Positions 1 to 64,000 of a DNA stretch of 64,000 nucleotides are shown here, in pieces. The position numbers and the translations under genes are program-made. Numbering within the stretch: the first letter of the stretch is position 1; every line of letters starts with the position of its first letter. This stretch comes from Mobula birostris (Eukaryota). Where the stretch lies: the NCBI RefSeq assembly GCF_030028105.1, contig NC_092384.1:42911553-42975552 (forward strand), in the 5' to 3' direction. A model generated the notes under the pieces. The model had not been told where the DNA came from and did no database searches. It worked only from the letters and a program-made list of their open reading frames with translations.

Positions 1-756
1 ATGTGTATACATAGTAAAGAACGTCAGTTCCCAATATGTAATGCGGGCAGTTCACCCCAGAACCAGAAGCGATGTTAGTGAGCTGGTGGCATGCACTTGT
101 GTCGAGCAGAGCCATTCTGTCAATAAAAATGTGTTGGTTTTACCCAAGCTAAGTTTATCTTTGATCAAGAACAAACATAACAGTAACGCGCCAGTTTGTG
201 GAACCGCTGTAATCCTTCTAGGGAAGGAATACTATGTGGGTCTTGCTCATAACAGCTGCATAACATTATTAAACAGTGCACAAAGAAATAAGCAGCAGAA
301 TTCTATTATCATAGATTTTGCAGTGGGTAGTTTAGCAGAATAACATTTGGGCCGGCATCCTGAGCCCACTGAGGGATTTGAAGCTCACTGTCTGGGAATC
401 CAGCAGTCCACTAGAGGCTGGAGACTTGAGACCAGAGATGGCCTGTCATAGTGTTGGAGGACAGTGTGGCTGGGAGCAAGAAATGGGGCATGTTTTGTTG
501 CTTGTTTTGTGTTATTCTGCCCAACATTATCAGCTTGCTATTTTGGCACCAGAATGTGTGGCTGCCCCAGCACATCCTTAGGTTGTATTGGCTGTTAACA
601 CATATGATGTATTTCACTGATGTACATGTGATAAATAAATTTATGTCAATCAACAAATTGATTTATGTTTCAATTTCTAATAGGCAAAATTTATAATGTG
701 AAGGTCTTCTTTCCTATCATTTAGAAAAATATGGCTTTTTGAGGATAATGCGTGGT

Positions 757-801
757 GAGGAAGTGGAGCTGGAAATAGGCTTTCCAAATGTACTGGTAAT
801 T
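757..801 (+). promoter_or_regulatory. Possible ETS/PU.1 site (GAGGAAGT) and possible 5'UTR donor (CTG|GTAATT at 796)
   Basis: Motif match only, in non-repeat sequence upstream of the leader exon. Could be chance. Confidence 0.2.
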
Positions 802-904
802 TTTTTTGAAAGGGAACTAATCAAATAAATTGAACCACATTAAAGAGGAACTTAACAAAATAAACAATAGCTGCTCTGAAATTATACTGCATGGTAATAA
901 TTTA

Positions 905-2310
905 ACCATATATAACCATATAACAATTACAGCACTGAAACAGGCCATCTCTGCCCTTCTAGTCCATGCTGAACTCTTACTCTCACCTAGTCCCACCAAC
1001 CTGCACTCAGCCCATAACCCTCCATTCCTTTCCTGTCCATATAGCTATCCAATTTAACTGTAAGTGACAACATCGAACCTGCCTCAACCACTTCTGCTGG
1101 AAGCTCTTTCCACACAGCTACCACTCTCTGAGTAAAGAAGTTCCCCCTCATGTTACCCCTAAACTTTTGCCCTTTAACTCTCAACTCATTTCCTCTTGTT
1201 TGGATCTCCCCGACTCTCAATGGAAAAAGCCTATCCATGTCAACTCTATCAATCTCCCTCATAATTTTAAACACCTCTATCAAGTCCCCCCTCAATCTTC
1301 TACGCTCCAAAGAATAAAGACCTAACTTGTTCAACCTTTCTCTGTAACTTAGGAGATGAAACCCAGGCAACATTTTAGTAAACCTCCTTTGTATTCTCTC
1401 AATTTTATTCACATCTTTCCTATAATTCGGTGACCAGAACTGTACACAATACTCCAATTTTGGCCTTACCAATGCCCTATACAATTTCAACATTACATCC
1501 CAACTGCTATACTCAGTGCTCTGATTAATAAAGGCCAGCATACCAAAAGCTTTCTTCACCACCCTATCCGCATGAGATTCCACCTTCAGGGAACTATGCA
1601 CCATTATTCCTAGATCCCTCTGTTCTACAGCATTCTTCAATGCCCTACCATTTACCATGTATGTCCTATTTTGACTAGTCCTTCCAAAATGTAGCACCTC
1701 ACATTTTTCAGCATTAAACTCCATCTGCCATCTTTCAGCCCACTCTTCTAACTGTCCTAAATCTCTCTGCAAGCTTTGAAAACCTACCTCATCATCCACA
1801 ACACCACCTATCTTAGTATCATCTGCATACTTACTAATCCAATTTACCACCCCATCATCCAGATCATTAATATATATGACAAACAACACTGAGTACAGAT
1901 CCCTGAGGCACACCGCTACACACTGTCCTCCAATCTGACAGTTATCCACACTACTCTCTGGCATCTCCCATCTAGCCACTGCTGAATCCATTTTACTACT
2001 TCCATATTAATGCTTAACGATTGAACCTTCCTAACTAACCTTCCGTGTGGAACCTTGTCAAAGGCCTTACTGAAGTCCATATAGACAACATCCACTGCTT
2101 TACCCTCGTCAACTTTCTTAGTAACCTCATCAAAAATTTCAGTAAGATTTGTCAAACATGACCTTCCACGCACAAATCCATGTTGACTGTTCCTAATCAG
2201 ACTCTGTCTATCCAGATAATCATATATACCATCTCTAAGAACACTTTCCATCAATTTACCCACCACTGTTGTCAAACTCACAGGCCGATAATTGCCAGGT
2301 TTATCCTTAG
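905..2310 (-). mobile_element. CR1 LINE, 5'-truncated (RT and 3' end)
   Basis: ORFs 987-1991 and 1916-2281 with [25 protein letters not shown]. ccatataa tail repeats near 905-920. Confidence 0.92.
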
Positions 2311-2424
2311 AATAAATTTAATTTAAAATAATAATTTAAAATCAATGTACCCCAAAGTTAGCATTTTCAGTTGAATTTGTATCAGTTGCAAATTAAATTA
2401 AACACTTCCATTGGGATGTGTAAA

Positions 2425-2488
2425 ATGGCACCTGATGTTTCCCAGCTCTTCGTGACAATTCATGTTTTACACCTTCCTGACATAAAGT
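2425..2488 (+). CDS. Putative leader exon [21 protein letters not shown](S)
   Basis: ATG in strong Kozak context (aaaATGG). Phase-1 donor T|GTAAGG at 2489 matches the phase-1 acceptor of the V exon 320 nt downstream. The hydrophobic core [10 protein letters not shown] is modest, so signal-peptide function is uncertain. There is an in-frame upstream ATG at 2416. Confidence 0.6.
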
Positions 2489-5400
2489 GTAAGGTTTATG
2501 TAGCATAAGGTTCCCCTGGAGACTTGTGGCCCCAATCCAATACAAACATTTTGTATTTCTTAGCCATGAAGCTGATAGGAATTACATTTTTTTCTGTAGA
2601 ATTTTACAAACCAACTATTCTTTTTTAACCAATTAATGATTTGTTGTCAATCAAAAAACTATAGATGCTGGTAATCTGAAAAAAGACACAAAATGATGGA
2701 AACTCAGGTAGCATCTGTGAGGAGAAAAAGAATAGACATTTGTCAAGGCTGATAAACTGACATGTTTTAAAACTTATTTCATTTTGCACTTTCATCTTTT
2801 TAATATAGCTACATTGGATTTGGAAGTCAGCCCAACAGTGTTGGATGCCACAATTGGTGAAGGAGTCCTATTAAGTTGCTTATTTTCTCACACCAGTAAA
2901 CTTGACTTGAGCTACATTGTGATCGAGTGGAATCAGAGAACAGGAGATAATGAGAAGGCTATTTGCCTGTTTGAGTTTGGAGAATATGAAATCTATAGAC
3001 CTGGATCAAGTCTCTCTTTAAGCGAAATAAGCAAAGGAAATGCATCATTACTCCTAAAAAATGTTACTATTAATGACATTGGATCATACTCCTGTACAGT
3101 TACAATATTTTCTCATAAAAAAGTGGGGAGAGTTACTTTGTCGATTTCAGGTGAGTACAGAGATAATACCTGAAATCTGTCAAAACTGTGTTAGCTGAAA
3201 ACTGGAAATGTTAATGATGATAAAAATTACCACACGTGTTTGGTGACTAACATTAGAAAATACACCCACATGCCAAAGAAATTCAGTGTTCATCTGCATA
3301 ATGGTGATGATTTGAAATCCATTGTTAGTTTTAAACATGAGACTGATTATTAAGAGTAGAAAAAGTGTTAAGAATAATTGAAGCAAAACCCAAAGAAGGT
3401 CAATATCCAAAATATAAACAAGTGTCATAAAGTCATAGAAAAGTACATCTAGTCTGTGCCAAACCATTTAAGCTGCCCACTTTCATCAACCTGCGCCGGG
3501 ACCATAACCCTCCATGCCACTACTATCCATGTACCTATGCAAACTTCTCTTAAATGTTGAAATCAAACTTACATGCACCACCTGTGCTGTCCACTCATTC
3601 CACACACTCACAACCCTCTGAGTAAAGAAGTTTCCCCTCATGTTCCTGTTAAACTTTTCACCTTTTACACTTAACTCATGACATCTGGTTATAGTCCCAC
3701 CCAATCTCAGTGGAAAAAGCCTGCTTGCATTTACACTATCTATACCCCTCATAATTTTGTGTACCTCTATCAAATCTCCTCTCAATCTTCTGCATTGCAA
3801 GGCAGAAAGTCCAGACCGATTCAATCATTCCTTGCTGGAGGCATTGAGTAGGTCAGATAATAACAGTGGTAAGAGAAAAAAGAGTGAGCATTTCAGGGCA
3901 ATGTCTCTTCATTAGAAAAATTCTAAGAAGGGTGAGCTGGGCAAAGCTGGACAGATGGCCATTGAACAAACAAGATTTCATTGAACAGCACACATAATCT
4001 GGAAAATGGGAGGAGTGGGGAGGGCATGCAACTTGCTCCATTGCAAAGCACCATGAACATGTTATATTCGAAGTGATACCAAATGAGAAAGCTTATGAAG
4101 GTACTACTAGTACTATTACGTCGACTCAGGCCTAGGGGGCCAGCGTCGGGCACGATGATGGACTCTCCACTTCTCCCTCCCCCACATCAGTGTGTTCAGT
4201 TCATCTACATTAGCCGCGCCGCTGCCTTCTAGGATCGTGTTGACCATATTCTTGGGAGGGCACCCAGGGTTCATCCTACCGTGCTTGGGCTCCCATATGA
4301 TGACTAGCCTGGCAGGTAGCTCGGGGTGGCGTAGACAGTGTCCCCTAGTTGCAGTCTTCTCACCTCGATTTTAGTGGAGAGCACCAGTGGGTTGTTATAG
4401 AGCTCAAAGTTTGTTATGTGCTGTTGCCAATTCACATCAAGAGACATCCGGATCATTCGTGTATAGCAACCATCCAGAGACTTGTGCATCGTCTTGGTGA
4501 GTGTCCACATCTCGTATCCGTACGTGAGAATGGACTCTATGACTGCTATGAAAATCTATGAAAATGCTATGAAGCTAATGCAATATATATCCTGCTTCTT
4601 TTATTATTGTAGCACCTCCTGCAGTCTGGGTAAACACTGTAAGTATTACAATTGAACCTGGTGAAGATAAAGCAATTATTTGTGAGATGCAGAACTTTTA
4701 CCCAAAGAACCACTCTGTCACTTGGTTAAAAAGTGGCTCGAAAGGCAATGGAAACCAGGTCGATATCACATCCCAAGCAGTTTCTGGAACACCTCAGCAA
4801 AATCAAGATGGGACATTTAATCTGATTTCATTCCTAATCATCAAAGGAAACCAGTCAGATGATGGATCTTTTTATATCTGCCAAGTGGATCATGAAGCTT
4901 TAAAATCACCAGTGCAAAAAGCCATTAGTTTGACCATAAAGGGTGAGTTATAATAAATGAGGTTGGTATCATTTCTCTTACGCCCTGTTTATTCTTATTT
5001 AGGGAACCTTGGTTAGAATTTTGTGTAACTGAGCCACAAGAGAAAGGCATCACTGTAAGAAGCAATCATCATCCAGTCTCTTGCCTAATGGTACATCAGT
5101 TCCTTAAAATTAGTCTGACTTGTTAACACTGTTACATTGTTTGCTGTGTTTCATTTAAAATAAGTTTTTTGTCATTTATTTGCAATATGTACACAAAATA
5201 TTTCAATAGAAAAACTGCCAACCTTTGAACTCACCTTATCAGAAATATATACAGCAATAAAATAGTTTTATAGCTGCATTTCACTGACTATTTATACAAT
5301 ATCTGAATCATGCGGTTTCTAAATTATTTTTTGCAGTTTCATTGTCAAATTATGCAAGAAGAGAGTCATTTGACATGAACATCCGACAGTTTTCAAAATT

Positions 5401-8400
5401 ATACTCAGTAAATACTTAATTAAATCAAAAAAATTTTGATCAATTAGTTCTCTGACCTAATGTGAAGGAGCCTCTGAACCAAACTACATGTGGGATATTA
5501 ATGTAACGTGGATATATTCTCCCACAGAGGGATGCATTGCCTTTATTTTTCAAATGAGGTACTATATTAAAGTGTGGTTTGTTTTCCAGGAATACCATGA
5601 CACCATTTTAAAAAAGAGCTCAATGTCTCGATGACATGGTCAATGTTTGTCCTTCCCCAAGATCTTCCACCAGTACCAAAACCCCTTTTCTGCTCATTAT
5701 CATACTCAAAATGCTGGAGCAGCGGTTCCCAAACTTTTTTAGTGCCGTGGGCCGATGCCATTAAGCAGTGGGTCCATGAACACCAGGTTGAGAACCCCTG
5801 TTCTAGAGTAACTCTTCCAGTTGCTCTGGATTTCCAGCATCTGCAGAATCCTTTGTGCTGCTCATTGTCTTTTGCTGTTTGAAGGAGCTTGCTGTGTTGA
5901 AATTGACAGGCTTGCTTCCTGCATCAAAAGATTTCAGTTCGAATGTATTTCATTGGTTGCTAAGTGCTTTGGAATGTTCTGACAATGACACAAAAATATC
6001 ATACAAATGAAATTCTTCATTTCTTTTGGAGAGTTTAGGTGAACGTTGCTAGAACCAGGGCTCGGGGAAACTCAAATTTGCACAGGAATACTGCTGCAAT
6101 CGATACTCATCCACTTGCTCTGCATAAATATGAAATCAATAGAATTCCCAGGCCCCAGAGCTTTATTGCCAAGCCAACATAGCTGAAAAATTATCAACAT
6201 CATACCTTTGGCATCTACGTTGATCAATTATTGGATCAATATTTGATATTGATAATATGATTTAGTTCTGAATCACTTGTATCTTTAAGTTTCCTCCCTA
6301 AGCTTTGTCAATAATGAGACCATAAGACATAGAAGCAGAGTTAGGCCATATGGCCCATTGAGTCTGCTTCACCCTTCAACCATGGCTGATTCTTTTTTCC
6401 CCTCCTCAACGCCATTCCTGCCCTTCTCCCTGTAACCTTTGATGCCATGTCCAGTCAAGAAACTATCAATCTCTGCCTTAAATACACCCAATGCCTGGCC
6501 TCCACAGCTCTATGTGGTAACAAATTCCACAAATCCACCACTCTCTAGCTAAAGAAATTTCTCCACATCTCTATTTTAAACAGACGCACCTCTATCCCAA
6601 GGCTGTGCCCTCTTGTCTAGACTCCCCCACCATGGGAAACATCCTTTCCACATCTACTCTGTCTAGGCCTGTCAACATTTGAAATGTTTCAATGAGGTCC
6701 CCCCCCCCCACCCCACAACTTTCTGAATTCCAGCAAGTACAGACCCAGAGACATCAAACGTTCCTTGTATGATAATCCTTTCAAGTTGGGAATCATCCTT
6801 GTGAACCTCCTCTGAACCCTCTCCAATGCCAGCACATCTTTTCTTAGATGAGGAGCCCAAAGCTGTCCGCAATACTCAAGGTGAGGCCTCACCAGTGCCT
6901 CATAAAACCTCAGCATCACATCCCTGCTCTTGTATTCTAGACCTCTTGAAATGAATGCTAACATTGCATTTACCTTCCTCACCACCGGTTCAACCTGCAA
7001 GTTAATCTTTAGGATGTTCTGCACAAGAGCTCCCAAGTCCCTTTGCATCTCAGATTTTTGGATTTTCTCCCCATTTAGAAAATAGTCTGCACGTTTATTT
7101 CGATTACCAAAGTGCATGACCATGCACTTTCCAACATTGTATTTCATTTGCCATTTTCTTGCCCATTCTCCTAATCTCAGTCCTCATGCAGTTTACCTGT
7201 TTCCTCAACACTACCTGCCCTTCCACCATTCTTTGTATCATTTGCAAACTTGGCAGCAATCCATCTATTCCACCATCTAAATCATTAATATAGAGCATAA
7301 AAAGAAAAGGTCCCAACACCAACCCTTGTGGAACACCACAAGTCACTGGCAGCCAATCAGACAAGGATCCTCTTATTCCTACTCACTGCCTCCTACCAAT
7401 CAGCCAATGCTCTAACCATGTCAGTAACTTTCCTGTAATACCATGGGCCCCTAACTTGATAAGCAGCCTGATGTATGACACCTTGTCAGAGGGTTCTGAG
7501 AGTCCAAATATACAACATCCACTGCATCCCCTTTATCTATCCTACTTGTAATCTCAAAGAAATCCAACAGGTTTGTCAGGCAAGATTTTCCCTGAAGGAA
7601 GCCATGCTGACTTTGTCCTATCTGGTCCTGGGTCACCAACTACACGTAATGCATATGTGCAAGTTTGAAATGTGTTGAATCAGACAATAGAAATGTCAAA
7701 ATAGTCGTGAGTAGATTGCCATTAATCTCCTAGTCAAAATGTGAAGCATTACTTTTGGAAGAGTATAGTTTCCAGCATTAGATACTTTAAGTCTCAGTTT
7801 TTTCAACTATTATTAAACTATATTTGGAATATAGTTTGGATCGACTATATTGATATAACATACATCTCTTTCGAGTCACCCCATAGCACATTTACAGCCA
7901 ATGACATGTTTTCTAAAATACTGCTGTTGTTGCATTGGAAATGGTGTTTTGTACTGCGCTGCAACAAAGTTTAAAATTCTGCTCTGTGATTGCAAGTAGC
8001 AGTCAGCTCAAAGAAACTATAACAAATAATCAATAACAAATGCTTGGCTTTTTGTCTTCATAGGACCCAAATTAACTAGCAGATCAAGAGTATTACTCAC
8101 AATTGTTTTGACATTTCTGATCACAGCAATGTCATCTGTCTGTTTTGGAACTTGCCTTTTCTACAATAAAAGTATAGGTAAGTAATAGAACTCTTAAAAC
8201 TTATTTTTGGGATGAGGTTGCGTTTACCAGGGCAGTATTTACTTACCCTTAATTTTCCCAAGAAGGTGATGATGTCCTATCTCTTCGAGTAATTGGGGTT
8301 TGTGTGATGGTAGTGATGGTGATGTTGCCTCAGTGTGTTTGAATAAAATACTTCAGTGATACTAAGCTTCTGACAGTGATCCTTTCCTTTTGTCCCTGGT

Positions 8401-11400
8401 GCTTTATTGTACTGTAATAATTTTTTCAGTTGCACAATATTTAACTAAGCATAGCTGTCTGACCAGATTTGCATACTCAATGTGTTTTAGTGTTCAGTCC
8501 ATCTATGACCTTGACTGCTTTTGAAAAAAAAGTAACTTCACTGCGATTGTTAAAAGCAGCAAATGCTGGAACTATCCAGCAGGTCAGTCCACATCGGTGG
8601 GAGGAGAAACAGAGCGAACGTTTCACATCCAAGGGTTTTTGACATGAAGCATTGATTCTGTTTCTCTCCCCACGTATGCAGCCTGGCCTCCTGAGTATTC
8701 CCTGCATTTTCTGCTTTCAGTTAAGCTCGCCAGTATCTGCATCTTTTATATATATATATATATATATCTATTTGAACTGAAATTGATCATTGTCCGTCAA
8801 TCAGATTAGTAAAGGAGCATTCCTTAAAAAAATAAAGCAAGAGGATCAGCAAAGTAAATGAGTGAGAAACGGTCTGGAAGGTTAGATCACATGAGATCCA
8901 AGGTGAGATAGCCAATTGGATGAGAATATTGGCAGCATGGTTAATAAGTTAGCATATCTAAGATTGCAGTGAATTCTAGATTAACTGAGCCGGTGTGCGG
9001 ACAAATGACAGATGGGTAAATGTGAAGTCTTCCATTTGGGAAAGACAAGCAAGCGCAGCAAAGTAAATGGTAGGGTCCTAGTGATTGCTGTAGACTGGAG
9101 ACCCGGGGTGCAGGTGCATGGTTCCGTGGAACGGGCAACACACACAGACATATACTTAGGAAGGCATCAGGATATTGAATACAACAATTGAGAACATCAT
9201 GTTACAGTTGTACAAAATGTTAGTTAGGCCACATTTAGAGTACTTCATGCAGACCTGGTTGTCCAACTGTAGGAAGAACATCATTCAGTTGAAAAGGATA
9301 CAAAAAAGATTCAAGAGGATGTTAATAGAACTGGAGGGTTTGAGTTATAATGAGGGGCTGGATAGGCTAGCCTATTGTCCCATGGAGCATTAGAGGCTGA
9401 ATGGTGGCCTGACGGAGAACAATAAAATCAAGAGGTGAAAAGCCACCATCTTTTTTCCAGAATAGGGCAGTTCAAAATGAGAGGACCTAGGCTTAAAGTG
9501 AATGGAAAAAAAAAATAAAAGGGGCCTAAGGGACAATGATTTCCCGCAGAAGATGGTCCTGTATGGATCCTGCTGCCAGAGGTATGTAGAGTGGTGTACA
9601 GCCACAATGGTTAAAAGGCATTTCAGCAGGTACATGGAAAGGAAAGAGTTAGAGGGCTATGAACCTAAGGGACACCTCAGTCTGACATGATCCAGTTGGG
9701 CTGAAGGGCCTGTATTCCATGCTGTATAGTTATATGACTCTGACTCTACAAGTAGCAGAGCCTTTTTTTTAGTAAAGAACAACAAATCGATTATGTTTCT
9801 CTTTGATTTTCAGTTACTCCCAGGGTGACAAATATTGTTAAATCAAACCACTGGAACACCAACGCTCCACTTTCTCTTGCCTGTGCAGTTTACTGGTTCG
9901 GACCAAAACCAATCGTTGTGTCTTGGTACAGGGAGGAGGTGGGTAAATTCCAAAGAGTCCTCATTGGTAAATGGGACAACACTTCACACTGTGCAAAAAG
10001 GAAGTCAAAAGGGTATTTTCAGAATGAACAAGAAGATAAAGCAATGTTGTTCCACAAAGGAGAATGTGATATTGCTGTGACTTGGAAAAGCCACGAAAGT
10101 AGTGGAATGTACAGTTTAATATCTCAACTCACCTTCAGATGTGCAAGAGCTGCGGAAGGAAAGCAGGCGTACAATTTTTCTGTCCAGCATGGCTCACTGA
10201 AGCAAAACATTTTAAGATCCGTTATCGTAGAAATGGAAGGTGAGTTGCTGTTATTTTATTGCAGAATAGGCCAAAATAAAATTTGAAATATTTTAAACTA
10301 AACTAAAATAGACATTGATAAGAAATAGAAACCCTTTGGAACTCTTTGTTCTGTACAATCTATAGCCGCCAGCAGTCTATTCCACACACTCACCATTCTC
10401 TACGTAAAAAAATCTTATCCCTGACATCTCCTCTGTACCTATTCCCCAGCACCTTAATACTATGCCCTCTCATGCTAGCCATTTAAGTCCTGGGAAAAAG
10501 CCTCTGACTATCCACACAATCAATGCCTCTCATCATCTTATACACCCCTATCAGGTCATCTCTCATCCTCCATCACTCCAAGGAGAAAAGGCCGAGTTCA
10601 CTCAACCTATTCTTATAAGGCATGCTCCCCAATCCAGGCAACGTCCTTGTAAATCTCCTCTGTACCCTTTCTATGATTTCCACATCCTTCCTGTAGTGAG
10701 GCGACCAGAATTGAGCAGAGTACTCCAAGTGGGATCTGACCAGGTCCTACATAGCTGCAACATTACCTCCCAGCTCTTAAACTCAATCCCATGATTGATA
10801 AAGGCTAATGCACCGTATGCTGCCTTAACCACAGAGTCAACCTGCGTAGCAGCTTTGAGTGTCCTATGGACTCGGACCCGAAGATCCCTCTGATACTCCA
10901 CACTGCCAAGAGTCTTACCATTAATGCTATATTCTGCCATCATATTTGACCTACCGAAATGAACCACCTCACACTTATCTGGGTTGAACTCCATCTGCCA
11001 CTCCTCAGCCCAGTTTTGCATCCTATCAACGTCCCGCTATAACCTCTGACAGCCCTCCACACTATCCACAACACCCCCAACCTTTGTGTCATCAGCAAAC
11101 TTACTAACCATCCTTCCACTTCCTCATCCAGGTCATTTATAAAAATCACGAAGAGTAAGGGTCCCAGAACAGATCCCTGAGGCACAGCACTGGTCACCGA
11201 CCTCCATGCAGAATATGACCCGTCTACAAACGCTCTTTGCCTTTTGTGGGCAATCCAGTTCTGGATCCACAAAGCAATGTCCCCTTGGATCCCATGTCTC
11301 CTTACTTTCTCAATAACCCTTGAATGGCATATATGTTAAGATTTCATTTTGTAATATTTTCTGGTATATCACATAGTATATGCCACTAGTGGAAAGAGTG

Positions 11401-14400
11401 AATTCAAGTTAAAAAAAGGGTCTCTCACCTGAAATGTTTCTCTGTCCACAGAGGTGGGGTGACCTGCTGAGTATATTTTTTGTTTTAGATTTCCAGCAGA
11501 TTTTGTTTTTTTAATTTTTCTCCACCACAGGAATTTATCTAGTCAAACTTTTTTTGATCTCTCACTTAAGTAAGGGTCCCACACCACCAGGTTCAGAACA
11601 ATTATTGCTCTTCAACCATCAGGCTGCTGAAACAGCGTGGATAATTTCACTCACCTCAACACTGAACTGATTCCACAACTTATGGATTCACTTTCAATGA
11701 CTCTACAACTCATGGTCTCAGTATTATTTATTTACTTGTCTATTCATTCTTTATTTGTTTATTTTAAATGTGCACAGTTTTGTCTTCTTTAACACATTGG
11801 TTGTTTGTGAGTCTTATTTGTGTGCAGTTTTTCACTGATTCTATTGTATTTCTTTGTTCTACTGTGAGTGACTGAAAGAAAATTAATCCCATGGTAGTGT
11901 ACGATGACAAAAGCATACTTTGATAATAAGTTCACTTTGAAATTTGAAGTAAGGGTATCACTTGGGAAGGAAGATGTTCAATGCAGTCTCACTCACTGCA
12001 GTCTCAGACAATCTTCTGTAATAGGAGACATTATTCCACTTGGTATTCAGCTGCACTGGCAAGTTAACATTATATAAATCATGCACAAGACCACCTAGGT
12101 CCACCTAAAATTCCAGTGTTCTCACTCCCTGCCCATTTAAGAAAATTGTGCTTTTCTATTTTTACTATTGAACTGGATAACCCTACTTGCCCCACAGATC
12201 CCTTTAAATCTTTCTCTTCACACCTTAAATCTACGTCCCCTAGTGTTAGACACCCCTACAAGAGGAAAAGGACTGTGATCCTCAACCTTATCTATGCTCC
12301 TCGTGATCTTATAAATCTCTATAGGGTCACCCCTCAGCTTCCTACGCTTCAGGGAAAACAGTCCCAACCTACCTGGTCTCTCCTTATAACTCAAGTCCTC
12401 CTTGTTAAGCTTCTCTGCACCTTCACTAGCTTAATCTCATTCTACCTACACCATGGCAATCACAATATTCCACACACACTCTCACCATCATCCTATATAG
12501 ATAGAGATAGATAGATACTCTATTGATCCCAAAGGAAATTACAGTGACACAGTAGCATTACAAGTTTATAGATAAACAAATATACAAACATTAGAAGAGA
12601 AATAAGAAAGAATAAAAAAATAAGACTCTCAGATAAAGGAGCAGAAGTAGGCCATTCGGCCTATAGAGTTTACTCCGCTATTTGATCATGGGCTGATCCA
12701 ATTCTTCCAGACATCCCCCCTCCTCTACCTTCTCTCCCATACCCTTTGATGCCCTGGCTAATCAAGAACCTATCTATCTCTGCCTTAAATACACCCAATG
12801 ATTTGGCCTCCACAGTCACTCATGGCAACAAATTCCATAGATTTACCATTCTCTGACTAAAGTAATTTCTTCACATCTCTGTTCTAAATGAATATCCTTC
12901 AATCCTGAAGTCATGCCCTCTTGCCCTAGACTTCCCTACCATGGGAAATAACTTTCCAACATTGTATTTCATTTGCCACTTCCTTGCCCATTCCCCTAAA
13001 CTATCTAAATCTCTCTGTAGGCTCTCTGTTCCCTCAACACTACCCACTCCTCCACCTATCTTTGTATCATCGGCAAATTTAGCCAGAAATCCATTAATCC
13101 CATAGTCCAAATCATTGACATACATCATAAAAATCAGCAGTCCCAACACCAACCCCTATAGAACTCCACTAGTAACCGGCAGCCAGCCAGAATAGGATCC
13201 ACCCACGCTAGTAACTTCCCTGTAATTCCATGGGCTCTTATTTTACTAAGCAGCCTCATGGGTGGCATCTTGTCAAAGGCCTTCTGAAAATCCAAGTTCA
13301 CCACATCCACTGCATCTCCTTTGTCTACCCTGCTTGTAATTTCCTCAAAGAATAGAGTAGGTTAGTCAGGCAGGGTTTTCCTTTCAGGAAACCATACTGG
13401 CTTTGGCCTATCTTGTCATGTGCCTCCAGGTATTCCATTATCTCATCCCTAACAATCGATTCCAACAACTTCCCAACCACTGATGTCAGGCTAACAGGTC
13501 TATAGTTTCCTTTCTACTGCCTCCCACCCTTCTTAAATAGCGGAGTAACATTTGCAATTTTCCAGTCATCCAGTACAATGCCAGAATCTATCGACTCTTG
13601 AAAGTTCATCGTTAATGCCTCTGCAATCTCTGCAGCTACTTCCTTCAGTACCCAAGGGCGCATTGCATCAGGCCCAGGAGATTTATCCACCCTCAGACCA
13701 TTAAGCTTCCTGAGCACCTTCTCGTAACTTTCACTGCACATAAATTACCTCAAACAGTCCAACAGGGGGGGATCATTACTTTCTCAGTTATAGTTTGACT
13801 CATTATAGAGCCTAATGGCCGAGGGTAAGAATGACCTCATATAGCGTTCTTTGGAGCAGCGCAGTTGTCTTAGTCTATTACTAAAAGTGCTCCTCCGTCC
13901 AACCAAGGTGGCATGCAGAGGGTGAGAAACATTGTCTAGAATTGCCTGGATCTTCCACAGGGTCTTTTGTTCTACCACAGTCTCTAGTGTGTCCAGTTTG
14001 ACTCTTATAACAGAGCCAGCCTTTCCAATCAGTTTACTGAGTCTGTTAATTCCATTGCCCCAGCACACCACTGGATAGAAGATTGTACTGGTGACAACAG
14101 ACTGTTACAACATGTGAAGGAGAGGCTTGCATACTCCAAAGGACCTCATACCTCAGGAAGTAGAGGCAACTCTGGTCCTTCTTGTACACAGCCTCTGTGT
14201 CGGTGCTCCAATCAAGTCTGTCATCCAGGTGCATCCCCAGATACTTGTAGGCCCTCACCACAACCATGACCTCACCATCAATAATACCAGGGAGCAGTGC
14301 AGGCTTAGTCATCCGAAAGTCCATCACCGTCTCCTTTGTCTTACGAATGTTCAGCTGCAGATGATTCAGCTTGCACCATTAGACAAAGTCCTCCTCCAGG

Positions 14401-17400
14401 GCCCTGTGTTCATCCTCCCATCCTCCCTTTATATGCCCAACTATTGGTGAGTCATCAGAGAATTTCTGCAGATGACATGACTCAGTGTTGAATCTAAAGT
14501 CCAAGGTTTACAGGGTAAATTGGACGGGAGCCAATACTGTGTCCTGTGGGGCCTGAGTGCTAGTTATAGCCATGTCTGACACACAGCTCTGAAGCTGCAC
14601 AAACTGTGATCTGCTAGTCAGGTAGTCCATTATCCAGGATACAATGGAAGTGCCAACCTGCATTGAATGGAGCTTTTCCCCACAGCAATGAGAGCTGTAG
14701 GGTTTTGAAAGCACCTGAGAAATCAAAAAACATGATCCTCACAGTGCTGCCCTGCTTATCCAAATGGGAGTAGGCTCTGTTTAGCAAGTAGATGACAGCA
14801 TCGTCAACTCCAGTGTGCTCCTGGTAGGCAAACTGCAGGGGATCAACGGCTGATCTAACCAGGGTTGAAGGTGAGCCGGGACCGGCCTCTCTCAGATCTT
14901 CATGATGTGTGAGGTCAGGACCACTGGACAGTCGTCATTCAAGACTTTTGGTTGGCCCTTTTTGGGCACCAGGACCATGCATGATGTTTCCCACACAGTT
15001 GGGACCCTTTCCGGGTTGAGACTCAGATTAAAATTGAGCTGGAGAGCTCCACATAGCTACTCAGCACACTCCTTCAGGACCTTGGTGTTCACGCCATCCT
15101 GTCCCAATGCTTTGCCGTGTTTCCCCAGAGCCCTTCTCACCTGCTTAGTGGTGAAGGGGAGTCCATAATGATTGGGGAGCTGGGGGAGGTGAAAATCGGG
15201 ATGATAGCAGTTGGTGTGCGGATGATAGGTGCAGGGCAAGGAGGAGATGCAGACAGTGGTAGCCTGTGTTGTTTATCCACATGCTGGACTGGAGGGGGGG
15301 GGAGGGGAGGTGTTGTTATTGAGCGAGAATTGGGTACCTTGGCACCTGGACTGGTGTGCTGAGGGGCGTGTTAACAGGAGAGCAATTGTCAAACCTATTG
15401 AAGAATTGACTTACCTCATTATCCCATTCACAGCTGCATTCCAGGGCTCTACAGCCAGGCTGATTGAAGCCAGTGTTGTTCTTCATGCCTCTCCACACCC
15501 CTCATGTGCTACTCTGCCCAAGCTTGTTCTCCAGCTCTCTCCTGTATTCCTCTTTATCTACCTTGATCTTCTCCTTTAGCTCCCTCTACACTTGTTTCAA
15601 TTCCTCCCTGTCTCCAGATCTGAAGGCTCTCTTTTTGTGGTTGAGAAGAGCCTTTAGCTCACTAGTGACCCATGGTTTGTTGTTAGGGAAGCAACGAACA
15701 GTCCTTGATGGTGTTACAGTGTCCACACAGAAGTTGATACAATTAGTGATGCAACCAGTAAGTCCGATAGTGTCCTCCCCATATGGTTCACAAAGCACAT
15801 TCCAGTTAGTTACCTCAAAGCAGCCCTTCAGGACCTCGAGGGCCTCTGGAGACCATTTCTTTACTACCTTGGTGGCAGCTAGCTGTTGCTGTGCTTTGGG
15901 CTTGTGAGGTGAAACAGGCTGTGATCTGATCTTCCAAGTGGAGCTGTGTGTATCTTTAACGTTTCAATACAAGAGATCCAATGTTTTATTTTCTCTTGTA
16001 TGACACTTGACAAACTGATCCAAGCTGGGCAGGATTGTCGAGAGAGAAACACGGTTGAAGTCTCTCCCGATACTGCAGTGAACGTATTGGGGTGTTGAGT
16101 CTGGAGCCTCGCGATGGTGGTGTCTATGACATCACACTGCATCAGGAAGGCAGAATGTAGACAACCAGCAATATGGTGTGGCTGAACTCACGCAGCAGAT
16201 AAAATGGATGCTAATTCACTGCAAGCAGTTCGATGTCCAGACTGCAGATACGTTCCTTCACAGAAATGTAACAGGGATTACACCATCTATTATTCACAAA
16301 CACAGCAAGCCTACTCCTCTTCCTCTTACCACACTGTAGATTAACTCTGTCTGCTTGTATCATTGAAAACCCAGTCACAGTAGCATTGCACTCCGGGATT
16401 TGCTCGTGTAACCATCTCAGACGGTGTGTGCCATGCAAGGTGGCAGCACATTACAGTAGCTCCGTGACCATTAGGGATAGGAGCAGAATTAGGCCATTTG
16501 CCCGTTGAGTCTGCTCTGCCATTTTATCATGGCTGATCCATTTTTCCTTTCAGCTCCAATCTCCTTCCTTCTCCCTGTATCCCTTCATCACCAGACCAAT
16601 CGACAATCAATCAATCTCTGCCTTAAATATTCATAAAGACTTGACTTCCTCAGCTGCCCGTGGCAATGAATTCCACAGACTCACCACTCTCTGGCTAAAA
16701 AAATTCCTACCTCACTTCCATTGTAAGAGGACTCCCTTCTACTCTGAGGCTGTGTCTTCTGATCTTAGGTTCTCCCGCCATAGAAAACATTCTTTCTAAA
16801 ATAAGGGGCGCAAAACTGCTCGCAATACTCCAGGTGAGAACTCACCAGTGCCTTATAAAGTCTCAACATACCAACTGTTTTAGACAGCGCCCTATCCAAT
16901 GAAGGCAATTGTGCCGTACTCTTTCACTATTTTATCTACCTGTGTTGCCACTTTCAGGAAACTGTGTGCTTGCACCCAAAGTCCTACAACACTCTCCAGG
17001 TCCCTGATATTTGCTGTGCAGGTCTGATCCTGATTTAGCTTCTTAAAATGCAACACTTTGCACTGTCTGAAATGATTACTTTTTCATAAGTGTATATTGA
17101 CTTCACCCGATCACACACAACAAACCTTGGAAGAAGTTCAGGGAACAACGACTTAGTTGGATAGCATGAATGCCTTGTTGTTTGAGAAATGGCCACGTTT
17201 GGAGGAATGTTAAGTGATTATGTAGAGGACTGACTGAGCTTGACAGGGAAGATTCTGAGAGATGATTCTCCTTGTGGGACAATCTGGAATTCAATAGCAC
17301 AGTGTTTGAATAAGCGATGACCTGTTTAAGAAGAAGATGAGGAAAAGTTTCTTTTTTCCAAAGGGATGAAATCCTTGAAATTCTCTACCACAATGAGTGG

Positions 17401-20400
17401 TGAATATACTCAAGGTCAAACTACAAATTCTCATGTTTGTTATATGCAATATTTCTGAGGTTTACTAAATTCCCCTGAGAGAATCACACAGAGATTTTGG
17501 ATTTATTTATCTAACCCTGTGAGGCAGTTGATCAAAGAGCGGCCCTTTTGCTTCAGGGTCAGGTCGTCTTGGAATCAAGTCTTGTTCCAGAGCTGAGCAC
17601 CAAAATCGACCAATACGTTTGAGAGCAGTGCTGAAAGGGTGCTGCTGTGTGAGGAAAAACTGCCATCCGTTCTTTCAGGTGGACCTGATAGGGCGGCACG
17701 GTAGCATAGTGTTTAGCACAACGCTTTACAGTAGCAGCGACTCACATCCAATTCCTGTCGCTGCACGATCTCCCCATGACTACGTGGGTTTCCACAGGGT
17801 GCTCTGGTTTCCTCCCACGGTCCAAAGATGTACTGGTTAGTAGGTTAATTGGTCATTGTAAATTGTCTTGTGATTAGGCTAAGGTTATATTGGGGGTTGC
17901 TGGGCAGTGTGGCTCGGAAGACCCCATTCCGCACTGTGACTCCAAATAAATAAATAAATTATATATTTCATATTATTAAATCAAAGAGAAGTGGGGGAAT
18001 TTCCTTGGATGTACTGGCTAATATTTGGTATGTCCTAATCAGCATAAATAATGCCAGATAATTTGCTTTTAATTATGGGGATTTATTGTGTGCAAATTGG
18101 CTGTGATGTTTCTTCCAGTAATGACATCCATTTTAAGTACTGGCTATTTGCACTATTTGTAACGTGCACCTCAAATCATCAAAACATACTGTGAAATGTG
18201 TCATTTTCATCAGTGCCAACTCAGCCCATGGATTGTGCTGGGGTGATCCCACTAATGTCACCACACTTCTGGTGCCACGATAACATGCCCACAACTCACC
18301 AGCCCTAACCATATATCTTCGCAATGAGGGAGGAGATCGGAGCGCCCAGGTAAGCCCAGACCATCACAGAGCGAACATACAATCTCCTTACAGACAGTGG
18401 CAGGAATCAAACTCTAATCGGTGATCACTGGCGCTGTACAATGATTGTTCTAACCCCTATGCTACCGTGCACCAAGGTTTAAAGTTCAAAGTACACTTAA
18501 TATCAAAGTATGTATACATTATACAACCTTGAGATTTGTCTCCTTTCAGGCTGCCACAAAACAACCCATAAAAAAAGACCATCAAACAGCCGGTGTGCAG
18601 AGAAAAATCGAATCACGCAAACTAATAAGAGTAAACAGAAAGTATTCACAGCGCAAGTGAGTCCACAGACACAGACCCAGAGCATCCGTAGCAGGCGCAG
18701 TTCATCGCAGAGCTGTGTAACCATCGCGGAACAGCCAGCAGAATCGGCCTTACCATCTCCTCTGGTCCCGACACCCTGCCTTTTCAATCTGGCCTGGCGT
18801 TTAACTCATCCAAACATTGCTGCAGCACCCAGACCCTGTCACTTCGATACACTCCAGGCCTGGACCCCGCCACCACATTTTGGCCTGTACCTGACCTTTC
18901 CAAACTGGCCTGGCGCTTAGATCAATTAAACCACAGGTCTTCCCTGGCTCTCGGTTTAGGTGGACAGGCCTTGATTTTTCCTCATTTCCGCTCGCCCTGA
19001 CTTTGCCTCACCTCCGCTTGCTTCGAATCTGCCTCAACCTCACTTCTACTTGCTTCGACACTCGACTCTTCCTCACCTCCACCCACCTCTCTGTTGTTTG
19101 TACTGATCGTTTACCATAAATGTTATGAGAAGGAGTGTTGTCAATAAAGCATTTGGTTGTATTTCCTGATGAAGGGTCTCAGCCCGGAATGCCGACTGTA
19201 CTCTTTTCCATAGGTGCTGCCTGACCTGTTGGGTTCCTCCAGCATTTTGTAGGTGTTGTTTGGATTTCCAGCATCTGCACGCTTTCTCTTGTCTGTAGTT
19301 GTGTTTTTTGTTTTGTTTGCCACCAACAAGTAGTCGCTGGGCCTCACCAGCGACTTCTTAAACTGGAAATTATAGAGTGCTGTATAAGTTACATTTCTTC
19401 AATACTTTTATGTTCTTAAATAACATTCCTCATAGGTGTTGATGACGATATTGAATATTTTCCAACACAAATGAAGCGCAAAGACTGGGCACTGCAGGCT
19501 ATTGAAGAAGGGCGCCGCACTATAGTTAATTACATCAGTCCAAACATCCATCCACTCCTAGATATTTTAAAAGAGAAGAAAATAATCTCTGAGAATGATC
19601 AGAGTGATATAAAAGCTAAGCTAGACATCGATAAAGGCCGGACTCTCCTGGACATAATGAGCCACAGAGGGCAGTGGGCTTGTGTTCAATTTTTCAATGT
19701 CGTACAGAATACTGATGATCTTTATCCTGGCATCAGAAAGTACCTAACATCACTTTTGGAATCCTACACTGAGAAAGATGACAGACCTGCTTTTGATCTC
19801 CTCTGTGAAGGCAGACCAACGAGTTTATTTCAGATCAACAACGAAAAATCCGAAATAATCAATATTCCTGAAGGTAAGTGTGCTTACATATTTAGAATTA
19901 ATGGACATTTCTGTATTTAACAATAATGAATCATGAAAAGCTTGAACCCATCTCTTTGCAAATTCCATAATAATATATCAAAGTACTGTGACACAGATAT
20001 GCTCTGTCACAGTACTTTGATATATAGCTGGTTGAGGTGAGTACTTGAAGGCTTGAAGCCCTCACACATTAAAAAAAGATGAAAATTATTCCTCCATGGG
20101 ACTATTCAGTTAAAAGGCCTCCAAACATAGCCCTCAACCTAAGGACATAATTTCTCTTGAAGTATTCTGTTCTCCATTTTGAATTTAGTTCATCATGTAG
20201 GCAAAGTCATCTAGTCACCATCTACAATCTTCCAGCCACCTCCACGGTCAATGGTACATGTACATTAGGTAGTTTTGTCAAATCCCCGGCTCCAAGCAAA
20301 GCACTTTTACAGTTTTATTCAGTTTAAATAACATTCCTCAGGAATTTCTGGATTGGATTAGCTGGAAGTTGTGTAGTTGTTCAATATAATTTGATAAGAA

Positions 20401-23400
20401 ATGTGTATTTGTGCAAAGTGCTTCTGAATGAATAGGCTCATTGAGTAAAGGACCTCTCTCACATTCCCTTACAATGTCCCAGGTTTATCTGCACATACTT
20501 CACACAGTGAATAATTCATGTGCCATTGTTGCCTCACTTTTATTGAATATAAAGGTGTTTTGTAGAACAATTTTACACCAGATTTTTGCAGAATTTATAC
20601 CTAAAATGTACCCAAGATTGTATTCTAGCAACAATTAGATTTTTATTTTTTCCTTAGTATTCCTGTGAATTTAGGAGAAGTTAATTGTTTTTCAAATAGA
20701 GCTACACCTTAACAATATGTGATACCAAGAATCCAATTTGTGAATTGAGTTTACTGATAGGCTCTGCCTACCATATTTGTGGAAAGGAGTATATTACTGT
20801 TTGAACAATATTGTTGTCTACCTTCACATCATTCTAGAAGTAGTATTTAAACTCTATTGAACATGTTTTGTATTGTCTTACTTATGTGTAATAGAGCTTC
20901 TAGTACTTATATTCCAATGATCTACCTTCTGTATAAGACTTCATTCTTGCAAGGCATCACCTCACAGCAAATGTTATCCCATCATTACAGTTACAATGTT
21001 CATTGTAAATCAACCTCACAGATATGAAAGGTTTGATTTAATTTCAAACATAAGAGATCCTGCAAATACTAAAAATCCAGAGTAACGCACAAAATGCTAG
21101 AGGAACTCAGCAGGTCAGGCATCATCTATGAACAAAAATGAAGAGTCAACATTCAGCCAAAGACCCTTGAAAGGTCCTGGTGCCCTGTTGAAAGGTTTTG
21201 GCCCGAAACATCATCTCTTTATTCCATTGCATAGATGCTGCCTGACTTGCTGAATTCCTCCAGCATTTTTCATGTGTTACTTTAGTTTAATTTTTATGAT
21301 TTGTGTTCTAGTATGTGCCCATTTTATTACTGTATCTTATACATTATGTTTTATTACTCACTTTGGATGTCGCATTCATTCTAATGTTCTGTCTTTTGTA
21401 ATTATAGAAATCCTTAAAGCAACTGATAATCACAAGAGCATATTGAGAGCTCAGATGGAGAGAATAAAACCATACTTTGGATTTGATAACTCTAGTCCAT
21501 TACTGCAGGAGCATTTTACCAGCCTGGTCATTCTCAATGTCCAAGAAAGGAACAAAACTGAACATGAGCTGCTCCAGCACAGAGACTATACAGCCTGCGA
21601 GTATACAGATTTGCAGCAGCTTCTTTCCCCATCTGCACCAGGGAAGCCATCACCACGAATCACACTCGTGCAGGGAGTGGCAGGTATAGGAAAAAGCATT
21701 ATGATGCAGAAGCTTGCCTACAGTTGGGCATGTGGAACAGGTTACACTGGATTTTATATGTTGCTGTATTTCAGTTTCCGGGAGTTAAACACAATCACTG
21801 AGAAAATCAGTCTGACCGAGCTTATTATACGTAGTTATCCTCATTTGACTATATTATGCAAAAAACTCCTGCAATTTCCAGCTGGAATTCTATTTTTGTT
21901 TGATGGATTGGATGAATTCAAATGGCCTCTTGATTTTAGTGTTCATTCACTTGATAACCCATCCGTTTCTGAACGCATTAACCACTTGATTGTAAGCATC
22001 ATCAAGGGAGATCTCCTGCGTGACTCAACTGTTCTTATCACATCCCGCCCAACCTCAATTGATTTAGACCACAAAACCTATTTTAATCGGTGTGCTGAAA
22101 TTTTAGGGTTTTCCAGGAATGAAATTGCAAAATACTTTGAGAAGTGCCTCAAGAATAAAACATTTGCTGATCATGTCTTCCAGACTGTGAAGAACATTGA
22201 CTCCTTGTATGGGCTCTGTTACGTCCCTGCGTTTTGTGACATTTTGTGCTTCTATCTCCGTAAATCATTTCACTCTAAAGGCAAATGGTCCAATCTGTCT
22301 TCATTTCCCAAAACGATCACAGATTTATTCCTTCGTTTCACCAAGTGTTTACTTGTCTGTACCAGTGGTGAGGAAGAAGACCCTGAGTCCTTCTGCATAG
22401 AAGCTGATGAAGACAAGAATGAAATTATTAACTTGGCACAACTTGCATGGGATGGAGTCATCAATAAAACAATAATATTTTCATCTAAAGACGTTGAAAA
22501 AAACATCTCTCAAAAGGCCAGAGTAATAAAATCCTTCTGGAAAAAAATCCTCACTAAAGAGAGCCTACAAATGATGCATTCTCATATTTGGCAATTTTTC
22601 CATCTGACTCATCAAGAGTTTTTTGCAGCACTCTATTGTATTTCTGGTGTGGATCATGTGCACAAGGCCTTCAGCTCAAAGGGCAGCACTTTTGAGATTG
22701 TGCTGAGGTTCACTGCTGGCTTGGTCTCTCGCAGCAACAGAAAACTTGTCCAACAGTTGGTGCCTGAACACCAGGTCAAAGAAAGGGAAGTCTTTGCAGC
22801 TATTGAAAATGCTGCTGCTGTTGACATTCCAAAAGAAGACAAGCTAACTCCTGAAAATATCAAAAAATATACAGCACACAAAAGACAAAAACTAACAGCC
22901 TCTCATTGTCTGTATGAAGCAGCAAATGAAGATCTAACAAAATCAGTTGCTTCCCAAACAAGTGACTGTGTGAATTTTTCTTACATCACTTTGAATGTGA
23001 CTGACTGCACTGTGATTGCAAACCTCCTTTCCCATCACACAACTATTGAAACACTCGAACTGGATGGGTGCAAAGCTGGAGCTGCTGGTTTCCAAAGACT
23101 GAAGTCTATTTTTTCCAGAATCAAAACACTGAGGTAGTGAAATAGAACATAGAAATCTACAGCACATTGCAGGCCCTTCGGCCCACAATGATGTGCCGAC
23201 CACGTAACCAACTCTAGAAACTGCCTAGAATTTCCCTAGCGCATAGCCCTCTATTTTTCTAAGCTCCATGTACCTATCTAAGAAACTATTAAAAGATCCT
23301 ATTGTATCCGCTTCTATCGCCACCGCCGGCAGTGCATTCCACACACCCACAAGTCTCTGTGTGAAAAACTTACCTCTGACATTCCCTTGGTACCTATTTC

Positions 23401-26400
23401 CAAGCACCTTAAAACTATGCCCTCTCATGTTAGCCATTTAAGCCCTGGGAAAAAGCCTCTTGCTATCCACACGATCAATGCCCCTCATCATCTTATACAC
23501 ATCTATCAGGTCACCTCTCATCCTTCGTGGCTCAAAGGAGAAAAGGCCAAGTTCACTCAACCTATTCTCATAAGGTACGCCCTCCAATCCAGGAAGCATC
23601 CTTGTAAATCTCCTCTGCACTCTCCCTATGTTATCTACATCCTTCTCGTAGTGAGGTGACCAGAACTGAACACAGTACTCCAAGTGGGATCTGACTAAGG
23701 TCTTGTATAGCTATAATGTTACTTCTCGGCTCTTGAACTCAATCACACGGTTGATGAATGCCAACACACCATAAGCCTTCTTAACAACAATGTCAGCCTG
23801 CACAGCAGCTTTGAGTGTCCTTTCAACACAGACCCCAAGATCTCTCAGATCCTCCGCACTGCCAAGAGTCTTACCATTAATACTATATTCTGTCTTCAAA
23901 TTTGACCTACCAAAATGAACCACCTCACACTTATCTAGGTTGAAGTCCATTTGTCACTTCTTTGCCCAGTTCTGCATCCTATCGATATTTCATTGTAACC
24001 TCTGACAACCCTCCAGACTATCCACAACACCCCAACCTTTGTGTCATCAACACACTATCTAACCCACCCCTCCACTGCTTCATCCAGGTCATTTATAAAA
24101 ATCACAAAGAAGAGGGATCCCAGAACAGATCCCTGCAGAACACCAACCTCCATGCAGAATACGAACCATCTACAACCACCCTTTGCCTTCTGTGGGCAAG
24201 CCAATTCTGGATCCCAAAAAAAGGTCTCCTTGGATGCCATGCCTCCTTACATTCTGAAGGAGCCTTGCATGGGGAACCTTTATCAAATGCCTTACTGAAA
24301 TCCATATACACTACATCCACTGCTCTACCTTCATCAATGTGCTTTGTTACATCCTTAAAGAATTAAATCAGGCTCGCAAGGCACAACCTGCCCTTGACAA
24401 AGCCATGATGACTATCCCTAATCAGATTATGTCTCTCCAAATGCTCATAAATCCTGCCTCTCAGGATCTTCTTTAACAACTTGCCCACCACTGAAATCAG
24501 ACTGACTGGTCTATAATTTCCTGGATTATCTCTACTCCCTTTCTTGAACAAGGGAAAAACATTTGCTATCCTCCAATCCTTCAGTACTTCTCCCATCCCT
24601 ATTGACGACGCAAAGATCACCTCCAGAGGCTCAGCAATCTCCTCCCTTGCTTCCCACAGTAGCCTGGAGTATACTTCATCCGGTCCCGGTGACTTATCTA
24701 ACTTAATGTTTTTCAAAAGCTCCAGCACATCCTCTTTCTTAATATCTGTATGCTCAAGCGTTTCAGTCATCCCCACAATTGCCAAGGTCTTTTTCCCTGG
24801 TGAATACTGAAGCAAAGTATTCAATAGGTACCTCTGCTACCTCCTTCGACTCCGTGCACATGTTTCCACTATCACTCCTGATTGGTCCTATTCCCACATG
24901 GCTCATCCTCCTGCTCTTCACATACTTGCAGAATGCCTTGGGGTTTTCCTTAATCCTGTTCACCAAGGTCTTTTCATGTACCCTTCTAGCTCTCCTAATT
25001 TCATTCTTAAGCTCCTTCCTAGCAACCTTGGAATTTTCTGGAGCTGTAACAGTACCTAGTTTCTTGAACATTTTGTAAGCTTTTATTTTCTTAACTGGAT
25101 TTTCTACATACATTGTATACCATGGTTCTTTAACTCTACCATCCTTTCCCTGCCTCAATGGAACATACCTATGCAGAACTCCATGCAAATGTTCCCTGAA
25201 CATTTGCCACATTTCTGCCATGCATTTCCCTGAGAACATCTGCTCCCAAGTTCCTGCCTAATAGCATCATATTTCCCCCAACCCAATTAAATATTTCCCC
25301 AAATTGTCTGTTCCTATCCATCTCTAGCGCTATGATGAAGGAGATAAGTTGTGGTCACTACCTCCAAACTGCTCTCCCACTGAGAGATCTGACACCTGAC
25401 CAGGTTCATTTCCCAATGCCAGATCAATTACAGCCTCTCCTCTAGGTGGTTTATCTAGATATTGCATCAGGAAATCTTCCTGAACACACCTTACAAACCA
25501 CCCCATCCAAATCCCTTGCGCCAAGGAGATGCCAATCAATATTAGGAAAGTTAAAATCACCCAGTGAGGTTGGTTGCTCATCCTGATATGCCTAGATGAT
25601 TCCATTTCTCCTATAGACAATTCTTAAATAATGTCAGTGACCCAGCTTCAACCACTCTCTCAGGCTCTGCTTTCCAGGTACTTACCAGTCCTTGGGTGAA
25701 GGCAGTCCCTTCATATCCCCTCCAAAACCTTTCTCCCATACCCTAAATCTTCTATGTCCTAAAAACCCTCATATACCTTATGCCCCTAGTTATAAAAATT
25801 ACCCTATCTACACTCTTCAGAATTTAAATAAAAACTCAACCAAATCTCCTTTTATCCTCTTCTGCTCCAGGAAGATGAATAGTGAGCAAGAAGAAATAAT
25901 TTATGATCTTTAGTTTATGGGAAAATACTAGCAAACATCAATAGCATGATTATAACTCAGTAAATGAATAATTCATTGCTTGAAAAATGCAGATACAAAG
26001 AGAGCAAAAGATTATTATTGCAGCACACACCAAATGCTGGAGGAACTCAGCAGGCCAGGAAGCATTGTGGAAAAGAGTCAATAGTCGACATTTCAGGCCG
26101 AGACCCTTCATCAGGGCAAAAGATAATTATTGCTTTGTTTTTACAGTTTAGAGGGAAACATGCTAGAAGATGAAGGAGCAGAGATTATTGCTGATGCTCT
26201 CAGAAAAGAAACATGTAGAATAGAAACCTTAAGGTAAAACTTCCAATTCTTTACACATTTATGCACAATATTGAGAAGTATTGTTTTATTTGAAGTTGTA
26301 CACTAGTAACATTAAGGTTAAGCAAGAAGTTTCAGAAGTATAAATTCAATTAATGTAGAATGAAAACCAATAGGGTTAAAGTTTCTCAGCTTCATTCTAA

Positions 26401-29400
26401 CAAGGTCACTCGTGCATTGTCTCAAGGCTGTGGCCTCGTAAACATGGATTTAAAATCCTTTACTTTATATATCTTAGAAACCTGAAAAGGCACAATTTAT
26501 TCACTCTGACCAGTTGGCATCCTTTTGTGTTAACCCCATCACCCAGCTCTTGGTTCAGAGCTCCTCTGTGCCTAGGTGATGCAAGACATCCAGACGTTCA
26601 TTGGGACATTTCTTAGATGCTCTCAGCAAACCAGCTTTAACCACTTCCGGTGCATTTCAGGCACTTTACCATCTCTTCCCTTTACCCTCAACCTGCATTA
26701 TCTAGTTTATCTTCTCTGATATGGAGAGAAGTTTTCTGCAGTCTACCTTACCCGTTTCTCATTTAATTATATGCATTTTAGTCACGTCTCCTCTTAACCT
26801 TCTCTGCTCCATGACAGGGATCATCCTGGTGAATCTCCTTTACAATTAATTCTCTAAATCTATCTGGTAATTAATTCTGAGCTATATAACGTATAAATTG
26901 TGTACACATATTGTATGTTACTGTCATGAACTCTTAGGACCAGCGCATGGCATCGGAGGACATCAAGCCTCAGTGCTCCAATGCGCCCAAGCATCAGTGA
27001 TTTGTTTTAACTAAAACTTGTTGAGTAATTGGTTTAATCATTAAGTTTTCCTTGTGCTTTCATGCCACTTATTTTTTTGAATGTGGGTTCCTCGTACATC
27101 CTGTTTTTAGTTTGTTGTGTTTTAATTTTGATATGCACGGGATTTCCGTGCTATATGCATTATTTAGGTTAGTCATGAATAGCGTTCATCACTGAGTCCT
27201 GAAGTTGGAGTAGGAATGAACTAACATTCTGAGTCATTTATTATTCCTCTGTTACATTCTTCAAATAAATCCTCATCATTACTTTCTACCTCTGAGTCTT
27301 GAGTTTACTCTGCGCCTGGCTCGTTTGCCTGAAGAAATCATTACAGCAGGTCTCGGGCATCATGGATCCAGCAGGGTTTGATCAATTGGTAACTCGGTTA
27401 TTGGAATTTTTGCAGGTTGAAGCACAACTCCATAGGGGAGAAAGGAGCAGCACAAATTGCAGAGGCTTTGAAAACAAACAGCAGCCTGAAGGTATTGGGG
27501 TATGTATTGAACCTACTGGATTCAACACTTGACAACCTCTGGATCGTTTGTAAGGAACAACGTTCTATTCAATGTATCAGAACACTTCAAAGCACTTAAC
27601 TTCACTAATGAGCAAAAACCTTAAACTGAAACACAAAGGGAGAGATTATGTAGAATCTTAATCAGAAAGGTGAATTTTACAGTGCAATTTTTAAAGTGGG
27701 AAAGGGTAAGAGAAGTGGAGAAGAAGGAATTCCTGGAGAGGAATTTAAGTACAACACCATAGAAGAATTGAGAGAGCTTTACAAGTAACTTCACTGAGAG
27801 AGCCACTGTACAGAGGCAGAAGTAAGCATTTTGAACAATAGACCGTACATTGGTATAGTATATATTTTGTCATCTAATACGTCAAGTCTGATTTAACTTC
27901 ATATGTTTGCAAGGGAGGGACATGGGGATGATGATAAAAGAAGAGAATTTGTAGTAGGACCAGAAACAAATGCTTCTCAATATTAAATTACAGAAAGTGT
28001 GTTTCTTTCAATACTGATATCAAACAAGCAGTATGACTTAGAAACCAGGAAGGTATATGCTGTCATTATGGATATGGAATAAGTTACTGGGTTTCAAATA
28101 CTGTTGGTTAGGAGCAGTTGTAGATGGGGAATAGAAGGGACCAGTACAGGTTGTTGGAGAGCATCATAATAACAGCGAAAGCCCAAAAGAGAAGCTATTG
28201 CTGCTGATGTTGTGACCATGACTGGTAGAGTGATATCTGAAACCAATAATCTAAGTCCCACCCATCAGAACAATGAAAAGATACTGGACAATGATGTAAC
28301 TAACTGTACTAAAGGCTGTAATTTGGTAGAATAAGATGAAGACAAAATTACCTTTGTTATCAAGCAACACACATAAAAATTGCTGGTGAACGCAGCAGGC
28401 CAGGCAGCATCTATAGGAAGAGGTACATTTGACGTTTTGGGCCAAGACCCTTCGTCAGGACTAACTGAAAGAAGAGATAGTAAGAGATTTGAAAGTGGGA
28501 GGGGGAGGTGGAGATCCGAAATGATAGGAGAAGACAGGAGGGGGAGGGATGGAGCCAAGAGCTGGAAAGTTGATTGGCAAAAGGGATATGAGAGGATCAT
28601 GGGACAGGAGGCCAAGGAGAAAGAAAGGAGGAGGGGGGGAACCCAAAGGATGGGCAAGGAGTATAGTGAGAGGGACAGAGGGAGAAAAAGGAGAGAGAAA
28701 AAGAAATATATATATAATAATAATAAATAAATAACGGATGGGGTACGAAGGGGAGGTGGGGCATTAATGGAAGTCAGAGAAGTCAATGTTCATGCCATCA
28801 GGTTGGAGGCTACCCAGACGGAATATAAGGTGTTGTTCCTCCAACCTGAGTGTGGCTTCATCTTTACAGTAGAGGAGGCCGTGGATAGACATATCAGAAT
28901 GGGAATGGGACGTGGAATTAAAATGTGTGGCCACTGGGAGATCCTGTTTTCTTTGGCGGACAGAGCGTAGGTGTTCCATCTGGGTAGCCTCCAACCTGAT
29001 GGCATGAACATTGACTTCTCTAACTTCCGTTAATGCCCCACTTCCCCTTCGTACCCATCCATCCATTATTTATTTATTTATTGATTTATTCATTCATTCA
29101 TTCATTCATTCATTCACTCTCCTTTTTCTCCCTCTGTCCCTCTCACTATACCCCTTGCCCATCCTCTGGGCTTCTCCCCTCCCCCTTGTCTTTCTCCATA
29201 GGCCTCCTGTCCCATGATCCTCTCATATCCCTTTTGCCTATCACCTGTCCAGCTCTTGGCTCCATCCCTCCCCCTCCTGTCTTCTCCTATCATTTTGGAT
29301 CCCCCCCTCCCCCTCCCACTTTCAAATCTCTTCCTAGCTCTTCCTTCAGTTAGTCCTGACGAAGGGTCTCGGCCCGAAACGTCCACTGTACCTCTTCCTA

Positions 29401-32400
29401 GAGATGCTGCCTGGCCTGCTGTGTTCACCAGCAACTTTTATGTGCGTGTTGCTTGAAATTGATTTCCTCGTGATTACCTTTGTTATGTTCATTTGGGTAC
29501 GATTACTGATTAGAAGCTTTCGAAGGCTCAAACAAATGATTTAACTGCATTGTTGTTTTAGTCGCTGTATTGCTGATAGATCTCTGATGCTTAACTAAAT
29601 CACTTTGCCTTCATTAGGTTGAGAGCAAATGTTGTCAAAGCCAAAGGTGCTCAGTTCATAGCCGAGGCCCTGGAAGTCAACACCACACTGAGAGTTTTGG
29701 GGTATGTTGTCGTTCTCTTCTACTTGTGCTTGTGTGATTTCAGAGCAGCACCGTTTACTGCTTATTTTGAAAACTCGATTGACATTGTCTCATTGCGGCT
29801 CGTGTTCTTCATGTTAAAAATATTTTCAGTTTATCTTGTATAATTTATGATATATGACCTTTAAAAACCAGAGGTCAAAAAGTAAGTGTCTGTACTCACA
29901 GCTTTATCATCATTCAATCAATGCTAGAACAAAGCATTAGAATTGCTTATCTGTGTGATCTAAAGAGCACGGACATTATGCTAGATCTTCACCATTTGCT
30001 CATATCTTCATATGGGACAGTACTCCTGATTGAGCAAACTGCATTACTGGGTGCTCATTGTTAGGAATTCAAGCAAGGCTGAAGCCAATGAGGACGAGAG
30101 CGGAGGGCGGGCGGGCATTCAATGCTGTCTGCCTGCGTTTGACCAGCCTTCCTCTTCCTCTCGCTGGCTGCTTTCTCTCGGAGGAAGGCGCAGGAGCCAT
30201 TTGCAAGGATTGATCGGCGTGGCTTGTGGTTAAGGATCCTTTTCCAGAAATTTTGAGTGTGATGTTGCATGTATTTCTGGATTCTGGTTACTCTTTCCTT
30301 TTTGCTGTTTTTGAGCAGTTTGATCAGGGTGCTTCAGTGTGGACTGGGGTGCTTCGGTGAAGTCTGACTCTGCAGAATGCAGTCGGCTAGTGGTGTGGAA
30401 CTGAACTGAACTAAACGGAATACTGCTAGACTCGTAGTTTGATGTTGCCAAAAAACTCCATGTTCATTAAGCTGTTGTGTGCCTTTTTAATACTTATAAA
30501 GCTCCACTGAAAGCTGACTCAGTGGATTCTGATTAGAACATGGAACAAGAAGAGCAAATTGTCTCATCGCTTTGATTCCTCTCTATCAATACCTATGTCT
30601 GTTTCTATAGAGTTTAAAATTTTTTAAACTTTAATTTAAATATGAACATTAATATATTTGTATCTTTGTCTTAACTCAGCTTGCAGTGTAACAAGATTGG
30701 AGATGAAGGTGCAAAGTACATGGCCCAAGCAGTTGAAAGAAATCGCAGCTTGGTTGAATTACGGTATAGATTAAATCTAAGCTCACATATTAAAACCTAT
30801 CCCACTTCAACTGCTCAGGCACACGCAACTTTGTAACAATTTTAGCTTATTAACTTTTAGTTGCCATATTTTTCTTCTCAAGGCTTAGACCTATCAAGTA
30901 CTGAGTTTCTTTGAAATATTTTACAGACTTCACCTATCATATCTACTCTTCAGCTGACAGCTCCCTTGTAATTCAAAATAATTGCAATATATTACATGTC
31001 CTCAGTTATAAGAATTCAAAGCTATGATACTCCTCTAACAGCAAATGACCTTATCCTGCTGGTCCAATCCTAGATACCTCCCGACAATTTGCTCTCCACT
31101 TTCATGATAAGTACTCTGTTTTATTCACAAAAAATAAGATCTGTCCTTGGGAATTCCAGGTGTCCGGCCAGAAGAGCTTAAAGGCTAGCTGATCAGGTCT
31201 ACAATCATTGAAGTGTTTTAATTCATTTATTCTTTTCAACTTGGAAATGTCCTACACTGTGACTCATTTCATAATTCATTTGTAGCTTAATATACCGTTA
31301 ATGAGTCAAATATAGTCTTGAACATTACTTATACCCACTCAATTCCACAGGAGATATGATTGAGAAATCATTGCTTTTATTGTCAAATTATATATCTATA
31401 ATTATTGTGTAAATAATTGCTTTTGACTGTAATGGAAACAGGAAATGCTGGATATAATCAGCAGGTCAAGCCTTGGGAAAAGAAACATGAAAATCTTTCA
31501 GGTTGAGGGCCATTCATCAAAACTTCAGAACTCTGTTCTGACAGAAGGTTTTGACCTAAAGCATGAAATCCATTTTTCTATGCAGTGTGACTTGCTGAGT
31601 ATTTCCTGCATTTTATGTTCTATTTTAGATTTCCAGCATGAGCAGTTTTTGTTTTAAGTTCAATTGAATACTGTATGACTACTTTGGTTAGCAGGTTTAA
31701 CATAGTTTATTTTGTGTAAAATCCTTTCTGAAAAAAGTTCAAGACAGAAAATTCAGTACTGTCTTTCAATCTCATTTTTTTAAATCTTAATCAAACCTTT
31801 AAGACTTATTTTCACTTTTGTAATATTTTCACTGAATCATTGTTTATTGCTCATTAAATGCTGGTTTTGCCAGTACCATGCATATTCCAAAATATGAATA
31901 AGTTAAGAAAACACAGTAACAAATTCATTAACCAGTAGTTTCTATAATGCACATTTTTGACCTTTATTTTCATATATATTGTCAGTATAATTGTAAGACA
32001 AGATCTGATGAATAAAATAGATATATCTTGTTTGCAGACTTGGAGATAATGAAGTCACTGACAAGGGGAGTGGTTACTTTAGAAGCACTTTAGAAGTAAA
32101 TGATACACTTGAAGAACTGTGGTAAGAATTTTGTTTTGATTTCCATGTTTTTGAAAGTTTATTTATTATAATGTAATTGCACTTTGGGATCTCATGTGCA
32201 GGGCTTTTATTTTCTTGGAACAAAACAATCCAACAGATAGGCAGATTTCAGTATTATGATGTTTGCTATTTATGATGGAAATCATATCTTTAAATAAAAA
32301 TAAATTGAATTTGTCCCTATTGTTCATTACTAAGAAAGAAATACTATGCAATGTGAAGAGTACGAAAAGCTCTTTATAAAAAATATTGTGGAATTAAATA

Positions 32401-35400
32401 CAAAAATAATGTTAAACTATTGTATAACCAAATATCTTGTTTAACACTGCAAATTTAAACTTTTCTGTTGGGGTATTTGAAGATAAATTATTATAAACCT
32501 GAAGATAAAACCAACAAAAAACTGTAATAACCCAAACTGCATTGAAAACTTGTAAAGTTACCAAATAAAATGCATTTCGGTTATGCATTTATTTTTTAAA
32601 AAACATCTTAAATACCTATAAAATAGATCAATATGTTTTTTAAAAATATTAGTTTTAGTGCCTCCCATGGTCTTGCACACGGTGCCCAAGGAACATAGAA
32701 AGCCTACAGCACAATATAGGCCCTTCGACATGTCCTTACTATAGAAATTACCTCCGGTTACCCATAGCCCTCTATTTTTCTAAGCTCCATGTACCTATCC
32801 AGGAGTCTCTTAAAAGACCCTATCATATCTGCCTACACCACTGTTGCCAGCAGCCCATTCCACGCACTCACCTCTCTCTGCATGAAAAACTTACCCCTGA
32901 CATCTCCCCTGTAACTTCTTCCAAGCACCTTAAAACTGTGCCCTCTCATATTAGCCATTATATTGTTTATTTGTGGTCAATGTGACATAGATACATAGAA
33001 AACCTACAGCACAATACAGGCCCTTCGGCCCACAAAGTTGTGCCGAAAATATCCCTATCTTGGAAATTACTAGGCTTACCTATAGCCCTCTATTTTTCTA
33101 AACTCCATGTACCTATCCAAAAGTCTCTTAAAAGACCCTAACATATCCGCCTCCACCACAGTTGCCGGCAGCCCATTCCACGCAGTCATCATTCTCTGAG
33201 TAAAAAACTTACCCCTGACATCTCCTCTGTACCTACCCCTCAGCACCTTAAATCTGTGTCCTTTTGTGGCAACCATTTCAGCCCTGGGGAAAAAGCTTCT
33301 GATTATCCACACGATCAATGCCTCTCATCATCTTATACACCTCTATCAGGTCACCTCTCATCCTCCGCCGCTCCAAGGAGAAAAGGCCGAGTTCACTCAA
33401 ACTATTCTCATAAGGCATGCTCCCCAATCCAGGCAACATCCTTGTAAATCTCCTCTGCACCCTTTCTATGGTTTCCACATCCTTCCTGTAGTGAGATGAC
33501 CAGAACTGAGCACAGTACTCCAAGTGGGTCTGACCAGGGTCCTATATAGCTGCAACATTACCTCTCGGCTCCTAAATTCAATTCCACGATTGATGAAGGC
33601 CAATACACCGTATGCCTTCTTAACCACAGAGTCAACCCGCGCAGCTGCTTTGAGCGTCCTATGGACTCGGACCCCAAGATCCCTCTGACCCTCCACACTG
33701 CCAAGAGTCTTACCATTAATGCTATATTCTGCCATCATATTTGACATACCAAAATGAACCACTTCACAATTATCTGGGTTGAACTCCATCTGCCACTTCT
33801 CAGCCCACTTTTGCATCGTATCAATGTCCTACTGTAACCCCTGACAGCCCTCCACACTATCCACAACACCTCCAACCTTTGTGTCATCAGCAAACTACTA
33901 ACCCATCCCTCCACTTCCTCATCCAGGTCATTTATAAAAATCATGAAGAGTAAGGGTCCCAGAACAGATCCCTGAGGCACACCACTGGTCACCGACCTCC
34001 ATGCAGAATATGGTCCGTTTACAACCACTCTTTGCCTTCTGTGGGCAAGCCAGTTCTGGATCCACAAAGCAATGTTCCCTTGGATCCCATGCCTCCTTAC
34101 TTTCTCAATAAGCCTTGCATGGCCTACCTTATCAAATGCCTTGCTGAAATCCATATACACTACATCTACTGCTCTTCCTTCATCATTGTATTTAGTTACA
34201 TCCTCAAAAAATTCAATTAGGCTCATAAGGCACGACCTGCCCTTGACAAAGTCATGCTGACTATTCCTAATTATATTATACCTCTCCAAATGTTCATAAA
34301 TCCTGCCTCTCAGGATCTTCTCCATCAACTTACCAACCACTGATGCAAGAGTCACTGGTCTATAATTTCCTGGGCTATCACTACTCCCTTTCTTGAATAA
34401 AGGAACAACATCTGCAACCCTCCAATCCTCTGGAACCTGTCCCATCCCCATTTGTGATGCAAAGATCATCGCCAGAGGCTCAGCAATCTCCTCCCTCACC
34501 TCCCACAGTAGCCTGGGGTACATCTCATCCGGTCCTGGCGACTTATCCAACTTGATGCTTTCCAAAAGCTCCAGAACATCCTCTTTCTTAATATCTACAT
34601 GCTCAAGCTTTTCAGTCTGCTGCAAGTCAGTACTACAATCACCAAGATCCTTTTCTGTACTGAATACTGAGGTAAAGTATTCATTAAGTACCACTGCTAT
34701 TTGCTCCGGTTCCACACATACTTTCCTACTGTCACACTTGATAGATCCTATTCTTTCACGTCTTATCCTCTTACTCTTCACATACTTGTTGAATGCCTTG
34801 GGGTTTCCTTAATCCTGCCCACCCTAATTTCCTTCTTAAACTCCTTTCTATTAGCCTTATAATCTTCTAAATCTCTAACATTACCTAGCTCTCTGAACCT
34901 TTTGTAAGCTTTTCTTTTCTTCTTGACTAGATTTATTACAGCCTTTGTACACCACAGTTCCATAACTGCCCTGTCTCATTGGAACGTACCTATGCAGAAC
35001 TCCACACAAATATTTCCTGAACACTTGCCACATTTTTTCCGTACTTTTCCCTGAGAACATCTGTTTCCAATTTAAGCTTACAATTTCCTGCCTGATAGCC
35101 TCATAATTCCCCTTACTCCAATTAAACGCTTTTCTAACTTGTCTGTTCCTATCTCTCTCCAATGCTATCGTAAAGGAGATAGAATTATGATCACTATCTC
35201 CAAAATGCTCTCCCACTGAGAGATCTGACACATGATGAGGTTCATTTCCCAGTACCAGATCAAATACAGCCTTTCCTCTTGTAGGCTTATCTACATATTG
35301 TGTCAAGAACCCTTCCTGAACACACCTAACAAACTCCACCCCATCTAAACCCCTTGCTTTAGGAAGATGCCAATCGATACTTGGGAAATTAAAATCTCCC

Positions 35401-37965
35401 ATCATGACAACTCTGTTATTATTACACCTTTCCAGGATCTGTTTCCATATCTGCTCCTCGATATCCCTCTTACTATTGGGCGGCCTACAAAAAACGCCCA
35501 GTAAAGTTATTGACCCCTTCCTGTTCCTAACCTCCACCCACAGAGACTCCGTAGACAATCCCTCCATGGCGTCCACCATTTCTGCAGCCATGACACGATC
35601 TCTGATCAACAGTGCCATGCCCCCACCTCTTTTTCCTCCCTCCCTGTCGTTTCTGAAACATCTAAAACCCGACACTTGAAGTAACCACTCCTGTCCCTGA
35701 GCCATTCAAGTCTCTGTAATGGCCACCACATCATATCTCTAAGTACTGGTCCACGCTCTAAGGTCATTCGCTTTGTTCACAACACTTCTTGCGTTAAAGT
35801 AGACGCATCTCAACACTTCGTTCTGAGCACGTCCCTTCCCTATCACTTGCCTATCCTCCCTCTCGCACTGTCTACAAGCTTTCTCTATTTGTGAGCCAAC
35901 CTCCTCTTCCCCAGTCTCTTCAGTTCGGTTCCCAACCCCAACAATTCTCGTTTAAACTCTCCTCAGTAGCCTTAGCAAACCTCCCCGCCAGGATATTGGT
36001 CCCGCTGGGATTCAAGTGCAACCCGTCCTTTTTGTACAGGTCACACCTGCCCCAAAAGAGGTCCCAATGATCCAGAAATCTGAATCCCTGCCCCCTGCTC
36101 CAATCCCTCAGCCTCGCATTTGTCCTCCACCTCATTCTCTTCCTATTCTCATTGTCGCATGGCACAGGCAGTAATCCCTAGATTACTACATTTGTGGTCC
36201 TGCTTCTCAACTTCCTTCCTAATTCCCTGTAGTCTTTTCTCAGGACCTCTTCCCTTTTCTTACCTATGTCATTGGTACCAATATGTACCACAACCTCTGG
36301 CTGTTCTCCCTCCCACTGCAGGATATTTTGTACGCAATCTGAAACATCCTGGACCCTGGCACCTGGGAGGCAAACTACCATCTGAGTTGTTTTCCTGCGT
36401 CTACAGAATCGCCTGTCTGACCCCCTAACTATTGAGTCCCCTATCACTACTGCCTCCCTCTTCCTTTCCCTACCCTTCTGAGCCACAGGGCCAGACTCTG
36501 TGCCAGAGGCACAGCCACTGTTGCTTCCCCCAGGTAGGCTGTCTCCCCCCAACAGTACTCAAATAGGAAAACTTATTGTCAAAGGGTACAGCCACAGGGG
36601 TACTCTCTAGTACCTGACTCTTCCTCTTCCCTCTCCTGACTGTGACCCACTTGTCTGTCTCCCGTGGCCCCGGTGTGACCACCTGCCTATAACTTCTTTC
36701 TATCACCTCCTTGCTCTCCCTGACCAGACGAAGGTCATTGAACTGCATCTTCAGTTCCCTAACGCGGTCCCTTAGGAGCTGCAGCTCGACACACCGGGTG
36801 CTGATATCGCCGTCCGGGAGGCTAGGAGACTCCAGGACTTCCCACATCTGACACCGAGCACAGAAAATGGCCTCACACACATACTACTTCCTTTCCACAA
36901 TTAACACAGGTAGACCTACCTCCCCTCATTACCACCTAAGCCCGTTGAGCCAAAGCCCTACCACTTTGCTGCCACTCACTCCGCGCCTGCTCCGAACACT
37001 GCCCGCTGGATATAGCATCCCTCTTTTTAAACATTTATGGCTGATGTCACGCGCCTGCACAGTCTTGCCTCGCTTTTAACCTGAGTGTTAAAACCTGCCT
37101 TGGCTCCAAAAATCAGCCGTTCACTCGCAGCCTCCTTGCTCCGAATGAAAGGCAATTGAAAGCAATTACATGCCACATGAAGGAGATGGAAATAATAAAT
37201 ACCCATGATGCAATGGACCAATTGTTCCTTCTCCTTCATTTTAGTTGAATAAAGAATTGGATGTATTGTATTGAGCCAGAGAATTCTCCGATTTTTCTTT
37301 AGAAACTGCATCGAAAGATTAAAGATTAGAGATTAACTTTATTTGTCACATGTACATTGAAAGTGAACTGTAATCTTTTTGCATCCAAACAAATCAGTGA
37401 TGATGGTGCTGGGGGCAGCCAAGTGTCACCACGTTTCTAGCGTCAACATAGCATGCCCACAACTCAATAACCCTAACCGTTTGTGGTAGGAAGCACGCAG
37501 ACAAAAGCCACGCAATCATGGAGAGAACGTACACACTCCTTACAGACAGTGGCTGGAATTGAACCCCTATCAGTGATCACTGGTGCTGGAAAGCAATGGC
37601 ACTAACCACTACGCTACTGTGCCATGCAATAAAATCTAATAAAATTTTCTCAGCTTATAATTGGGTGAATAAGATGTAAGTATCTTACTCGCCCAATGTC
37701 ATCAGACAAAAATTAACAAGAAGATCAGTGCCTCTTTGGAGGAAGTAAGAACTACAGATACTCTTATTAGAAAATAACCCTTAATTTTAATGTTAAGGAC
37801 TTTATGGGTTTGCAAACTCAAGAATGTGAATATAAATTTTGTGTTCTTCTGAAATTCTTTAACTTTCATTTATCTTTTAGGATTTTGGTGAATAACATAT
37901 CAAGTGCTGGAAAGGAAAGATTGAAAAATGCCTGGCGTAAAAATCCAAATCTTCGATTGAATTAA
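2425..37965 (+). CDS. Spliced gene model, 13 coding exons, 1315 aa: leader-IgV-IgC1-TM-degenerate IgC1-CARD-NACHT-LRR (putative transmembrane NLR). Alternative: an Ig-TM gene followed by a separate 878-aa NLR starting at ATG 19471
   Basis: Exons 2425-2488, 2809-3150, 4613-4942, 8064-8177, 9814-10239, 19436-19873, 21408-23133, 26147-26233, 27416-27499, 29618-29701, 30680-30763, 32038-32121, 37881-37965. All have GT-AG boundaries. The first six introns are phase 1 and the last six phase 2. Lengths sum to 3948 nt with no internal stop. Joining of 10239 to 19436 is inferred. Confidence 0.65.
2809..3150 (+). CDS. Ig V-set exon, B7/butyrophilin/NCR3LG1-like
   Basis: Acceptor ttttaatatag|, donor G|GTGAGT. 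Canonical V motifs [27 protein letters not shown]. 342 nt, phase 1/1. N-glycosylation sequons NAS and NVT. Confidence 0.93.
3410..3830 (-). mobile_element. CR1 LINE 3' fragment
   Basis: [10 protein letters not shown]...FFTQRVV C-terminal CR1 ORF2 motif in ORF 3486-3824. Confidence 0.85.
4100..4545 (-). mobile_element. RTE-clade LINE 3' fragment
   Basis: [27 protein letters not shown] resembles RTE-type post-RT sequence. Short TACTAG-type tail at about 4101-4118. Confidence 0.6.
4613..4942 (+). CDS. Ig C1-set exon (extracellular)
   Basis: Acceptor ttattattgtag|, donor G|GTGAGT. C1 motifs [35 protein letters not shown] with both Cys intact. 330 nt, phase 1/1. Sequons NHS and NQS. Confidence 0.93.
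5720..5800. mobile_element. 81-bp hAT (Charlie-like) MITE
   Basis: Imperfect TIRs CAGCGGTTCCCAAAC / GTTGAGAACCCCTG. 8-bp flanks TGCTGGAG / TTCTAGAG (6/8 identical), near the NTCTAGAN Charlie target. Confidence 0.65.
6315..7632 (-). mobile_element. CR1 LINE fragment
   Basis: RT-derived ORFs 6689-7147, 7104-7364 and 7451-7639. cataagac tail. Confidence 0.9.
8064..8177 (+). CDS. Transmembrane exon (G)[37 protein letters not shown]
   Basis: Acceptor ggctttttgtcttcatag|, perfect donor G|GTAAGT at 8178. 114 nt, phase 1/1, open frame encoding 25 consecutive uncharged residues. Not in the ORF track. Confidence 0.85.
8745..8766. repeat. (TA)n microsatellite
   Basis: Direct reading. Confidence 0.9.
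8860..9745 (+). mobile_element. Degraded CR1 LINE fragment (sense orientation)
   Basis: [14 protein letters not shown] motif in ORF 9175-9393. tgactc tail near 9735. Confidence 0.8.
9814..10239 (+). CDS. Degenerate Ig C1-like exon, downstream of the TM and so predicted cytoplasmic
   Basis: Acceptor ctttgattttcag|, donor G|[35 protein letters not shown], and [10 protein letters not shown] where C1 domains have YxCxVxH. 426 nt, phase 1/1. Confidence 0.85.
10340..11325 (-). mobile_element. CR1 LINE fragment
   Basis: [23 protein letters not shown] in ORFs 10671-11272. Confidence 0.9.
12494..16440 (-). mobile_element. Rex1/Babar-like LINE (endonuclease and RT, degraded), interrupted by a CR1 near its 3' end
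   Basis: APE fragments (WLHEQIP..QADR..VNNRWC; PLGRSDH), RT fragments ([13 protein letters not shown]; [11 protein letters not shown]). (GATA)n tail at 12494-12518. Confidence 0.8.
12620..13740 (-). mobile_element. CR1 LINE nested in the Rex1-like element
   Basis: KFADDTK and KSPGPD..P.VLKE motifs. Rex1 3' sequence resumes at 13741. Confidence 0.85.
17691..17958 (+). mobile_element. tRNA-derived V-SINE (HE1-like)
   Basis: tRNA-like head GGGCGGCACGGTAGCATAGTG, V-core gtgggtttcc..ggtgctctggtttcctcccac..tccaaaga, (TAAA)n tail. Confidence 0.75.
17995..18004 (+). promoter_or_regulatory. Consensus NF-kB site GGGAATTTCC
   Basis: Exact match to GGGRNNYYCC in unique sequence 1.4 kb upstream of the CARD exon. 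Function untested. Confidence 0.3.
18150..18473 (-). mobile_element. V-SINE-like element, reverse orientation
   Basis: Reverse complement of the tRNA-like head (ctatgctaccgtgc) and core. A related copy lies at about 37320-37625. Confidence 0.65.
19436..19873 (+). CDS. CARD (death-fold) exon, NOD1-like
   Basis: Acceptor acattcctcatag|, donor G|GTAAGT. Helical pattern [52 protein letters not shown] resembles the NOD1-type CARD. The frame is open from the acceptor, 35 nt before ATG 19471. Phase 1/1. Confidence 0.85.
21055..21272. repeat. Short inverted pair of Penelope-like 3' ends
   Basis: aaatgctagaggaactcagcaggtcaggcatcatcta ... tagatgctgcctgacttgctgaattcctccagcatttt are reverse complements of each other. 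Confidence 0.7.
21408..23133 (+). CDS. NACHT exon (NBD, HD1, WHD, HD2, first LRRs)
   Basis: Walker A GVAGIGKS, Walker [11 protein letters not shown], sensor-1 VLITSRP, CYVPAFC, winged-helix [30 protein letters not shown]. Acceptor ttttgtaattatag|, phase-2 donor AG|GTAGTG. The first 45 codons of the ORF-track entry are intronic. Confidence 0.95.
23142..25615 (-). mobile_element. CR1 LINE (endonuclease C-terminus to 3' tail)
   Basis: Multiple ORF2 fragments. The atagaacatagaa tail begins 8 nt after the NACHT donor. Confidence 0.92.
26147..26233 (+). CDS. LRR exon 1 (S)[28 protein letters not shown]
   Basis: 87 nt, phase 2/2, tttttacag| ... AG|GTAAAA. Ribonuclease-inhibitor-type LRR. Confidence 0.9.
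27416..27499 (+). CDS. LRR exon 2 (R)[27 protein letters not shown]
   Basis: 84 nt, phase 2/2, tttttgcag| ... GG|GTATGT. Canonical NLR LRR exon. Confidence 0.93.
28361..29472. mobile_element. Penelope-like element with inverted pseudo-LTR arms
   Basis: GIY-YIG C-terminus ([32 protein letters not shown]) on the minus strand. Inverted arms 28361-28823 and 28974-29455. 14-bp TSD ATTACCTTTGTTAT at 28347-28360 and 29473-29486. Confidence 0.88.
29351..29388 (+). ncRNA. Minimal type-I hammerhead ribozyme motif in the Penelope pLTR
   Basis: TAGTC-CTGACGA-A-GGG(TCTCGG)CCC-GAAA-CGTC-CACTG: intact catalytic core, 3-bp stem II, palindromic ACGT helix III. First stem-I pair is mismatched. Confidence 0.6.
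29618..29701 (+). CDS. LRR exon 3 (G)[27 protein letters not shown]
   Basis: 84 nt, phase 2/2, ccttcattag| ... GG|GTATGT. Confidence 0.93.
30680..30763 (+). CDS. LRR exon 4 (G)[27 protein letters not shown]
   Basis: 84 nt, phase 2/2, ttaactcag| ... CG|GTATAG. Not in the ORF track. Confidence 0.92.
32038..32121 (+). CDS. LRR exon 5 (R)[27 protein letters not shown]
   Basis: 84 nt, phase 2/2, cttgtttgcag| ... TG|GTAAGA. Not in the ORF track. Confidence 0.92.
32985..37150 (-). mobile_element. Near full-length CR1 LINE (ORF1 with SGNH esterase, plus ORF2), frameshifted
   Basis: ORF1: [51 protein letters not shown]2: APE (MGDFNFP, GDSDHN) and RT. An extra 3' fragment sits at about 32690-32960. 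Confidence 0.93.
37881..37965 (+). CDS. Terminal LRR exon (W)[27 protein letters not shown]
   Basis: Acceptor catttatcttttag|, phase 2 matches the donor at 32122. LRR-cap-like sequence, stop TAA at 37963-37965. Confidence 0.85.
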
Positions 37966-38427
37966 TTTTATTTTAAAAATGCATAGCAATACTTATTGTG
38001 CAAACCTAGCACTTGGTTCTGCTGAAAAATGCAAAGAACAGCCCATGAAGCATTTGTGCGCTTTTATCGAAATCTCCAGAAGCAAGCTTGCTTGTTCGGG
38101 CTGACCTGTTTCCCTTGAAAAGTACTCTCTTCAACAGCTTAATTTCTGGACTTCTGTGGTTTATGTGTAATATAAAAACTTATTTAAGAGATTTTTATTG
38201 TCTTATCATATGATAAAAGTGATATAAAAGTATAATTTGGTGAGAAAGACATACTGTGATGTATTCACAGCTCCTCACTCCAAGTTCTTGTTTGAGTGAA
38301 TCTGTTGGGTTTTTCACAGAAGAACAGCAAAAGTTCTGTTTTATTACACTTTTCTTTATGTGATATTCAACAATGATAATGTAAATTTATTAATGTTATT
38401 TATTGCTATAACTGCTAAGTAAATATA

Positions 38428-38934
38428 CTCAGTGGCTACATTATAAAGTACACCTGCTCATTATTGCAAATATCTAATAAGCTGGCAGCAACTCAAAGCA
38501 GAAAAACGTACAGACGTGGTCAAGAGATTCAGTTGTTTTTCAGATCAAACATCAGAATGGGAAAGAAATGTGATCTAAGCGACTGTCACCGTGAAATGAT
38601 TGTTGGTGCCAGACGGGTGGTTTGAGTATCTCAGAAACTGCTGATCTCCTGGGATTTCCACACACAACAGTCTCTAGAGTTTACAAAGAATGACGTGTAA
38701 ATCAAAAAACATTCAGTGAGCAGCTGTTCTGTGGGTGAAAATACTTCGTTAATGAGAGAGGTCAGAGGAGAATGGCCAGACTAGTTCAGGCTGACAGTAA
38801 GGCGACAGTAACTCAAATACTCATGTGTTAAAACAGTGGTGTGCAAAAGAGTATCTCTGAGTGTACAACATGTCAAACCTGGAAGCGGATGGGCGACTGC
38901 AACAGAAGACCATGACCGGGAAGTAGCCACTGAG
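38428..38934 (+). mobile_element. Internally deleted Tc1/mariner element
   Basis: TA-flanked ends: TATACTCAGTGGCTAC (38424-38439) and exact reverse complement GTAGCCACTGAGTATA (38923-38938). The interior is a decayed Tc1 N-terminus (MGKKCDLS..ETADLLGF..VSRVY). Confidence 0.88.
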
Positions 38935-39479
38935 TATACAACAAGTCAAAAGTTTCATCAGTATTGTTCATCCAAGAAGATTTCCACTCAGTTGTCAATA
39001 TCTATTTTAAACCAGATATTATACTGCCAAAATTAATATACTGTAGTACATTGAGGGCTTCTAGTGTTGTTGAAACTGCCAGGGAGTTCTGCCGTGACAA
39101 TCTCATGCTGAAAGGACTGTAAAGACCTTTTGCTTTTCAACTGTATTACTGAATTACAGAAATTGTGCCAAACATGTACCTTCATCAAAGGAATAAATGA
39201 TTTTTTTTAACAACATGTGTTAGAAAATGCACTTTACTAGATGAATAGCTGATCCAAATCCTTTGAGAAAATCTATAATCTCAACCCCATCCTTTGAAGA
39301 ATATACAATTGAAGAGTAAATCACTCTTTTTTACAGTTATTATGTTCCAAGGAATTGTGGTTAGTTAAAATAATCCAGCATAGGATTTGTGTCATAAAAA
39401 TATTGGAAATAGAAGCAGAAGTAGAACATTTTGTCCCATGAGACTGTTCTGCATTCAATCAGCTGTTCATTTACTTCAG

Positions 39480-40590
39480 GGCCTCTTTCCTATAACAACT
39501 CCATAATCATAAAGAGTCTTCAAGAAGAACAGCTCAGGAACAGGCCTTTAGCCCATTTAGTACTTGCCAAAACCACATATACTGCCTGCTTCCATTGATC
39601 TGCACCGGAAGTGTAGCACTCCATACCCCTACCATCCAAGTACCTATCCAAACTTCTCATAAATGTTGAAATCGAGCTTGCATGCACCACATGTGCTGGC
39701 AGCAAAATCCACACTCTCACAACCCTCTGAATGAAGTTGTTTTCCCTCATGTTCCCCTTCCACTTTACACCTTTCACCCTTAACCCATGACCTCTGGTTG
39801 TAGTTCCACCCACCTAAGTGGAAAAAGCCTGCTTGCATTTACCCTACCTATGACCCTCTATCAAATCTCCTCTTGAACTTCTACTTTCTAAGGAATATAG
39901 TCCCTAACCTATTCAATCTTTCCTTATGACTCAGGTCCTACAGGTTCAATAGTCAGGGGATTGAGATCAAGAAACGCAAGATGATGTTGCAGCTCTATAA
40001 AACTCTAGTTAGGCCACACATAGAGTATTCTGTTCAGTTCCGGTCATCTTGTTATAGGAAGAATGTGGAAGATTTAGAGGGCGCAGAGGAGATTTACCAG
40101 GATGATGCCGGGATTAGAAAGAATGTCTTATGAGGCTAGACTGAATAGACAGTGAGCTAAAGCATGTACCTTTGGCCAGACGGAGGATGAAAAGAGACTT
40201 GATAGAGATGAACAAGATGATAAGAGGCATAGATTGAGTAGACAACCCAAGACTTTTTCCCCGGGTTGAAATGGCTAATATGAGGCGGAGGCGGTGGGGG
40301 TGGGGGGTGGTTTGAGAGGAGGTATACGTTTAAGATGTTTGGATGAAAGTATAGGGGGTATGTCAGAGGTCGGGTTTTTCTTACACAGTGTGTGATTAGT
40401 GCATGGAACATGCTGCCAGGAGTGGTGGTAGAGATAGATACATTAGCGATATTTAAGAGACTCTTAGATAGCAACTTGGATGAAAGAATAATGATGTGGA
40501 AGGGAAGTGCTTAATCGACGTTGGAGTGGGGGTTAAGGGTCAGCACAACCGAAGGGCCCTTACCACGCTGTACTGGTCTATGTTCTCATG
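39480..40590. mobile_element. Two adjacent CR1 3' fragments in opposite orientations
   Basis: Minus fragment about 39480-39950 (FIQRVVRVW) and plus fragment about 39950-40590. Confidence 0.75.
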
Positions 40591-41749
40591 TTGGTAAGCT
40601 CCCAAGACAAATTTAACAACCTACAATTTTTATTCATTTTAATGAAGAATTAATTGTTGTGTTTATAGATCTTAATGAACATTTTATATTAAAAATCGGC
40701 AACTGATACAATTAAAGCTAATTATTCAAAAGTATACTCGTGCTACAGAATTTCGCCTGAAAGAATCTACTCATCAAGCAACCGCACTCACCGTTTCTCA
40801 CTTTGGGGTGAGACAGGCAGAATCCACACCCAAAATTGTCCCGATCGTTCTTACTGCAACCATCATTTGATCCACCTGGCACTTTTAAAAAAAATGTCCT
40901 CAGTAAACGAAAAGGGTATTTTGTACTTACTTGCTGCGTATGCAGTCGTCTATGAAACCTAATTAAAGCGTAGATTATATATGTACAGATGAATAAACAA
41001 TGAAATTGGCCTTGAACGGATATCAGAAATTAACAGTGACCCAGTCAGGACTTCCCTTCAGAAGGTACACAAGCACCACTTTGGCAGCTGAATCTCACAA
41101 CTGTATTGCATGCTAGTCCTGAGGAATGCTTTGGAGATGTCCTTCAATAGTGTATTCTTACTCTGCTTACCTGAATCTTCCCCCTCAATCAAATTTAACA
41201 GATGGTCTGTAAGAATAATCGATGTGTGCTTCAAACCTGAGCTTAGAGATCCAAGTACTGTCACACTAAGCTTAAATGCATGATGTTGCAAGGCCCAGGC
41301 TAATGTTAGAACAATATTGGAAAGTAATCTTCTATTTATTAGACATTTTAGAAACAATGCCATATTTGTTTAAAGTTGTCCTGTAATAAACAAACGTGAA
41401 TAACATGAATTATCAACCTCTTCGACAAATACTGCAAAACATTCCCTCTCCTTACTACTACAATCAGGCAGGAGGTACAGAAATCTTTTAGGTCCCACAC
41501 CACCAGGTTCAGGAACAGTTATTACCCCACAACTGTCAGACTCCCGAACTGGCATAGGTAATTTCATTCACTACAACTCGGAAGGATCTACAGACTCACT
41601 TTCAAGGACTCTTTACAAATCAGGTTCTCAAGTGTTATTTTGTTTGCATAGTTTGTCTTCTTTAGCACACTGGTGTTTATTAGGCTTTGTCTGTTTATGT
41701 ATATTTTTGTAAAATTCTGTGTAGTCCATTAGCCAGGACCCCAAATTTG

Positions 41750-42530
41750 GGCCACCGATACCATCTGGGGGGAATAATTCTTATAGTGATTTTTGGCAAG
41801 GTATCACCCCTAATGCTAGAAAATGTGTTATAGCATTGCAGCGGTGGTCGCTTGCATAGTAACCTCCATGCTATAAGAACCATGATCCCAGGTGCTTTGC
41901 CAGTGATAAGATGAATTATGCCAGGTACCTGTCCCCTTACTTTGCTCAGATGATGAACCTCCCAGAGAAGAATCCTTCTGTGTACGAGGCCTTCAAGACA
42001 GGCCAATTCTCAGTGCAGCTGTCAAGTAACAACCCCTTTGGGCAGATCCCTGTGGACCAGGCTATTGAAGCCACAGTGAACAAAGACATGCAGACTCCTG
42101 GAGGCACATCACAGTTCAGCCTGAATGCTGGAGCTATCAAGCATTACGGCATAACAGCTGAGCACTTCAGTGCATTCCTGGGACAGTTAAGGGAGATGGT
42201 GCAAGGCAACAAATCAGAGCTTTGTCATGCGGAGCTACAGCGGCCAGGAATCCAGAAAGATGAGGAAGCAATTTCAGCAGTGGTTACCCTCATACATGAA
42301 TGGGTCAACCCATTTTCAGAGAAGCGGGACCTCATTAGCATCTCTACGGCAAAGGCAGCCTCCAAGGACATTGCCTCCGACCTGATGAAGGCATATGAGA
42401 TTGGTGATCAATGCGACACAACCTTCAGGGCTGAGAGACTAGAGGAAGACCCGCCAGCAAAGAAATGCCATGACCCAATGAAAACCAACAAGCTGAAAAC
42501 ATTCAGTGATATGTGTAAGAAGAGAGAAGA
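41750..42530 (+). mobile_element. DNA-transposon transposase fragment (tentatively Academ-like)
   Basis: NYARYL..Y..QM..L, G.FSVQ...NPFG.IPVDQ.IE.T.NKD.QTPGG, W.NPF, KLKTFS pattern recalled from large eukaryotic transposases. Upstream part is frameshifted. Superfamily not verified. Confidence 0.45.
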
Positions 42531-42849
42531 GGTATTTCTTTTTTTCTCTGTAAATGCTGCAGGTGGTATATGGAAATATTTACATACTTTGATAATAAAT
42601 GTATTTTGAAATGTAAAGCAAAGCATTAGTGTCATAGTCACTGTATTTTCTGATCCATATCCTTTACAAAATAACATAAAATTGAAGCCATCTTCATACA
42701 GTTACATGTCAGTCACAAGAGTATCACTGTGCTGAATTCAGCTATAATCCTAGACATCTGTGATACAAGTCAAGGGAGTCACAGTTATTTTAATATCACA
42801 GAGGGAAAATCACATGAGGGAAAATTTGGAACAAGTGGATTCAGTTACC

Positions 42850-44690
42850 AAGACAGTGGAGAAGTGTGTATGGAACCGGAGGAGATAGCAGAGGTACTTA
42901 ATGAGTACTTTGCTTCAGTATTCACTATGGAAAAGGATCTTGGTGATTGTACTTACAGCGGACTGAAAAGTTTGAGTATGTAGATATAAAGAAAGACGAT
43001 GTGCTGGAGCTTTTGGAAAGCATCAAGTTGGATAAGTCATCGGGACCGGACAAGATGTACCCCAGGCTACTGTGGGAGGTGAGGGAAGAGATTGCTGAGC
43101 CTCTGGCGATGATCTTTGCATCATCAATGGGGATGGGAGATGTTCCGGAGGATTGGAAGGTTGCAGATGTTGTTCCTTTATTCAAGAAAGGGAGTAGAGA
43201 TAGCCCAGGAAATTATAGACCAGTGAGTGTTACTTCAGTGGTTGGTAAATTGATGGAGAAGATCCTTAGAGGCAGGATTTATGAACATTTGGAGAGACAT
43301 AATATGATTCGGAATAGTCAGCATAGCTTTGTGAAAGGCAGGTCGTGCCTTGTGAGCCTGATTGAATTTTTTGAGGATGTGACTAAACACATTGATGTAG
43401 GAAGAGCAGTACATGGATTTCAGCAAGGCATTTGATAAGATACCCCATGCAAGGCTTATTGAGAAAGTAAGGAGGCATGGGATCCAAGGGGACATTGCTT
43501 TGTGGATCCAGAACTGGCTCGCCCAGAGAAGGCAAAGAGTGGTTGTAGACAGATCATATTCTGCATGGAGGTCAGTCACCAGTGGTGTGCCTCAGGGATC
43601 TGTTCTGGGACCCCTACTCTGTGGTTTTTATAATGACCTGGGTGAAGAAGTGGTGGGATGGGTTAGTAAATTTGCTGATGACACAAAGGTTGGGGGTGTT
43701 GTGGATAGTGTGGAGGGCTGTCAGAGGTTACAGCGAGACATTGACAGGATGCAAAACTGGGCTGAGAAGTGGCAGATGGAGTTCAACCCAGATAATTGTG
43801 AAGTGGTACATTTTGGTATGTCAAATATGATGACAGAATATAGTATTAATGGTAAGACTTGGCAGTGTGGAGGATCAGAGGGATCTTGGGGTCTGAGTCC
43901 ATAGGACACTCAAAGCTGCTGCGCAGGTTGACTCTGTGGTTAAGGTGGCATACGGTGCATTGACCTTCATCAATCGTGGGATTGAGTTTAGGAGCTGAGA
44001 AGTAATGTTGCAGCTATATAGGACTCTGGTCATACCCCACTTGGAGTACTGTGCTCAGTTCTGTTCGCCTCACTATAGGAAGGATGTGGAAACGTTAGAA
44101 AGGGGGCAGAGGAGGTTTACAAGGATGTTGCCTGGATTGGGAAGCATTCCTTATGAGAATAGTTTGAGTGAACTCGGCCTTTTTCCTTGGAGCGACGGAG
44201 GATGAGAGGTGACCTGATAGAGATAAGATGATGAGAGGCATTGATCGTGTGGATAATCAGAGGCTTTTTCCCAGACCTGAAATGGCTAGCACGAGAGGGC
44301 AACACCATCAAAGTTGCTGGTGAACGCAGCAGGCCAAGCAGCATCTGTAGGAAGAGGTGCAGTCGACGTTTCAGGCCGAGACCCTTCGTCAGCACGAGAG
44401 GGCACAGTTTTAAGGTGCTTGGAAGTAGGTACAGAGGAGATGTCAGGGGTAAGATTTTTACGCAGGGAGTGGTGAATGTGTGGAATGGGCTGCTGGTGAC
44501 AGTGGTGGAGGTGGATACGATAGGGTCTTTTAAGAGATTCCTGGACAGGTATATGGAGCTCAGAAAAGTAGAGGGCTATGGGCAGCCGTAGGTAATTTCT
44601 CAGATAAGGACTTGCTCGGCACTGCTTTGTAGGCTGAAGGGCCGATATTGTGCTGTAGGTTTTCTATGTTTCTATGTTTTCTATGTTAAG
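42850..44690 (+). mobile_element. CR1 LINE, 5'-truncated
   Basis: ORFs 42947-43904 and 44005-44591. ttctatg tail at about 44665-44686. Confidence 0.92.
44302..44390 (-). mobile_element. 89-bp Penelope-like 3'-end insertion in CR1
   Basis: 14-bp direct repeat AGCACGAGAGGGCA at 44288-44301 and 44391-44404. Confidence 0.85.
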
Positions 44691-46589
44691 CTCAGTCTGT
44701 CCTCCAAGGTTTAATGATAACAATGCTAAGACTTTGTAGCTCATCTCCTTCTATATGAAACAGCCCTAATGTGGTCTCTTACATTGTGATCTCTGCAAAA
44801 TCTTTTATAGAACATTGTCAGGCAATGTTAAGACCTCTTGAGTTCCGGTTGATTCTTTTCTCTAATGGCTTCTAGCTAACGTCTTCAATAAATTCTCCCA
44901 TGATCACTTTCATTGATAATTTCTTGAGTATTTTTGTTTGCATTTCTTTTTAACTTTCATTGATCAAATTGGCATTGTTAAAATAAATAAATCTCTCACT
45001 GATGTAAATATTCTGACTATTCTCCCCAGTACTGTGATCTACTGTATTTCAATTTCTAAAAAAAGATATCTGTTATCTTTAGTGCTATTTTAATCACTTT
45101 ATTTATCTGTGTGAATTTTTTTATCTTAATATATTTTTGTCTTTTTCTGTCCCTTAGTCTGAGAACTTGAAAACGAGCTCTTCGTATACCCAAGCATCCA
45201 AATTTTTCAAGATATGTGTTCTTTTTGTAAAATACATATCATGACTTTGATTATAATTTTAGCTTCTGAAATCGTTATGCAGGTTTCAATGTGTCACCAC
45301 TATGGCTATTGAAGCATTTGACCATCTGTTATTTAAGTTTCCTCAGGAAATGTTTTTTAAATTTGCATGCCTAAGTATTGAAAAGAAGTCAAATATGCAG
45401 GTCAGCTGCTTGGCCTTATTTACTAAACTGGGTGTTACTGTCTGAATTTTACTGTTAAAATGCTGTTTGTTGGGGGTACAAATAAAGGTTTTTTAACCTT
45501 ACCCAACCTTCTTGAGTTCATGTTTCCCTCTTTCAGAGAAAACTATGTATGTGTTCCCGTGCTAAAGATCTAATGCAACCAATTCACTTGAGCAACCTTA
45601 CAACCAAAGTAAGTAAGACCTGCTTGCGGGCTTTGGATTTCGTAGTAGTGAGAGTGGAGACATCATTTCTGCAGTGAAACGTTTGAAAGGTTTTGCAATG
45701 AAGGAAACATTGGAGGAAATAAAAGCGGAAGATGGCTTTTTCAAAGTTGCATGAATGATTATCATTCTATTTAGGTTATTCATCTTTACCTTACATAAGT
45801 CCTTTTTTGTTCAGCAATCTGCCTGTTTTATAATTTGTCTAACGCTTGTTATAGAGCTGATTTAATAATCCTGGCAGAAGATCAGTTGCAGTCAGTAAAA
45901 AACTCAAACTTATAGAACCAAGATCCTGATTATCTAATAGATCTTACAGCATTGCAGGTTTCTTGTATTGTAAAATACAAACAGGAGGGGAAAAGTGTAT
46001 GGCTTATTTTTAAAAAATCCAGCTTTGCATTTCCTTCCTTCCTTCCTGAGTACACTTGTGTTAACAGAAACGCAGCAAAACAAACATTTCTCAACCAACC
46101 TTTCTGCTGTCTGCAATAGTGTGAAGGCTGATTGCAGGAACAAGCAGAATATTTTCATCACAAAACAGGTACGTGTTTCTTTTTAAACATTTCATTCAAA
46201 TTTAAGTATTGCTGAAATTAGTCAGCTTAGTATTTCATATTAGTACTGGGCTAGACTCACACAGATCAAATGCCTGGTTTGCAGCACCTTGAGCCCTGGG
46301 AATGTTCCTCTCTGGCATATTAAATTGATTTGAAACGGAAATAGCCCTGGTGCTTTACAAGTAACTGTGGCCTTTCAGGCAAGGCTGCAATGGGGAAATA
46401 AAAAATCCAATTCTTTTGCACTTCACGTAAGTGAAAATAATCTTTAGGGTGAGGCAAATTAAGATGGATAAATCCACAGGGCCTAACAAAGTGCCCTTTG
46501 GGCCTCATGCATTAATTGCAAGGGGCCTGGCAGGGGTACTTAAAACATTTTAAGCACGGGTGAGGTGCCGGAGCACTGGAGGATATTTA

Positions 46590-47900
46590 AAGTTGTTTCA
46601 CTGTTTTATAAAAGACTCTTAAGAATCAGGTGGGAAATTATATAGTGGTGAGCCTGATGTCAGTAGTGGGTAAATTAGTGAAAGGCATTCTAAGTGACTA
46701 CATATATAAGTATTTGGATAGATAGGTTCTGATTAGGGATAATTAACATGGCTTTGTGTGTGGTAGTTTTTCTGAGAAGGTTTCCAGGAAAGTTTATGAC
46801 GACAAGGCATGGACTTTAGCAAGGCTTTGACAAGGTCCTTAATGGGAGGCTGATCAAGAAGGTTCAGTCGCTTGGCATTGAGGATGACATAGTAAATCGA
46901 ATTCAAGATTGACTTTGCGGGAGTAGCCAGAGACTGGTAGTAGATGGTTGACTCTCTGACTGGAGGCTTGTGACTAGTGGTGTGCCACAGGGATCGGTGC
47001 TGGGGCCCTTTGTTGTTTGTCACCTATAGCAATGATCTGGTTGGTAACGTAGTAAACTAGATCAGCAAATTTGCGGATTACACCAAGGTTGCTGGTGTAG
47101 TGGACAGCGAGAAAGGTTGCCATAGCTTGCAGCAGAATCTGGACCAGCTGGAAAAATGGTCTGAAAAAACTGCAGATGGAATTTAATGCAGACAAGTGTG
47201 AGGCGTTGCACTTCGGCAGGTCAGGGCAAGCCAGGGTAGGACTTAGTGAACAGCAGGGCACTGAAGAGTGTGGTAACAGAGGGATCTGGGGATACAGTTC
47301 CATAATTCCTTGAAAACGGTGTCACAGGTAGGTAGTGTTGTATAGAGAGCTTTTGACATAAAAACGGAGTATTCAGTATGGCAGTTGGAATGTCTCGTTG
47401 AAGTTGTATGGCCAATATGGAGTATCGGGTCACCTAACTACAAGAAAAATATCGGTAAGGTTGAAAGAGTAGAGAAAATTTCCAAGGATGTTGTTGGGAC
47501 CTAAGTTGCAGGGGAAGATTGAATATGTTACGATATTTTTTTTCCTGGAAAACGAGGGGAAACTTGATAGAGGTATGCAAAATGATGAGAGGTATAGGTA
47601 GGATAAATGCACACAAGCTTTTTTTTTACTGAAGTTGGGTGAGACTAGAACTAGAAGTAATAGGTTAAGGGTGAAAGGTGAAATATTTAAGGGGAACCTG
47701 AGGGACAGTTTCTTCACTCAGAGGGTTGTGTTGCCAACAGAAATGGTGTGGTGGACACAGGTTTACTTGCAACATTAAAGAGAAGTTTGGTTAAGTATGA
47801 GGGCTGCGGTTTGACATGACGAGGCAGAATAATAATTTGGCATGGACTATATAGACCGAAAGGCCTGTTTCTGTGCTGTAGTGCTCTATGACTCTATGAC
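46590..47900 (+). mobile_element. Degraded CR1 LINE
   Basis: DFSKAFDKV- and [11 protein letters not shown]-coding sequence. ctatgact tail. Confidence 0.85.
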
Positions 47901-48960
47901 TAGTAAGCACTCAGTAAGAAATGGTTTGGTTTGCTTTCATACCTAACAATGTAGGGCTGGGACAATATTTGGACAAACTTCGCGATTAGAGATTATTTCA
48001 GAGAATGTATTATTTGTTCATGCAACAATTAAAAGAGTAAAATTGATATTCATTTAGATGTGATGGGACATATTCTCTTTGAGTGTTGAATTTCATAGTA
48101 AATATTCTTGTTTAGACTTCCTTCTACACCCTTGTTGCACAATAATGTACTGGATGTCAGGGCTTTTAAGAATGTCGCAAGGCAATCCAATCATCAGAGA
48201 CTGTCGTCAATGATGGAAACAACCATTTATCCCCTGAACAAATGAGACTAATGAGTGCGAAAGGAGAGGAATGGCAAGGAGCCAACTGCTATGGCAACTC
48301 TATGTTCTGTGACAGCGAAAAATGATTGAAACCAGGTGCAGAAGTAGGGAGAATTAAATGCAACACACACGAAATGCTGGAGGAACTCAGCAGGTCGGGC
48401 TGCATCTATGGAAATAAAGAGTTGATGCTTTGGGCAGAGAGCATTCCTCAAAACTGGAAAGGAAGGGGAGAAGCAAGAATAAGAAGGTGGGGAGATGGAG
48501 GAAAAACAATAAAAGCTAGAAGGAGATAAATGAAGCCAGGTACAATAGATGCCCACTCCCACCCCACAACAGATTTGCAGTAGTAAACATGAGAAATTCT
48601 GCAGATGCTGGAAATCCAAACAGAATCGCACACAAAATGCTGGAGGATCTCAGCAGGTCTAGCTTGTACTCTTCCCCCCACCCCCACCTTCTGATTCTGG
48701 CTTCTTCCCCCTTCCCTTCCAGTTCTGATGAACCATCTCGGCCCGAAACATTGACTGTTTATCCATTGCCATAGATGCTGCCTGACCAGCTGGGTACTGC
48801 TGAATGAGATTCACTTTCTTGCAGGCGTTTTCAGGAAAATAAGGAAATGCAATAGAATTTACGAAAAACTATAAATAAAAAACACTGAAAACAACCAATG
48901 TGCAAAAGAAGATTAGTCATGCAATAATAAAAAAAAGGTAAATCGATAATACTGAGAACA

Positions 48961-50385
48961 GTCAGCTTTAATTTTATTAGAAGCATCAGGACATAAATTC
49001 ATAATTATATTATATATAATTGCTACTACACTTTTCTGAGAGAGATTTAAATCTAAGATTTTTTCCAAAATGTCCATTGGATATGGGTGTGGAAAATTAG
49101 GGGAAACAGTAATTAAAAAGTTTCTAATCTGTAAATATCTAAAAAAGTGAGATCTAGGTAAATTATATTTATTAGAGAGTTGATCAAAAGACATAAAACA
49201 ATTATCCAAAACTAAATCGCGAAAAGATACTATACCTTTGGTTTTCCAATCAAAGTAAGCTTGATCCATCGTGGAAGGTTGAAAAAGAAAATTTGATATA
49301 ATGGGACTTGCTAGAATAAATTGATTAAACCCAAAAAATCTTCGGAATTGAAACCATATACGTAAAGTATGCTTAACTATTGGGTTATTCATTTGTTTAT
49401 ATAATTTAAAAGAAGTAAAAGGAAGTGAAGTTCCTAAAACCGAACCCAAGGAGAACTTGAGATTAATATACCGACTGAGAAATGGGAAAAAATTCTTCAG
49501 TTGGTGAATTCATCCTCTGTATGTGCTAAGCATATGCTGATACAGTTTAAAGTAGTGCACAGGGCTCATATGTCCAAAGATAAACTATCTCGTTATTACT
49601 CTTATATTAATCCAATATGTGGCAGATGTCATTCTGAGGTAGCTTCTTTAACCCACATGTTTTGGTCATGTCCCTTGTTGGAGAAATATTGGAAAGATAT
49701 TTTTGATATTATTTCAACGGTCCTAAACATAGACTTACAACCTCATCCAATTACTGCTATCTTTGGACTACCAATGATAGATTTAAATAATTTAACCTCT
49801 TCATCATGAAGGATGATTGCATTTCTTACTTTAATGGCTAGAAGGTCCATTTTGTTGAATTGGAAAGAGATTAACCCTCCTAAGGTATTTCATTGGTGTT
49901 CACAAATTATGGTGTGTTTGAATTTGGAGAAAATTAGAAGTGCAGTTTATGACCCTTCCATTAAGTTTGAAAAAACTTGGAGGCCATTCATTCAGCATTT
50001 TCACTTGATGTAATTTGATCATTTCCAAACTTGTTTGATCTCTCTGTACTGTTGTTGACTCGTCGACGCTGAGGTTTTCTTCTTTTCCATTTTTAAGTTG
50101 TTAGTTTTGCCCAAGTCTTTTAGTTTAGTTGATTAATTCTGTTTTTCTTTGGGGATGGGGTTTTTTTTTTGATTTTGTTTTTTTTTTCTTTTTCATGATT
50201 TTTTTCAGTTTTTTTTTGATTTGTATTACCCGTTGTCAGTCCTACATGATTGGGAGCTTTGTTAACTTACACTATTTGATTTTACAATTACTTTTCCTAA
50301 GTGTAACAATATTTCTCCTACTATTTGTATTATTGCTATGTTTTGTTTCTATACTTGGAAATTAATAAAAAGATTGAAAAAGAAA
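48961..50385 (+). mobile_element. L1-clade LINE 3' fragment with 5' inversion
   Basis: ORF2 C-terminus with CGRC..HMFWSC on plus (about 49450-50013). The preceding ORF2 segment is on minus (48961-49449). A-rich end. 16-bp TSD GATAATACTGAGAACA at 48945-48960 and 50386-50401. Confidence 0.85.
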
Positions 50386-51334
50386 GATAATACTGAGAAC
50401 AAGAGTTGAAGAATCCTTGAAAGTGACTCGATGGGTTGTGGAGGCAGATCAGTTCAGCGAGGTGGTTGTAGGGTAATAACTGTTCCTGGATTTGGTGGTG
50501 TGGGGCCTAAGGCTTCTGTAGCTCCTGCCCAATGGAAGCAGTGAGAAGAGAACATGGCTTGGACGATAGGTGTCATTGATGATGGATGCTGCTCTCTTGT
50601 AGCAGCACTCTACAAGGTGTGCTCAAAGAATGGGGGGAGGCGTTTCTTGTGATGGACTGGTCTGTATCCATTACTTTTGTAGAATTTTCCATTCCTTGGC
50701 TTTGGTGCTTTCATATGAGGCGATGATGCGACCAGTCAGGACACTCTCCACTGTGACTACATAGAGAATTGTCAATGTTTTAGATGACATGCCTAACCTG
50801 CACAAACTTTGAAAAAATTGATCCGTCTGTGCACGGTCTATATCCCTCCACTGCCTGCTTTTACTTGTTTCTACCTTATGCCTCTTAAATCTGTTATAAC
50901 CTAAGAATGATCTCTCCTTCTATCCTAGAGCCACTGAGGCTGAGCTATTGCGAATAGTTGGTATTTCAATGAACATTATGATTATGATTATGAGGACACA
51001 CAGTCCCCTTTTATTGTCATTTAGTAACGCATGCATTAAGAAATGATAAAATGTTTTCCAGAATGATATCACGAAAACATATGACAAACCGACTTAAAAA
51101 CCAACAAAAACCACATAATTATAACATATAACATTAAGAATGAAGAATAGAAAATTCTTGGTCTGTCTATCTTAGTTTCATAATATCCAGTGCAGTCACA
51201 TAAACTGCAACTAGGCATGTGGAGCTGAAAGTAAATATGCCTAGTACTAAATCTAACAACGGACCTTCCCTAAAGTCATCAACTGCAGAACTATTGTTGG
51301 TTAAAATGACTTGTAACAAATATTCATTTCTTTC

Positions 51335-51810
51335 CACTCAGTGGCAATTTTATTCAGTACAGGAGTGGAACCTGGTGTGGTCATTTGCTGTTGTTGCCCA
51401 TCCACTTAAATGTTTGACATGTTGTGCATTCAGGGATGCTTTACTGCACACCACTGTTGTAGCGCCTGGTTATCTGAGTTACTCTCGCTTTCCTGTCAAA
51501 TTGAACTAGTCTGGCCATACTCCTCTGACCCCTCTCATTAACAAGGTGTTTTTGTCCACAGAACTGCCACTCACAGGATAATTGTTTTGTCTTTTGCACC
51601 GATCTCTGTAGACTCTAGAGACTGTTGTGCATGAAAATCCCAGGAGATTAGTGATTCCGAGATACACAAACCACCCCGTCTGGCACCAACGATCATTCCA
51701 CAGTGACAGTCACTTAGATCATATTTCTTTCACATTCTGACATCTGTTGACTATGTTTGCATGCTCTTATGCATTGAGTTGCTGCTCCATAATAAAGCAG
51801 CTACTGAGTG
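51335..51810 (-). mobile_element. Second deleted Tc1-like copy, same family as 38428-38934
   Basis: Ends CACTCAGTGGC ... GCTACTGAGTG. Interior is the reverse complement of the first copy's decayed transposase 5' region. Confidence 0.8.
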
Positions 51811-52026
51811 CATATAAGACCATAAGATTCAGGAGCAGAATTAGGCCATTTGGCCCATTGAGCCTGCTCCACAATTTCACCAGGGCTGACCCATTGCCCT
51901 TTCAACCCCAATCTCCTGCCTTCTCCTCGTATCTCTTCATGTCCTGACTAATCAAGAATATATCAACCTCTGCCTTAACTATACACAACACTTGGCCTCC
52001 ATAGTTCCATGTGGCACAAATTCCAC

Positions 52027-53340
52027 AGATTCACTACTCTCAGCCTACCGGCCAACCTCAACGCTTTGCAATTCGCCTACCGGAGCAACAGGTCAATGGC
52101 AGATGCCATCTCTCTGGCCCTACATTTCTCCTTAGAACACCTGGAGAATAAAGATGCATGCGTAAGGCTCCTTTTCATTGACTAGAGCTCTGCTTTTAAT
52201 GCCATCATTCCAAATAAACTGATTCCTAAGCTCTGGAACCTGGGCCTTAGCACTCAGATCTGCAGTTGAATCTTCAACTTCTTCACAGACAGGACCCAGG
52301 CTGTAAAAATAAGGGACAAGCTCTCCTCTACAATCACTCTGAGCACCGGTGCCCACAAGGCTGTGTACTCAGCCCCCTGCTGTACTCACTGTACACCCAT
52401 GATTGTGTAGCCAAGTTTCCATCGAACTCAACATATAAGTTTGCTGATGACACAACAATTGTAGGCCATATCTCAGGTAATGATGAGTTTGAGTACAGAG
52501 AGGAAATTAAGAACCTGGTGGCATGGTGCGAAGACAATAACCTATCCCTCAACGTCAGCAAGATGAAGGAATTGGTTTTTGACTTCAGAAGGAGTAGCGG
52601 ACCGCACGACCCCATTTACATTGGTGGTGTGCAAGTGGAACAAGTCAAAAGCTTTAAGTTCCTCGGGGTCAATATCACAAATGACCTGACTTGGTCCAAC
52701 CAAGCAGAATCCACTGCCAAGAAGGCCCACCAGCGCCTTTACTTCCTGAGAAAACTAAAGAAATTTGGCCTGTCCCCTAAAACCTTCACTAATTTTTATA
52801 GATGCACCGTAGAAAGCATTCTTCTTGGGTGCACCTCAACCTGGTATGGAAGTTGTCCTGTCCAAATCTGGAAGAAGCTGCAGAAGATTGTGAACATAGC
52901 CCAGCAGATCACACAAACCAATCTTTCCTCCTTGGACTCACTTTACACCACACACTGTCTGAGCAGTGCTGCCAGGATAATCAAGGACACGACCCACCCA
53001 GCCAACACACCTTTTGTCCCTCTTCCCTCCGGGAGAAGGCTCAGGAACTTGAAGACTTGTACGGCCAGATTTGGGAACAGCTTCTTTCCAACCGTGATAA
53101 GACTACTGAACGGATCCTGACCCAGATCTGGGCCGTACCCTCCAAATATCCGGACCTGCCTCTCAGTTTTTTTTCACTACCTTACCTTCCCTTTTCTATT
53201 TTCTATTTATGATTTATAATTTAAATTTTTAATATTTACTATCGATCTGTACTCCAGGGAGCACAAAGCGCAGAATCAAATATTGCTGTGATGATTGTAC
53301 GTTCTAGTATCAATTGTTTGGTGACAATAAAGTAAAGTAA
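52027..53340 (+). mobile_element. Rex1/L2-like LINE RT fragment nested in CR1
   Basis: PQGCVLSPLLYSLYTHDC, KFADDT, FLGVNIT in ORF 52266-53120. (TAAAG)n tail. CR1 sequence lies on both sides. Confidence 0.88.
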
Positions 53341-53344
53341 AAAA

Positions 53345-55665
53345 AATTCCTCCTTCGCTCCATTCTAAATGTCACTCTATTGTGAGGATATGTCCTCTGG
53401 TCTTAGACTTCCCCCATCACGGGAAAAATCCTCTTCATATCCACCCTGTTAGGCCTTTCACCATTCGATAAGTTTCTATGATGTCCCCCCTCGTTCTTCT
53501 GAATTCCAGTGAATACAGGCCCAGAGCCATCAAACACTACACATACGATAAGCCTTTCAATTCCGGAATCATTTTCGTGAACCTCCTTTGAACCCTTTCC
53601 AATATCAGCACATCCTTTCTTAGATAACGGGCCGAAAACTGCTCACAATACTTCCTGAGGCCTAGCCAGTGCTTTATAAAGCAGAAAATTACACCCTTGC
53701 TTTTATATTCTAGTCCTCTCGAAATGAATGCTAACATCACATTTGCCTTCCTCACCACAGACTCACCTGCAAATTAACCTTTAGGGATACTGCATGAGGA
53801 CTCCCAAATCCCTTTGCACCTCAAATTTTTGAATTTTCTCTCCATTTATGAAATAGCCAATGCTTTTATTTCTTCTACCAACGTGTATGACCATACACTC
53901 CTCGACATTGTACTCCATCTGCCACTTCTTTGCCCATTCTCCTAATCTGTCTAAGTCCTTCTGTAGCCTCCCTACTTCCTCAAATCTACTTGCCCCTCCA
54001 CCTTTCTTTGTATCATCAACAAACTTGGCCATAAAGTCATCAATTCTGTCATCCAAATCATTGACATAGAATGTAAAAAGAAGTGGTCCCAACACAGACC
54101 TCTGTGGAACACTACTAGACACCAGCAACCAGTCAGAAAAGACTCCCTTTATTCCCACTCTGCCTCCTGCCCATCAGCCATTGGTCTCTCCATGCTGGTA
54201 TCTTTCCTGTATAACCATGTTAACCTGTATAACCATCTTAACCTGTATAACCATGGGCTCTTAACCTGTTAACATGTGTGGCAGCTTGTAAATCACATTC
54301 TGAAAATGCAAGTACACAACATCCACTGATTCTCCTTTGTCTATGCTGCTTGTTATTTCTTCAAATAATTCCACCAGATTTGTCAGGCAAGAATTTCCCG
54401 TGAGAAATCATGCTGACTATGGCCTATTTTATCATGTGCCACCAAGTGCCCCAAAACCAAATCCTTAACGATCGACTGCAACATCTTCCCAACCTTTGAG
54501 GTCAGGCTAATTGGCCTATAATTACCTTTCTTCTGACTCTCGTACTTCTTGAAGAATGGAGTGACATTTGCAATTTTCCAGTCTTCCAGAACCAAGCCAG
54601 AATCCATTGATTCTTGAAAGGTCATTACTAATGCCTCCACAATCTCTTCAGCTACTTTTTTCAGAACCCTAGGGTGTATAGCATCTGGTTCAGGTAATTT
54701 ATCTACCTTCAGACCTTTCAGTTTGCCAAGCATTTTCTCCCTAGTAATGGCAACTTCAGTCACTTCTGCTCCCTGACATTCTTGAAACTTCTGGCTTACT
54801 GTTAGTATCTTCCATAGTGAAAACTGATGTAAAATACTTATTCAGTTCATCCACCATTTCCTTGTCCCACATTACTACCTTGTAGCATCATTTTCCAGCA
54901 GTCCAGTATCTACTCTTGCCTTTCTTTTACACTTCATATACCTGAAGAAACTTTTGGTATGCTCTTTAATATTACTGGCTAGCTTATCTTTGTATTCCAT
55001 CTCTTCCTTCTGTTGGTTTTTAAGAACTTTCCAATCCTCTAACCCCACTAATTTTTACTCTATTATATGCCCTCTTTAGCTTTTATGTTGACCTTGACTT
55101 CTATTGTCAGCCACGGTTTTGTCATCCTGCCTTTAGAATACTACTTCTTTGGGATGTATCTACCCTGTGTTTCCGAATTGCTCCCAGAAATTCCAGCCAT
55201 TGCTGCTCTACTGTCAGTGTCCCCTTCCAATCAATTCTGTACAGTTCCTCTCTCATGCCTCTGTTATTTCCTTTACTCCCCGTAACGCTGATGCATCTTA
55301 CTTTAGCTGCTCCTTCTCAAATTGCAGGGTGAATTCTATCATATTATAATCACTGTTGCAAAGTGTTCCTTTACTTTGAGCTCTCTATTCAATTCCAGTT
55401 CATGGCACAACATCCAATCCAGAATAACTGATCCTCTAGTGAGCTCAACCACGAGCTGCTCTGAAGAGCCATCTCAAAGGCATCCTATAAATTCCCCCTC
55501 TTGGGATCCAGCACCAAACTGATTTTCCCACTCTACCTGCATATTGAAATCACCCATGACCATCGTAACATTGCCCTTTTGACAAGTATTTTCTATCTCC
55601 TGTTGTAATTTATAGACCACAACCACATCTTTACGACTGTTTGGAGGTCTGTATGTAGTCCCCCA
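53345..55665 (-). mobile_element. CR1 LINE (3' end continues at about 51815-52026)
   Basis: RT and endonuclease-derived ORFs 53537-54763. Confidence 0.88.
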
Positions 55666-58600
55666 CTGGGTTTGTATGCAGATTTGGCTCGTTAGCTGGC
55701 TCCGTTAACAGCCACGTGCCTCAGCGGTGTGAAGGCTACCTTCCACAAACAATATACTTCTGGGATTGCTATGATCTGGGGCACAACCAAACAGGAACAT
55801 TGTGATTTTCCAATTAAAGAAACCTCAATTTGAGCGAATGCCCATACACAATTATCAGTCAGCAAGAAATAACAGCATATACACCACATATATTTATTTA
55901 AAAAGTTTATTTACTAATTTCAGCTTTATCAAACAGTTATTAAAAGAAAGAAAATTTAAAAAGGGAAAAAGGGCCCATTACAGATAAAAATAGTTTAAAT
56001 GTGCACTAAATGTTGGAGCTCGTATTTTCCAAAAGCTGAGTATCACCATTACTCCCTGCATGCTTTGCGAGACGAAGCAATCAATGACGGAAAATTCTAC
56101 CTGTGATTGGTGATGATAATTCAGTGCTGTGAGTAATGGTGATACAGTATTCAAATGAATTTTGTGATTTCAAAACCCTCAGCCCATTTGTAAATGGCAG
56201 TAACATATCTCACACCTTCTCCCAAATCCACCATCCTGACTGGCTCACACAATATTCCTAAATTGAACATCGTAACCCCTTATCTTTAGCCGAAACCAAA
56301 ATATTCCACCAGCAGGATACACTGCTTTTACAGAAACCTTTTAAATGAAACACTCCACAGCACTAGTAGTAGAAATCTTAGCCAGGGCACTACCCCCTCC
56401 CCCCACTAACAAAAATAGTCATGTCCTCATGACTTTGAAAGTTATCAAACCATTATTAGTAACACAGTATTCAAATCAATTTCATGATTTCAAAACCCTC
56501 AGCCTATTTGTGAATGGCAGTAACATATCTCACTATGGGGATAGACACAACACTCTGTTTCTCTGGTGTGTCATATGCTAGCCTATCTGGGGGTTTCCTG
56601 ACTCTCTGGGTTCCTCTTATCTCAACCTTCAGCTTCAGGCTGTCCTTGTGACCTTTTCTGTCTACTTGGGGATGCCCCTCCCTGTCCATTACTCATGTCT
56701 TCCAGCTACTCCGATCCCCCTGTCACCTGACTGGGCTCAGCATCATCCCCAATTACATTGGAGCCCAGCTTCCCTTCACTGTCTGGCATTGCATCTCCCT
56801 GTCCACTACTAGTGCACCCTGCTACATCTGAGTCACTGTTGGGAGATTCAGGTATCTCTTCATCAACTCTTGAGGAGTTTGCATAAGGTAATGTATACCA
56901 CAACCCCAGTTCCTCATCCGCTGAGTCCGTACAGCATTCAGTGGTTCAGTCCGTTTCAGGTCTTTGCACTGATTGCTTTTTTATTCTCCTCCTCCTTTGC
57001 AGAGTTCTCCTCCTAGGTGTAGGATCCATGTCAGGATCTGGGTCAATACTTGCCTCCTGCCCTAGAGGAAAATGGTGATTCCGATGGAGAATCTTGACAG
57101 GGCCATTTCCATATTCTAGCTTCACCTGAAAAACTGGCATGTTTAGCACCTGGCTCTCCATTATATAAGGCGTAGACACCCAGCGGTCAGCCAACTTCTG
57201 CTTCGCTGGTAGCCCCAAGTTTCTTATTAAAGCTCTGTCTCCAGGCATCAGTTCAGATAACCTAAACTTTTGATCATATCTCCTTTTGTTTCTTTGATTC
57301 TGCTTGGTAGCAGAAACTGCTGCTAGCTCATAAGCCTTTTGCAATTCTTTCCTCCTGTCAGACACATACTCGAGACACATCTTCTGTGGCAAGTCTTCAC
57401 TTCTAGCCCCAAAACAGAGAACTACAAACAATCTTGCTTCACACCCGAATAACAAACAGTATGGCAAATATTTAGTAGCTTCCTTCTGTATACAGTTGTA
57501 GCAGTGAAGAAAAAAGCCCAATATGCTGAGTCCATTTGTTCTTTTTTGTTGATATCAAGGGTTCCAAGCACGTCTAACAATGTCCGGTTGAACCTTTTAG
57601 GCTAGGGATTACCCAAAGGGTGACAGGGTGTAGTCCTCAACTTCTTGACTCCAAGCATGCTCAGTAGCTCATGTTTGACCCAACTCTCACAAGCCCTTCT
57701 CTGGTCACTGTGTATTCCTCTTGGGAGGCCATAATGAACAAAGTACTTCTCCCATAACACTTTGACAACTGTAGATGTCCTCTGAACCTTTGTGGGGAAG
57801 GTTCGAGCATATCTAGTGTAGTGATCAGTGATGACCAAGATATTCGCAGTGTTGCTGGAATCAGGTTCTATGGAAAGGAAATCCATGCACACTAAATCAA
57901 GTGGTCCTGCACTAGATAAGATAATCGAGCAACACTCGTAGGCTGTGTCTTCCTCCAAATACATCAGATGCGCAACTTACAGTACTCTTCAACCTCAGGC
58001 TTTATTCAGAGCCAATAGAACCAATCTCGGATCAATCTATAGGTCTCAGATCAAACCTCAAATGACCTGAATCGTCATGAAGTGACTTCAACTCAATCCT
58101 CCAATGTTTCTCATGCAAGACCAACTGGGAATACCGCGGTCTGTCAAGAGGAGATGAGGCCTGTATACAACTTGGTTCCTCAACTCCTGTTTGTCCCATT
58201 CTCTCATCAGTAGGGGTATGGAAGGCTGTTTCATCTTTTCAGCTTGGGCTATCCCTGCTCCTGCAACAGATGACCAAATGGCACCTATACAAGTATCGTT
58301 TCACTGGGCTGCTGTCACTTCTGCAGGGCTCAAGGTGGGCAACTGCTTTGCATCCAAAGTGGTCAAGTCGCAATAAGCTTGTGGAGTGGCATAACCAGAA
58401 GCTCCCAAATGATCCACAGCTCTATCGTGCCCGAGCCTTGCCGCTGATTTCCCCACTGTCGAAAACTGGCACATTGCTTTAACACCAGAGGCAAGAACAC
58501 TCCCACGCTCCATCCATTTCCAGCAACTCATACGAACATCGGGACAACACATCTACATCAATGTTCTGGCTCTCCGGCTGATATTTCAGGCTGAAATCAT

Positions 58601-60989
58601 AAGCAGACAATGCCATCAACCAATGATGACCTATGGCCTTCAACTTCGCCACGGTCAGGATATAAGTCAATGAATTGTTGTCCGTCTTCACTTCGAACTT
58701 GGCACCATATAGTTAATCACCACCACAGCCCACTTCAATGCCAGAAACTCCAGTTTGTGCATAGGGTAGTTTCATTCGGGGGGTGACAGACTCCTGCTGA
58801 CAAATGCAACAGGTCTCAACCCTTTGCCCTAGTCTTGATATCGAACACCCCCTAAACCCTCATGGCTGGTGTCGGTATGTAGTACGTACAGCAACTAGGG
58901 GTTTGCAAAGGCTGACGCAGGTGCCTTAGTCAGCAACTCTTTCAGTATCAGAAAGGCCTCTTCACATTTTGCATCCCATCTTTCCCTGAAAGGCTTCTAA
59001 GGGCTAAGATGAACTTTATCTTCTTCTCCATTCATTCTCACTTTCTTCCCCAAGGCAGGGTATCCAGACAGAAGCTGATTCAAAGGTGGCTTACTTTGGA
59101 GTAGTCCTTCACAACTCTCCAGTAGTACCCACAGAATCCAAGGAATGAGCATAGAATGCTCACATTTTTGGGCCTTGTCCATGTGGTCACCACATCTATC
59201 TTTGACGGATCTGTAGCTACGCCATACTCTGAGACTACATGTCTGACATAGTAGATGGATGCCTTACAGAACTGGCACTTGTACAGTGACAGTTTTAACA
59301 TTTCAGCTTTCAAGTGGTTTAGCACCTTCAGTAACCTCGTCTCATGCTCCTCCAGTATGGACCCGAACACTATGAGATCATCCAAGTACACCAGTACCTC
59401 AAGCAAGCCCATGTCCCTAACCATCTTCTCCATGACATGTTAGAAAGTAGTCTATGCTCCTGATATGCTCTGGGGCATTCTTTCAAACCAAAAGAATCCA
59501 AATGAACATATAAATGCCGTCTTCTCTTTATTGCCTTCATTCATGTGTATCTGATGATACTCATTCCTGAGGTCCAGCACACTGAACCACTTCACTCCAC
59601 TCAGGCAGGCCAATACATTCTTGATCTGAGGAACAGTATATTGGTTAGGGACCGTACGTGGATTCAGTGTCCGATACTCAACACACCTTTGCACCTTCCC
59701 ATTCTTCTTCCTCATCACCACTATGGGTGACGCATAGGGACTTCTTGACTCAGTGTGAATTCCATTTTCCTTCAGTTTCAGCAGATGCTGCCAAACATCT
59801 TCCACCTCCACTGGTGCTAATCATCAAGACCTTTCTCTGAAAGGGGTGTCCTCTGTCACTCAGATGGTGTGACAAATACGCTTGGAGTAAACCACATCAA
59901 ACTCATCAGTGGAAAAGACATCTTCAAACCCAACATCTTCTCCATTAGTCTCCTTTTCCGTCCCTCAGATACCGGGGAGTTACCAAAGTTGAATGACTTG
60001 GCTTTTAAACTTTTTTGATACAGGAGATTGTCTCTCTCCCAGTTTTCTCACTGGAAAACTGGATATTACGGTCATGGGAAAAGATGGGCCACTGGCATCC
60101 CATGTCTGACGGTGACCTCTCTCCCCAAGGTGTTCCTGACAATCACTGTCATCCTGTTTACATGTACAGCCGATGGTTTCTGCAGCTCAGGTCTCACCAG
60201 TACCCCAGCAAGTAAGCGTGACTCTTCTTCGTGATCCTCCGGATCCACCAAGAAGACCTCGTCATCGAGCGTTCTGGGGAATTTGGGGTTTCCCGTCACT
60301 CTAGCTAATTCCCCAGGACATAACACGTCAGCTTTGGTCTGAATGTACCACACAGTTCCTTATTTATGCTCTTCATCCTGCTTAGAAGGAACTTGCCCCT
60401 TGTCAAAAACAGCTCTGAACTCCTGGTGAGTGGACAAGGTTTTCAAAAAATTCTCTCCGTTTCTCTCCTTGCAGGCTCCCCTGAGCCTTCTCACAATGAT
60501 TCCCACAATAATGGAAGCTTCAAGGTTTTCAGTTGGATCTGGACAGACCAACCCTAGATTATCAAGGGCCTCAGCTACTCCTACATCTGCTTCCGAAAGC
60601 TCCAGCTGCAATGACAAGTAACTATTCATATAGGTAATCATCAGTAGTAAGGCCCCAGATTTGTAGGGCACTGAGTGGCATCAATGGTAAATGCGTCAAA
60701 TATCAGCCGTAAAATGATCAGTAGAGTAGAGTAACCTAAGAACCTGTGTCAATTATGGCTCTAGCATAAACAGCCTCAATCCATATGGATACAGTCAAGC
60801 TTGGTCCCACTAAGCTTTCAGGGAAAGGCTTTTGCACTTTAGTGTTTTCCTTGATACATTAACTGGAATATGATTTCTCCGAGATGTCAAACCATTCCCT
60901 TTTACTGACTCTCTCCAAAGTTTCCCAAATTCCTTTTCTATTTAAATAACAGTTGGGTTACTTTCTGAAGGTTTTCCTGTCCTTCACAC

Positions 60990-61397
60990 CAGGGGTGGCG
61001 CTAAGGTGGTGCTAGCTGGTGCTATAGCCCCAGCAGAAATTACAATAGCACCACCGTAGCACCACCAAGAATTAACTGATATTTCACATACAAATTGCAG
61101 CTGCTTTGCTTTCTCTGTATAGTTTTGAATACAGCTTGTTTCTGCAGTTGATCTAGTGAAACAGCGCCCCCAATTACCATAGCACTCACGCAGCAATAAA
61201 GTTATAAACTGTCAGATCCACTCTACACTTCTGCTTATTCGTTCATTGTCAATGTCTTGCCATTGCTGTCCTCAGATCAGTTAAGCTGATCTAAGATCAC
61301 TTAAGGTGGTGATGTCAGAGAGATTGATAGATTGAGAGACGTGAGAGATTGATAGTATACAGCCGCAGATCGATGGTCTCATGAGACTAACGGATGC

Positions 61398-61451
<54 letters not shown>

Positions 61452-62364
61452 CACATTGTGCTTTTACAAGCTAGCGTGGGCCTGGCACATGCATTATTTT
61501 GGTCGGCGTGAAAAATGGATCGATTTTTAGTGGGAAAACGACCTCATCCAGAGGAATCAGTGGTGTCTCAGCCTTGCACTTGACATCCAGAAAATCATTG
61601 AAGCTTTCACCACCAATCACAACAACAGACGGATTGTGCTTCTCTGAAAATATCAATGGTGAGTGCAGATGATTTTTTAAAAATTTGGTCCAAGACTAAC
61701 GCTGATTATTATTATTATTATTTTGTGGTGGATACCCCATAGTCCTTATGTTTCCTGCAAATCCCAAAATATTACATATACTGCTATTAAGCCTACTGGT
61801 TTTCCTTAGGCTTCCAAGTGGTGATTCTGTTGATTTTTGTTTTAAATTCAGTAGCCAAATTAATTGAGGTATTGCATGGTCAGAGTACGACTTGTCCAAC
61901 TCCTGGTAAAGCCTTGCATCTGTTGTTTGCCTTATTTGATTTTAATAACAGTGTATCTTTTGGCATTGTCTGTCTATGTAATGCAAATAGCAGTGGGCAT
62001 TGTGGGGTAGTGTTGTGTTTTTCAGTTGAAAAGCACGAATTTGACGCTGATTGCGGGATTGGTGCGTGATTCTCGTTGTGCGCTGTGGGTCAGATGCTCT
62101 GTTGGTTTGTTTGTTTATGCTCTGTGTAGTCCGGGTTGTCTCCGATGCTGTTGACACTGTCACAGTTCACTTCTATATTATATTTATCATTTGCTGTTGC
62201 TTGTGAATCAACAGACACATTTATAGTAGGCACAGAATGCTTGAAACTGACTTTTGAACGCCACGCGTCTGGCCTTGCGAATACAGTACATCCCTCAGCA
62301 CCATCACTGAATAATTCAGCCCCACTGTAGCACCAGAAAGAAAAAATCTCTGGCGCCGTCACTG
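60990..62364. mobile_element. Non-autonomous hAT-like DNA transposon inserted in Gypsy gag
   Basis: 8-bp TSD CTTCACAC (60982-60989) / TTTCACAC (62365-62372). Imperfect TIRs CAGGGGTGGCGCTA / CAGTGACGGCGCCA. Subterminal TAGCACC/GGTGCTA repeats. Confidence 0.75.
61400..61455. repeat. (CA)n microsatellite
   Basis: Direct reading. Confidence 0.95.
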
Positions 62365-62879
62365 TTTCACACTCCCACTTGAAAAGTCCTTCCTCACCAC
62401 AGTTGTAATAAAATATTAGTCACTTCCCTTGTCAGAAGCAGCCCTCTGTTTAATACGTCTTACCAGTGGGTCCGGTTTCCTATTGGGCTTGTTTCATTTG
62501 GTGGTAGCACTAACCGACATCAACAAAAATACTCGGCTTGCAGAATTTTCACTACATTATCAGAGGGCTCTTCAGCAACAGAGGCTACTGCTGAGGACTT
62601 GACTCTGCTGATGGTAGACTCCCACTCCTCCATTGTATTTTCCTCCTGTCTTACTTCTCTGATCAGCTCAACAAATGAGGGAGGGGGATACGTCTAATGA
62701 GACATTCAAATGCTTAAAGCAATCTTGTTGCATGACAGCATGCCCTTCACAAATTTTTCCATCCCTAATCGATTTATCTCAGCCCAAAGAATGGTCCCTT
62801 TACAACAGAAGCAATGCAGCTGTCATTGTAGCCTGAAAATTTAGTCTAGTATTTTCTCCCCTTTCTCCTAGAATGTGTG

Positions 62880-63720
62880 CCTGAACCTCATCATAAGGTT
62901 CTGAGGAAGAAGCTGGAGAGATTGCGGAGGCTTTAACGATGATCTTTCAAGAATCGATAGATCCTGGCATTGTACTAGATGACTGGGAAATTGCACATGT
63001 TACTCCGCTATTTAAGAAGGGTGGGAGGCAGCAGAAAGGAAACTATAGATCTGTTAGCCTGACATCAGTGGTTGGGAAGTTGTTGGAATTGATTGTTAGG
63101 GATGAGATTATGGAGAACCTGGAGGCATATGACAAGATAGGCCAAAGCCAGCATGGTTTCCTGAAAGGAAAATCCTGTCTGACTAACCTACTCAATTCTT
63201 TGAGGAAATGACAAGCAGGATAGACAAAGGAGATGTAGTAGATGTGGTGTACTTGGATTTTCAGAAGGCCTTTGACAGGGTGCCGCACATGAGGCTGCTG
63301 AGCAAGATAAGATACTATGGAATTACAGGGAAGTTACTAGCATGGGTGGAGCATTGGCTAGTCAGCAGAAAACAGAGAGTGGGAGTAAAGGGACCCTATT
63401 CTGTCTGGCTGCCGGTTCCCACTGTAGTTCCACAGGGGTTGGTGTTGGGACCGTTGTTTTTTACGATGTATGTCAATGATTTGGACTATGGGGTTAATGG
63501 ACTTCTGGCAAAATTTGTTGCCATGAGCGGCTGTAGATGCCAAGTCATTGGCAAAGATAGATGGTTCTTGATTAGCCAGGGCATCAAAGAGTATGGGGAG
63601 AAGGCAGGGGAATGGGGATGACTGGAGGAATTAGATCAGCCCATGATTGAATGGTGGAGCAGACTCGATGTGCTGAATGGCCTACTTCTGCTCCTATATC
63701 TTATACTCTTATGGCCTTAT
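62880..63720 (+). mobile_element. CR1 LINE nested in Gypsy gag
   Basis: ORFs 62939-63621 ([13 protein letters not shown]). tcttatgg tail near 63700. Another CR1 tail starts at about 63945. Confidence 0.88.
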
Positions 63721-64000
63721 AGGTTCCATTGGGCTGTCCATCGAACGAAAAACTTTTTCTAATGCTTGCATGTGGCCCATGGACGTGACTGATGGGTTCT
63801 CTGCCTTTAAGGACCTCGACGCCTCAGCAGCTCGACATTTTAGACTCTCTACCAGTTGCTGTCCTTTCATATTATCTGAGCGCTGCCACTCATCCAGTAA
63901 TTGAGATGTCTGCTCCACCCAAGTCTCTTCCCCATCCGGGATGATCATAAGACCATAAGACAAAGGAGCAGAAGTTGGCCATTCAGCCCATCGAGTTGAT

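Follow-up and report, generated by a model that had tools for sequence, protein, structure and literature searches.

Reviews place vertebrate NLRs in the cytosol, where they act as sensors, and describe B7-H6 as a stress ligand, with little being understood about how it is induced. The locus considered here raises the question of whether these two functions can reside in a single vertebrate protein. The window, i.e. the stretch of 64,000 nucleotides of Mobula birostris DNA that was analysed (contig NC_092384.1, positions 42,911,553 to 42,975,552), had been proposed in a first-pass annotation to contain 13 exons that splice into one frame of the order leader-V-C1-TM-C1*-CARD-NACHT-LRR. In this notation, V and C1 are B7-like Ig domains, TM is a transmembrane helix and C1* is a further, divergent Ig-like domain. 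It has to be asked whether these exons belong to one gene or to two neighbours that were wrongly merged, which parts of the proposed model hold, and what a protein of this architecture might do.

Judged from sequence, the window very probably contains all but one of the 13 coding exons of a single elasmobranch gene that is conserved, is present in one copy and has the architecture Ig-TM-CARD-NACHT-LRR, and this assessment covers both the identity of the gene and its domain order. When spliced, these 12 exons (Table 1) reproduce residues 26-1319 of the RefSeq protein XP_072135758.1 from Mobula birostris, which is labelled 'NOD1-like', with zero mismatches. The window is also 97% identical over its length to the corresponding locus of Mobula hypostoma (L001). 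Pfam searches of the exons returned a V-set, a C1-set, a weak second C1-set, a CARD and a NACHT domain, each in the expected exon. The encoded product is strongly predicted to be a type I membrane protein, with a signal peptide and B7-H6-like IgV and IgC1 domains outside, a TM helix, and then C1*, a CARD, an NLRP3-like NACHT domain and LRRs on the cytosolic side. For the proposed order V-C1-TM-C1*-CARD-NACHT-LRR within one gene, conservation and independent annotations provide strong support. The window sequence itself is gapless, CpG-depleted vertebrate DNA, and its other open reading frames are fragments of LINE or LTR retroelements and not genes.

Table 1. Coding exons and conserved intronic block of the fused gene in the Mobula birostris window (position 1 is the first base of the window).
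Feature	Position	Strand	Phase	Evidence and remarks
IgV exon, B7 family	2809-3150	+	1-1	Pfam V-set 6.5e-12; exact RefSeq match
IgC1 exon	4613-4942	+	1-1	Pfam C1-set 1.4e-13
TM exon, 38 codons	8064-8177	+	1-1	Consensus splice sites
C1* exon, divergent Ig-like	9814-10239	+		Pfam C1-set 6.4e-05, first third only
C1*-CARD intron start, conserved	10240-10360	+		Donor GTGAGT; in-frame read-through tail and stop; AATAAA at +36
CARD exon, 146 codons, internal coding exon	19436-19873	+	1-1	Pfam CARD 9.7e-11
NACHT exon, large	21408-23133	+	1 to 2	Pfam NACHT 3.6e-32, NLRC4_HD2 5e-09
LRR exon 1, 87 nt	26147-26233	+	2-2	tblastn with orthologues; exact splice match to RefSeq
LRR exon 2, 84 nt	27416-27499	+	2-2	tblastn with orthologues; RefSeq splice match
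LRR exon 3, 84 nt	29618-29701	+	2-2	tblastn with orthologues; RefSeq splice match
LRR exon 4, 84 nt	30680-30763	+	2-2	tblastn with orthologues; RefSeq splice match
LRR exon 5, 84 nt	32038-32121	+	2-2	tblastn with orthologues; RefSeq splice match
Last coding exon	37881-37965	+		Ends ...NPNLRLN and TAA stop; tblastn with orthologues; RefSeq match

The 13-exon model could be reconstructed as proposed. Its splice product comprises 3948 nt and translates into 1315 amino acids, the terminal stop codon being the only one, and all of its landmarks were located, namely the ATG at 2425, the GT donor at 10240, the AG acceptor at 19434-19435, the first ATG of the CARD exon at 19471 and the stop codon at 37963-37965. 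Twelve of its exons are exact in comparison with XP_072135758.1, but the first one (2425-2488) is spurious. This leader exon is found neither in XP_072135758.1 nor in any orthologous model, and it was rejected as a chance ATG...GT mini-exon on the forward strand within the intron that separates the leader from the V exon. Fourteen such phase-1 mini-exons, 2425-2488 among them, precede the V exon within 2.8 kb. The true leader, which in Mobula reads MAFKLRGKMNCLLIDLMIFYILSLV, is encoded at L001:10001-10075, approximately 3.5 kb before the first base of the window, and its exon in Mobula hypostoma lies 6.3 kb upstream of the V exon. An attempt to find it by extending the leaders of the orthologues with tblastn into the sequence upstream of 2809 had produced a false alignment of hydrophobic residues, far from the real position. 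In all species, the leader is a signal peptide of the M-N-C-F-L... type. An N-terminal hydrophobic leader peak was detected in 12 of 14 orthologous proteins, while the two Narcine isoforms showed, at the threshold used, no peak other than that of the TM segment.

The predicted ectodomain resembles B7-family proteins. The V exon encodes two invariant N-glycosylation sequons, and its sequence matches in the PDB include CD276, NCR3LG1/B7-H6 (4.5e-08), VTCN1, PD-L1 and TAPBPR. Taken alone, the V exon scores higher against CD276 and CEACAM than against B7-H6, which is among the best matches. For the C1 exon, the best PDB match that is not an antibody is human B7-H6 (6e-14), and turtle NCR3LG1 proteins (24-27% identity) are the sole matches of the Ig half outside elasmobranchs. 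The B7-type order IgV, IgC1 and TM is present: a hydrophobic segment of approximately 22 residues follows C1 in all 14 orthologous proteins, and the Kyte-Doolittle profile (19-residue window) peaks there at 1.85-2.63, at the same place in every one of them. A full-length AlphaFold model of the CARD-less Narcine isoform is unusable (mean pLDDT of 40.9), with just the leader and TM helices being visible. In human B7-H6, the cytoplasmic tail is short, contains motifs of the ITIM/SH2/SH3 type and lacks an NLR. B7-H6 shares with the elasmobranch protein the IgV-IgC1 ectodomain of a human NKp30 ligand (PDB 3PV6, 4ZSO and 6YJP) followed by one TM helix, whereas the elasmobranch tail consists of an Ig-like domain and CARD-NACHT-LRR and comprises approximately 1040 residues.

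The C1* domain is predicted to be cytosolic because it is placed after the TM helix, and a C1-type Ig domain in the cytosol would be unusual. In the orthologue alignments, the first Ig cysteine of C1* is invariant, and the position of the second cysteine is occupied by an invariant phenylalanine (Y-x-F-x-V-x-H); this replacement fits a reducing compartment, as expected on the cytosolic side of the membrane. A sequon near the same position of C1* in 9 of the 14 proteins is at odds with a cytosolic topology. The AlphaFold2 model of C1* is all-beta and of moderate confidence (pLDDT of 67.8), and Foldseek places it among Ig folds, with the C-domain of TAPBPR and the beta2 domain of MHC class II showing the best geometry.

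In the NLR half, the effector domain directly before NACHT is a CARD, in line with the N-terminal effector domains of the NLR class. Its nearest solved structures are the CARDs of ICEBERG, ASC and NOD1, all of which are weak matches. The NACHT exon encodes a FISNA-like lead-in, the NACHT domain, a winged helix, HD2 and the start of the LRRs. The motifs of the ATPase are intact (Walker A GVAGIGKS, Walker B, sensor 1 and the winged-helix histidine), and the sequence FFHLTHQEF is present. NLRP3 is the nearest solved structure (3e-42, 148 bits), followed by NOD2 (106 bits), and the database neighbours outside the fused proteins are 'NLRP3-like' proteins with 31-36% identity. LRR_6 matches were obtained in the orthologues and in the protein that is identical to the one encoded in the window; six LRR exons were mapped, and the LRR exon phase is 2-2. 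The repeats are of the ribonuclease inhibitor type, and few parts of the protein are as well conserved as the region that contains them. Orthology to NOD1 had appeared conceivable from the CARD-NACHT-LRR order and the 84-nt LRR exons, and it was rejected in view of the NLRP3-like NACHT domain. With NLRP3 as its nearest solved match and an identity of only 31-36% to the NACHT domains of other NLRs, this domain shows that the RefSeq names 'NOD1-like' and 'NLRC3-like' are automated labels and do not denote orthology.

With NLRP3, NOD1, NOD2 and NLRC3, the protein has in common the NACHT motifs, HD2, ribonuclease inhibitor-type LRRs in 84-nt exons and an N-terminal death-fold effector, although NLRP3 contains a PYD where the elasmobranch protein contains a CARD. 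Different from the soluble and cytosolic NLRs that are usual in vertebrates, it combines the leader seen in 12 of 14 proteins with the TM segment of the orthologues, which the window encodes in its TM exon. Compared with a cytosolic NLR, it would carry ahead of the CARD an additional N-terminal part, which is made up of the signal peptide, the two Ig domains outside the cell, the TM helix and C1*.

A rival explanation is that two adjacent genes were wrongly merged. A B7-H6-like V-C1-TM-C1* gene would then end at a poly(A) signal shortly after 10240, and a CARD-NACHT-LRR gene would start from its own promoter with the ATG at 19471; the fused models would be read-through products or prediction artefacts that have spread between annotations. 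The original argument for a single gene relied on the CARD exon, which, as described, has a phase-1 acceptor and is open for 35 nt before its first ATG. This phase argument is weak when taken alone, because the exons on the Ig and the NLR side of the junction are all of phase 1-1 and 35 open nucleotides are near chance expectation. Some features of the locus would suit two genes: 8 of 12 species retain the ATG at 19471, which makes a separate NLR product driven by an internal promoter conceivable, and a weak CpG-rich patch is present at 18601-18900.

Comparison between species speaks for one gene. NCBI and an independent annotation contain models of a fused V-C1-TM-C1*-CARD-NACHT-LRR protein of 1289-1352 amino acids from at least 15 species of elasmobranchs, and the gene is conserved in every shark and ray that was examined. 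Among rays, it is found in Narcine, Pristis, two Mobula species, Hemitrygon and Hypanus; among sharks, in Pristiophorus, Heptranchias, Heterodontus, Carcharodon, Cetorhinus, two Chiloscyllium species, two Scyliorhinus species, Mustelus, Rhincodon and Ginglymostoma. The Ig half of the Narcine protein as query retrieved the full fused protein, with 1289-1346 amino acids, from 12 sharks and rays; further members of the cluster come from Mobula birostris, Hypanus, Cetorhinus, Chiloscyllium punctatum, Scyliorhinus torazame and Ginglymostoma. Annotations that do not stem from NCBI contain the fused protein as well (GCC25762.1 and GCB79211.1), and the nurse-shark orthologue, deposited by a laboratory (QTT61908.1, 1318 amino acids), contains all domains under the name 'natural killer cell cytotoxicity receptor 3 ligand (B7H6)'.

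The searches from the NLR side gave the same picture. With the NACHT exon as query against all protein representatives, one close relative was found, a Narcine protein of 1168 amino acids with the NACHT domain starting at residue 425. This protein has the order leader-V-C1-TM-C1*-NACHT-LRR, its C1* exon being spliced straight to the NACHT exon. Because none of the proteins of 345-1097 amino acids that were searched with NACHT was closer than 34% identity, a stand-alone CARD-NACHT-LRR version does not appear to be annotated in any species. A protein scan without length limit returned, above 36% identity, the fused cluster only. A search with the CARD exon for short protein fragments derived from transcripts gave no matches and thus no RNA-level support for the fusion.

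The isoforms point in the same direction. As a rule, NCBI lists alternative isoforms where transcripts support them. The CARD is skipped in Narcine X4 and Pristiophorus X2, C1 and TM are skipped in Mustelus X5, and other isoforms lack single LRR exons. None of the annotated isoforms starts at the CARD, and the Ig and NLR parts are always linked. Against two merged genes thus stand both the isoforms in which C1* is joined directly to the NACHT exon and the lack of any NLR-only model or isoform in approximately 18 species and three annotation sources.

The sequence around the start of the CARD exon is equally difficult to reconcile with a separate NLR gene. Its acceptor is at the same base in six genomes, and the stretch upstream of the ATG is free of indels. 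Of the 35 nucleotides before the ATG, 23 are invariant in these six genomes, compared with 12 among the adjacent 35 intronic nucleotides, and the encoded residues YFP are invariant in all 12 proteins of a 12-species alignment. These constraints are found directly next to an intron that, beyond its start, cannot be aligned between sharks and rays. The methionine itself is replaced in four of the 12 species, by valine in Narcine and Heptranchias and by leucine in Chiloscyllium and Rhincodon, with the TTG codon being confirmed in the genomes of two sharks; where it is lost, the next in-frame methionine would truncate the CARD. The C1*-CARD intron, which is swollen by repeats to 9.2 kb in Mobula, measures just 909 nt in the catshark Scyliorhinus. 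In addition, POP4 lies upstream on the same strand in all five loci compared, and no gene is called between POP4 and the fused gene.

All domain exons show dN/dS values below 1. These values were calculated from distant species pairs, the pair of the two Mobula species being set aside for having too few substitutions. They amount to 0.17-0.35 for V, 0.17-0.29 for C1, 0.14 for TM (versus Pristis), 0.37-0.69 for C1*, 0.28-0.46 for CARD and 0.13-0.19 for NACHT.

A further point in favour of two genes is found at the beginning of the C1*-CARD intron. The first-pass annotation had found no terminal or stop-containing exon before the CARD exon. This needs qualification: a conserved block with an AATAAA hexamer 36 nt after the donor at 10240 could end the transcript there. 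When rays are compared with sharks, approximately 110 nt after the C1* donor are conserved, in contrast to the remaining, unalignable part of the intron, and a poly(A) signal hexamer is located at +25 to +38 after the donor in five of six genomes. Reading through the donor adds a short, partly conserved tail (G-E-L-x-L-F-Y-...) that is followed by a stop codon. The intronic poly(A) site may thus yield a V-C1-TM-C1* protein without the NLR part, and many transcripts might stop before reaching it. Such a candidate Ig-only isoform is compatible with the long form and does not contradict it. Taken together, the comparative data make a strong case that the join between the Ig/TM and NLR parts does not result from a merger of two genes, and we consider such a merger very improbable.

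For the function of the fused protein, we propose that a membrane-tethered NLR would permanently link an ectodomain of the NKp30-ligand type to a death-fold module that oligomerises and signals. The architecture is what the data provide; function has to be read from it, and two directions of signalling are equally defensible on this basis. We lean towards signalling from inside to outside, although with less than even confidence. According to this proposal, NACHT-LRR would be activated in the cytosol and would oligomerise under the membrane. The oligomer would recruit CARD-containing partners and, at the same time, cluster the B7-H6-like ectodomain, which could then be recognised by the expanded NCR3/NKp30 receptors of sharks. 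Splicing that skips the CARD, C1 and TM or LRR exons, together with the possible poly(A) site, would tune which parts are made.

Butyrophilins offer a model for this direction. BTN3A1 and BTN2A1 are IgV-IgC-TM-B30.2 proteins and serve as a model of inside-out signalling to lymphocyte receptors, with B30.2 controlling the ectodomain. They share with the elasmobranch protein a B7-family ectodomain, one TM helix and an intracellular sensor domain, but this sensor is B30.2/SPRY and not an NLR, and the analogy is functional only.

The opposite direction, which the first-pass annotation had suggested, appears possible but doubtful. In this case, binding of a ligand to IgV-IgC1, or their clustering, would bring NACHT domains together, and the oligomer would signal through its CARD to a caspase, ASC or a RIPK2-type partner. 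The ligand could be, for example, a microbe or a receptor of the NKp30 family that is carried by another cell, and the protein would be likened to a death receptor or to AjNLRC4. The architecture is the same as that required for inside-out signalling, the CARD is under purifying selection, and there is a published precedent for a membrane Ig-TM-NACHT receptor that binds microbes via its Ig domains and oligomerises (PMC8699970). On the other hand, the CARD is optional in some annotated isoforms, and the retention of the LRRs among the most conserved parts suggests that cytosolic sensing or autoinhibition still matters.

Experiments on the precedent, AjNLRC4 of the sea cucumber Apostichopus japonicus (PMC8699970, also PMC13133943), identified it as a pattern-recognition receptor of the membrane that forms oligomers (PMC8699970). 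AjNLRC4 resembles the elasmobranch protein in having extracellular Ig domains, a membrane anchor and an intracellular NACHT domain. By its description, on which this comparison is based, it differs in being an invertebrate protein with two predicted TM segments, in lacking CARD and LRR and in signalling to actin, and nothing suggests common descent of the two genes.

Roles other than signalling in one of these two directions, such as regulation, a decoy function or a location at intracellular membranes, are together a tentative option. More specifically, the fused transcript could be real and its protein not a surface receptor: the NLR would be anchored to an internal membrane such as that of the ER, Golgi or endosome, its Ig domains facing the lumen, or else the role of the Ig part would be limited to that of a regulatory or targeting appendage. 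Mammalian NLRP3 and NLRX1 act at organelle membranes, which would be in agreement with this possibility. One annotated isoform without C1 and TM (Mustelus X5) is in line with it as well, and the location of NLRX1 is discussed in PMC8699970. The conserved B7-H6-type V-C1 part, with its invariant sequons and a dN/dS of approximately 0.2, is in contrast what is expected of a domain that meets an extracellular partner, and we regard an internal-membrane protein or appendage as improbable.

The first-pass annotation had also considered the architecture as new to vertebrates. In the searchable open-access literature, we found no paper that pairs B7H6 with NACHT, no description of a vertebrate transmembrane or Ig-bearing NLR and no functional study of the elasmobranch gene; a survey of whale-shark NLRs does not mention the fused gene. 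The claim is nevertheless weakened, because the gene is already contained in RefSeq for Mobula birostris and at least 15 elasmobranchs, the nurse-shark entry is in GenBank, and an invertebrate analogue has been published (PMC8699970). The architecture may already have been noted by Kinlein et al. 2021 (Immunogenetics 73:333); if so, it is already known and the function alone is left. In the databases, the fused gene is listed as 'NOD1-like', 'NLRC3-like' or even 'PLEKHF1 isoform', and these automated names hide the Ig-TM-NLR architecture in at least 15 annotated genomes.

A single RefSeq model from the bichir Polypterus senegalus (XP_039601942.1) has a comparable composition, with a partial V-set, a butyrophilin-type Ig-C domain, a TM helix, a death-fold-like stretch, NACHT and HD2. 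Its TM segment is strong and is followed by the stop-transfer sequence KWRKMRDK. It differs from the elasmobranch protein in its Ig subtype and in a NACHT domain that is approximately 32% identical, and it is one model from one species. It hints that fusions of this kind, here a butyrophilin-like ectodomain joined via TM to NACHT, arose more than once.

If the proposed architecture is correct, the elasmobranch gene would encode the first vertebrate transmembrane NLR, conserved and single-copy, and would provide a direct and testable link between inflammasome-type sensing and recognition by NK or T cells. We put forward, as a speculative reading, that the B7-H6 and an NLRP3-like sensor of elasmobranchs are one molecule that predates the split between sharks and rays. 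The sensing of danger in the cytosol would then be mechanically coupled, within one transmembrane NLR, to the presentation of an 'induced-self' ligand that receptors of the NKp30 family recognise or, in the reverse direction, to killing by ligand engagement. This coupling may reflect an ancestral logic of stress-ligand recognition that was later split into separate genes in bony vertebrates.

Directly 3' of the splice donor that follows C1*, the Ig-like domain behind the transmembrane (TM) segment, lies a block that can be aligned between rays and sharks, with conservation extending over about 110 nt. In the window, an AATAAA is located at +36 from this donor, and a polyadenylation signal hexamer is present at +25 to +38 in five of the six genomes. 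Reading through the donor in frame adds a tail of the form GEL(L/H/P)LFYC, which continues to a stop codon. The block may therefore serve as an intronic poly(A) site, the use of which would generate an Ig-only isoform.

Features in the window and in the orthologous locus of Mobula hypostoma (L001)
Feature	Position	Strand	Remark
Conserved block	10240-10360	+	
Same block, M. hypostoma	L001:23770-23890		equivalents also in orthologous loci L005, L002, L004 and L003
LINE reverse-transcriptase/endonuclease ORF	987-1991	-	
LINE reverse-transcriptase/endonuclease ORF	33735-34781	-	
LINE reverse-transcriptase/endonuclease ORF	34881-35705	-	
LINE reverse-transcriptase/endonuclease ORF	42947-43904	+	
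LINE reverse-transcriptase/endonuclease ORF	52266-53120	+	
LTR-retroelement pol-like ORFs	57-60 kb	-	

The long introns in the window are explained by numerous interspersed repeats (1-2300, 10366-13428, 16466-16796, 23145-25563, 32983-35904 and 38000-64000), including the retroelement ORFs. Weak CpG enrichment (GC 0.52, observed/expected 0.67) was noted at 18601-18900, 550-850 nt 5' of the CARD exon; this patch may represent repeat sequence or, alternatively, a promoter inside the gene.

On the 3' side of the NLR, the remaining 26 kb of the window yielded no cellular gene; on the 5' side, POP4 is the neighbour at every locus. RefSeq lists the orthologue from the basking shark as 'pleckstrin homology domain-containing family F member 1 isoform X1', and others as 'NOD1-like', 'NLRC3-like' or 'uncharacterized'. 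The POP4-PLEKHF1 adjacency is reminiscent of human 19q12. In the Mustelus asterias models (P0280/P0302), a 34-residue repeat copy of the C1* start is inserted between TM and C1*; the exon may have been duplicated, or the assembly or annotation may be at fault.

For Polypterus senegalus, one RefSeq entry (P0195, XP_039601942.1) predicts an Ig-TM-NLR protein of a different kind. It comprises a partial V-set, a butyrophilin-type Ig-C domain and a strong TM with KWRKMRDK directly behind it; a stretch resembling a death fold, NACHT and HD2 complete the model. Identity to the NACHT of the window gene is about 32%. The NACHT neighbours include a further NLR fusion of unusual make-up, P0265 and its cluster from the same species, in which a RING-B-box-coiled-coil (TRIM) module is fused to the N-terminal side of NACHT-LRR; six isoforms are annotated.

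Follow-up and report, generated by a model that had tools for sequence, protein, structure and literature searches.

The locus raises the question of whether a short stretch of Mobula birostris DNA between two exons of the immunoglobulin C1 type is a genuine exon, and whether it turns a NOD-like receptor (NLR) into a membrane protein. NLRs are by definition cytosolic sensors. Analysis of the window, a 64-kb segment of a single contig, indicates with high confidence that the segment at positions 8064–8177 is coding exon 4 of a gene present in a single copy, that it is included in every transcript contig examined and that the protein owes its one membrane-spanning helix to it. The product is very probably a type I membrane-anchored NLR with an ectodomain of the B7 family.

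The exon is located on the plus strand, and all the features that an earlier note had ascribed to it are present in the sequence: a pyrimidine-rich tract followed by an AG acceptor at 8062–8063, a length of 114 nt, a gtaagt donor at 8178–8183 and a phase of 1/1. A single open frame passes through it, with the first two bases finishing a codon and one base left over. This phase fits both neighbours, as the IgC1 exon (4613–4942, plus strand, 330 nt, phase 1/1; Pfam C1-set, 1.4e-13) ends in phase 1, and the following exon, encoding a C1-like domain (C1') placed on the predicted cytosolic side of the transmembrane (TM) helix (9814–10239, plus strand, 426 nt, phase 1/1), starts in phase 1. As expected of a genuine internal coding exon, its boundaries are the canonical AG/GT and its frame agrees with those of the adjacent exons. 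The exon is missing from the list of open reading frames of at least 50 aa because its open stretch comprises only about 38 codons. It was hidden, as the note had put it, in this sense only, since public annotation already contains it. A chance control was run on both strands of the window, with the combined criteria of a pyrimidine tract plus AG, a GT[AG]AGT donor, a length of 90–150 nt divisible by three, a phase-1/1 frame free of stops and a Kyte-Doolittle mean over 19 residues (KD19) of at least 2.0. It returned 8064–8177 as the sole candidate; relaxing the donor to any GT added about six further loci on the plus strand and one on the minus strand.

The spliced exons of the window translate to residues 27–1319 of XP_072135758.1 at 100%, including the stop codon. 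This M. birostris protein of 1319 aa was automatically named "NOD1-like" in RefSeq. Its leader exon, carrying the ATG and a phase-1 gtaagt donor, is located 3.58 kb upstream of the window. One open reading frame extends from the leader to the leucine-rich repeats (LRRs), the TM exon included, and specifies a putative signal peptide, IgV, IgC1, TM, the disulfide-less C1', CARD, NACHT and LRR; V-set, C1-set, CARD, NACHT and LRR domains are recognized by Pfam. All exons are on the plus strand. The IgV exon is of the B7-family type (2809–3150, 342 nt, phase 1/1; Pfam V-set, 6.5e-12). The TM exon (residues 250–288), which matches residues 250–287 of the protein at 100%, supplies a short stalk, the lone TM helix and the start of the predicted cytosolic part. 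Downstream of C1' follow the CARD exon (19436–19873, 438 nt, phase 1/1; Pfam CARD, 9.7e-11) and the exon for NACHT and the helical domains (21408–23133, 1726 nt, starting in phase 1 and ending in phase 2; Pfam NACHT, 3.6e-32). The LRR exons were located by a loose LRR regular expression combined with tblastn, a strict expression giving no match in the window. The first of them (26147–26233, 87 nt) and those at 27416–27499, 29618–29701, 30680–30763 and 32038–32121 (84 nt each) reconstruct XP_072135758.1 exactly when spliced, and the last coding exon (37881–37965) ends with a TAA stop at 37963–37965.

Both junctions that the earlier note had named for checking, 4942>8064 and 8177>9814, occur in spliced contigs from four runs and two ray species. 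Individual contigs, 4517 nt long in run X1, 4602 nt in X3, 3523 nt in X8 and 658 nt in X6, align to 4611–4941, 8063–8175 and 9812–10242, and the three aligned pieces (C1, TM and C1') are contiguous within each of them. The contigs of X1 and X3 have no differences to the window, while X6 and X8 represent a second organism, with about 2.6% differences. The RNA nature of the runs was deduced from the intron-less contigs, the RNA label itself being a guess; the runs cover the whole TM exon, yet just 10–17% of the 5.9-kb stretch. A retrocopy as the source of the spliced contigs was excluded because the C1' exon matches the genome at a single place. An in-frame 84-nt GT..AG segment in C1' (9939–10022), considered as a cryptic intron, is unspliced in all the contigs listed.

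The contigs run about 3.27 kb beyond C1' at uniform contig depth; inclusion of the CARD exon in the manta contigs was derived from length bookkeeping only. Each half of the protein belongs to a family whose members are elsewhere encoded as genes of their own, the intron between the C1' and CARD exons is 9 kb long and filled with repeats, and a contig across two genes is no proof of a single transcript. The contigs could accordingly be read as read-through or conjoined RNA of two neighbours, a B7H6-like surface gene and a CARD-NACHT-LRR gene, the fusion protein not being the functional product. However, the TM exon contains no stop codon and its 3' end is in phase 1; the exons for C1' and CARD begin in the same phase and lack a plausible start codon context. 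Gene models from at least 17 elasmobranch species, sharks as well as rays, and a nurse-shark entry of 1318 aa all carry this uninterrupted reading frame. With the uniform contig depth past C1' also speaking against it, such an origin appears extremely improbable, and one continuous gene remains the preferred reading.

The earlier note had also proposed that skipping of the symmetric exon could give a non-anchored isoform. Its arithmetic is right, as every exon from V through NACHT begins in phase 1 and any skip therefore preserves the frame. The exon could then be a regulated cassette, whose skipping, alone or together with C1, gives a relevant isoform without a membrane anchor. Skipping of this kind is modelled in the Gnomon isoform X5 of Mustelus asterias, in which V is joined directly to C1' without C1 and TM, and CARD-less isoforms likewise represent in-frame exon skipping in this gene. 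However, the skip joint 4942>9814 is not among the joints listed for the four runs, a listing that omits 163 joints and comes from contigs, which drop rare forms and are blind to minor isoforms and inclusion levels, and none of the 38 annotated isoforms lacks the TM exon alone. A TM-less product would, moreover, keep the signal peptide and carry CARD, NACHT and LRR into the ER lumen, away from NLR signalling partners. We therefore consider a regulated cassette unlikely and retain the reading of an exon that regularly anchors the product.

The TM exon is also maintained among sharks and rays, as the earlier note had expected of a functional exon. Its equivalent, 36–39 residues long and with KD19 values of 1.85–2.63, is found in 37 of 38 orthologue or isoform sequences, and the hydrophobic segment is kept in every shark and ray orthologue examined, from at least 17 species. 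Changes in its length among orthologues are multiples of three only. At the protein level, per-column comparison in an alignment of 18 sequences revealed K-G, S, T266, T270, C276 and T279 as invariant. The TM segment is likewise carried by the nurse-shark GenBank entry QTT61908.1, deposited as "B7H6", and the gene ranges of three orthologues are about 35–44 kb. The TM exon is thus confirmed as a real, expressed and conserved exon.

The peptide encoded by the exon is as first read, with a 25-residue hydrophobic run, V259–Y283, at 8090–8164 on the plus strand. The KD19 of 2.36 at residues 259–277 is the maximum of the protein, followed by the putative signal peptide (residues 12–30) with 2.16, while the remaining segments do not exceed 1.61. 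Residues 259–277 form the only internal stretch of 19 residues or more that is hydrophobic enough to cross the bilayer, and the summed Hessa scale for the TM segment falls below zero in 37 of the 38 sequences, so that the hydropathy scales bear out the original TM call. An AF2 model of residues 1–432 contains a helix at 259–273, at low confidence (pLDDT 50) and readable for secondary structure only.

Small polar residues are conserved within the TM core, T262 in 17 of 18 sequences and T266, T270, C276 and T279 in all 18. Helical periodicity of this conservation at 100 degrees was not significant (permutation p = 0.28). A T-x3-T-x3-T-x3-C-x2-T pattern can be observed in the helix; its register is broken by a Mobula-specific 6-nt insertion (8132–8137, plus strand), encoding Ser-Ser or Ser-Thr and absent from the other 16 aligned sequences. 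The contigs of the second organism carry T>A at 8135 (Ser>Thr), matching the M. hypostoma protein. The two cysteines at the inner end of the helix, suggested earlier as palmitoylation sites, differ in their conservation. Cys276 (8141–8143), in the predicted cytosolic third of the helix, is invariant (18/18) and is a candidate S-acylation site; Cys280 (8153–8155) is confined to rays (batoids; 6/18), with Phe in its place in most sharks.

Because the TM exon provides the strongest hydrophobic segment and the signal peptide the second strongest, type I topology is the natural reading, with V and C1 predicted to face the outside and C1', CARD, NACHT and LRR the cytosol. The leader has a basic n-region, an 11-residue hydrophobic core and a small-residue cleavage motif in all species. 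The cysteine pairs C49/C121 of V and C163/C229 of C1 are present, as are the four sequons N103, N110, N172 and N219, the first two of them invariant. The earlier note had drawn on these sequons and cysteine pairs to place V and C1 outside. All of them exist, but the sequon argument had to be discarded because the part assigned to the cytosol carries 16 sequons, 8 of which are shared by 80% or more of the species, and sequon counts fail to discriminate the two sides. In C1', the B-strand cysteine is kept and the F-strand cysteine is replaced by Phe in 17 of 18 sequences, the 18th stopping before this column. Loss of the second Ig cysteine fits a reducing compartment and suggests a cytosolic location. 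The model of C1' as an Ig sandwich (pLDDT 71, with a low-confidence insertion of about 25 aa) would be compatible with such a location without a disulfide.

In rays, the flank of the helix on the ectodomain side (K, R, R) is more positive than the cytosolic flank, so that the charges appear to conflict mildly with the positive-inside rule, to which sharks conform better. The hydrophobic core of the leader also holds an Asp or Glu, and leader and V are missing from some annotated isoforms in other species. These traits would be expected if the segment did not act as a stop-transfer anchor with the ectodomain outside, the leader being nonworking, the helix a signal anchor of opposite orientation, or the segment a buried hydrophobic linker. 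The n-, h- and c-region features of the leader in all species argue against this, as do the retention of both disulfide cysteines in V and C1 and of the invariant sequons N103 and N110, in contrast to the disulfide lost from C1'. To our knowledge, CARD, NACHT and LRR domains occur in the cytosol only, and the nearest relatives of the ectodomain are cell-surface B7 proteins. A segment without stop-transfer function is thus very unlikely, and type I topology is the preferred assignment.

Among solved structures, the ectodomain is most similar to human B7-H6 (4zso, 3pv6, 6yjp; E 6.5e-29), the next non-antibody match being B7-H3 (2e-20); the IgV-IgC1 part is thus closer to B7-H6 than to other B7 members. 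The sole non-elasmobranch Ig matches in the protein search were to turtle NCR3LG1. The mammalian B7-H6 is a stress-induced self ligand of the NK receptor NKp30. B7-H6/NCR3LG1 and the ray gene share the exon order leader-IgV-IgC1-TM and phase-1 introns, but the ray protein continues into the C1-like domain, CARD, NACHT and LRR (about 1030 residues) rather than a short cytoplasmic tail.

The NLR part is closest to rabbit NOD2 (5irl, 2e-62), and names such as NLRC3-like and NOD1-like were given to orthologues in RefSeq. Matches of CARD and C1' to PDB sequences were too weak to place either in a subfamily (ICEBERG, 1.4e-5, and antibody constant domains, about 1e-3, respectively). Like NOD1/NOD2-type NLRs (NLRC), the ray protein has the order CARD, NACHT, helical domains and RI-type LRR. 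Its NACHT NTPase with a Walker A motif (GVAGIGKS), followed by LRRs, marks it as an NLR. It differs in its single CARD, built-in TM anchor and predicted extracellular Ig part, and does not have the soluble cytosolic form, lacking signal peptide and TM, that is characteristic of NLRs. Canonical vertebrate NLRs are not known to have a signal peptide or TM or to make more than peripheral contact with membranes; NOD1/2 reach membranes through S-palmitoylation.

Butyrophilins (BTN/BTNL: IgV-IgC-TM-B30.2) resemble the ray protein in having a B7-family ectodomain, one TM helix and an intracellular ligand-sensing domain, which is B30.2 in butyrophilins and an NLR here, so that the resemblance may be regarded as one of design alone. 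Among butyrophilins, BTN3A1 is the standard example of inside-out signalling. Membrane NLRs of sea cucumber (AjNLRC4, Ig-TM-NACHT, and AjNLR-new), as far as the available part of their description goes, lack CARD and LRR and are not B7-like, and are likely of independent origin.

The most likely ancestor of the TM exon is its counterpart in a B7-H6-type gene (leader-V-C1-TM), to which C1'-CARD-NACHT-LRR exons of compatible phase 1 were joined. In the proposed mechanism, the N-terminal signal peptide would direct the nascent chain into the ER, the B7-H6-like IgV-IgC1 part would be translocated, and the helix of exon 8064–8177 would stop transfer, leaving the disulfide-less C1-like domain, CARD, NACHT and LRRs in the cytosol. 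A NOD-like receptor anchored in the membrane in type I orientation and bearing a B7-family ectodomain would result. Coupling of the two parts could serve to display an NK-cell ligand from the inside out, to trigger CARD signalling from the outside in, or merely to bring the sensor to a membrane.

The exon and gene model are already public, in XP_072135758.1 and the nurse-shark QTT61908.1, under uninformative or misleading automatic names. A search that reached part of the relevant literature found no paper on a membrane-anchored B7H6-NLR architecture, and the accessible part of the whale-shark genome paper does not mention such a fusion. The architecture may be new to the literature.

The cell biology of the entire protein hinges on the TM exon, through which the NLR is an integral membrane protein displaying a B7-H6-type ligand domain. 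A NOD-like sensor physically linked to B7-H6 in sharks and rays would offer a testable model coupling danger sensing with NK-ligand display. It is conceivable, although we hold it only tentatively, that in elasmobranchs an NK-cell ligand is permanently wired to an innate sensor. One polypeptide would then unite the B7-H6 ectodomain with a NOD2-like CARD-NACHT-LRR, the two being linked by a TM helix striped with Thr and Cys and by a C1-set Ig domain that is cytosolic and free of disulfides, and it might signal inside-out or outside-in. In the former case, NLR oligomerization on cytosolic danger would cluster the B7-H6 ectodomain for NKp30-family receptors; in the latter, receptor engagement would nucleate CARD signalling in the target cell. 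If true, a vertebrate NLR would reside in the membrane as an integral protein and have an Ig C1-type domain at work in the cytosol, which would exemplify an Ig C1-type fold kept without a disulfide on the cytosolic side.

The 114-nt exon at 8064–8177 had been described in the earlier note by a pyrimidine tract with AG, a GTAAGT donor, phase 1/1 and absence from the ORF track; this observation is confirmed in the sequence of 8040–8190 and in the ORF list, and its core interpretation as a membrane-anchor exon is supported. The AG at 8062–8063 ends a pyrimidine-rich tract, and the donor gtaagt lies at 8178–8183. The exon has only one open frame, in which the two leading bases finish a codon begun upstream and a single base remains at the end; both flanking introns are therefore in phase 1. 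Upstream, the IgC1 exon (C1, 4613–4942) ends in phase 1 at G/GTGAGT; downstream, the C1-like exon (C1', 9814–10239) starts in phase 1 after ttttcag and has a phase-1 end as well. With an open stretch of only about 38 codons, 8064–8177 does not appear in the list of ORFs of at least 50 aa. Both strands of the whole window were scanned as a chance control for a pyrimidine tract with AG, a GT[AG]AGT donor and an open phase-1/1 frame, with a length of 90–150 nt in multiples of three and a 19-residue Kyte-Doolittle mean (KD19) of at least 2.0; the sole match was 8064–8177. Acceptance of any GT as donor added about six loci on the plus strand and one on the minus strand. Combined with a strong donor, these features are therefore distinctive, short of proof of an exon from sequence alone.

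A search of the full protein library with the C1' exon gave one strong match, a 1168-aa protein of Narcine bancroftii with V-set, C1-set, NACHT and LRR domains, aligned at residues 283–423. With this protein as query, orthologues were found in 12 shark and ray species, the full-length ones comprising 1289–1346 aa with V-set, C1-set, CARD, NACHT and LRR_6 domains. The window encodes one of them, XP_072135758.1 of Mobula birostris (P0047, 1319 aa; residue numbers refer to this protein): residues 27–1319 correspond to twelve window exons at 100% identity, including the stop codon at 37963–37965. The leader (signal-peptide) exon, with an ATG and a phase-1 donor (g/gtaagt), lies outside the window at L002:6421–6496, 3.58 kb upstream of position 1. 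The segment 8064–8177 thus represents the fourth coding exon of a gene that is annotated and single-copy. Both the exon and the entire gene model are already in RefSeq, and as a sequence feature the exon is already known.

Two run searches revealed sequencing runs containing all sampled exon words yet only 10–17% of the 5.9-kb stretch 4500–10400, roughly the share of this stretch occupied by the three exons. Four such runs were aligned to 4500–10400, and in each of them single contigs matched 4611–4941, 8063–8175 and 9812–10242 as contiguous pieces. For organism A, one of two ray species, contigs of 4517 nt (run X1, depth 67) and 4602 nt (run X3) had 0 differences from the window; those of organism B, 3523 nt (run X8) and 658 nt (run X6) long, each differed by about 2.6% and carried T>A at 8135 (Ser>Thr), the residue of the Mobula hypostoma protein. 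Allowing for offsets of 1–2 nt caused by alignment ambiguity at AG/G junctions, the joins correspond to 4942>8064 and 8177>9814, the two inclusion junctions proposed for checking in the earlier note, and are present in all four runs and both organisms. The RNA label of the runs is a guess; spliced RNA is the remaining explanation, because the contigs are intron-less, the GT..AG boundaries are exact and the C1' exon has a single genomic match. Contigs at 5.7–7.6 kb with depths in the thousands represent antisense LINE repeats, not the gene.

The skip joint 4942>9814 was found in none of the contigs listed for the four runs, a listing that left 163 joints unshown and a type of data that drops rare forms, and none of 38 orthologue or isoform sequences skips the transmembrane (TM) exon alone. 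The sole TM-less model among them is Mustelus asterias isoform X5 (P0061), with the IgV exon (V, 2809–3150 in the window) joined straight to C1' and C1 and TM skipped together. The CARD exon (19436–19873, 438 nt) is symmetric, with phase 1/1, and annotated isoforms of Narcine (X4) and Pristiophorus (X2) skip it; forms without CARD may therefore exist. In the manta contigs, C1' is followed by about 3272 nt, equal to the CARD-containing remainder of the CDS plus about 600 nt of 3' UTR; this length bookkeeping, rather than direct observation, suggests inclusion of the CARD exon. The contig end coincides with the start of a Tc1-like repeat near 38.56 kb. Within the 3' UTR, some 600 nt beyond the stop codon, a Tc1/mariner-like transposase start at ~38540–38620 probably marks the point at which transcript contigs break. 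An in-frame 84-nt GT..AG interval within C1' (9939–10022, gag/gtgggt ... ttttcag/) coincides with the C1' 'insertion' and is not spliced out in any contig listed.

Conservation of the TM exon in orthologues was borne out: in 37 of the 38 sequences a segment of 36–39 residues separates the K-G junction from C1', with a maximal KD19 of 1.85–2.63 and a negative summed Hessa scale in 36 of the 37. Its length differs among orthologues by whole codons. Compared with the manta sequence, the exon averages 57% identity, less than any other exon (NACHT 83%, LRR 85%), as expected for a membrane anchor under selection for hydrophobicity. In 18 aligned sequences K249, G250, S257, T266, T270, C276 and T279 are invariant, and R256 (16/18) and L260, T262 and F282 (17/18 each) are mostly conserved. 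Thr/Cys positions follow a spacing of i+4, i+4, i+4, i+3, a register broken in both Mobula sequences by a two-residue insertion (8132–8137); a permutation test for helical periodicity of TM conservation at 100 degrees was not significant (p = 0.28). C280, the second of the cysteines proposed as palmitoylation candidates, occurs in rays only (6/18).

Beyond the presence of the exon in mRNA, we infer that a signal peptide would direct translocation of V-C1, that the TM helix would act as a stop-transfer sequence and that C1'-CARD-NACHT-LRR would be cytosolic. The highest hydropathy peak of the manta protein is at residues 259–277 (2.36) and the second is the leader at 12–30 (2.16), all others being at most 1.61. 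Every species shows a leader with a basic n-region and a hydrophobic core, in agreement with a signal peptide. The disulfide cysteines of V and C1 are retained, as the earlier note had stated, and the sequons at N103 and N110 do not vary, consistent with translocated V-C1. The sequon argument held in its count of four on the ectodomain side; with 16 on the cytosolic side, it is not evidence of topology, and many of the latter are conserved because N-x-S/T occurs in LRR motifs. In rays, basic residues are more prominent on the outer TM flank than on the inner flank, which counts weakly against this orientation. C1' retains its B-strand Cys, while 17 of 18 sequences have Phe at the F-strand position and the remaining one is truncated before it; this loss agrees with a cytosolic C1'. 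Its predicted fold is still an Ig sandwich (pLDDT 71, pTM 0.71), with a low-confidence insertion of ~25 residues (346–370) and the C domains of TAPBPR, MHC class II beta-2 and B7-H6 as structural neighbours; the AF2 model of residues 1–432 is of low confidence. CARD, NACHT and LRR domains are known from the cytosol only, in line with their placement here.

Introns are filled with antisense LINE reverse transcriptase fragments (987–2281, 6689–7640, 10573–11272, 12871–14327 and 33469–35705, minus strand), the copy at 33.5–35.7 kb also carrying an endonuclease ORF. Fragmented, stop-interrupted LTR-retroelement-like pol ORFs occupy 56949–60680 on the minus strand, with a reverse transcriptase match at 59455–59820 and integrase-like sequence around 57.0–58.0 kb. 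Downstream of the gene, a 248-codon open stretch without a Pfam match (41863–42606, plus strand) is possibly a transposon remnant.

The best solved match of the ectodomain is human B7-H6 (6.5e-29), followed among non-antibody matches by B7-H3 (2e-20) and TAPBPR (1.6e-17); for the NLR part, the best such match is rabbit NOD2 (2e-62), then NLRP3 (3e-52). Searches of solved-structure sequences with CARD and C1' gave no informative match, and among 1.8 billion proteins clustered at 50% C1' had no relative better than 2.6e-16 outside the elasmobranch cluster. Among the papers covered by a literature search, none mentions a B7H6-NLR fusion or a vertebrate transmembrane NLR. As a precedent, membrane NLRs with Ig domains are reported from a sea cucumber (PMC8699970, PMC13133943). 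A laboratory-deposited nurse-shark sequence bears the name B7H6, and orthologues are automatically named NLRC3-like or NOD1-like. In RefSeq the basking-shark (Cetorhinus maximus) protein XP_078400485.1 (P0050, 1317 aa), which shares this architecture, goes under 'pleckstrin homology domain-containing family F member 1 isoform X1', probably a naming artefact. Such varied automatic names conceal the nature of the protein. The exon is ordinary as a fact of annotation; its gene is unusual and merits experimental attention.

What the first reader, a model, noticed from the sequence alone, without database searches (positions are those of the whole stretch)
9814..10239. Ig C1-like domain on the cytoplasmic side, lacking its second canonical cysteine and carrying a ~30-aa insertion
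Seen: the F-strand motif reads YNFSVQH (codon TTT, one change from TGT) instead of YxCxVxH. About 57 residues separate the C-strand Trp from the SGMYSL motif, versus about 27 in the upstream C1. The insert contains a basic KRKSK patch and two extra Cys. Established: the Ig intradomain disulfide does not normally form in the reducing cytosol. Inference: a duplicated C1 exon was repurposed as an intracellular domain (adaptor, autoinhibitory element, or integrated decoy analogous to plant NLR-IDs). Its decay pattern independently fits the predicted topology.
Basis: partly seen in the sequence, partly recalled or inferred. Interest (0 to 1): 0.72.

Follow-up and report, generated by a model that had tools for sequence, protein, structure and literature searches.

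The report
Cytoplasmic Ig domain in membrane-anchored NLR
This exon encodes a real, expressed antibody-type (C1) fold that lacks its usual disulfide and sits on the cytoplasmic side of a membrane-anchored NOD-like immune receptor found in sharks and rays, an arrangement I could not find described for any vertebrate.

Summary
Exon 9814-10239 (+, phase 1-1) encodes a 141-aa C1-set Ig fold with Phe (TTT) at the F-strand Cys position and about 31 extra residues between strands C and E.

Spliced RNA contigs from four runs of two ray species join C1 exon, TM exon 8064-8177 and this exon in one transcript, which then runs on more than 2 kb.

The gene reads signal peptide, B7-H6-like V-C1 ectodomain, TM, C1-like, CARD, NACHT, LRR. 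RefSeq models in 4 other rays and 8 sharks show the same order, and Phe is invariant in all 13 sequences.

The domain shows no BLASTP similarity to the upstream C1. It aligns full-length, insertion included, with the first post-TM domain of B7-H6-like V-C1-TM-(C1)n gene models from sawshark, bichir, lungfish and amphibians. That domain also lacks the F-strand Cys in 13 of 15 models, so the Cys loss and the insertion are old family traits.

The domain is the fastest-evolving globular domain of the gene (52% ray-shark identity) but stays open in every model.

A homodimer through the A/B/E/D sheet is predicted (0.65, best control 0.01). My inferred role is a cytosolic spacer or dimerisation module; this is untested.

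The parts
2809..3150 (+). V-set Ig exon of the ectodomain, phase 1-1. The leader (signal-peptide) exon lies 3.58 kb upstream of the window start, at L003:6421-6495.
   Evidence: Pfam V-set E 6.5e-12. Splice sites read. tblastn with P0033. Leader exon 25/25 identical to the Mobula hypostoma N-terminus.
4613..4942 (+). Canonical C1-set exon of the ectodomain (YICQVDH, both Cys present), phase 1-1.
   Evidence: Pfam C1-set E 1.4e-13. Sequence. Covered by the spliced RNA contigs. V plus C1 best solved relative is human B7-H6, E 1.4e-28.
8064..8177 (+). Transmembrane exon ([38 protein letters not shown]), phase 1-1.
   Evidence: In each of four RNA contigs exactly 114 nt lie between the C1 piece and the C1-like piece. 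Depth in bin 8046-8242 equals contig depth x 114/197 in all four runs. Conserved in 13 species.
9814..10239 (+). The finding: a C1-set-like Ig domain exon (141 codons plus split codons), phase 1-1, lying between the TM exon and the CARD exon.
   Evidence: single copy in the genome; spliced RNA; fold; 13 orthologues.
9882..9884 (+). Codon of the retained B-strand Cys (C23), invariant in 13 species.
9939..10100 (+). Extra segment between strands C and E (residues 42-95). It contains a predicted C' strand (47-54, with invariant K52 and W53), a low-confidence loop (59-74, holding KRKSK) and two further strands (77-80, 84-93).
   Evidence: AlphaFold secondary structure and pLDDT. Conservation. Aligned with the same segment of the family's first post-TM domains.
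10176..10178 (+). TTT codon, Phe121, at the position of the canonical F-strand Cys.
   Evidence: Phe in 13 of 13 elasmobranch sequences.
19436..19873 (+). CARD exon, phase 1-1. It is absent from one annotated isoform each in Narcine and Pristiophorus.
   Evidence: Pfam CARD E 9.7e-11. Boundaries. Best solved relative ICEBERG, E 1.4e-5. CARD-less isoforms P0001 and P0052. The RNA contig piece ends at 10242, which fits the 3-nt prefix GTG shared by the intron start and the CARD exon start.
21408..23133 (+). NACHT / winged-helix / HD2 exon (Walker A GVAGIGKS), entered in phase 1 and left in phase 2.
   Evidence: Pfam NACHT E 3.6e-32 and NLRC4_HD2 E 5e-9. Best solved relatives NLRP3 at 3e-42 and NOD2 at 1.3e-29. 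Boundaries.
26147..37965 (+). Series of short LRR exons ending at the stop codon after ...NLRLN. Exact inner boundaries were not all resolved.
   Evidence: tblastn with P0033 and boundary contexts.

Best explanation
Shown: exon 9814-10239 encodes a folded C1-set-type Ig domain that cannot form the canonical disulfide. It lies between the single TM helix and the CARD of a membrane-anchored NLR. The gene reads signal peptide, B7-H6-like V-C1 ectodomain, TM, C1-like, CARD, NLRP3/NLRC3-like NACHT, LRR. It is transcribed and spliced this way in rays, and gene models with the same order exist in sharks and rays. Inferred: with a cleavable signal peptide and one TM helix, the C1-like domain is cytosolic. 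Shown by comparison: the domain is not a copy of the gene's own C1. It belongs to the first post-TM C1-like domain type of a B7-H6-like V-C1-TM-(C1)n family seen in sawshark, bichir, lungfish and amphibian gene models. That domain type carries the long C-to-E insertion, and in 13 of 15 models it has V/I/L at the F-strand Cys position. Inferred: the V-C1-TM-C1-like module was joined to a CARD-NACHT-LRR gene by shuffling of phase-1 exons before sharks and rays split. Proposed mechanism, inferred and about 40% likely: the domain is a rigid, membrane-proximal spacer that pairs with a second copy through its A/B/E/D sheet, as CH3-type C1 domains do. Pairing or clustering of the ectodomain would then bring two or more CARD-NACHT modules together at the membrane.
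For: Fold and motifs.
Splicing: each of four runs (two species) has one contig carrying the C1 exon, 114 nt and the C1-like exon, and running on 2.2-3.3 kb further. The piece ends at 10242, as expected for a junction to the CARD exon, which starts GTG.
Whole gene in the window plus upstream leader exon.
Orthologues: 4 rays and 8 sharks share the architecture. Phe is invariant, and there are no frame breaks.
Constraint: ray-shark identity is C1-like 52%, against V 71, C1 70, CARD 62 and NACHT 79.
Origin: no BLASTP match to the upstream C1; a full-length match to lungfish post-TM domains; hhalign 97.7%, E 1.7e-12 to the first post-TM domains against 93.5%, E 2.2e-7 to pre-TM C1.
Topology: in the family, pre-TM domains keep the F-strand Cys in 17 of 17 cases and post-TM domains in only 44 of 80; an array placed before its TM keeps 10 of 10. 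Two N-glycosylation sequons are invariant in V and none is invariant in the C1-like domain.
Dimer: ipSAE 0.65 against a best control of 0.01, at least 94% of contacts shared between runs, partner pLDDT at least 72, interface on strands A, B, D and E. The tool's calibration: 21 of 30 proteins solved as pairs of one chain reached the mark, and 0 of 23 solved as single chains. Strands B and E are the best conserved.
Against: Topology is inferred and not measured.
Between the two closest species the exon shows 8 non-synonymous and about 3 synonymous differences (omega about 0.7), against 3 and 6 in the upstream C1. Two of the 8 and one of the 3 are deduced from the Mobula hypostoma protein, not read from the listed differences. 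On that short branch neutrality cannot be rejected.
The domain is the least conserved globular domain of the gene.
The dimer prediction may reflect the model's memory of CH3, CL and similar C1 dimers.
Interface residues are not significantly more conserved than the rest (p = 0.10 and 0.23).
The C1-like plus CARD fold failed (pLDDT 40.6), so nothing is known about contacts with CARD.
The junction to the CARD exon was not seen directly. It rests on a 3-nt prefix, the contig length and the RefSeq models.
The window's C1-like exon did not reach E 0.01 in the own-genome scan with the family profile.
Confidence: 0.6

Rival explanations
1. Passenger linker. The domain came along with V-C1-TM at the fusion and now serves only as a loosely constrained spacer between the membrane and CARD, with no binding or regulatory role of its own.
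For: It has the lowest identity of the globular domains (52% ray-shark). Omega is about 0.7 between the two closest species. The KRKSK patch and the extra Cys residues are not conserved. Interface residues are not significantly more conserved than the rest.
Against: The frame is open in every model, with only short in-frame length differences in 12 of the 13 sequences. Thirty-three residues are invariant across 12 species, among them the core Trp, the B and E strands, K52-W53 in the insertion and Y-x-F-x-V-x-H. A mere spacer would be expected to shrink or lose the fold.
Confidence: 0.22
2. A duplicate of the gene's own C1 exon was recruited to the cytosol as an adaptor, an autoinhibitory element or an integrated decoy, in the manner of plant NLR-IDs.
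For: The position directly before CARD would suit autoinhibition. The cytosolic placement and the lack of a disulfide are confirmed. Isoforms without CARD exist, which hints at regulation around this region.
Against: There is no detectable pairwise similarity to the upstream C1. The domain type, its insertion and its missing Cys are shared with first post-TM domains of non-NLR proteins in other vertebrates, so they predate the fusion. No pathogen target with this domain is known, so a decoy role has no support. The C1-like plus CARD fold was uninformative.
Confidence: 0.12
3. The domain is not cytosolic. Either the hydrophobic exon does not span the membrane or the topology differs, so the Ig domain faces the lumen or the outside and the loss of Cys is incidental.
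For: Several post-TM domains of the wider family keep both Cys. Basic residues flank the TM on both sides. Topology was not measured.
Against: The exon carries a 24-residue hydrophobic stretch conserved in 13 species, after a signal peptide and a glycosylatable B7-H6-like ectodomain. CARD-NACHT-LRR modules work in the cytosol (established knowledge of NLRs). The F-strand Cys is lost in 36 of 80 post-TM domains and in 0 of 17 pre-TM domains.
Confidence: 0.04
4. Artefact. The fused gene is a chimeric gene model or a misassembled contig that joins a B7-like gene to a neighbouring NLR.
For: All protein evidence comes from automatic RefSeq models. The contigs laid are assemblies and not single reads.
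Against: The same exon-exon joins, with exact splice sites, appear in contigs of four runs from two species. The architecture recurs in 12 independently annotated genomes besides this one. All joins keep phase 1.
Confidence: 0.02

Closest known systems
First post-TM C1-like domain of B7-H6-like V-C1-TM-(C1)n proteins. Most are uncharacterised RefSeq or UniProt models, e.g. Protopterus annectens XP_043938022.1. They come from Erpetoichthys, Xenopus, other frogs, Microcaecilia and Pristiophorus. Some are auto-named NCR3LG1.
   Same: The position directly after the TM is the same. Both have the A-strand P-x-V-[ST]-x-I, F-[RKG]-P after the B-strand Cys, a conserved Trp about 15 residues after strand C, a long C-to-E insertion and an F strand x-x-[VILF]-x-V-x-H without Cys.
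   Different: In elasmobranchs a single such domain is followed by CARD-NACHT-LRR and not by more C1 domains. The sequence is strongly diverged: 12-22% identity in the alignment, and the own-genome scan with the family profile did not list this exon at E 0.01. I found no paper on this family in five searches, so its own function is unknown.
Human B7-H6 (NCR3LG1), the ligand of NKp30; PDB 3pv6, 4zso, 6yjp
   Same: The V-C1 ectodomain of this gene is most similar to it among solved structures (E 1.4e-28 over both domains). Both are type I proteins with one TM helix.
   Different: From my own knowledge, not tested here: human B7-H6 has a short tail with Gag-like sequence and no Ig, CARD or NACHT domain. 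Binding to an NKp30-like receptor was not tested.
AjNLRC4 of the sea cucumber Apostichopus japonicus (PMC8699970)
   Same: It is a membrane NLR-like receptor with extracellular Ig domains and an intracellular NACHT. It is reported to bind microbes through the Ig part and to oligomerise.
   Different: It has two TM segments, no CARD, no LRR and no Ig domain on the cytosolic side. It is an invertebrate protein with no sign of common origin with this fusion.
Classical C1-set domains that pair through the A/B/E/D sheet (IgG CH3, IgM C-mu-4, CL-CH1; also the TAPBPR C1 and MHC class II alpha-2/beta-2)
   Same: They are the best fold and profile matches. The predicted homodimer uses strands A, B, D and E.
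   Different: Those domains are extracellular or luminal, have seven strands and are disulfide-bonded. This one has Phe at the F-strand Cys position, a predicted extra C' strand plus a loop, and lies after the TM.
NLRP3 / NLRC3 / NOD-type vertebrate NLRs
   Same: CARD, NACHT with Walker A, HD2 and short LRR exons are present. The NACHT is closest to NLRP3 (3e-42) and NOD2 (1.3e-29) among solved chains.
   Different: From my own knowledge: known vertebrate NLRs are soluble or peripherally attached cytosolic proteins. This one has a signal peptide, an Ig ectodomain and a TM helix in the same polypeptide.

Membership tests
Ig C1-set domain (Pfam PF07654) | Profile match above the curated cut-off | tested here: met
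   23.8 bits against a cut-off of 21, E 5.9e-5, but covering strands B-C only (residues 12-41). The family profile matches Ig heavy-chain constant domains at 1e-12.
Ig C1-set domain (Pfam PF07654) | Beta-sandwich fold closest to solved C1 domains | tested here: met
   AlphaFold pLDDT 78, pTM 0.75. Top Foldseek matches are the TAPBPR C1, MHC class II alpha-2/beta-2, CL, TCR C and beta-2-microglobulin, with TM-score by query 0.5-0.59.
Ig C1-set domain (Pfam PF07654) | Intradomain disulfide between the B-strand and F-strand Cys | tested here: not met
   The B-strand Cys (C23) is present. The F-strand position is Phe121 in 13 of 13 species.
Ig C1-set domain (Pfam PF07654) | Core Trp in strand C and the F-strand motif Y-x-C-x-V-x-H | tested here: inconclusive
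   W37 is invariant. The motif is kept as Y-x-F-x-V-x-H.
Ig C1-set domain (Pfam PF07654) | Seven strands (A B C D E F G) with a short C-D connection and no C'/C'' | tested here: not met
   About 31 extra residues are present. The model predicts an added strand at 47-54, a low-confidence loop at 59-74 and a short strand at 77-80.
B7-H6-like V-C1-TM-(C1)n family, first post-TM domain | Located directly after the TM, with the long C-to-E insertion and no F-strand Cys | tested here: met
   Alignment A2. hhalign 97.7%, E 1.7e-12 over 139 columns. 13 of 15 family models lack the F-strand Cys in this domain.
B7-H6-like V-C1-TM-(C1)n family, first post-TM domain | Followed by further C1 domains | tested here: not met
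   It is followed by CARD-NACHT-LRR.
NLR (NACHT-LRR) receptors | NACHT with a P-loop, helical domain 2 and C-terminal LRRs in the same reading frame | tested here: met
   Pfam NACHT E 3.6e-32, NLRC4_HD2 E 5e-9, GVAGIGKS present, LRR exons found.
NLR (NACHT-LRR) receptors | Cytosolic protein without a signal peptide or TM helix | tested here: not met
   A leader exon and a TM exon spliced into the mRNA are present.
Integrated decoy (plant NLR-ID analogy) | The integrated domain mimics a host protein targeted by a pathogen effector | not testable with these tools
   No target or effector is known. Only an origin from a non-NLR family is shown.
B7-H6 (NCR3LG1) orthologue | Binds NKp30 | not testable with these tools
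   Only ectodomain sequence similarity is shown.

The most novel reading that the evidence does not exclude
Elasmobranchs have a true outside-in NLR. A B7-H6-like ectodomain would sense a cell-surface or microbial ligand. A disulfide-free cytosolic C1 domain, the last remnant of an old, unstudied class of cytoplasmic C1-set arrays, would dimerise and pass ectodomain clustering on to CARD/NACHT assembly at the membrane. C1-set Ig domains would then have a second, intracellular life across vertebrates.
Probability: 0.3. Interest if true: 0.85.

Novelty: new variant of a known kind. Interest (0 to 1): 0.74.

Why it matters
From my own knowledge, vertebrate NLRs are treated as cytosolic sensors, and C1-set Ig domains as extracellular, disulfide-bonded parts of antigen receptors, MHC molecules and their relatives.

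This gene breaks both habits. In the oldest living jawed-vertebrate lineage with adaptive immunity, it places an NK-ligand-like ectodomain, a TM helix, a cytosolic C1 fold and a CARD-NACHT-LRR in one polypeptide.

It also points to a larger set of B7-H6-like gene models in other vertebrates whose C1 arrays follow the TM. Those arrays lose the canonical Cys in a domain-by-domain pattern that recurs between species.

If the topology and the pairing hold, three questions become testable: how an NLR can be driven from outside the cell, how a C1 fold is stabilised without its disulfide, and what cytoplasmic C1 arrays do.

The gene models already sit in RefSeq under automatic names such as NLRC3-like or NOD1-like. 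Five literature searches found no description of this architecture. That does not prove none exists.

Tried and rejected
1. Paralogues of the exon in the own genome: none at E 0.001; it is single-copy.
2. DNA of orthologues for a codon-based dN/dS: the look-up of encoding contigs returned no DNA for Mobula hypostoma because the file is too large. Only the differences between the two species in the laid contigs could be classified. They are few, and three of the eleven in the C1-like exon had to be inferred from the protein.
3. AlphaFold of C1-like plus CARD (4-sequence alignment A6): pLDDT 40.6, with the Ig part unfolded. It says nothing about contacts between the two domains.
4. Conservation of the predicted dimer interface against the rest of the domain: not significant (p = 0.10 in 5 rays, p = 0.23 in 12 species).
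5. A conserved basophilic phosphorylation site in the KRKSK loop: considered from the ray sequences and dropped, because sharks do not keep it.
6. Leader exon inside the window: not found. It lies 3.58 kb upstream.
7. A batoid-only distribution: my first reading. It was wrong. Shark orthologues were hidden inside the 50% cluster and missed by the first word search, and one search found eight of them.
8. Literature: nothing on vertebrate Ig-TM-NLR fusions or on cytoplasmic C1 arrays. PMC4594805 is not held.
9. The protein atlas gave only generic C1-set clusters.
10. Own-genome scan with the family profile: it found a cluster of typical family exons on another contig (C13, 70.04-70.41 Mb), but these resemble the window's exon only weakly. 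No recent donor was identified.
Full report
**Observation**

The stretch 9814-10239 is an exon-like open frame on the + strand. It is preceded by ...ttttcag and followed by gtgagt. Read in phase 1 it gives 141 codons with no stop. The sequence shows the landmarks of a C1-set Ig domain:
- LSLAC23AVYWF (strand B)
- IVVSW37YREE (strand C)
- [12 protein letters not shown] (strand E)
- QAYNF121SVQH (strand F)

The codon at the canonical second-Cys position is TTT (10176-10178). Fifty-eight residues separate W37 from SGMYSL, against 27 in the upstream C1 exon. The extra segment holds KRKSK and two Cys (C59, C84).

Pfam C1-set matches just above its cut-off: 23.8 against 21 bits, E 5.9e-5, strands B-C only. 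An AlphaFold model built on a 20-sequence alignment has pLDDT 78 and pTM 0.75. It shows strands A-G plus an added strand at 47-54 and a low-confidence loop at 59-74. Its best Foldseek matches in the PDB are C1 domains of TAPBPR, MHC class II, CL, TCR C and beta-2-microglobulin.

**Context**

The window holds one large + strand gene:
- V exon 2809-3150
- C1 exon 4613-4942
- TM exon 8064-8177
- C1-like exon 9814-10239
- CARD exon 19436-19873
- NACHT exon 21408-23133
- short LRR exons, to a stop at about 37965

The first five of these exons are all phase 1-1. The NACHT exon is entered in phase 1 and left in phase 2. The leader exon (MAFKLRGKMNCLLIDLMIFYILSLV) lies 3.58 kb upstream of the window.

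Among solved structures, the V-C1 ectodomain is most similar to human B7-H6 (E 1.4e-28), then CD276 and TAPBPR. The NACHT is closest to NLRP3 (3e-42) and NOD2 (1.3e-29), and the CARD to ICEBERG (1.4e-5).

**RNA evidence**

Four public runs hold the exon. Their contigs were laid on 4500-10400. Two runs match the window without a difference. The other two differ at 9 and 11 positions in the two exons, and those differences reproduce the Mobula hypostoma protein.

Each run has a single contig of 3.5-4.6 kb. It carries the C1 exon and the C1-like exon separated by exactly 114 nt of contig, and nothing of the introns. Depth in the bin that contains 8064-8177 equals contig depth x 114/197 in all four runs. 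A substitution at 8135 is carried by the same contigs. The runs are therefore cDNA, and the TM exon is spliced between the two C1 exons.

The contigs run on 2.2-3.3 kb beyond the C1-like exon. The aligned piece stops at 10242 and not at 10239. That is what a junction to the CARD exon predicts, because the intron and the CARD exon both start with GTG. I did not see that junction directly, because only one call of at most 6 kb was allowed.

**Orthologues**

An exhaustive HMMER search found one strong cluster, represented by a Narcine bancroftii RefSeq model (58% identity over the whole exon). Word-indexed searches then gave full-length models with the same order of domains in two groups:
- Four rays: Mobula hypostoma, Hemitrygon akajei, Pristis pectinata, Narcine bancroftii.
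- Eight sharks: Pristiophorus, Heterodontus, Carcharodon, Heptranchias, Scyliorhinus, Chiloscyllium, Mustelus, Rhincodon.

None came from bony vertebrates or chimaeras in these searches.

Across the 13 sequences:
- The F-strand position is always Phe (Y-x-F-x-V-x-H).
- The B-strand Cys is always kept.
- The insertion is always present, and is 4 residues longer in sharks.
- C59 is found in rays only, C84 in this species only, and the basic patch is not kept in sharks.
- CARD-less isoforms are annotated in Narcine and Pristiophorus, which fits the symmetric phase of the CARD exon.

**Constraint**

Mean ray-shark identity per domain is V 71, C1 70, TM 43, C1-like 52, CARD 62 and NACHT 79%. The C1-like domain is thus the fastest-evolving globular domain. 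It still has 33 invariant residues, and in 12 of the 13 sequences only short in-frame length differences. The Mustelus model carries an extra repeated segment (see Minor observations).

Between the two closest species the exon has 8 non-synonymous and about 3 synonymous differences (omega about 0.7). The upstream C1 has 3 and 6 (omega about 0.14). Two of the 8 and one of the 3 are deduced from the protein. Neutrality cannot be rejected on that short branch alone, but an open frame in every model across the ray-shark split excludes neutral decay. A proper codon analysis needs the orthologous DNA, which I could not fetch.

**Origin**

The domain gives no BLASTP alignment at all with the gene's own upstream C1. 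It aligns over 127 residues, insertion included, with post-TM domains of a lungfish protein (E 3e-10).

That protein belongs to a set of mostly uncharacterised models from lungfish, bichir, frogs, a caecilian and a sawshark. Their layout is V-C1-TM followed by several C1 domains. In 13 of the 15 models examined, the first domain after the TM has the long insertion and V, I or L at the F-strand Cys position.

Profile-profile comparison favours this class: 97.7%, E 1.7e-12 over 139 columns. Pre-TM C1 domains score 93.5%, E 2.2e-7 over 88 columns, with the insertion gapped.

The window's genome has its own cluster of such exons on another contig. They resemble this exon only weakly, and the exon itself did not reach E 0.01 in that scan. 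The V-C1-TM-C1-like module was therefore most likely inherited as a block and joined to a CARD-NACHT-LRR gene through phase-1 introns, before sharks and rays diverged.

**Topology**

This is inferred, not measured. The arguments for a cytosolic C1-like domain are:
- The protein has a signal peptide, a B7-H6-like ectodomain and a 24-residue hydrophobic exon conserved in 13 species.
- A CARD-NACHT-LRR needs the cytosol (established knowledge of NLRs).
- In the wider family, pre-TM domains keep the B- and F-strand Cys in 18 of 18 and 17 of 17 cases. Post-TM domains keep them in 63 of 73 and 44 of 80 cases, in a domain-by-domain pattern that recurs between species. An array placed before its TM (a Carcharodon model) keeps 10 of 10.
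- Two N-glycosylation sequons are invariant in V. None is invariant in the C1-like domain.

**Mechanism**

A two-copy prediction supports a symmetric homodimer:
- ipSAE is 0.65, against a best control of 0.01.
- The three runs agree in at least 94% of their contacts.
- Partner pLDDT is at least 72.
- In the tool's calibration, the mark was reached by 21 of 30 proteins solved as pairs of one chain and 0 of 23 solved as single chains.

The interface lies on strands A, B, D and E, the face that CH3-type C1 domains use. The tool warns that such a pass may come from memory of solved C1 dimers. Interface residues are only slightly, and not significantly, more conserved than the rest, although strands B and E are the best conserved.

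My best guess, at about 40%, is a rigid membrane-proximal spacer that pairs and so couples ectodomain clustering to proximity of the CARD-NACHT modules. The C1-like plus CARD fold was uninformative.

**Comparison and novelty**

The closest relatives by descent are the first post-TM domains of the B7-H6-like family. The closest analogue by architecture is the sea-cucumber membrane protein AjNLRC4. It has extracellular Ig domains and an intracellular NACHT, but two TM segments and no CARD, LRR or cytosolic Ig domain (PMC8699970).

The whale-shark NLR survey does not mention Ig-bearing NLRs (PMC8455134). Five literature searches found nothing on this architecture or on cytoplasmic C1 arrays. The gene models are public under automatic names.

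I rate the finding a new variant of known kinds: a C1-set fold and an NLR, in an unreported combination and location.

**Minor observations**

- The introns are full of reverse-transcriptase fragments, which are highly represented in the RNA runs.
- The Mustelus model carries a repeated N-terminal piece of the domain.
- The Narcine upstream C1 lacks its B-strand Cys.

Noticed in passing
window 19436-19873: The CARD exon is phase 1-1. It is missing from one annotated isoform each in Narcine bancroftii (X4, P0001) and Pristiophorus japonicus (X2, P0052). A CARD-less receptor isoform may therefore be a conserved splice variant.
   Followed up: partly
own genome G000:C13:70.04-70.41 Mb (loci L004-L013): A cluster of tandem exons encodes typical first and later post-TM C1 domains of the B7-H6-like family. 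One example is VPPKITGCSEHQ...ELSIEVQHQALKEP, which lacks both canonical Cys. This ray therefore also keeps the non-NLR family on another chromosome.
   Followed up: partly
proteins P0002-P0027, P0037 (lungfish, bichir, frogs, caecilian, sawshark): Post-TM C1 arrays lose the canonical Cys in a domain-by-domain pattern that recurs between species: domain 1 C-V/I/L, domain 4 C-V/M/I/L, domain 5 C-F, domain 6 V/I-C. Pre-TM domains keep both. I found no paper on these proteins.
   Followed up: partly
window 5682-7651: This intronic repeat (reverse-transcriptase fragments on the minus strand) is covered at depths of thousands by many diverged contigs in all four RNA runs. It belongs to a highly transcribed or highly repeated retroelement family.
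   Followed up: no
window 990-2317 (-), 10674-11335 (-), 12874-16450 (-), 23441-24836 (-), 42947-43901 (+), 53784-54841 (-), 62897-63618 (+): Many LINE-type reverse-transcriptase open frames and fragments fill the introns and the flank of the gene. They were observed only and not analysed.
   Followed up: no
window 56949-60680 (-): Open frames resemble retroelement pol (integrase, RNase H and reverse-transcriptase-like stretches), interrupted and in several frames. This is probably a degraded LTR-type element downstream of the gene. It was observed only.
   Followed up: no
P0050 (Mustelus asterias model), region after the TM: The model repeats the first 30 or so residues of the C1-like domain (KVAPKVTDIVKSNHLHMDDPLSLVCAV twice). 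This is either a partial exon duplication or an annotation artefact.
   Followed up: no
P0030 / P0001 (Narcine bancroftii), upstream C1 domain: The B-strand Cys of the extracellular C1 is Ser in Narcine (VIISVMQNFYP) and Cys in the other four rays compared. This is an exception to the rule that pre-TM domains keep both Cys.
   Followed up: no
window 8064-8177 and orthologues: Basic residues flank the TM on both sides (KLTSRSR before, NK/KR after). The positive-inside rule alone therefore does not fix the orientation, which rests on the signal peptide.
   Followed up: partly
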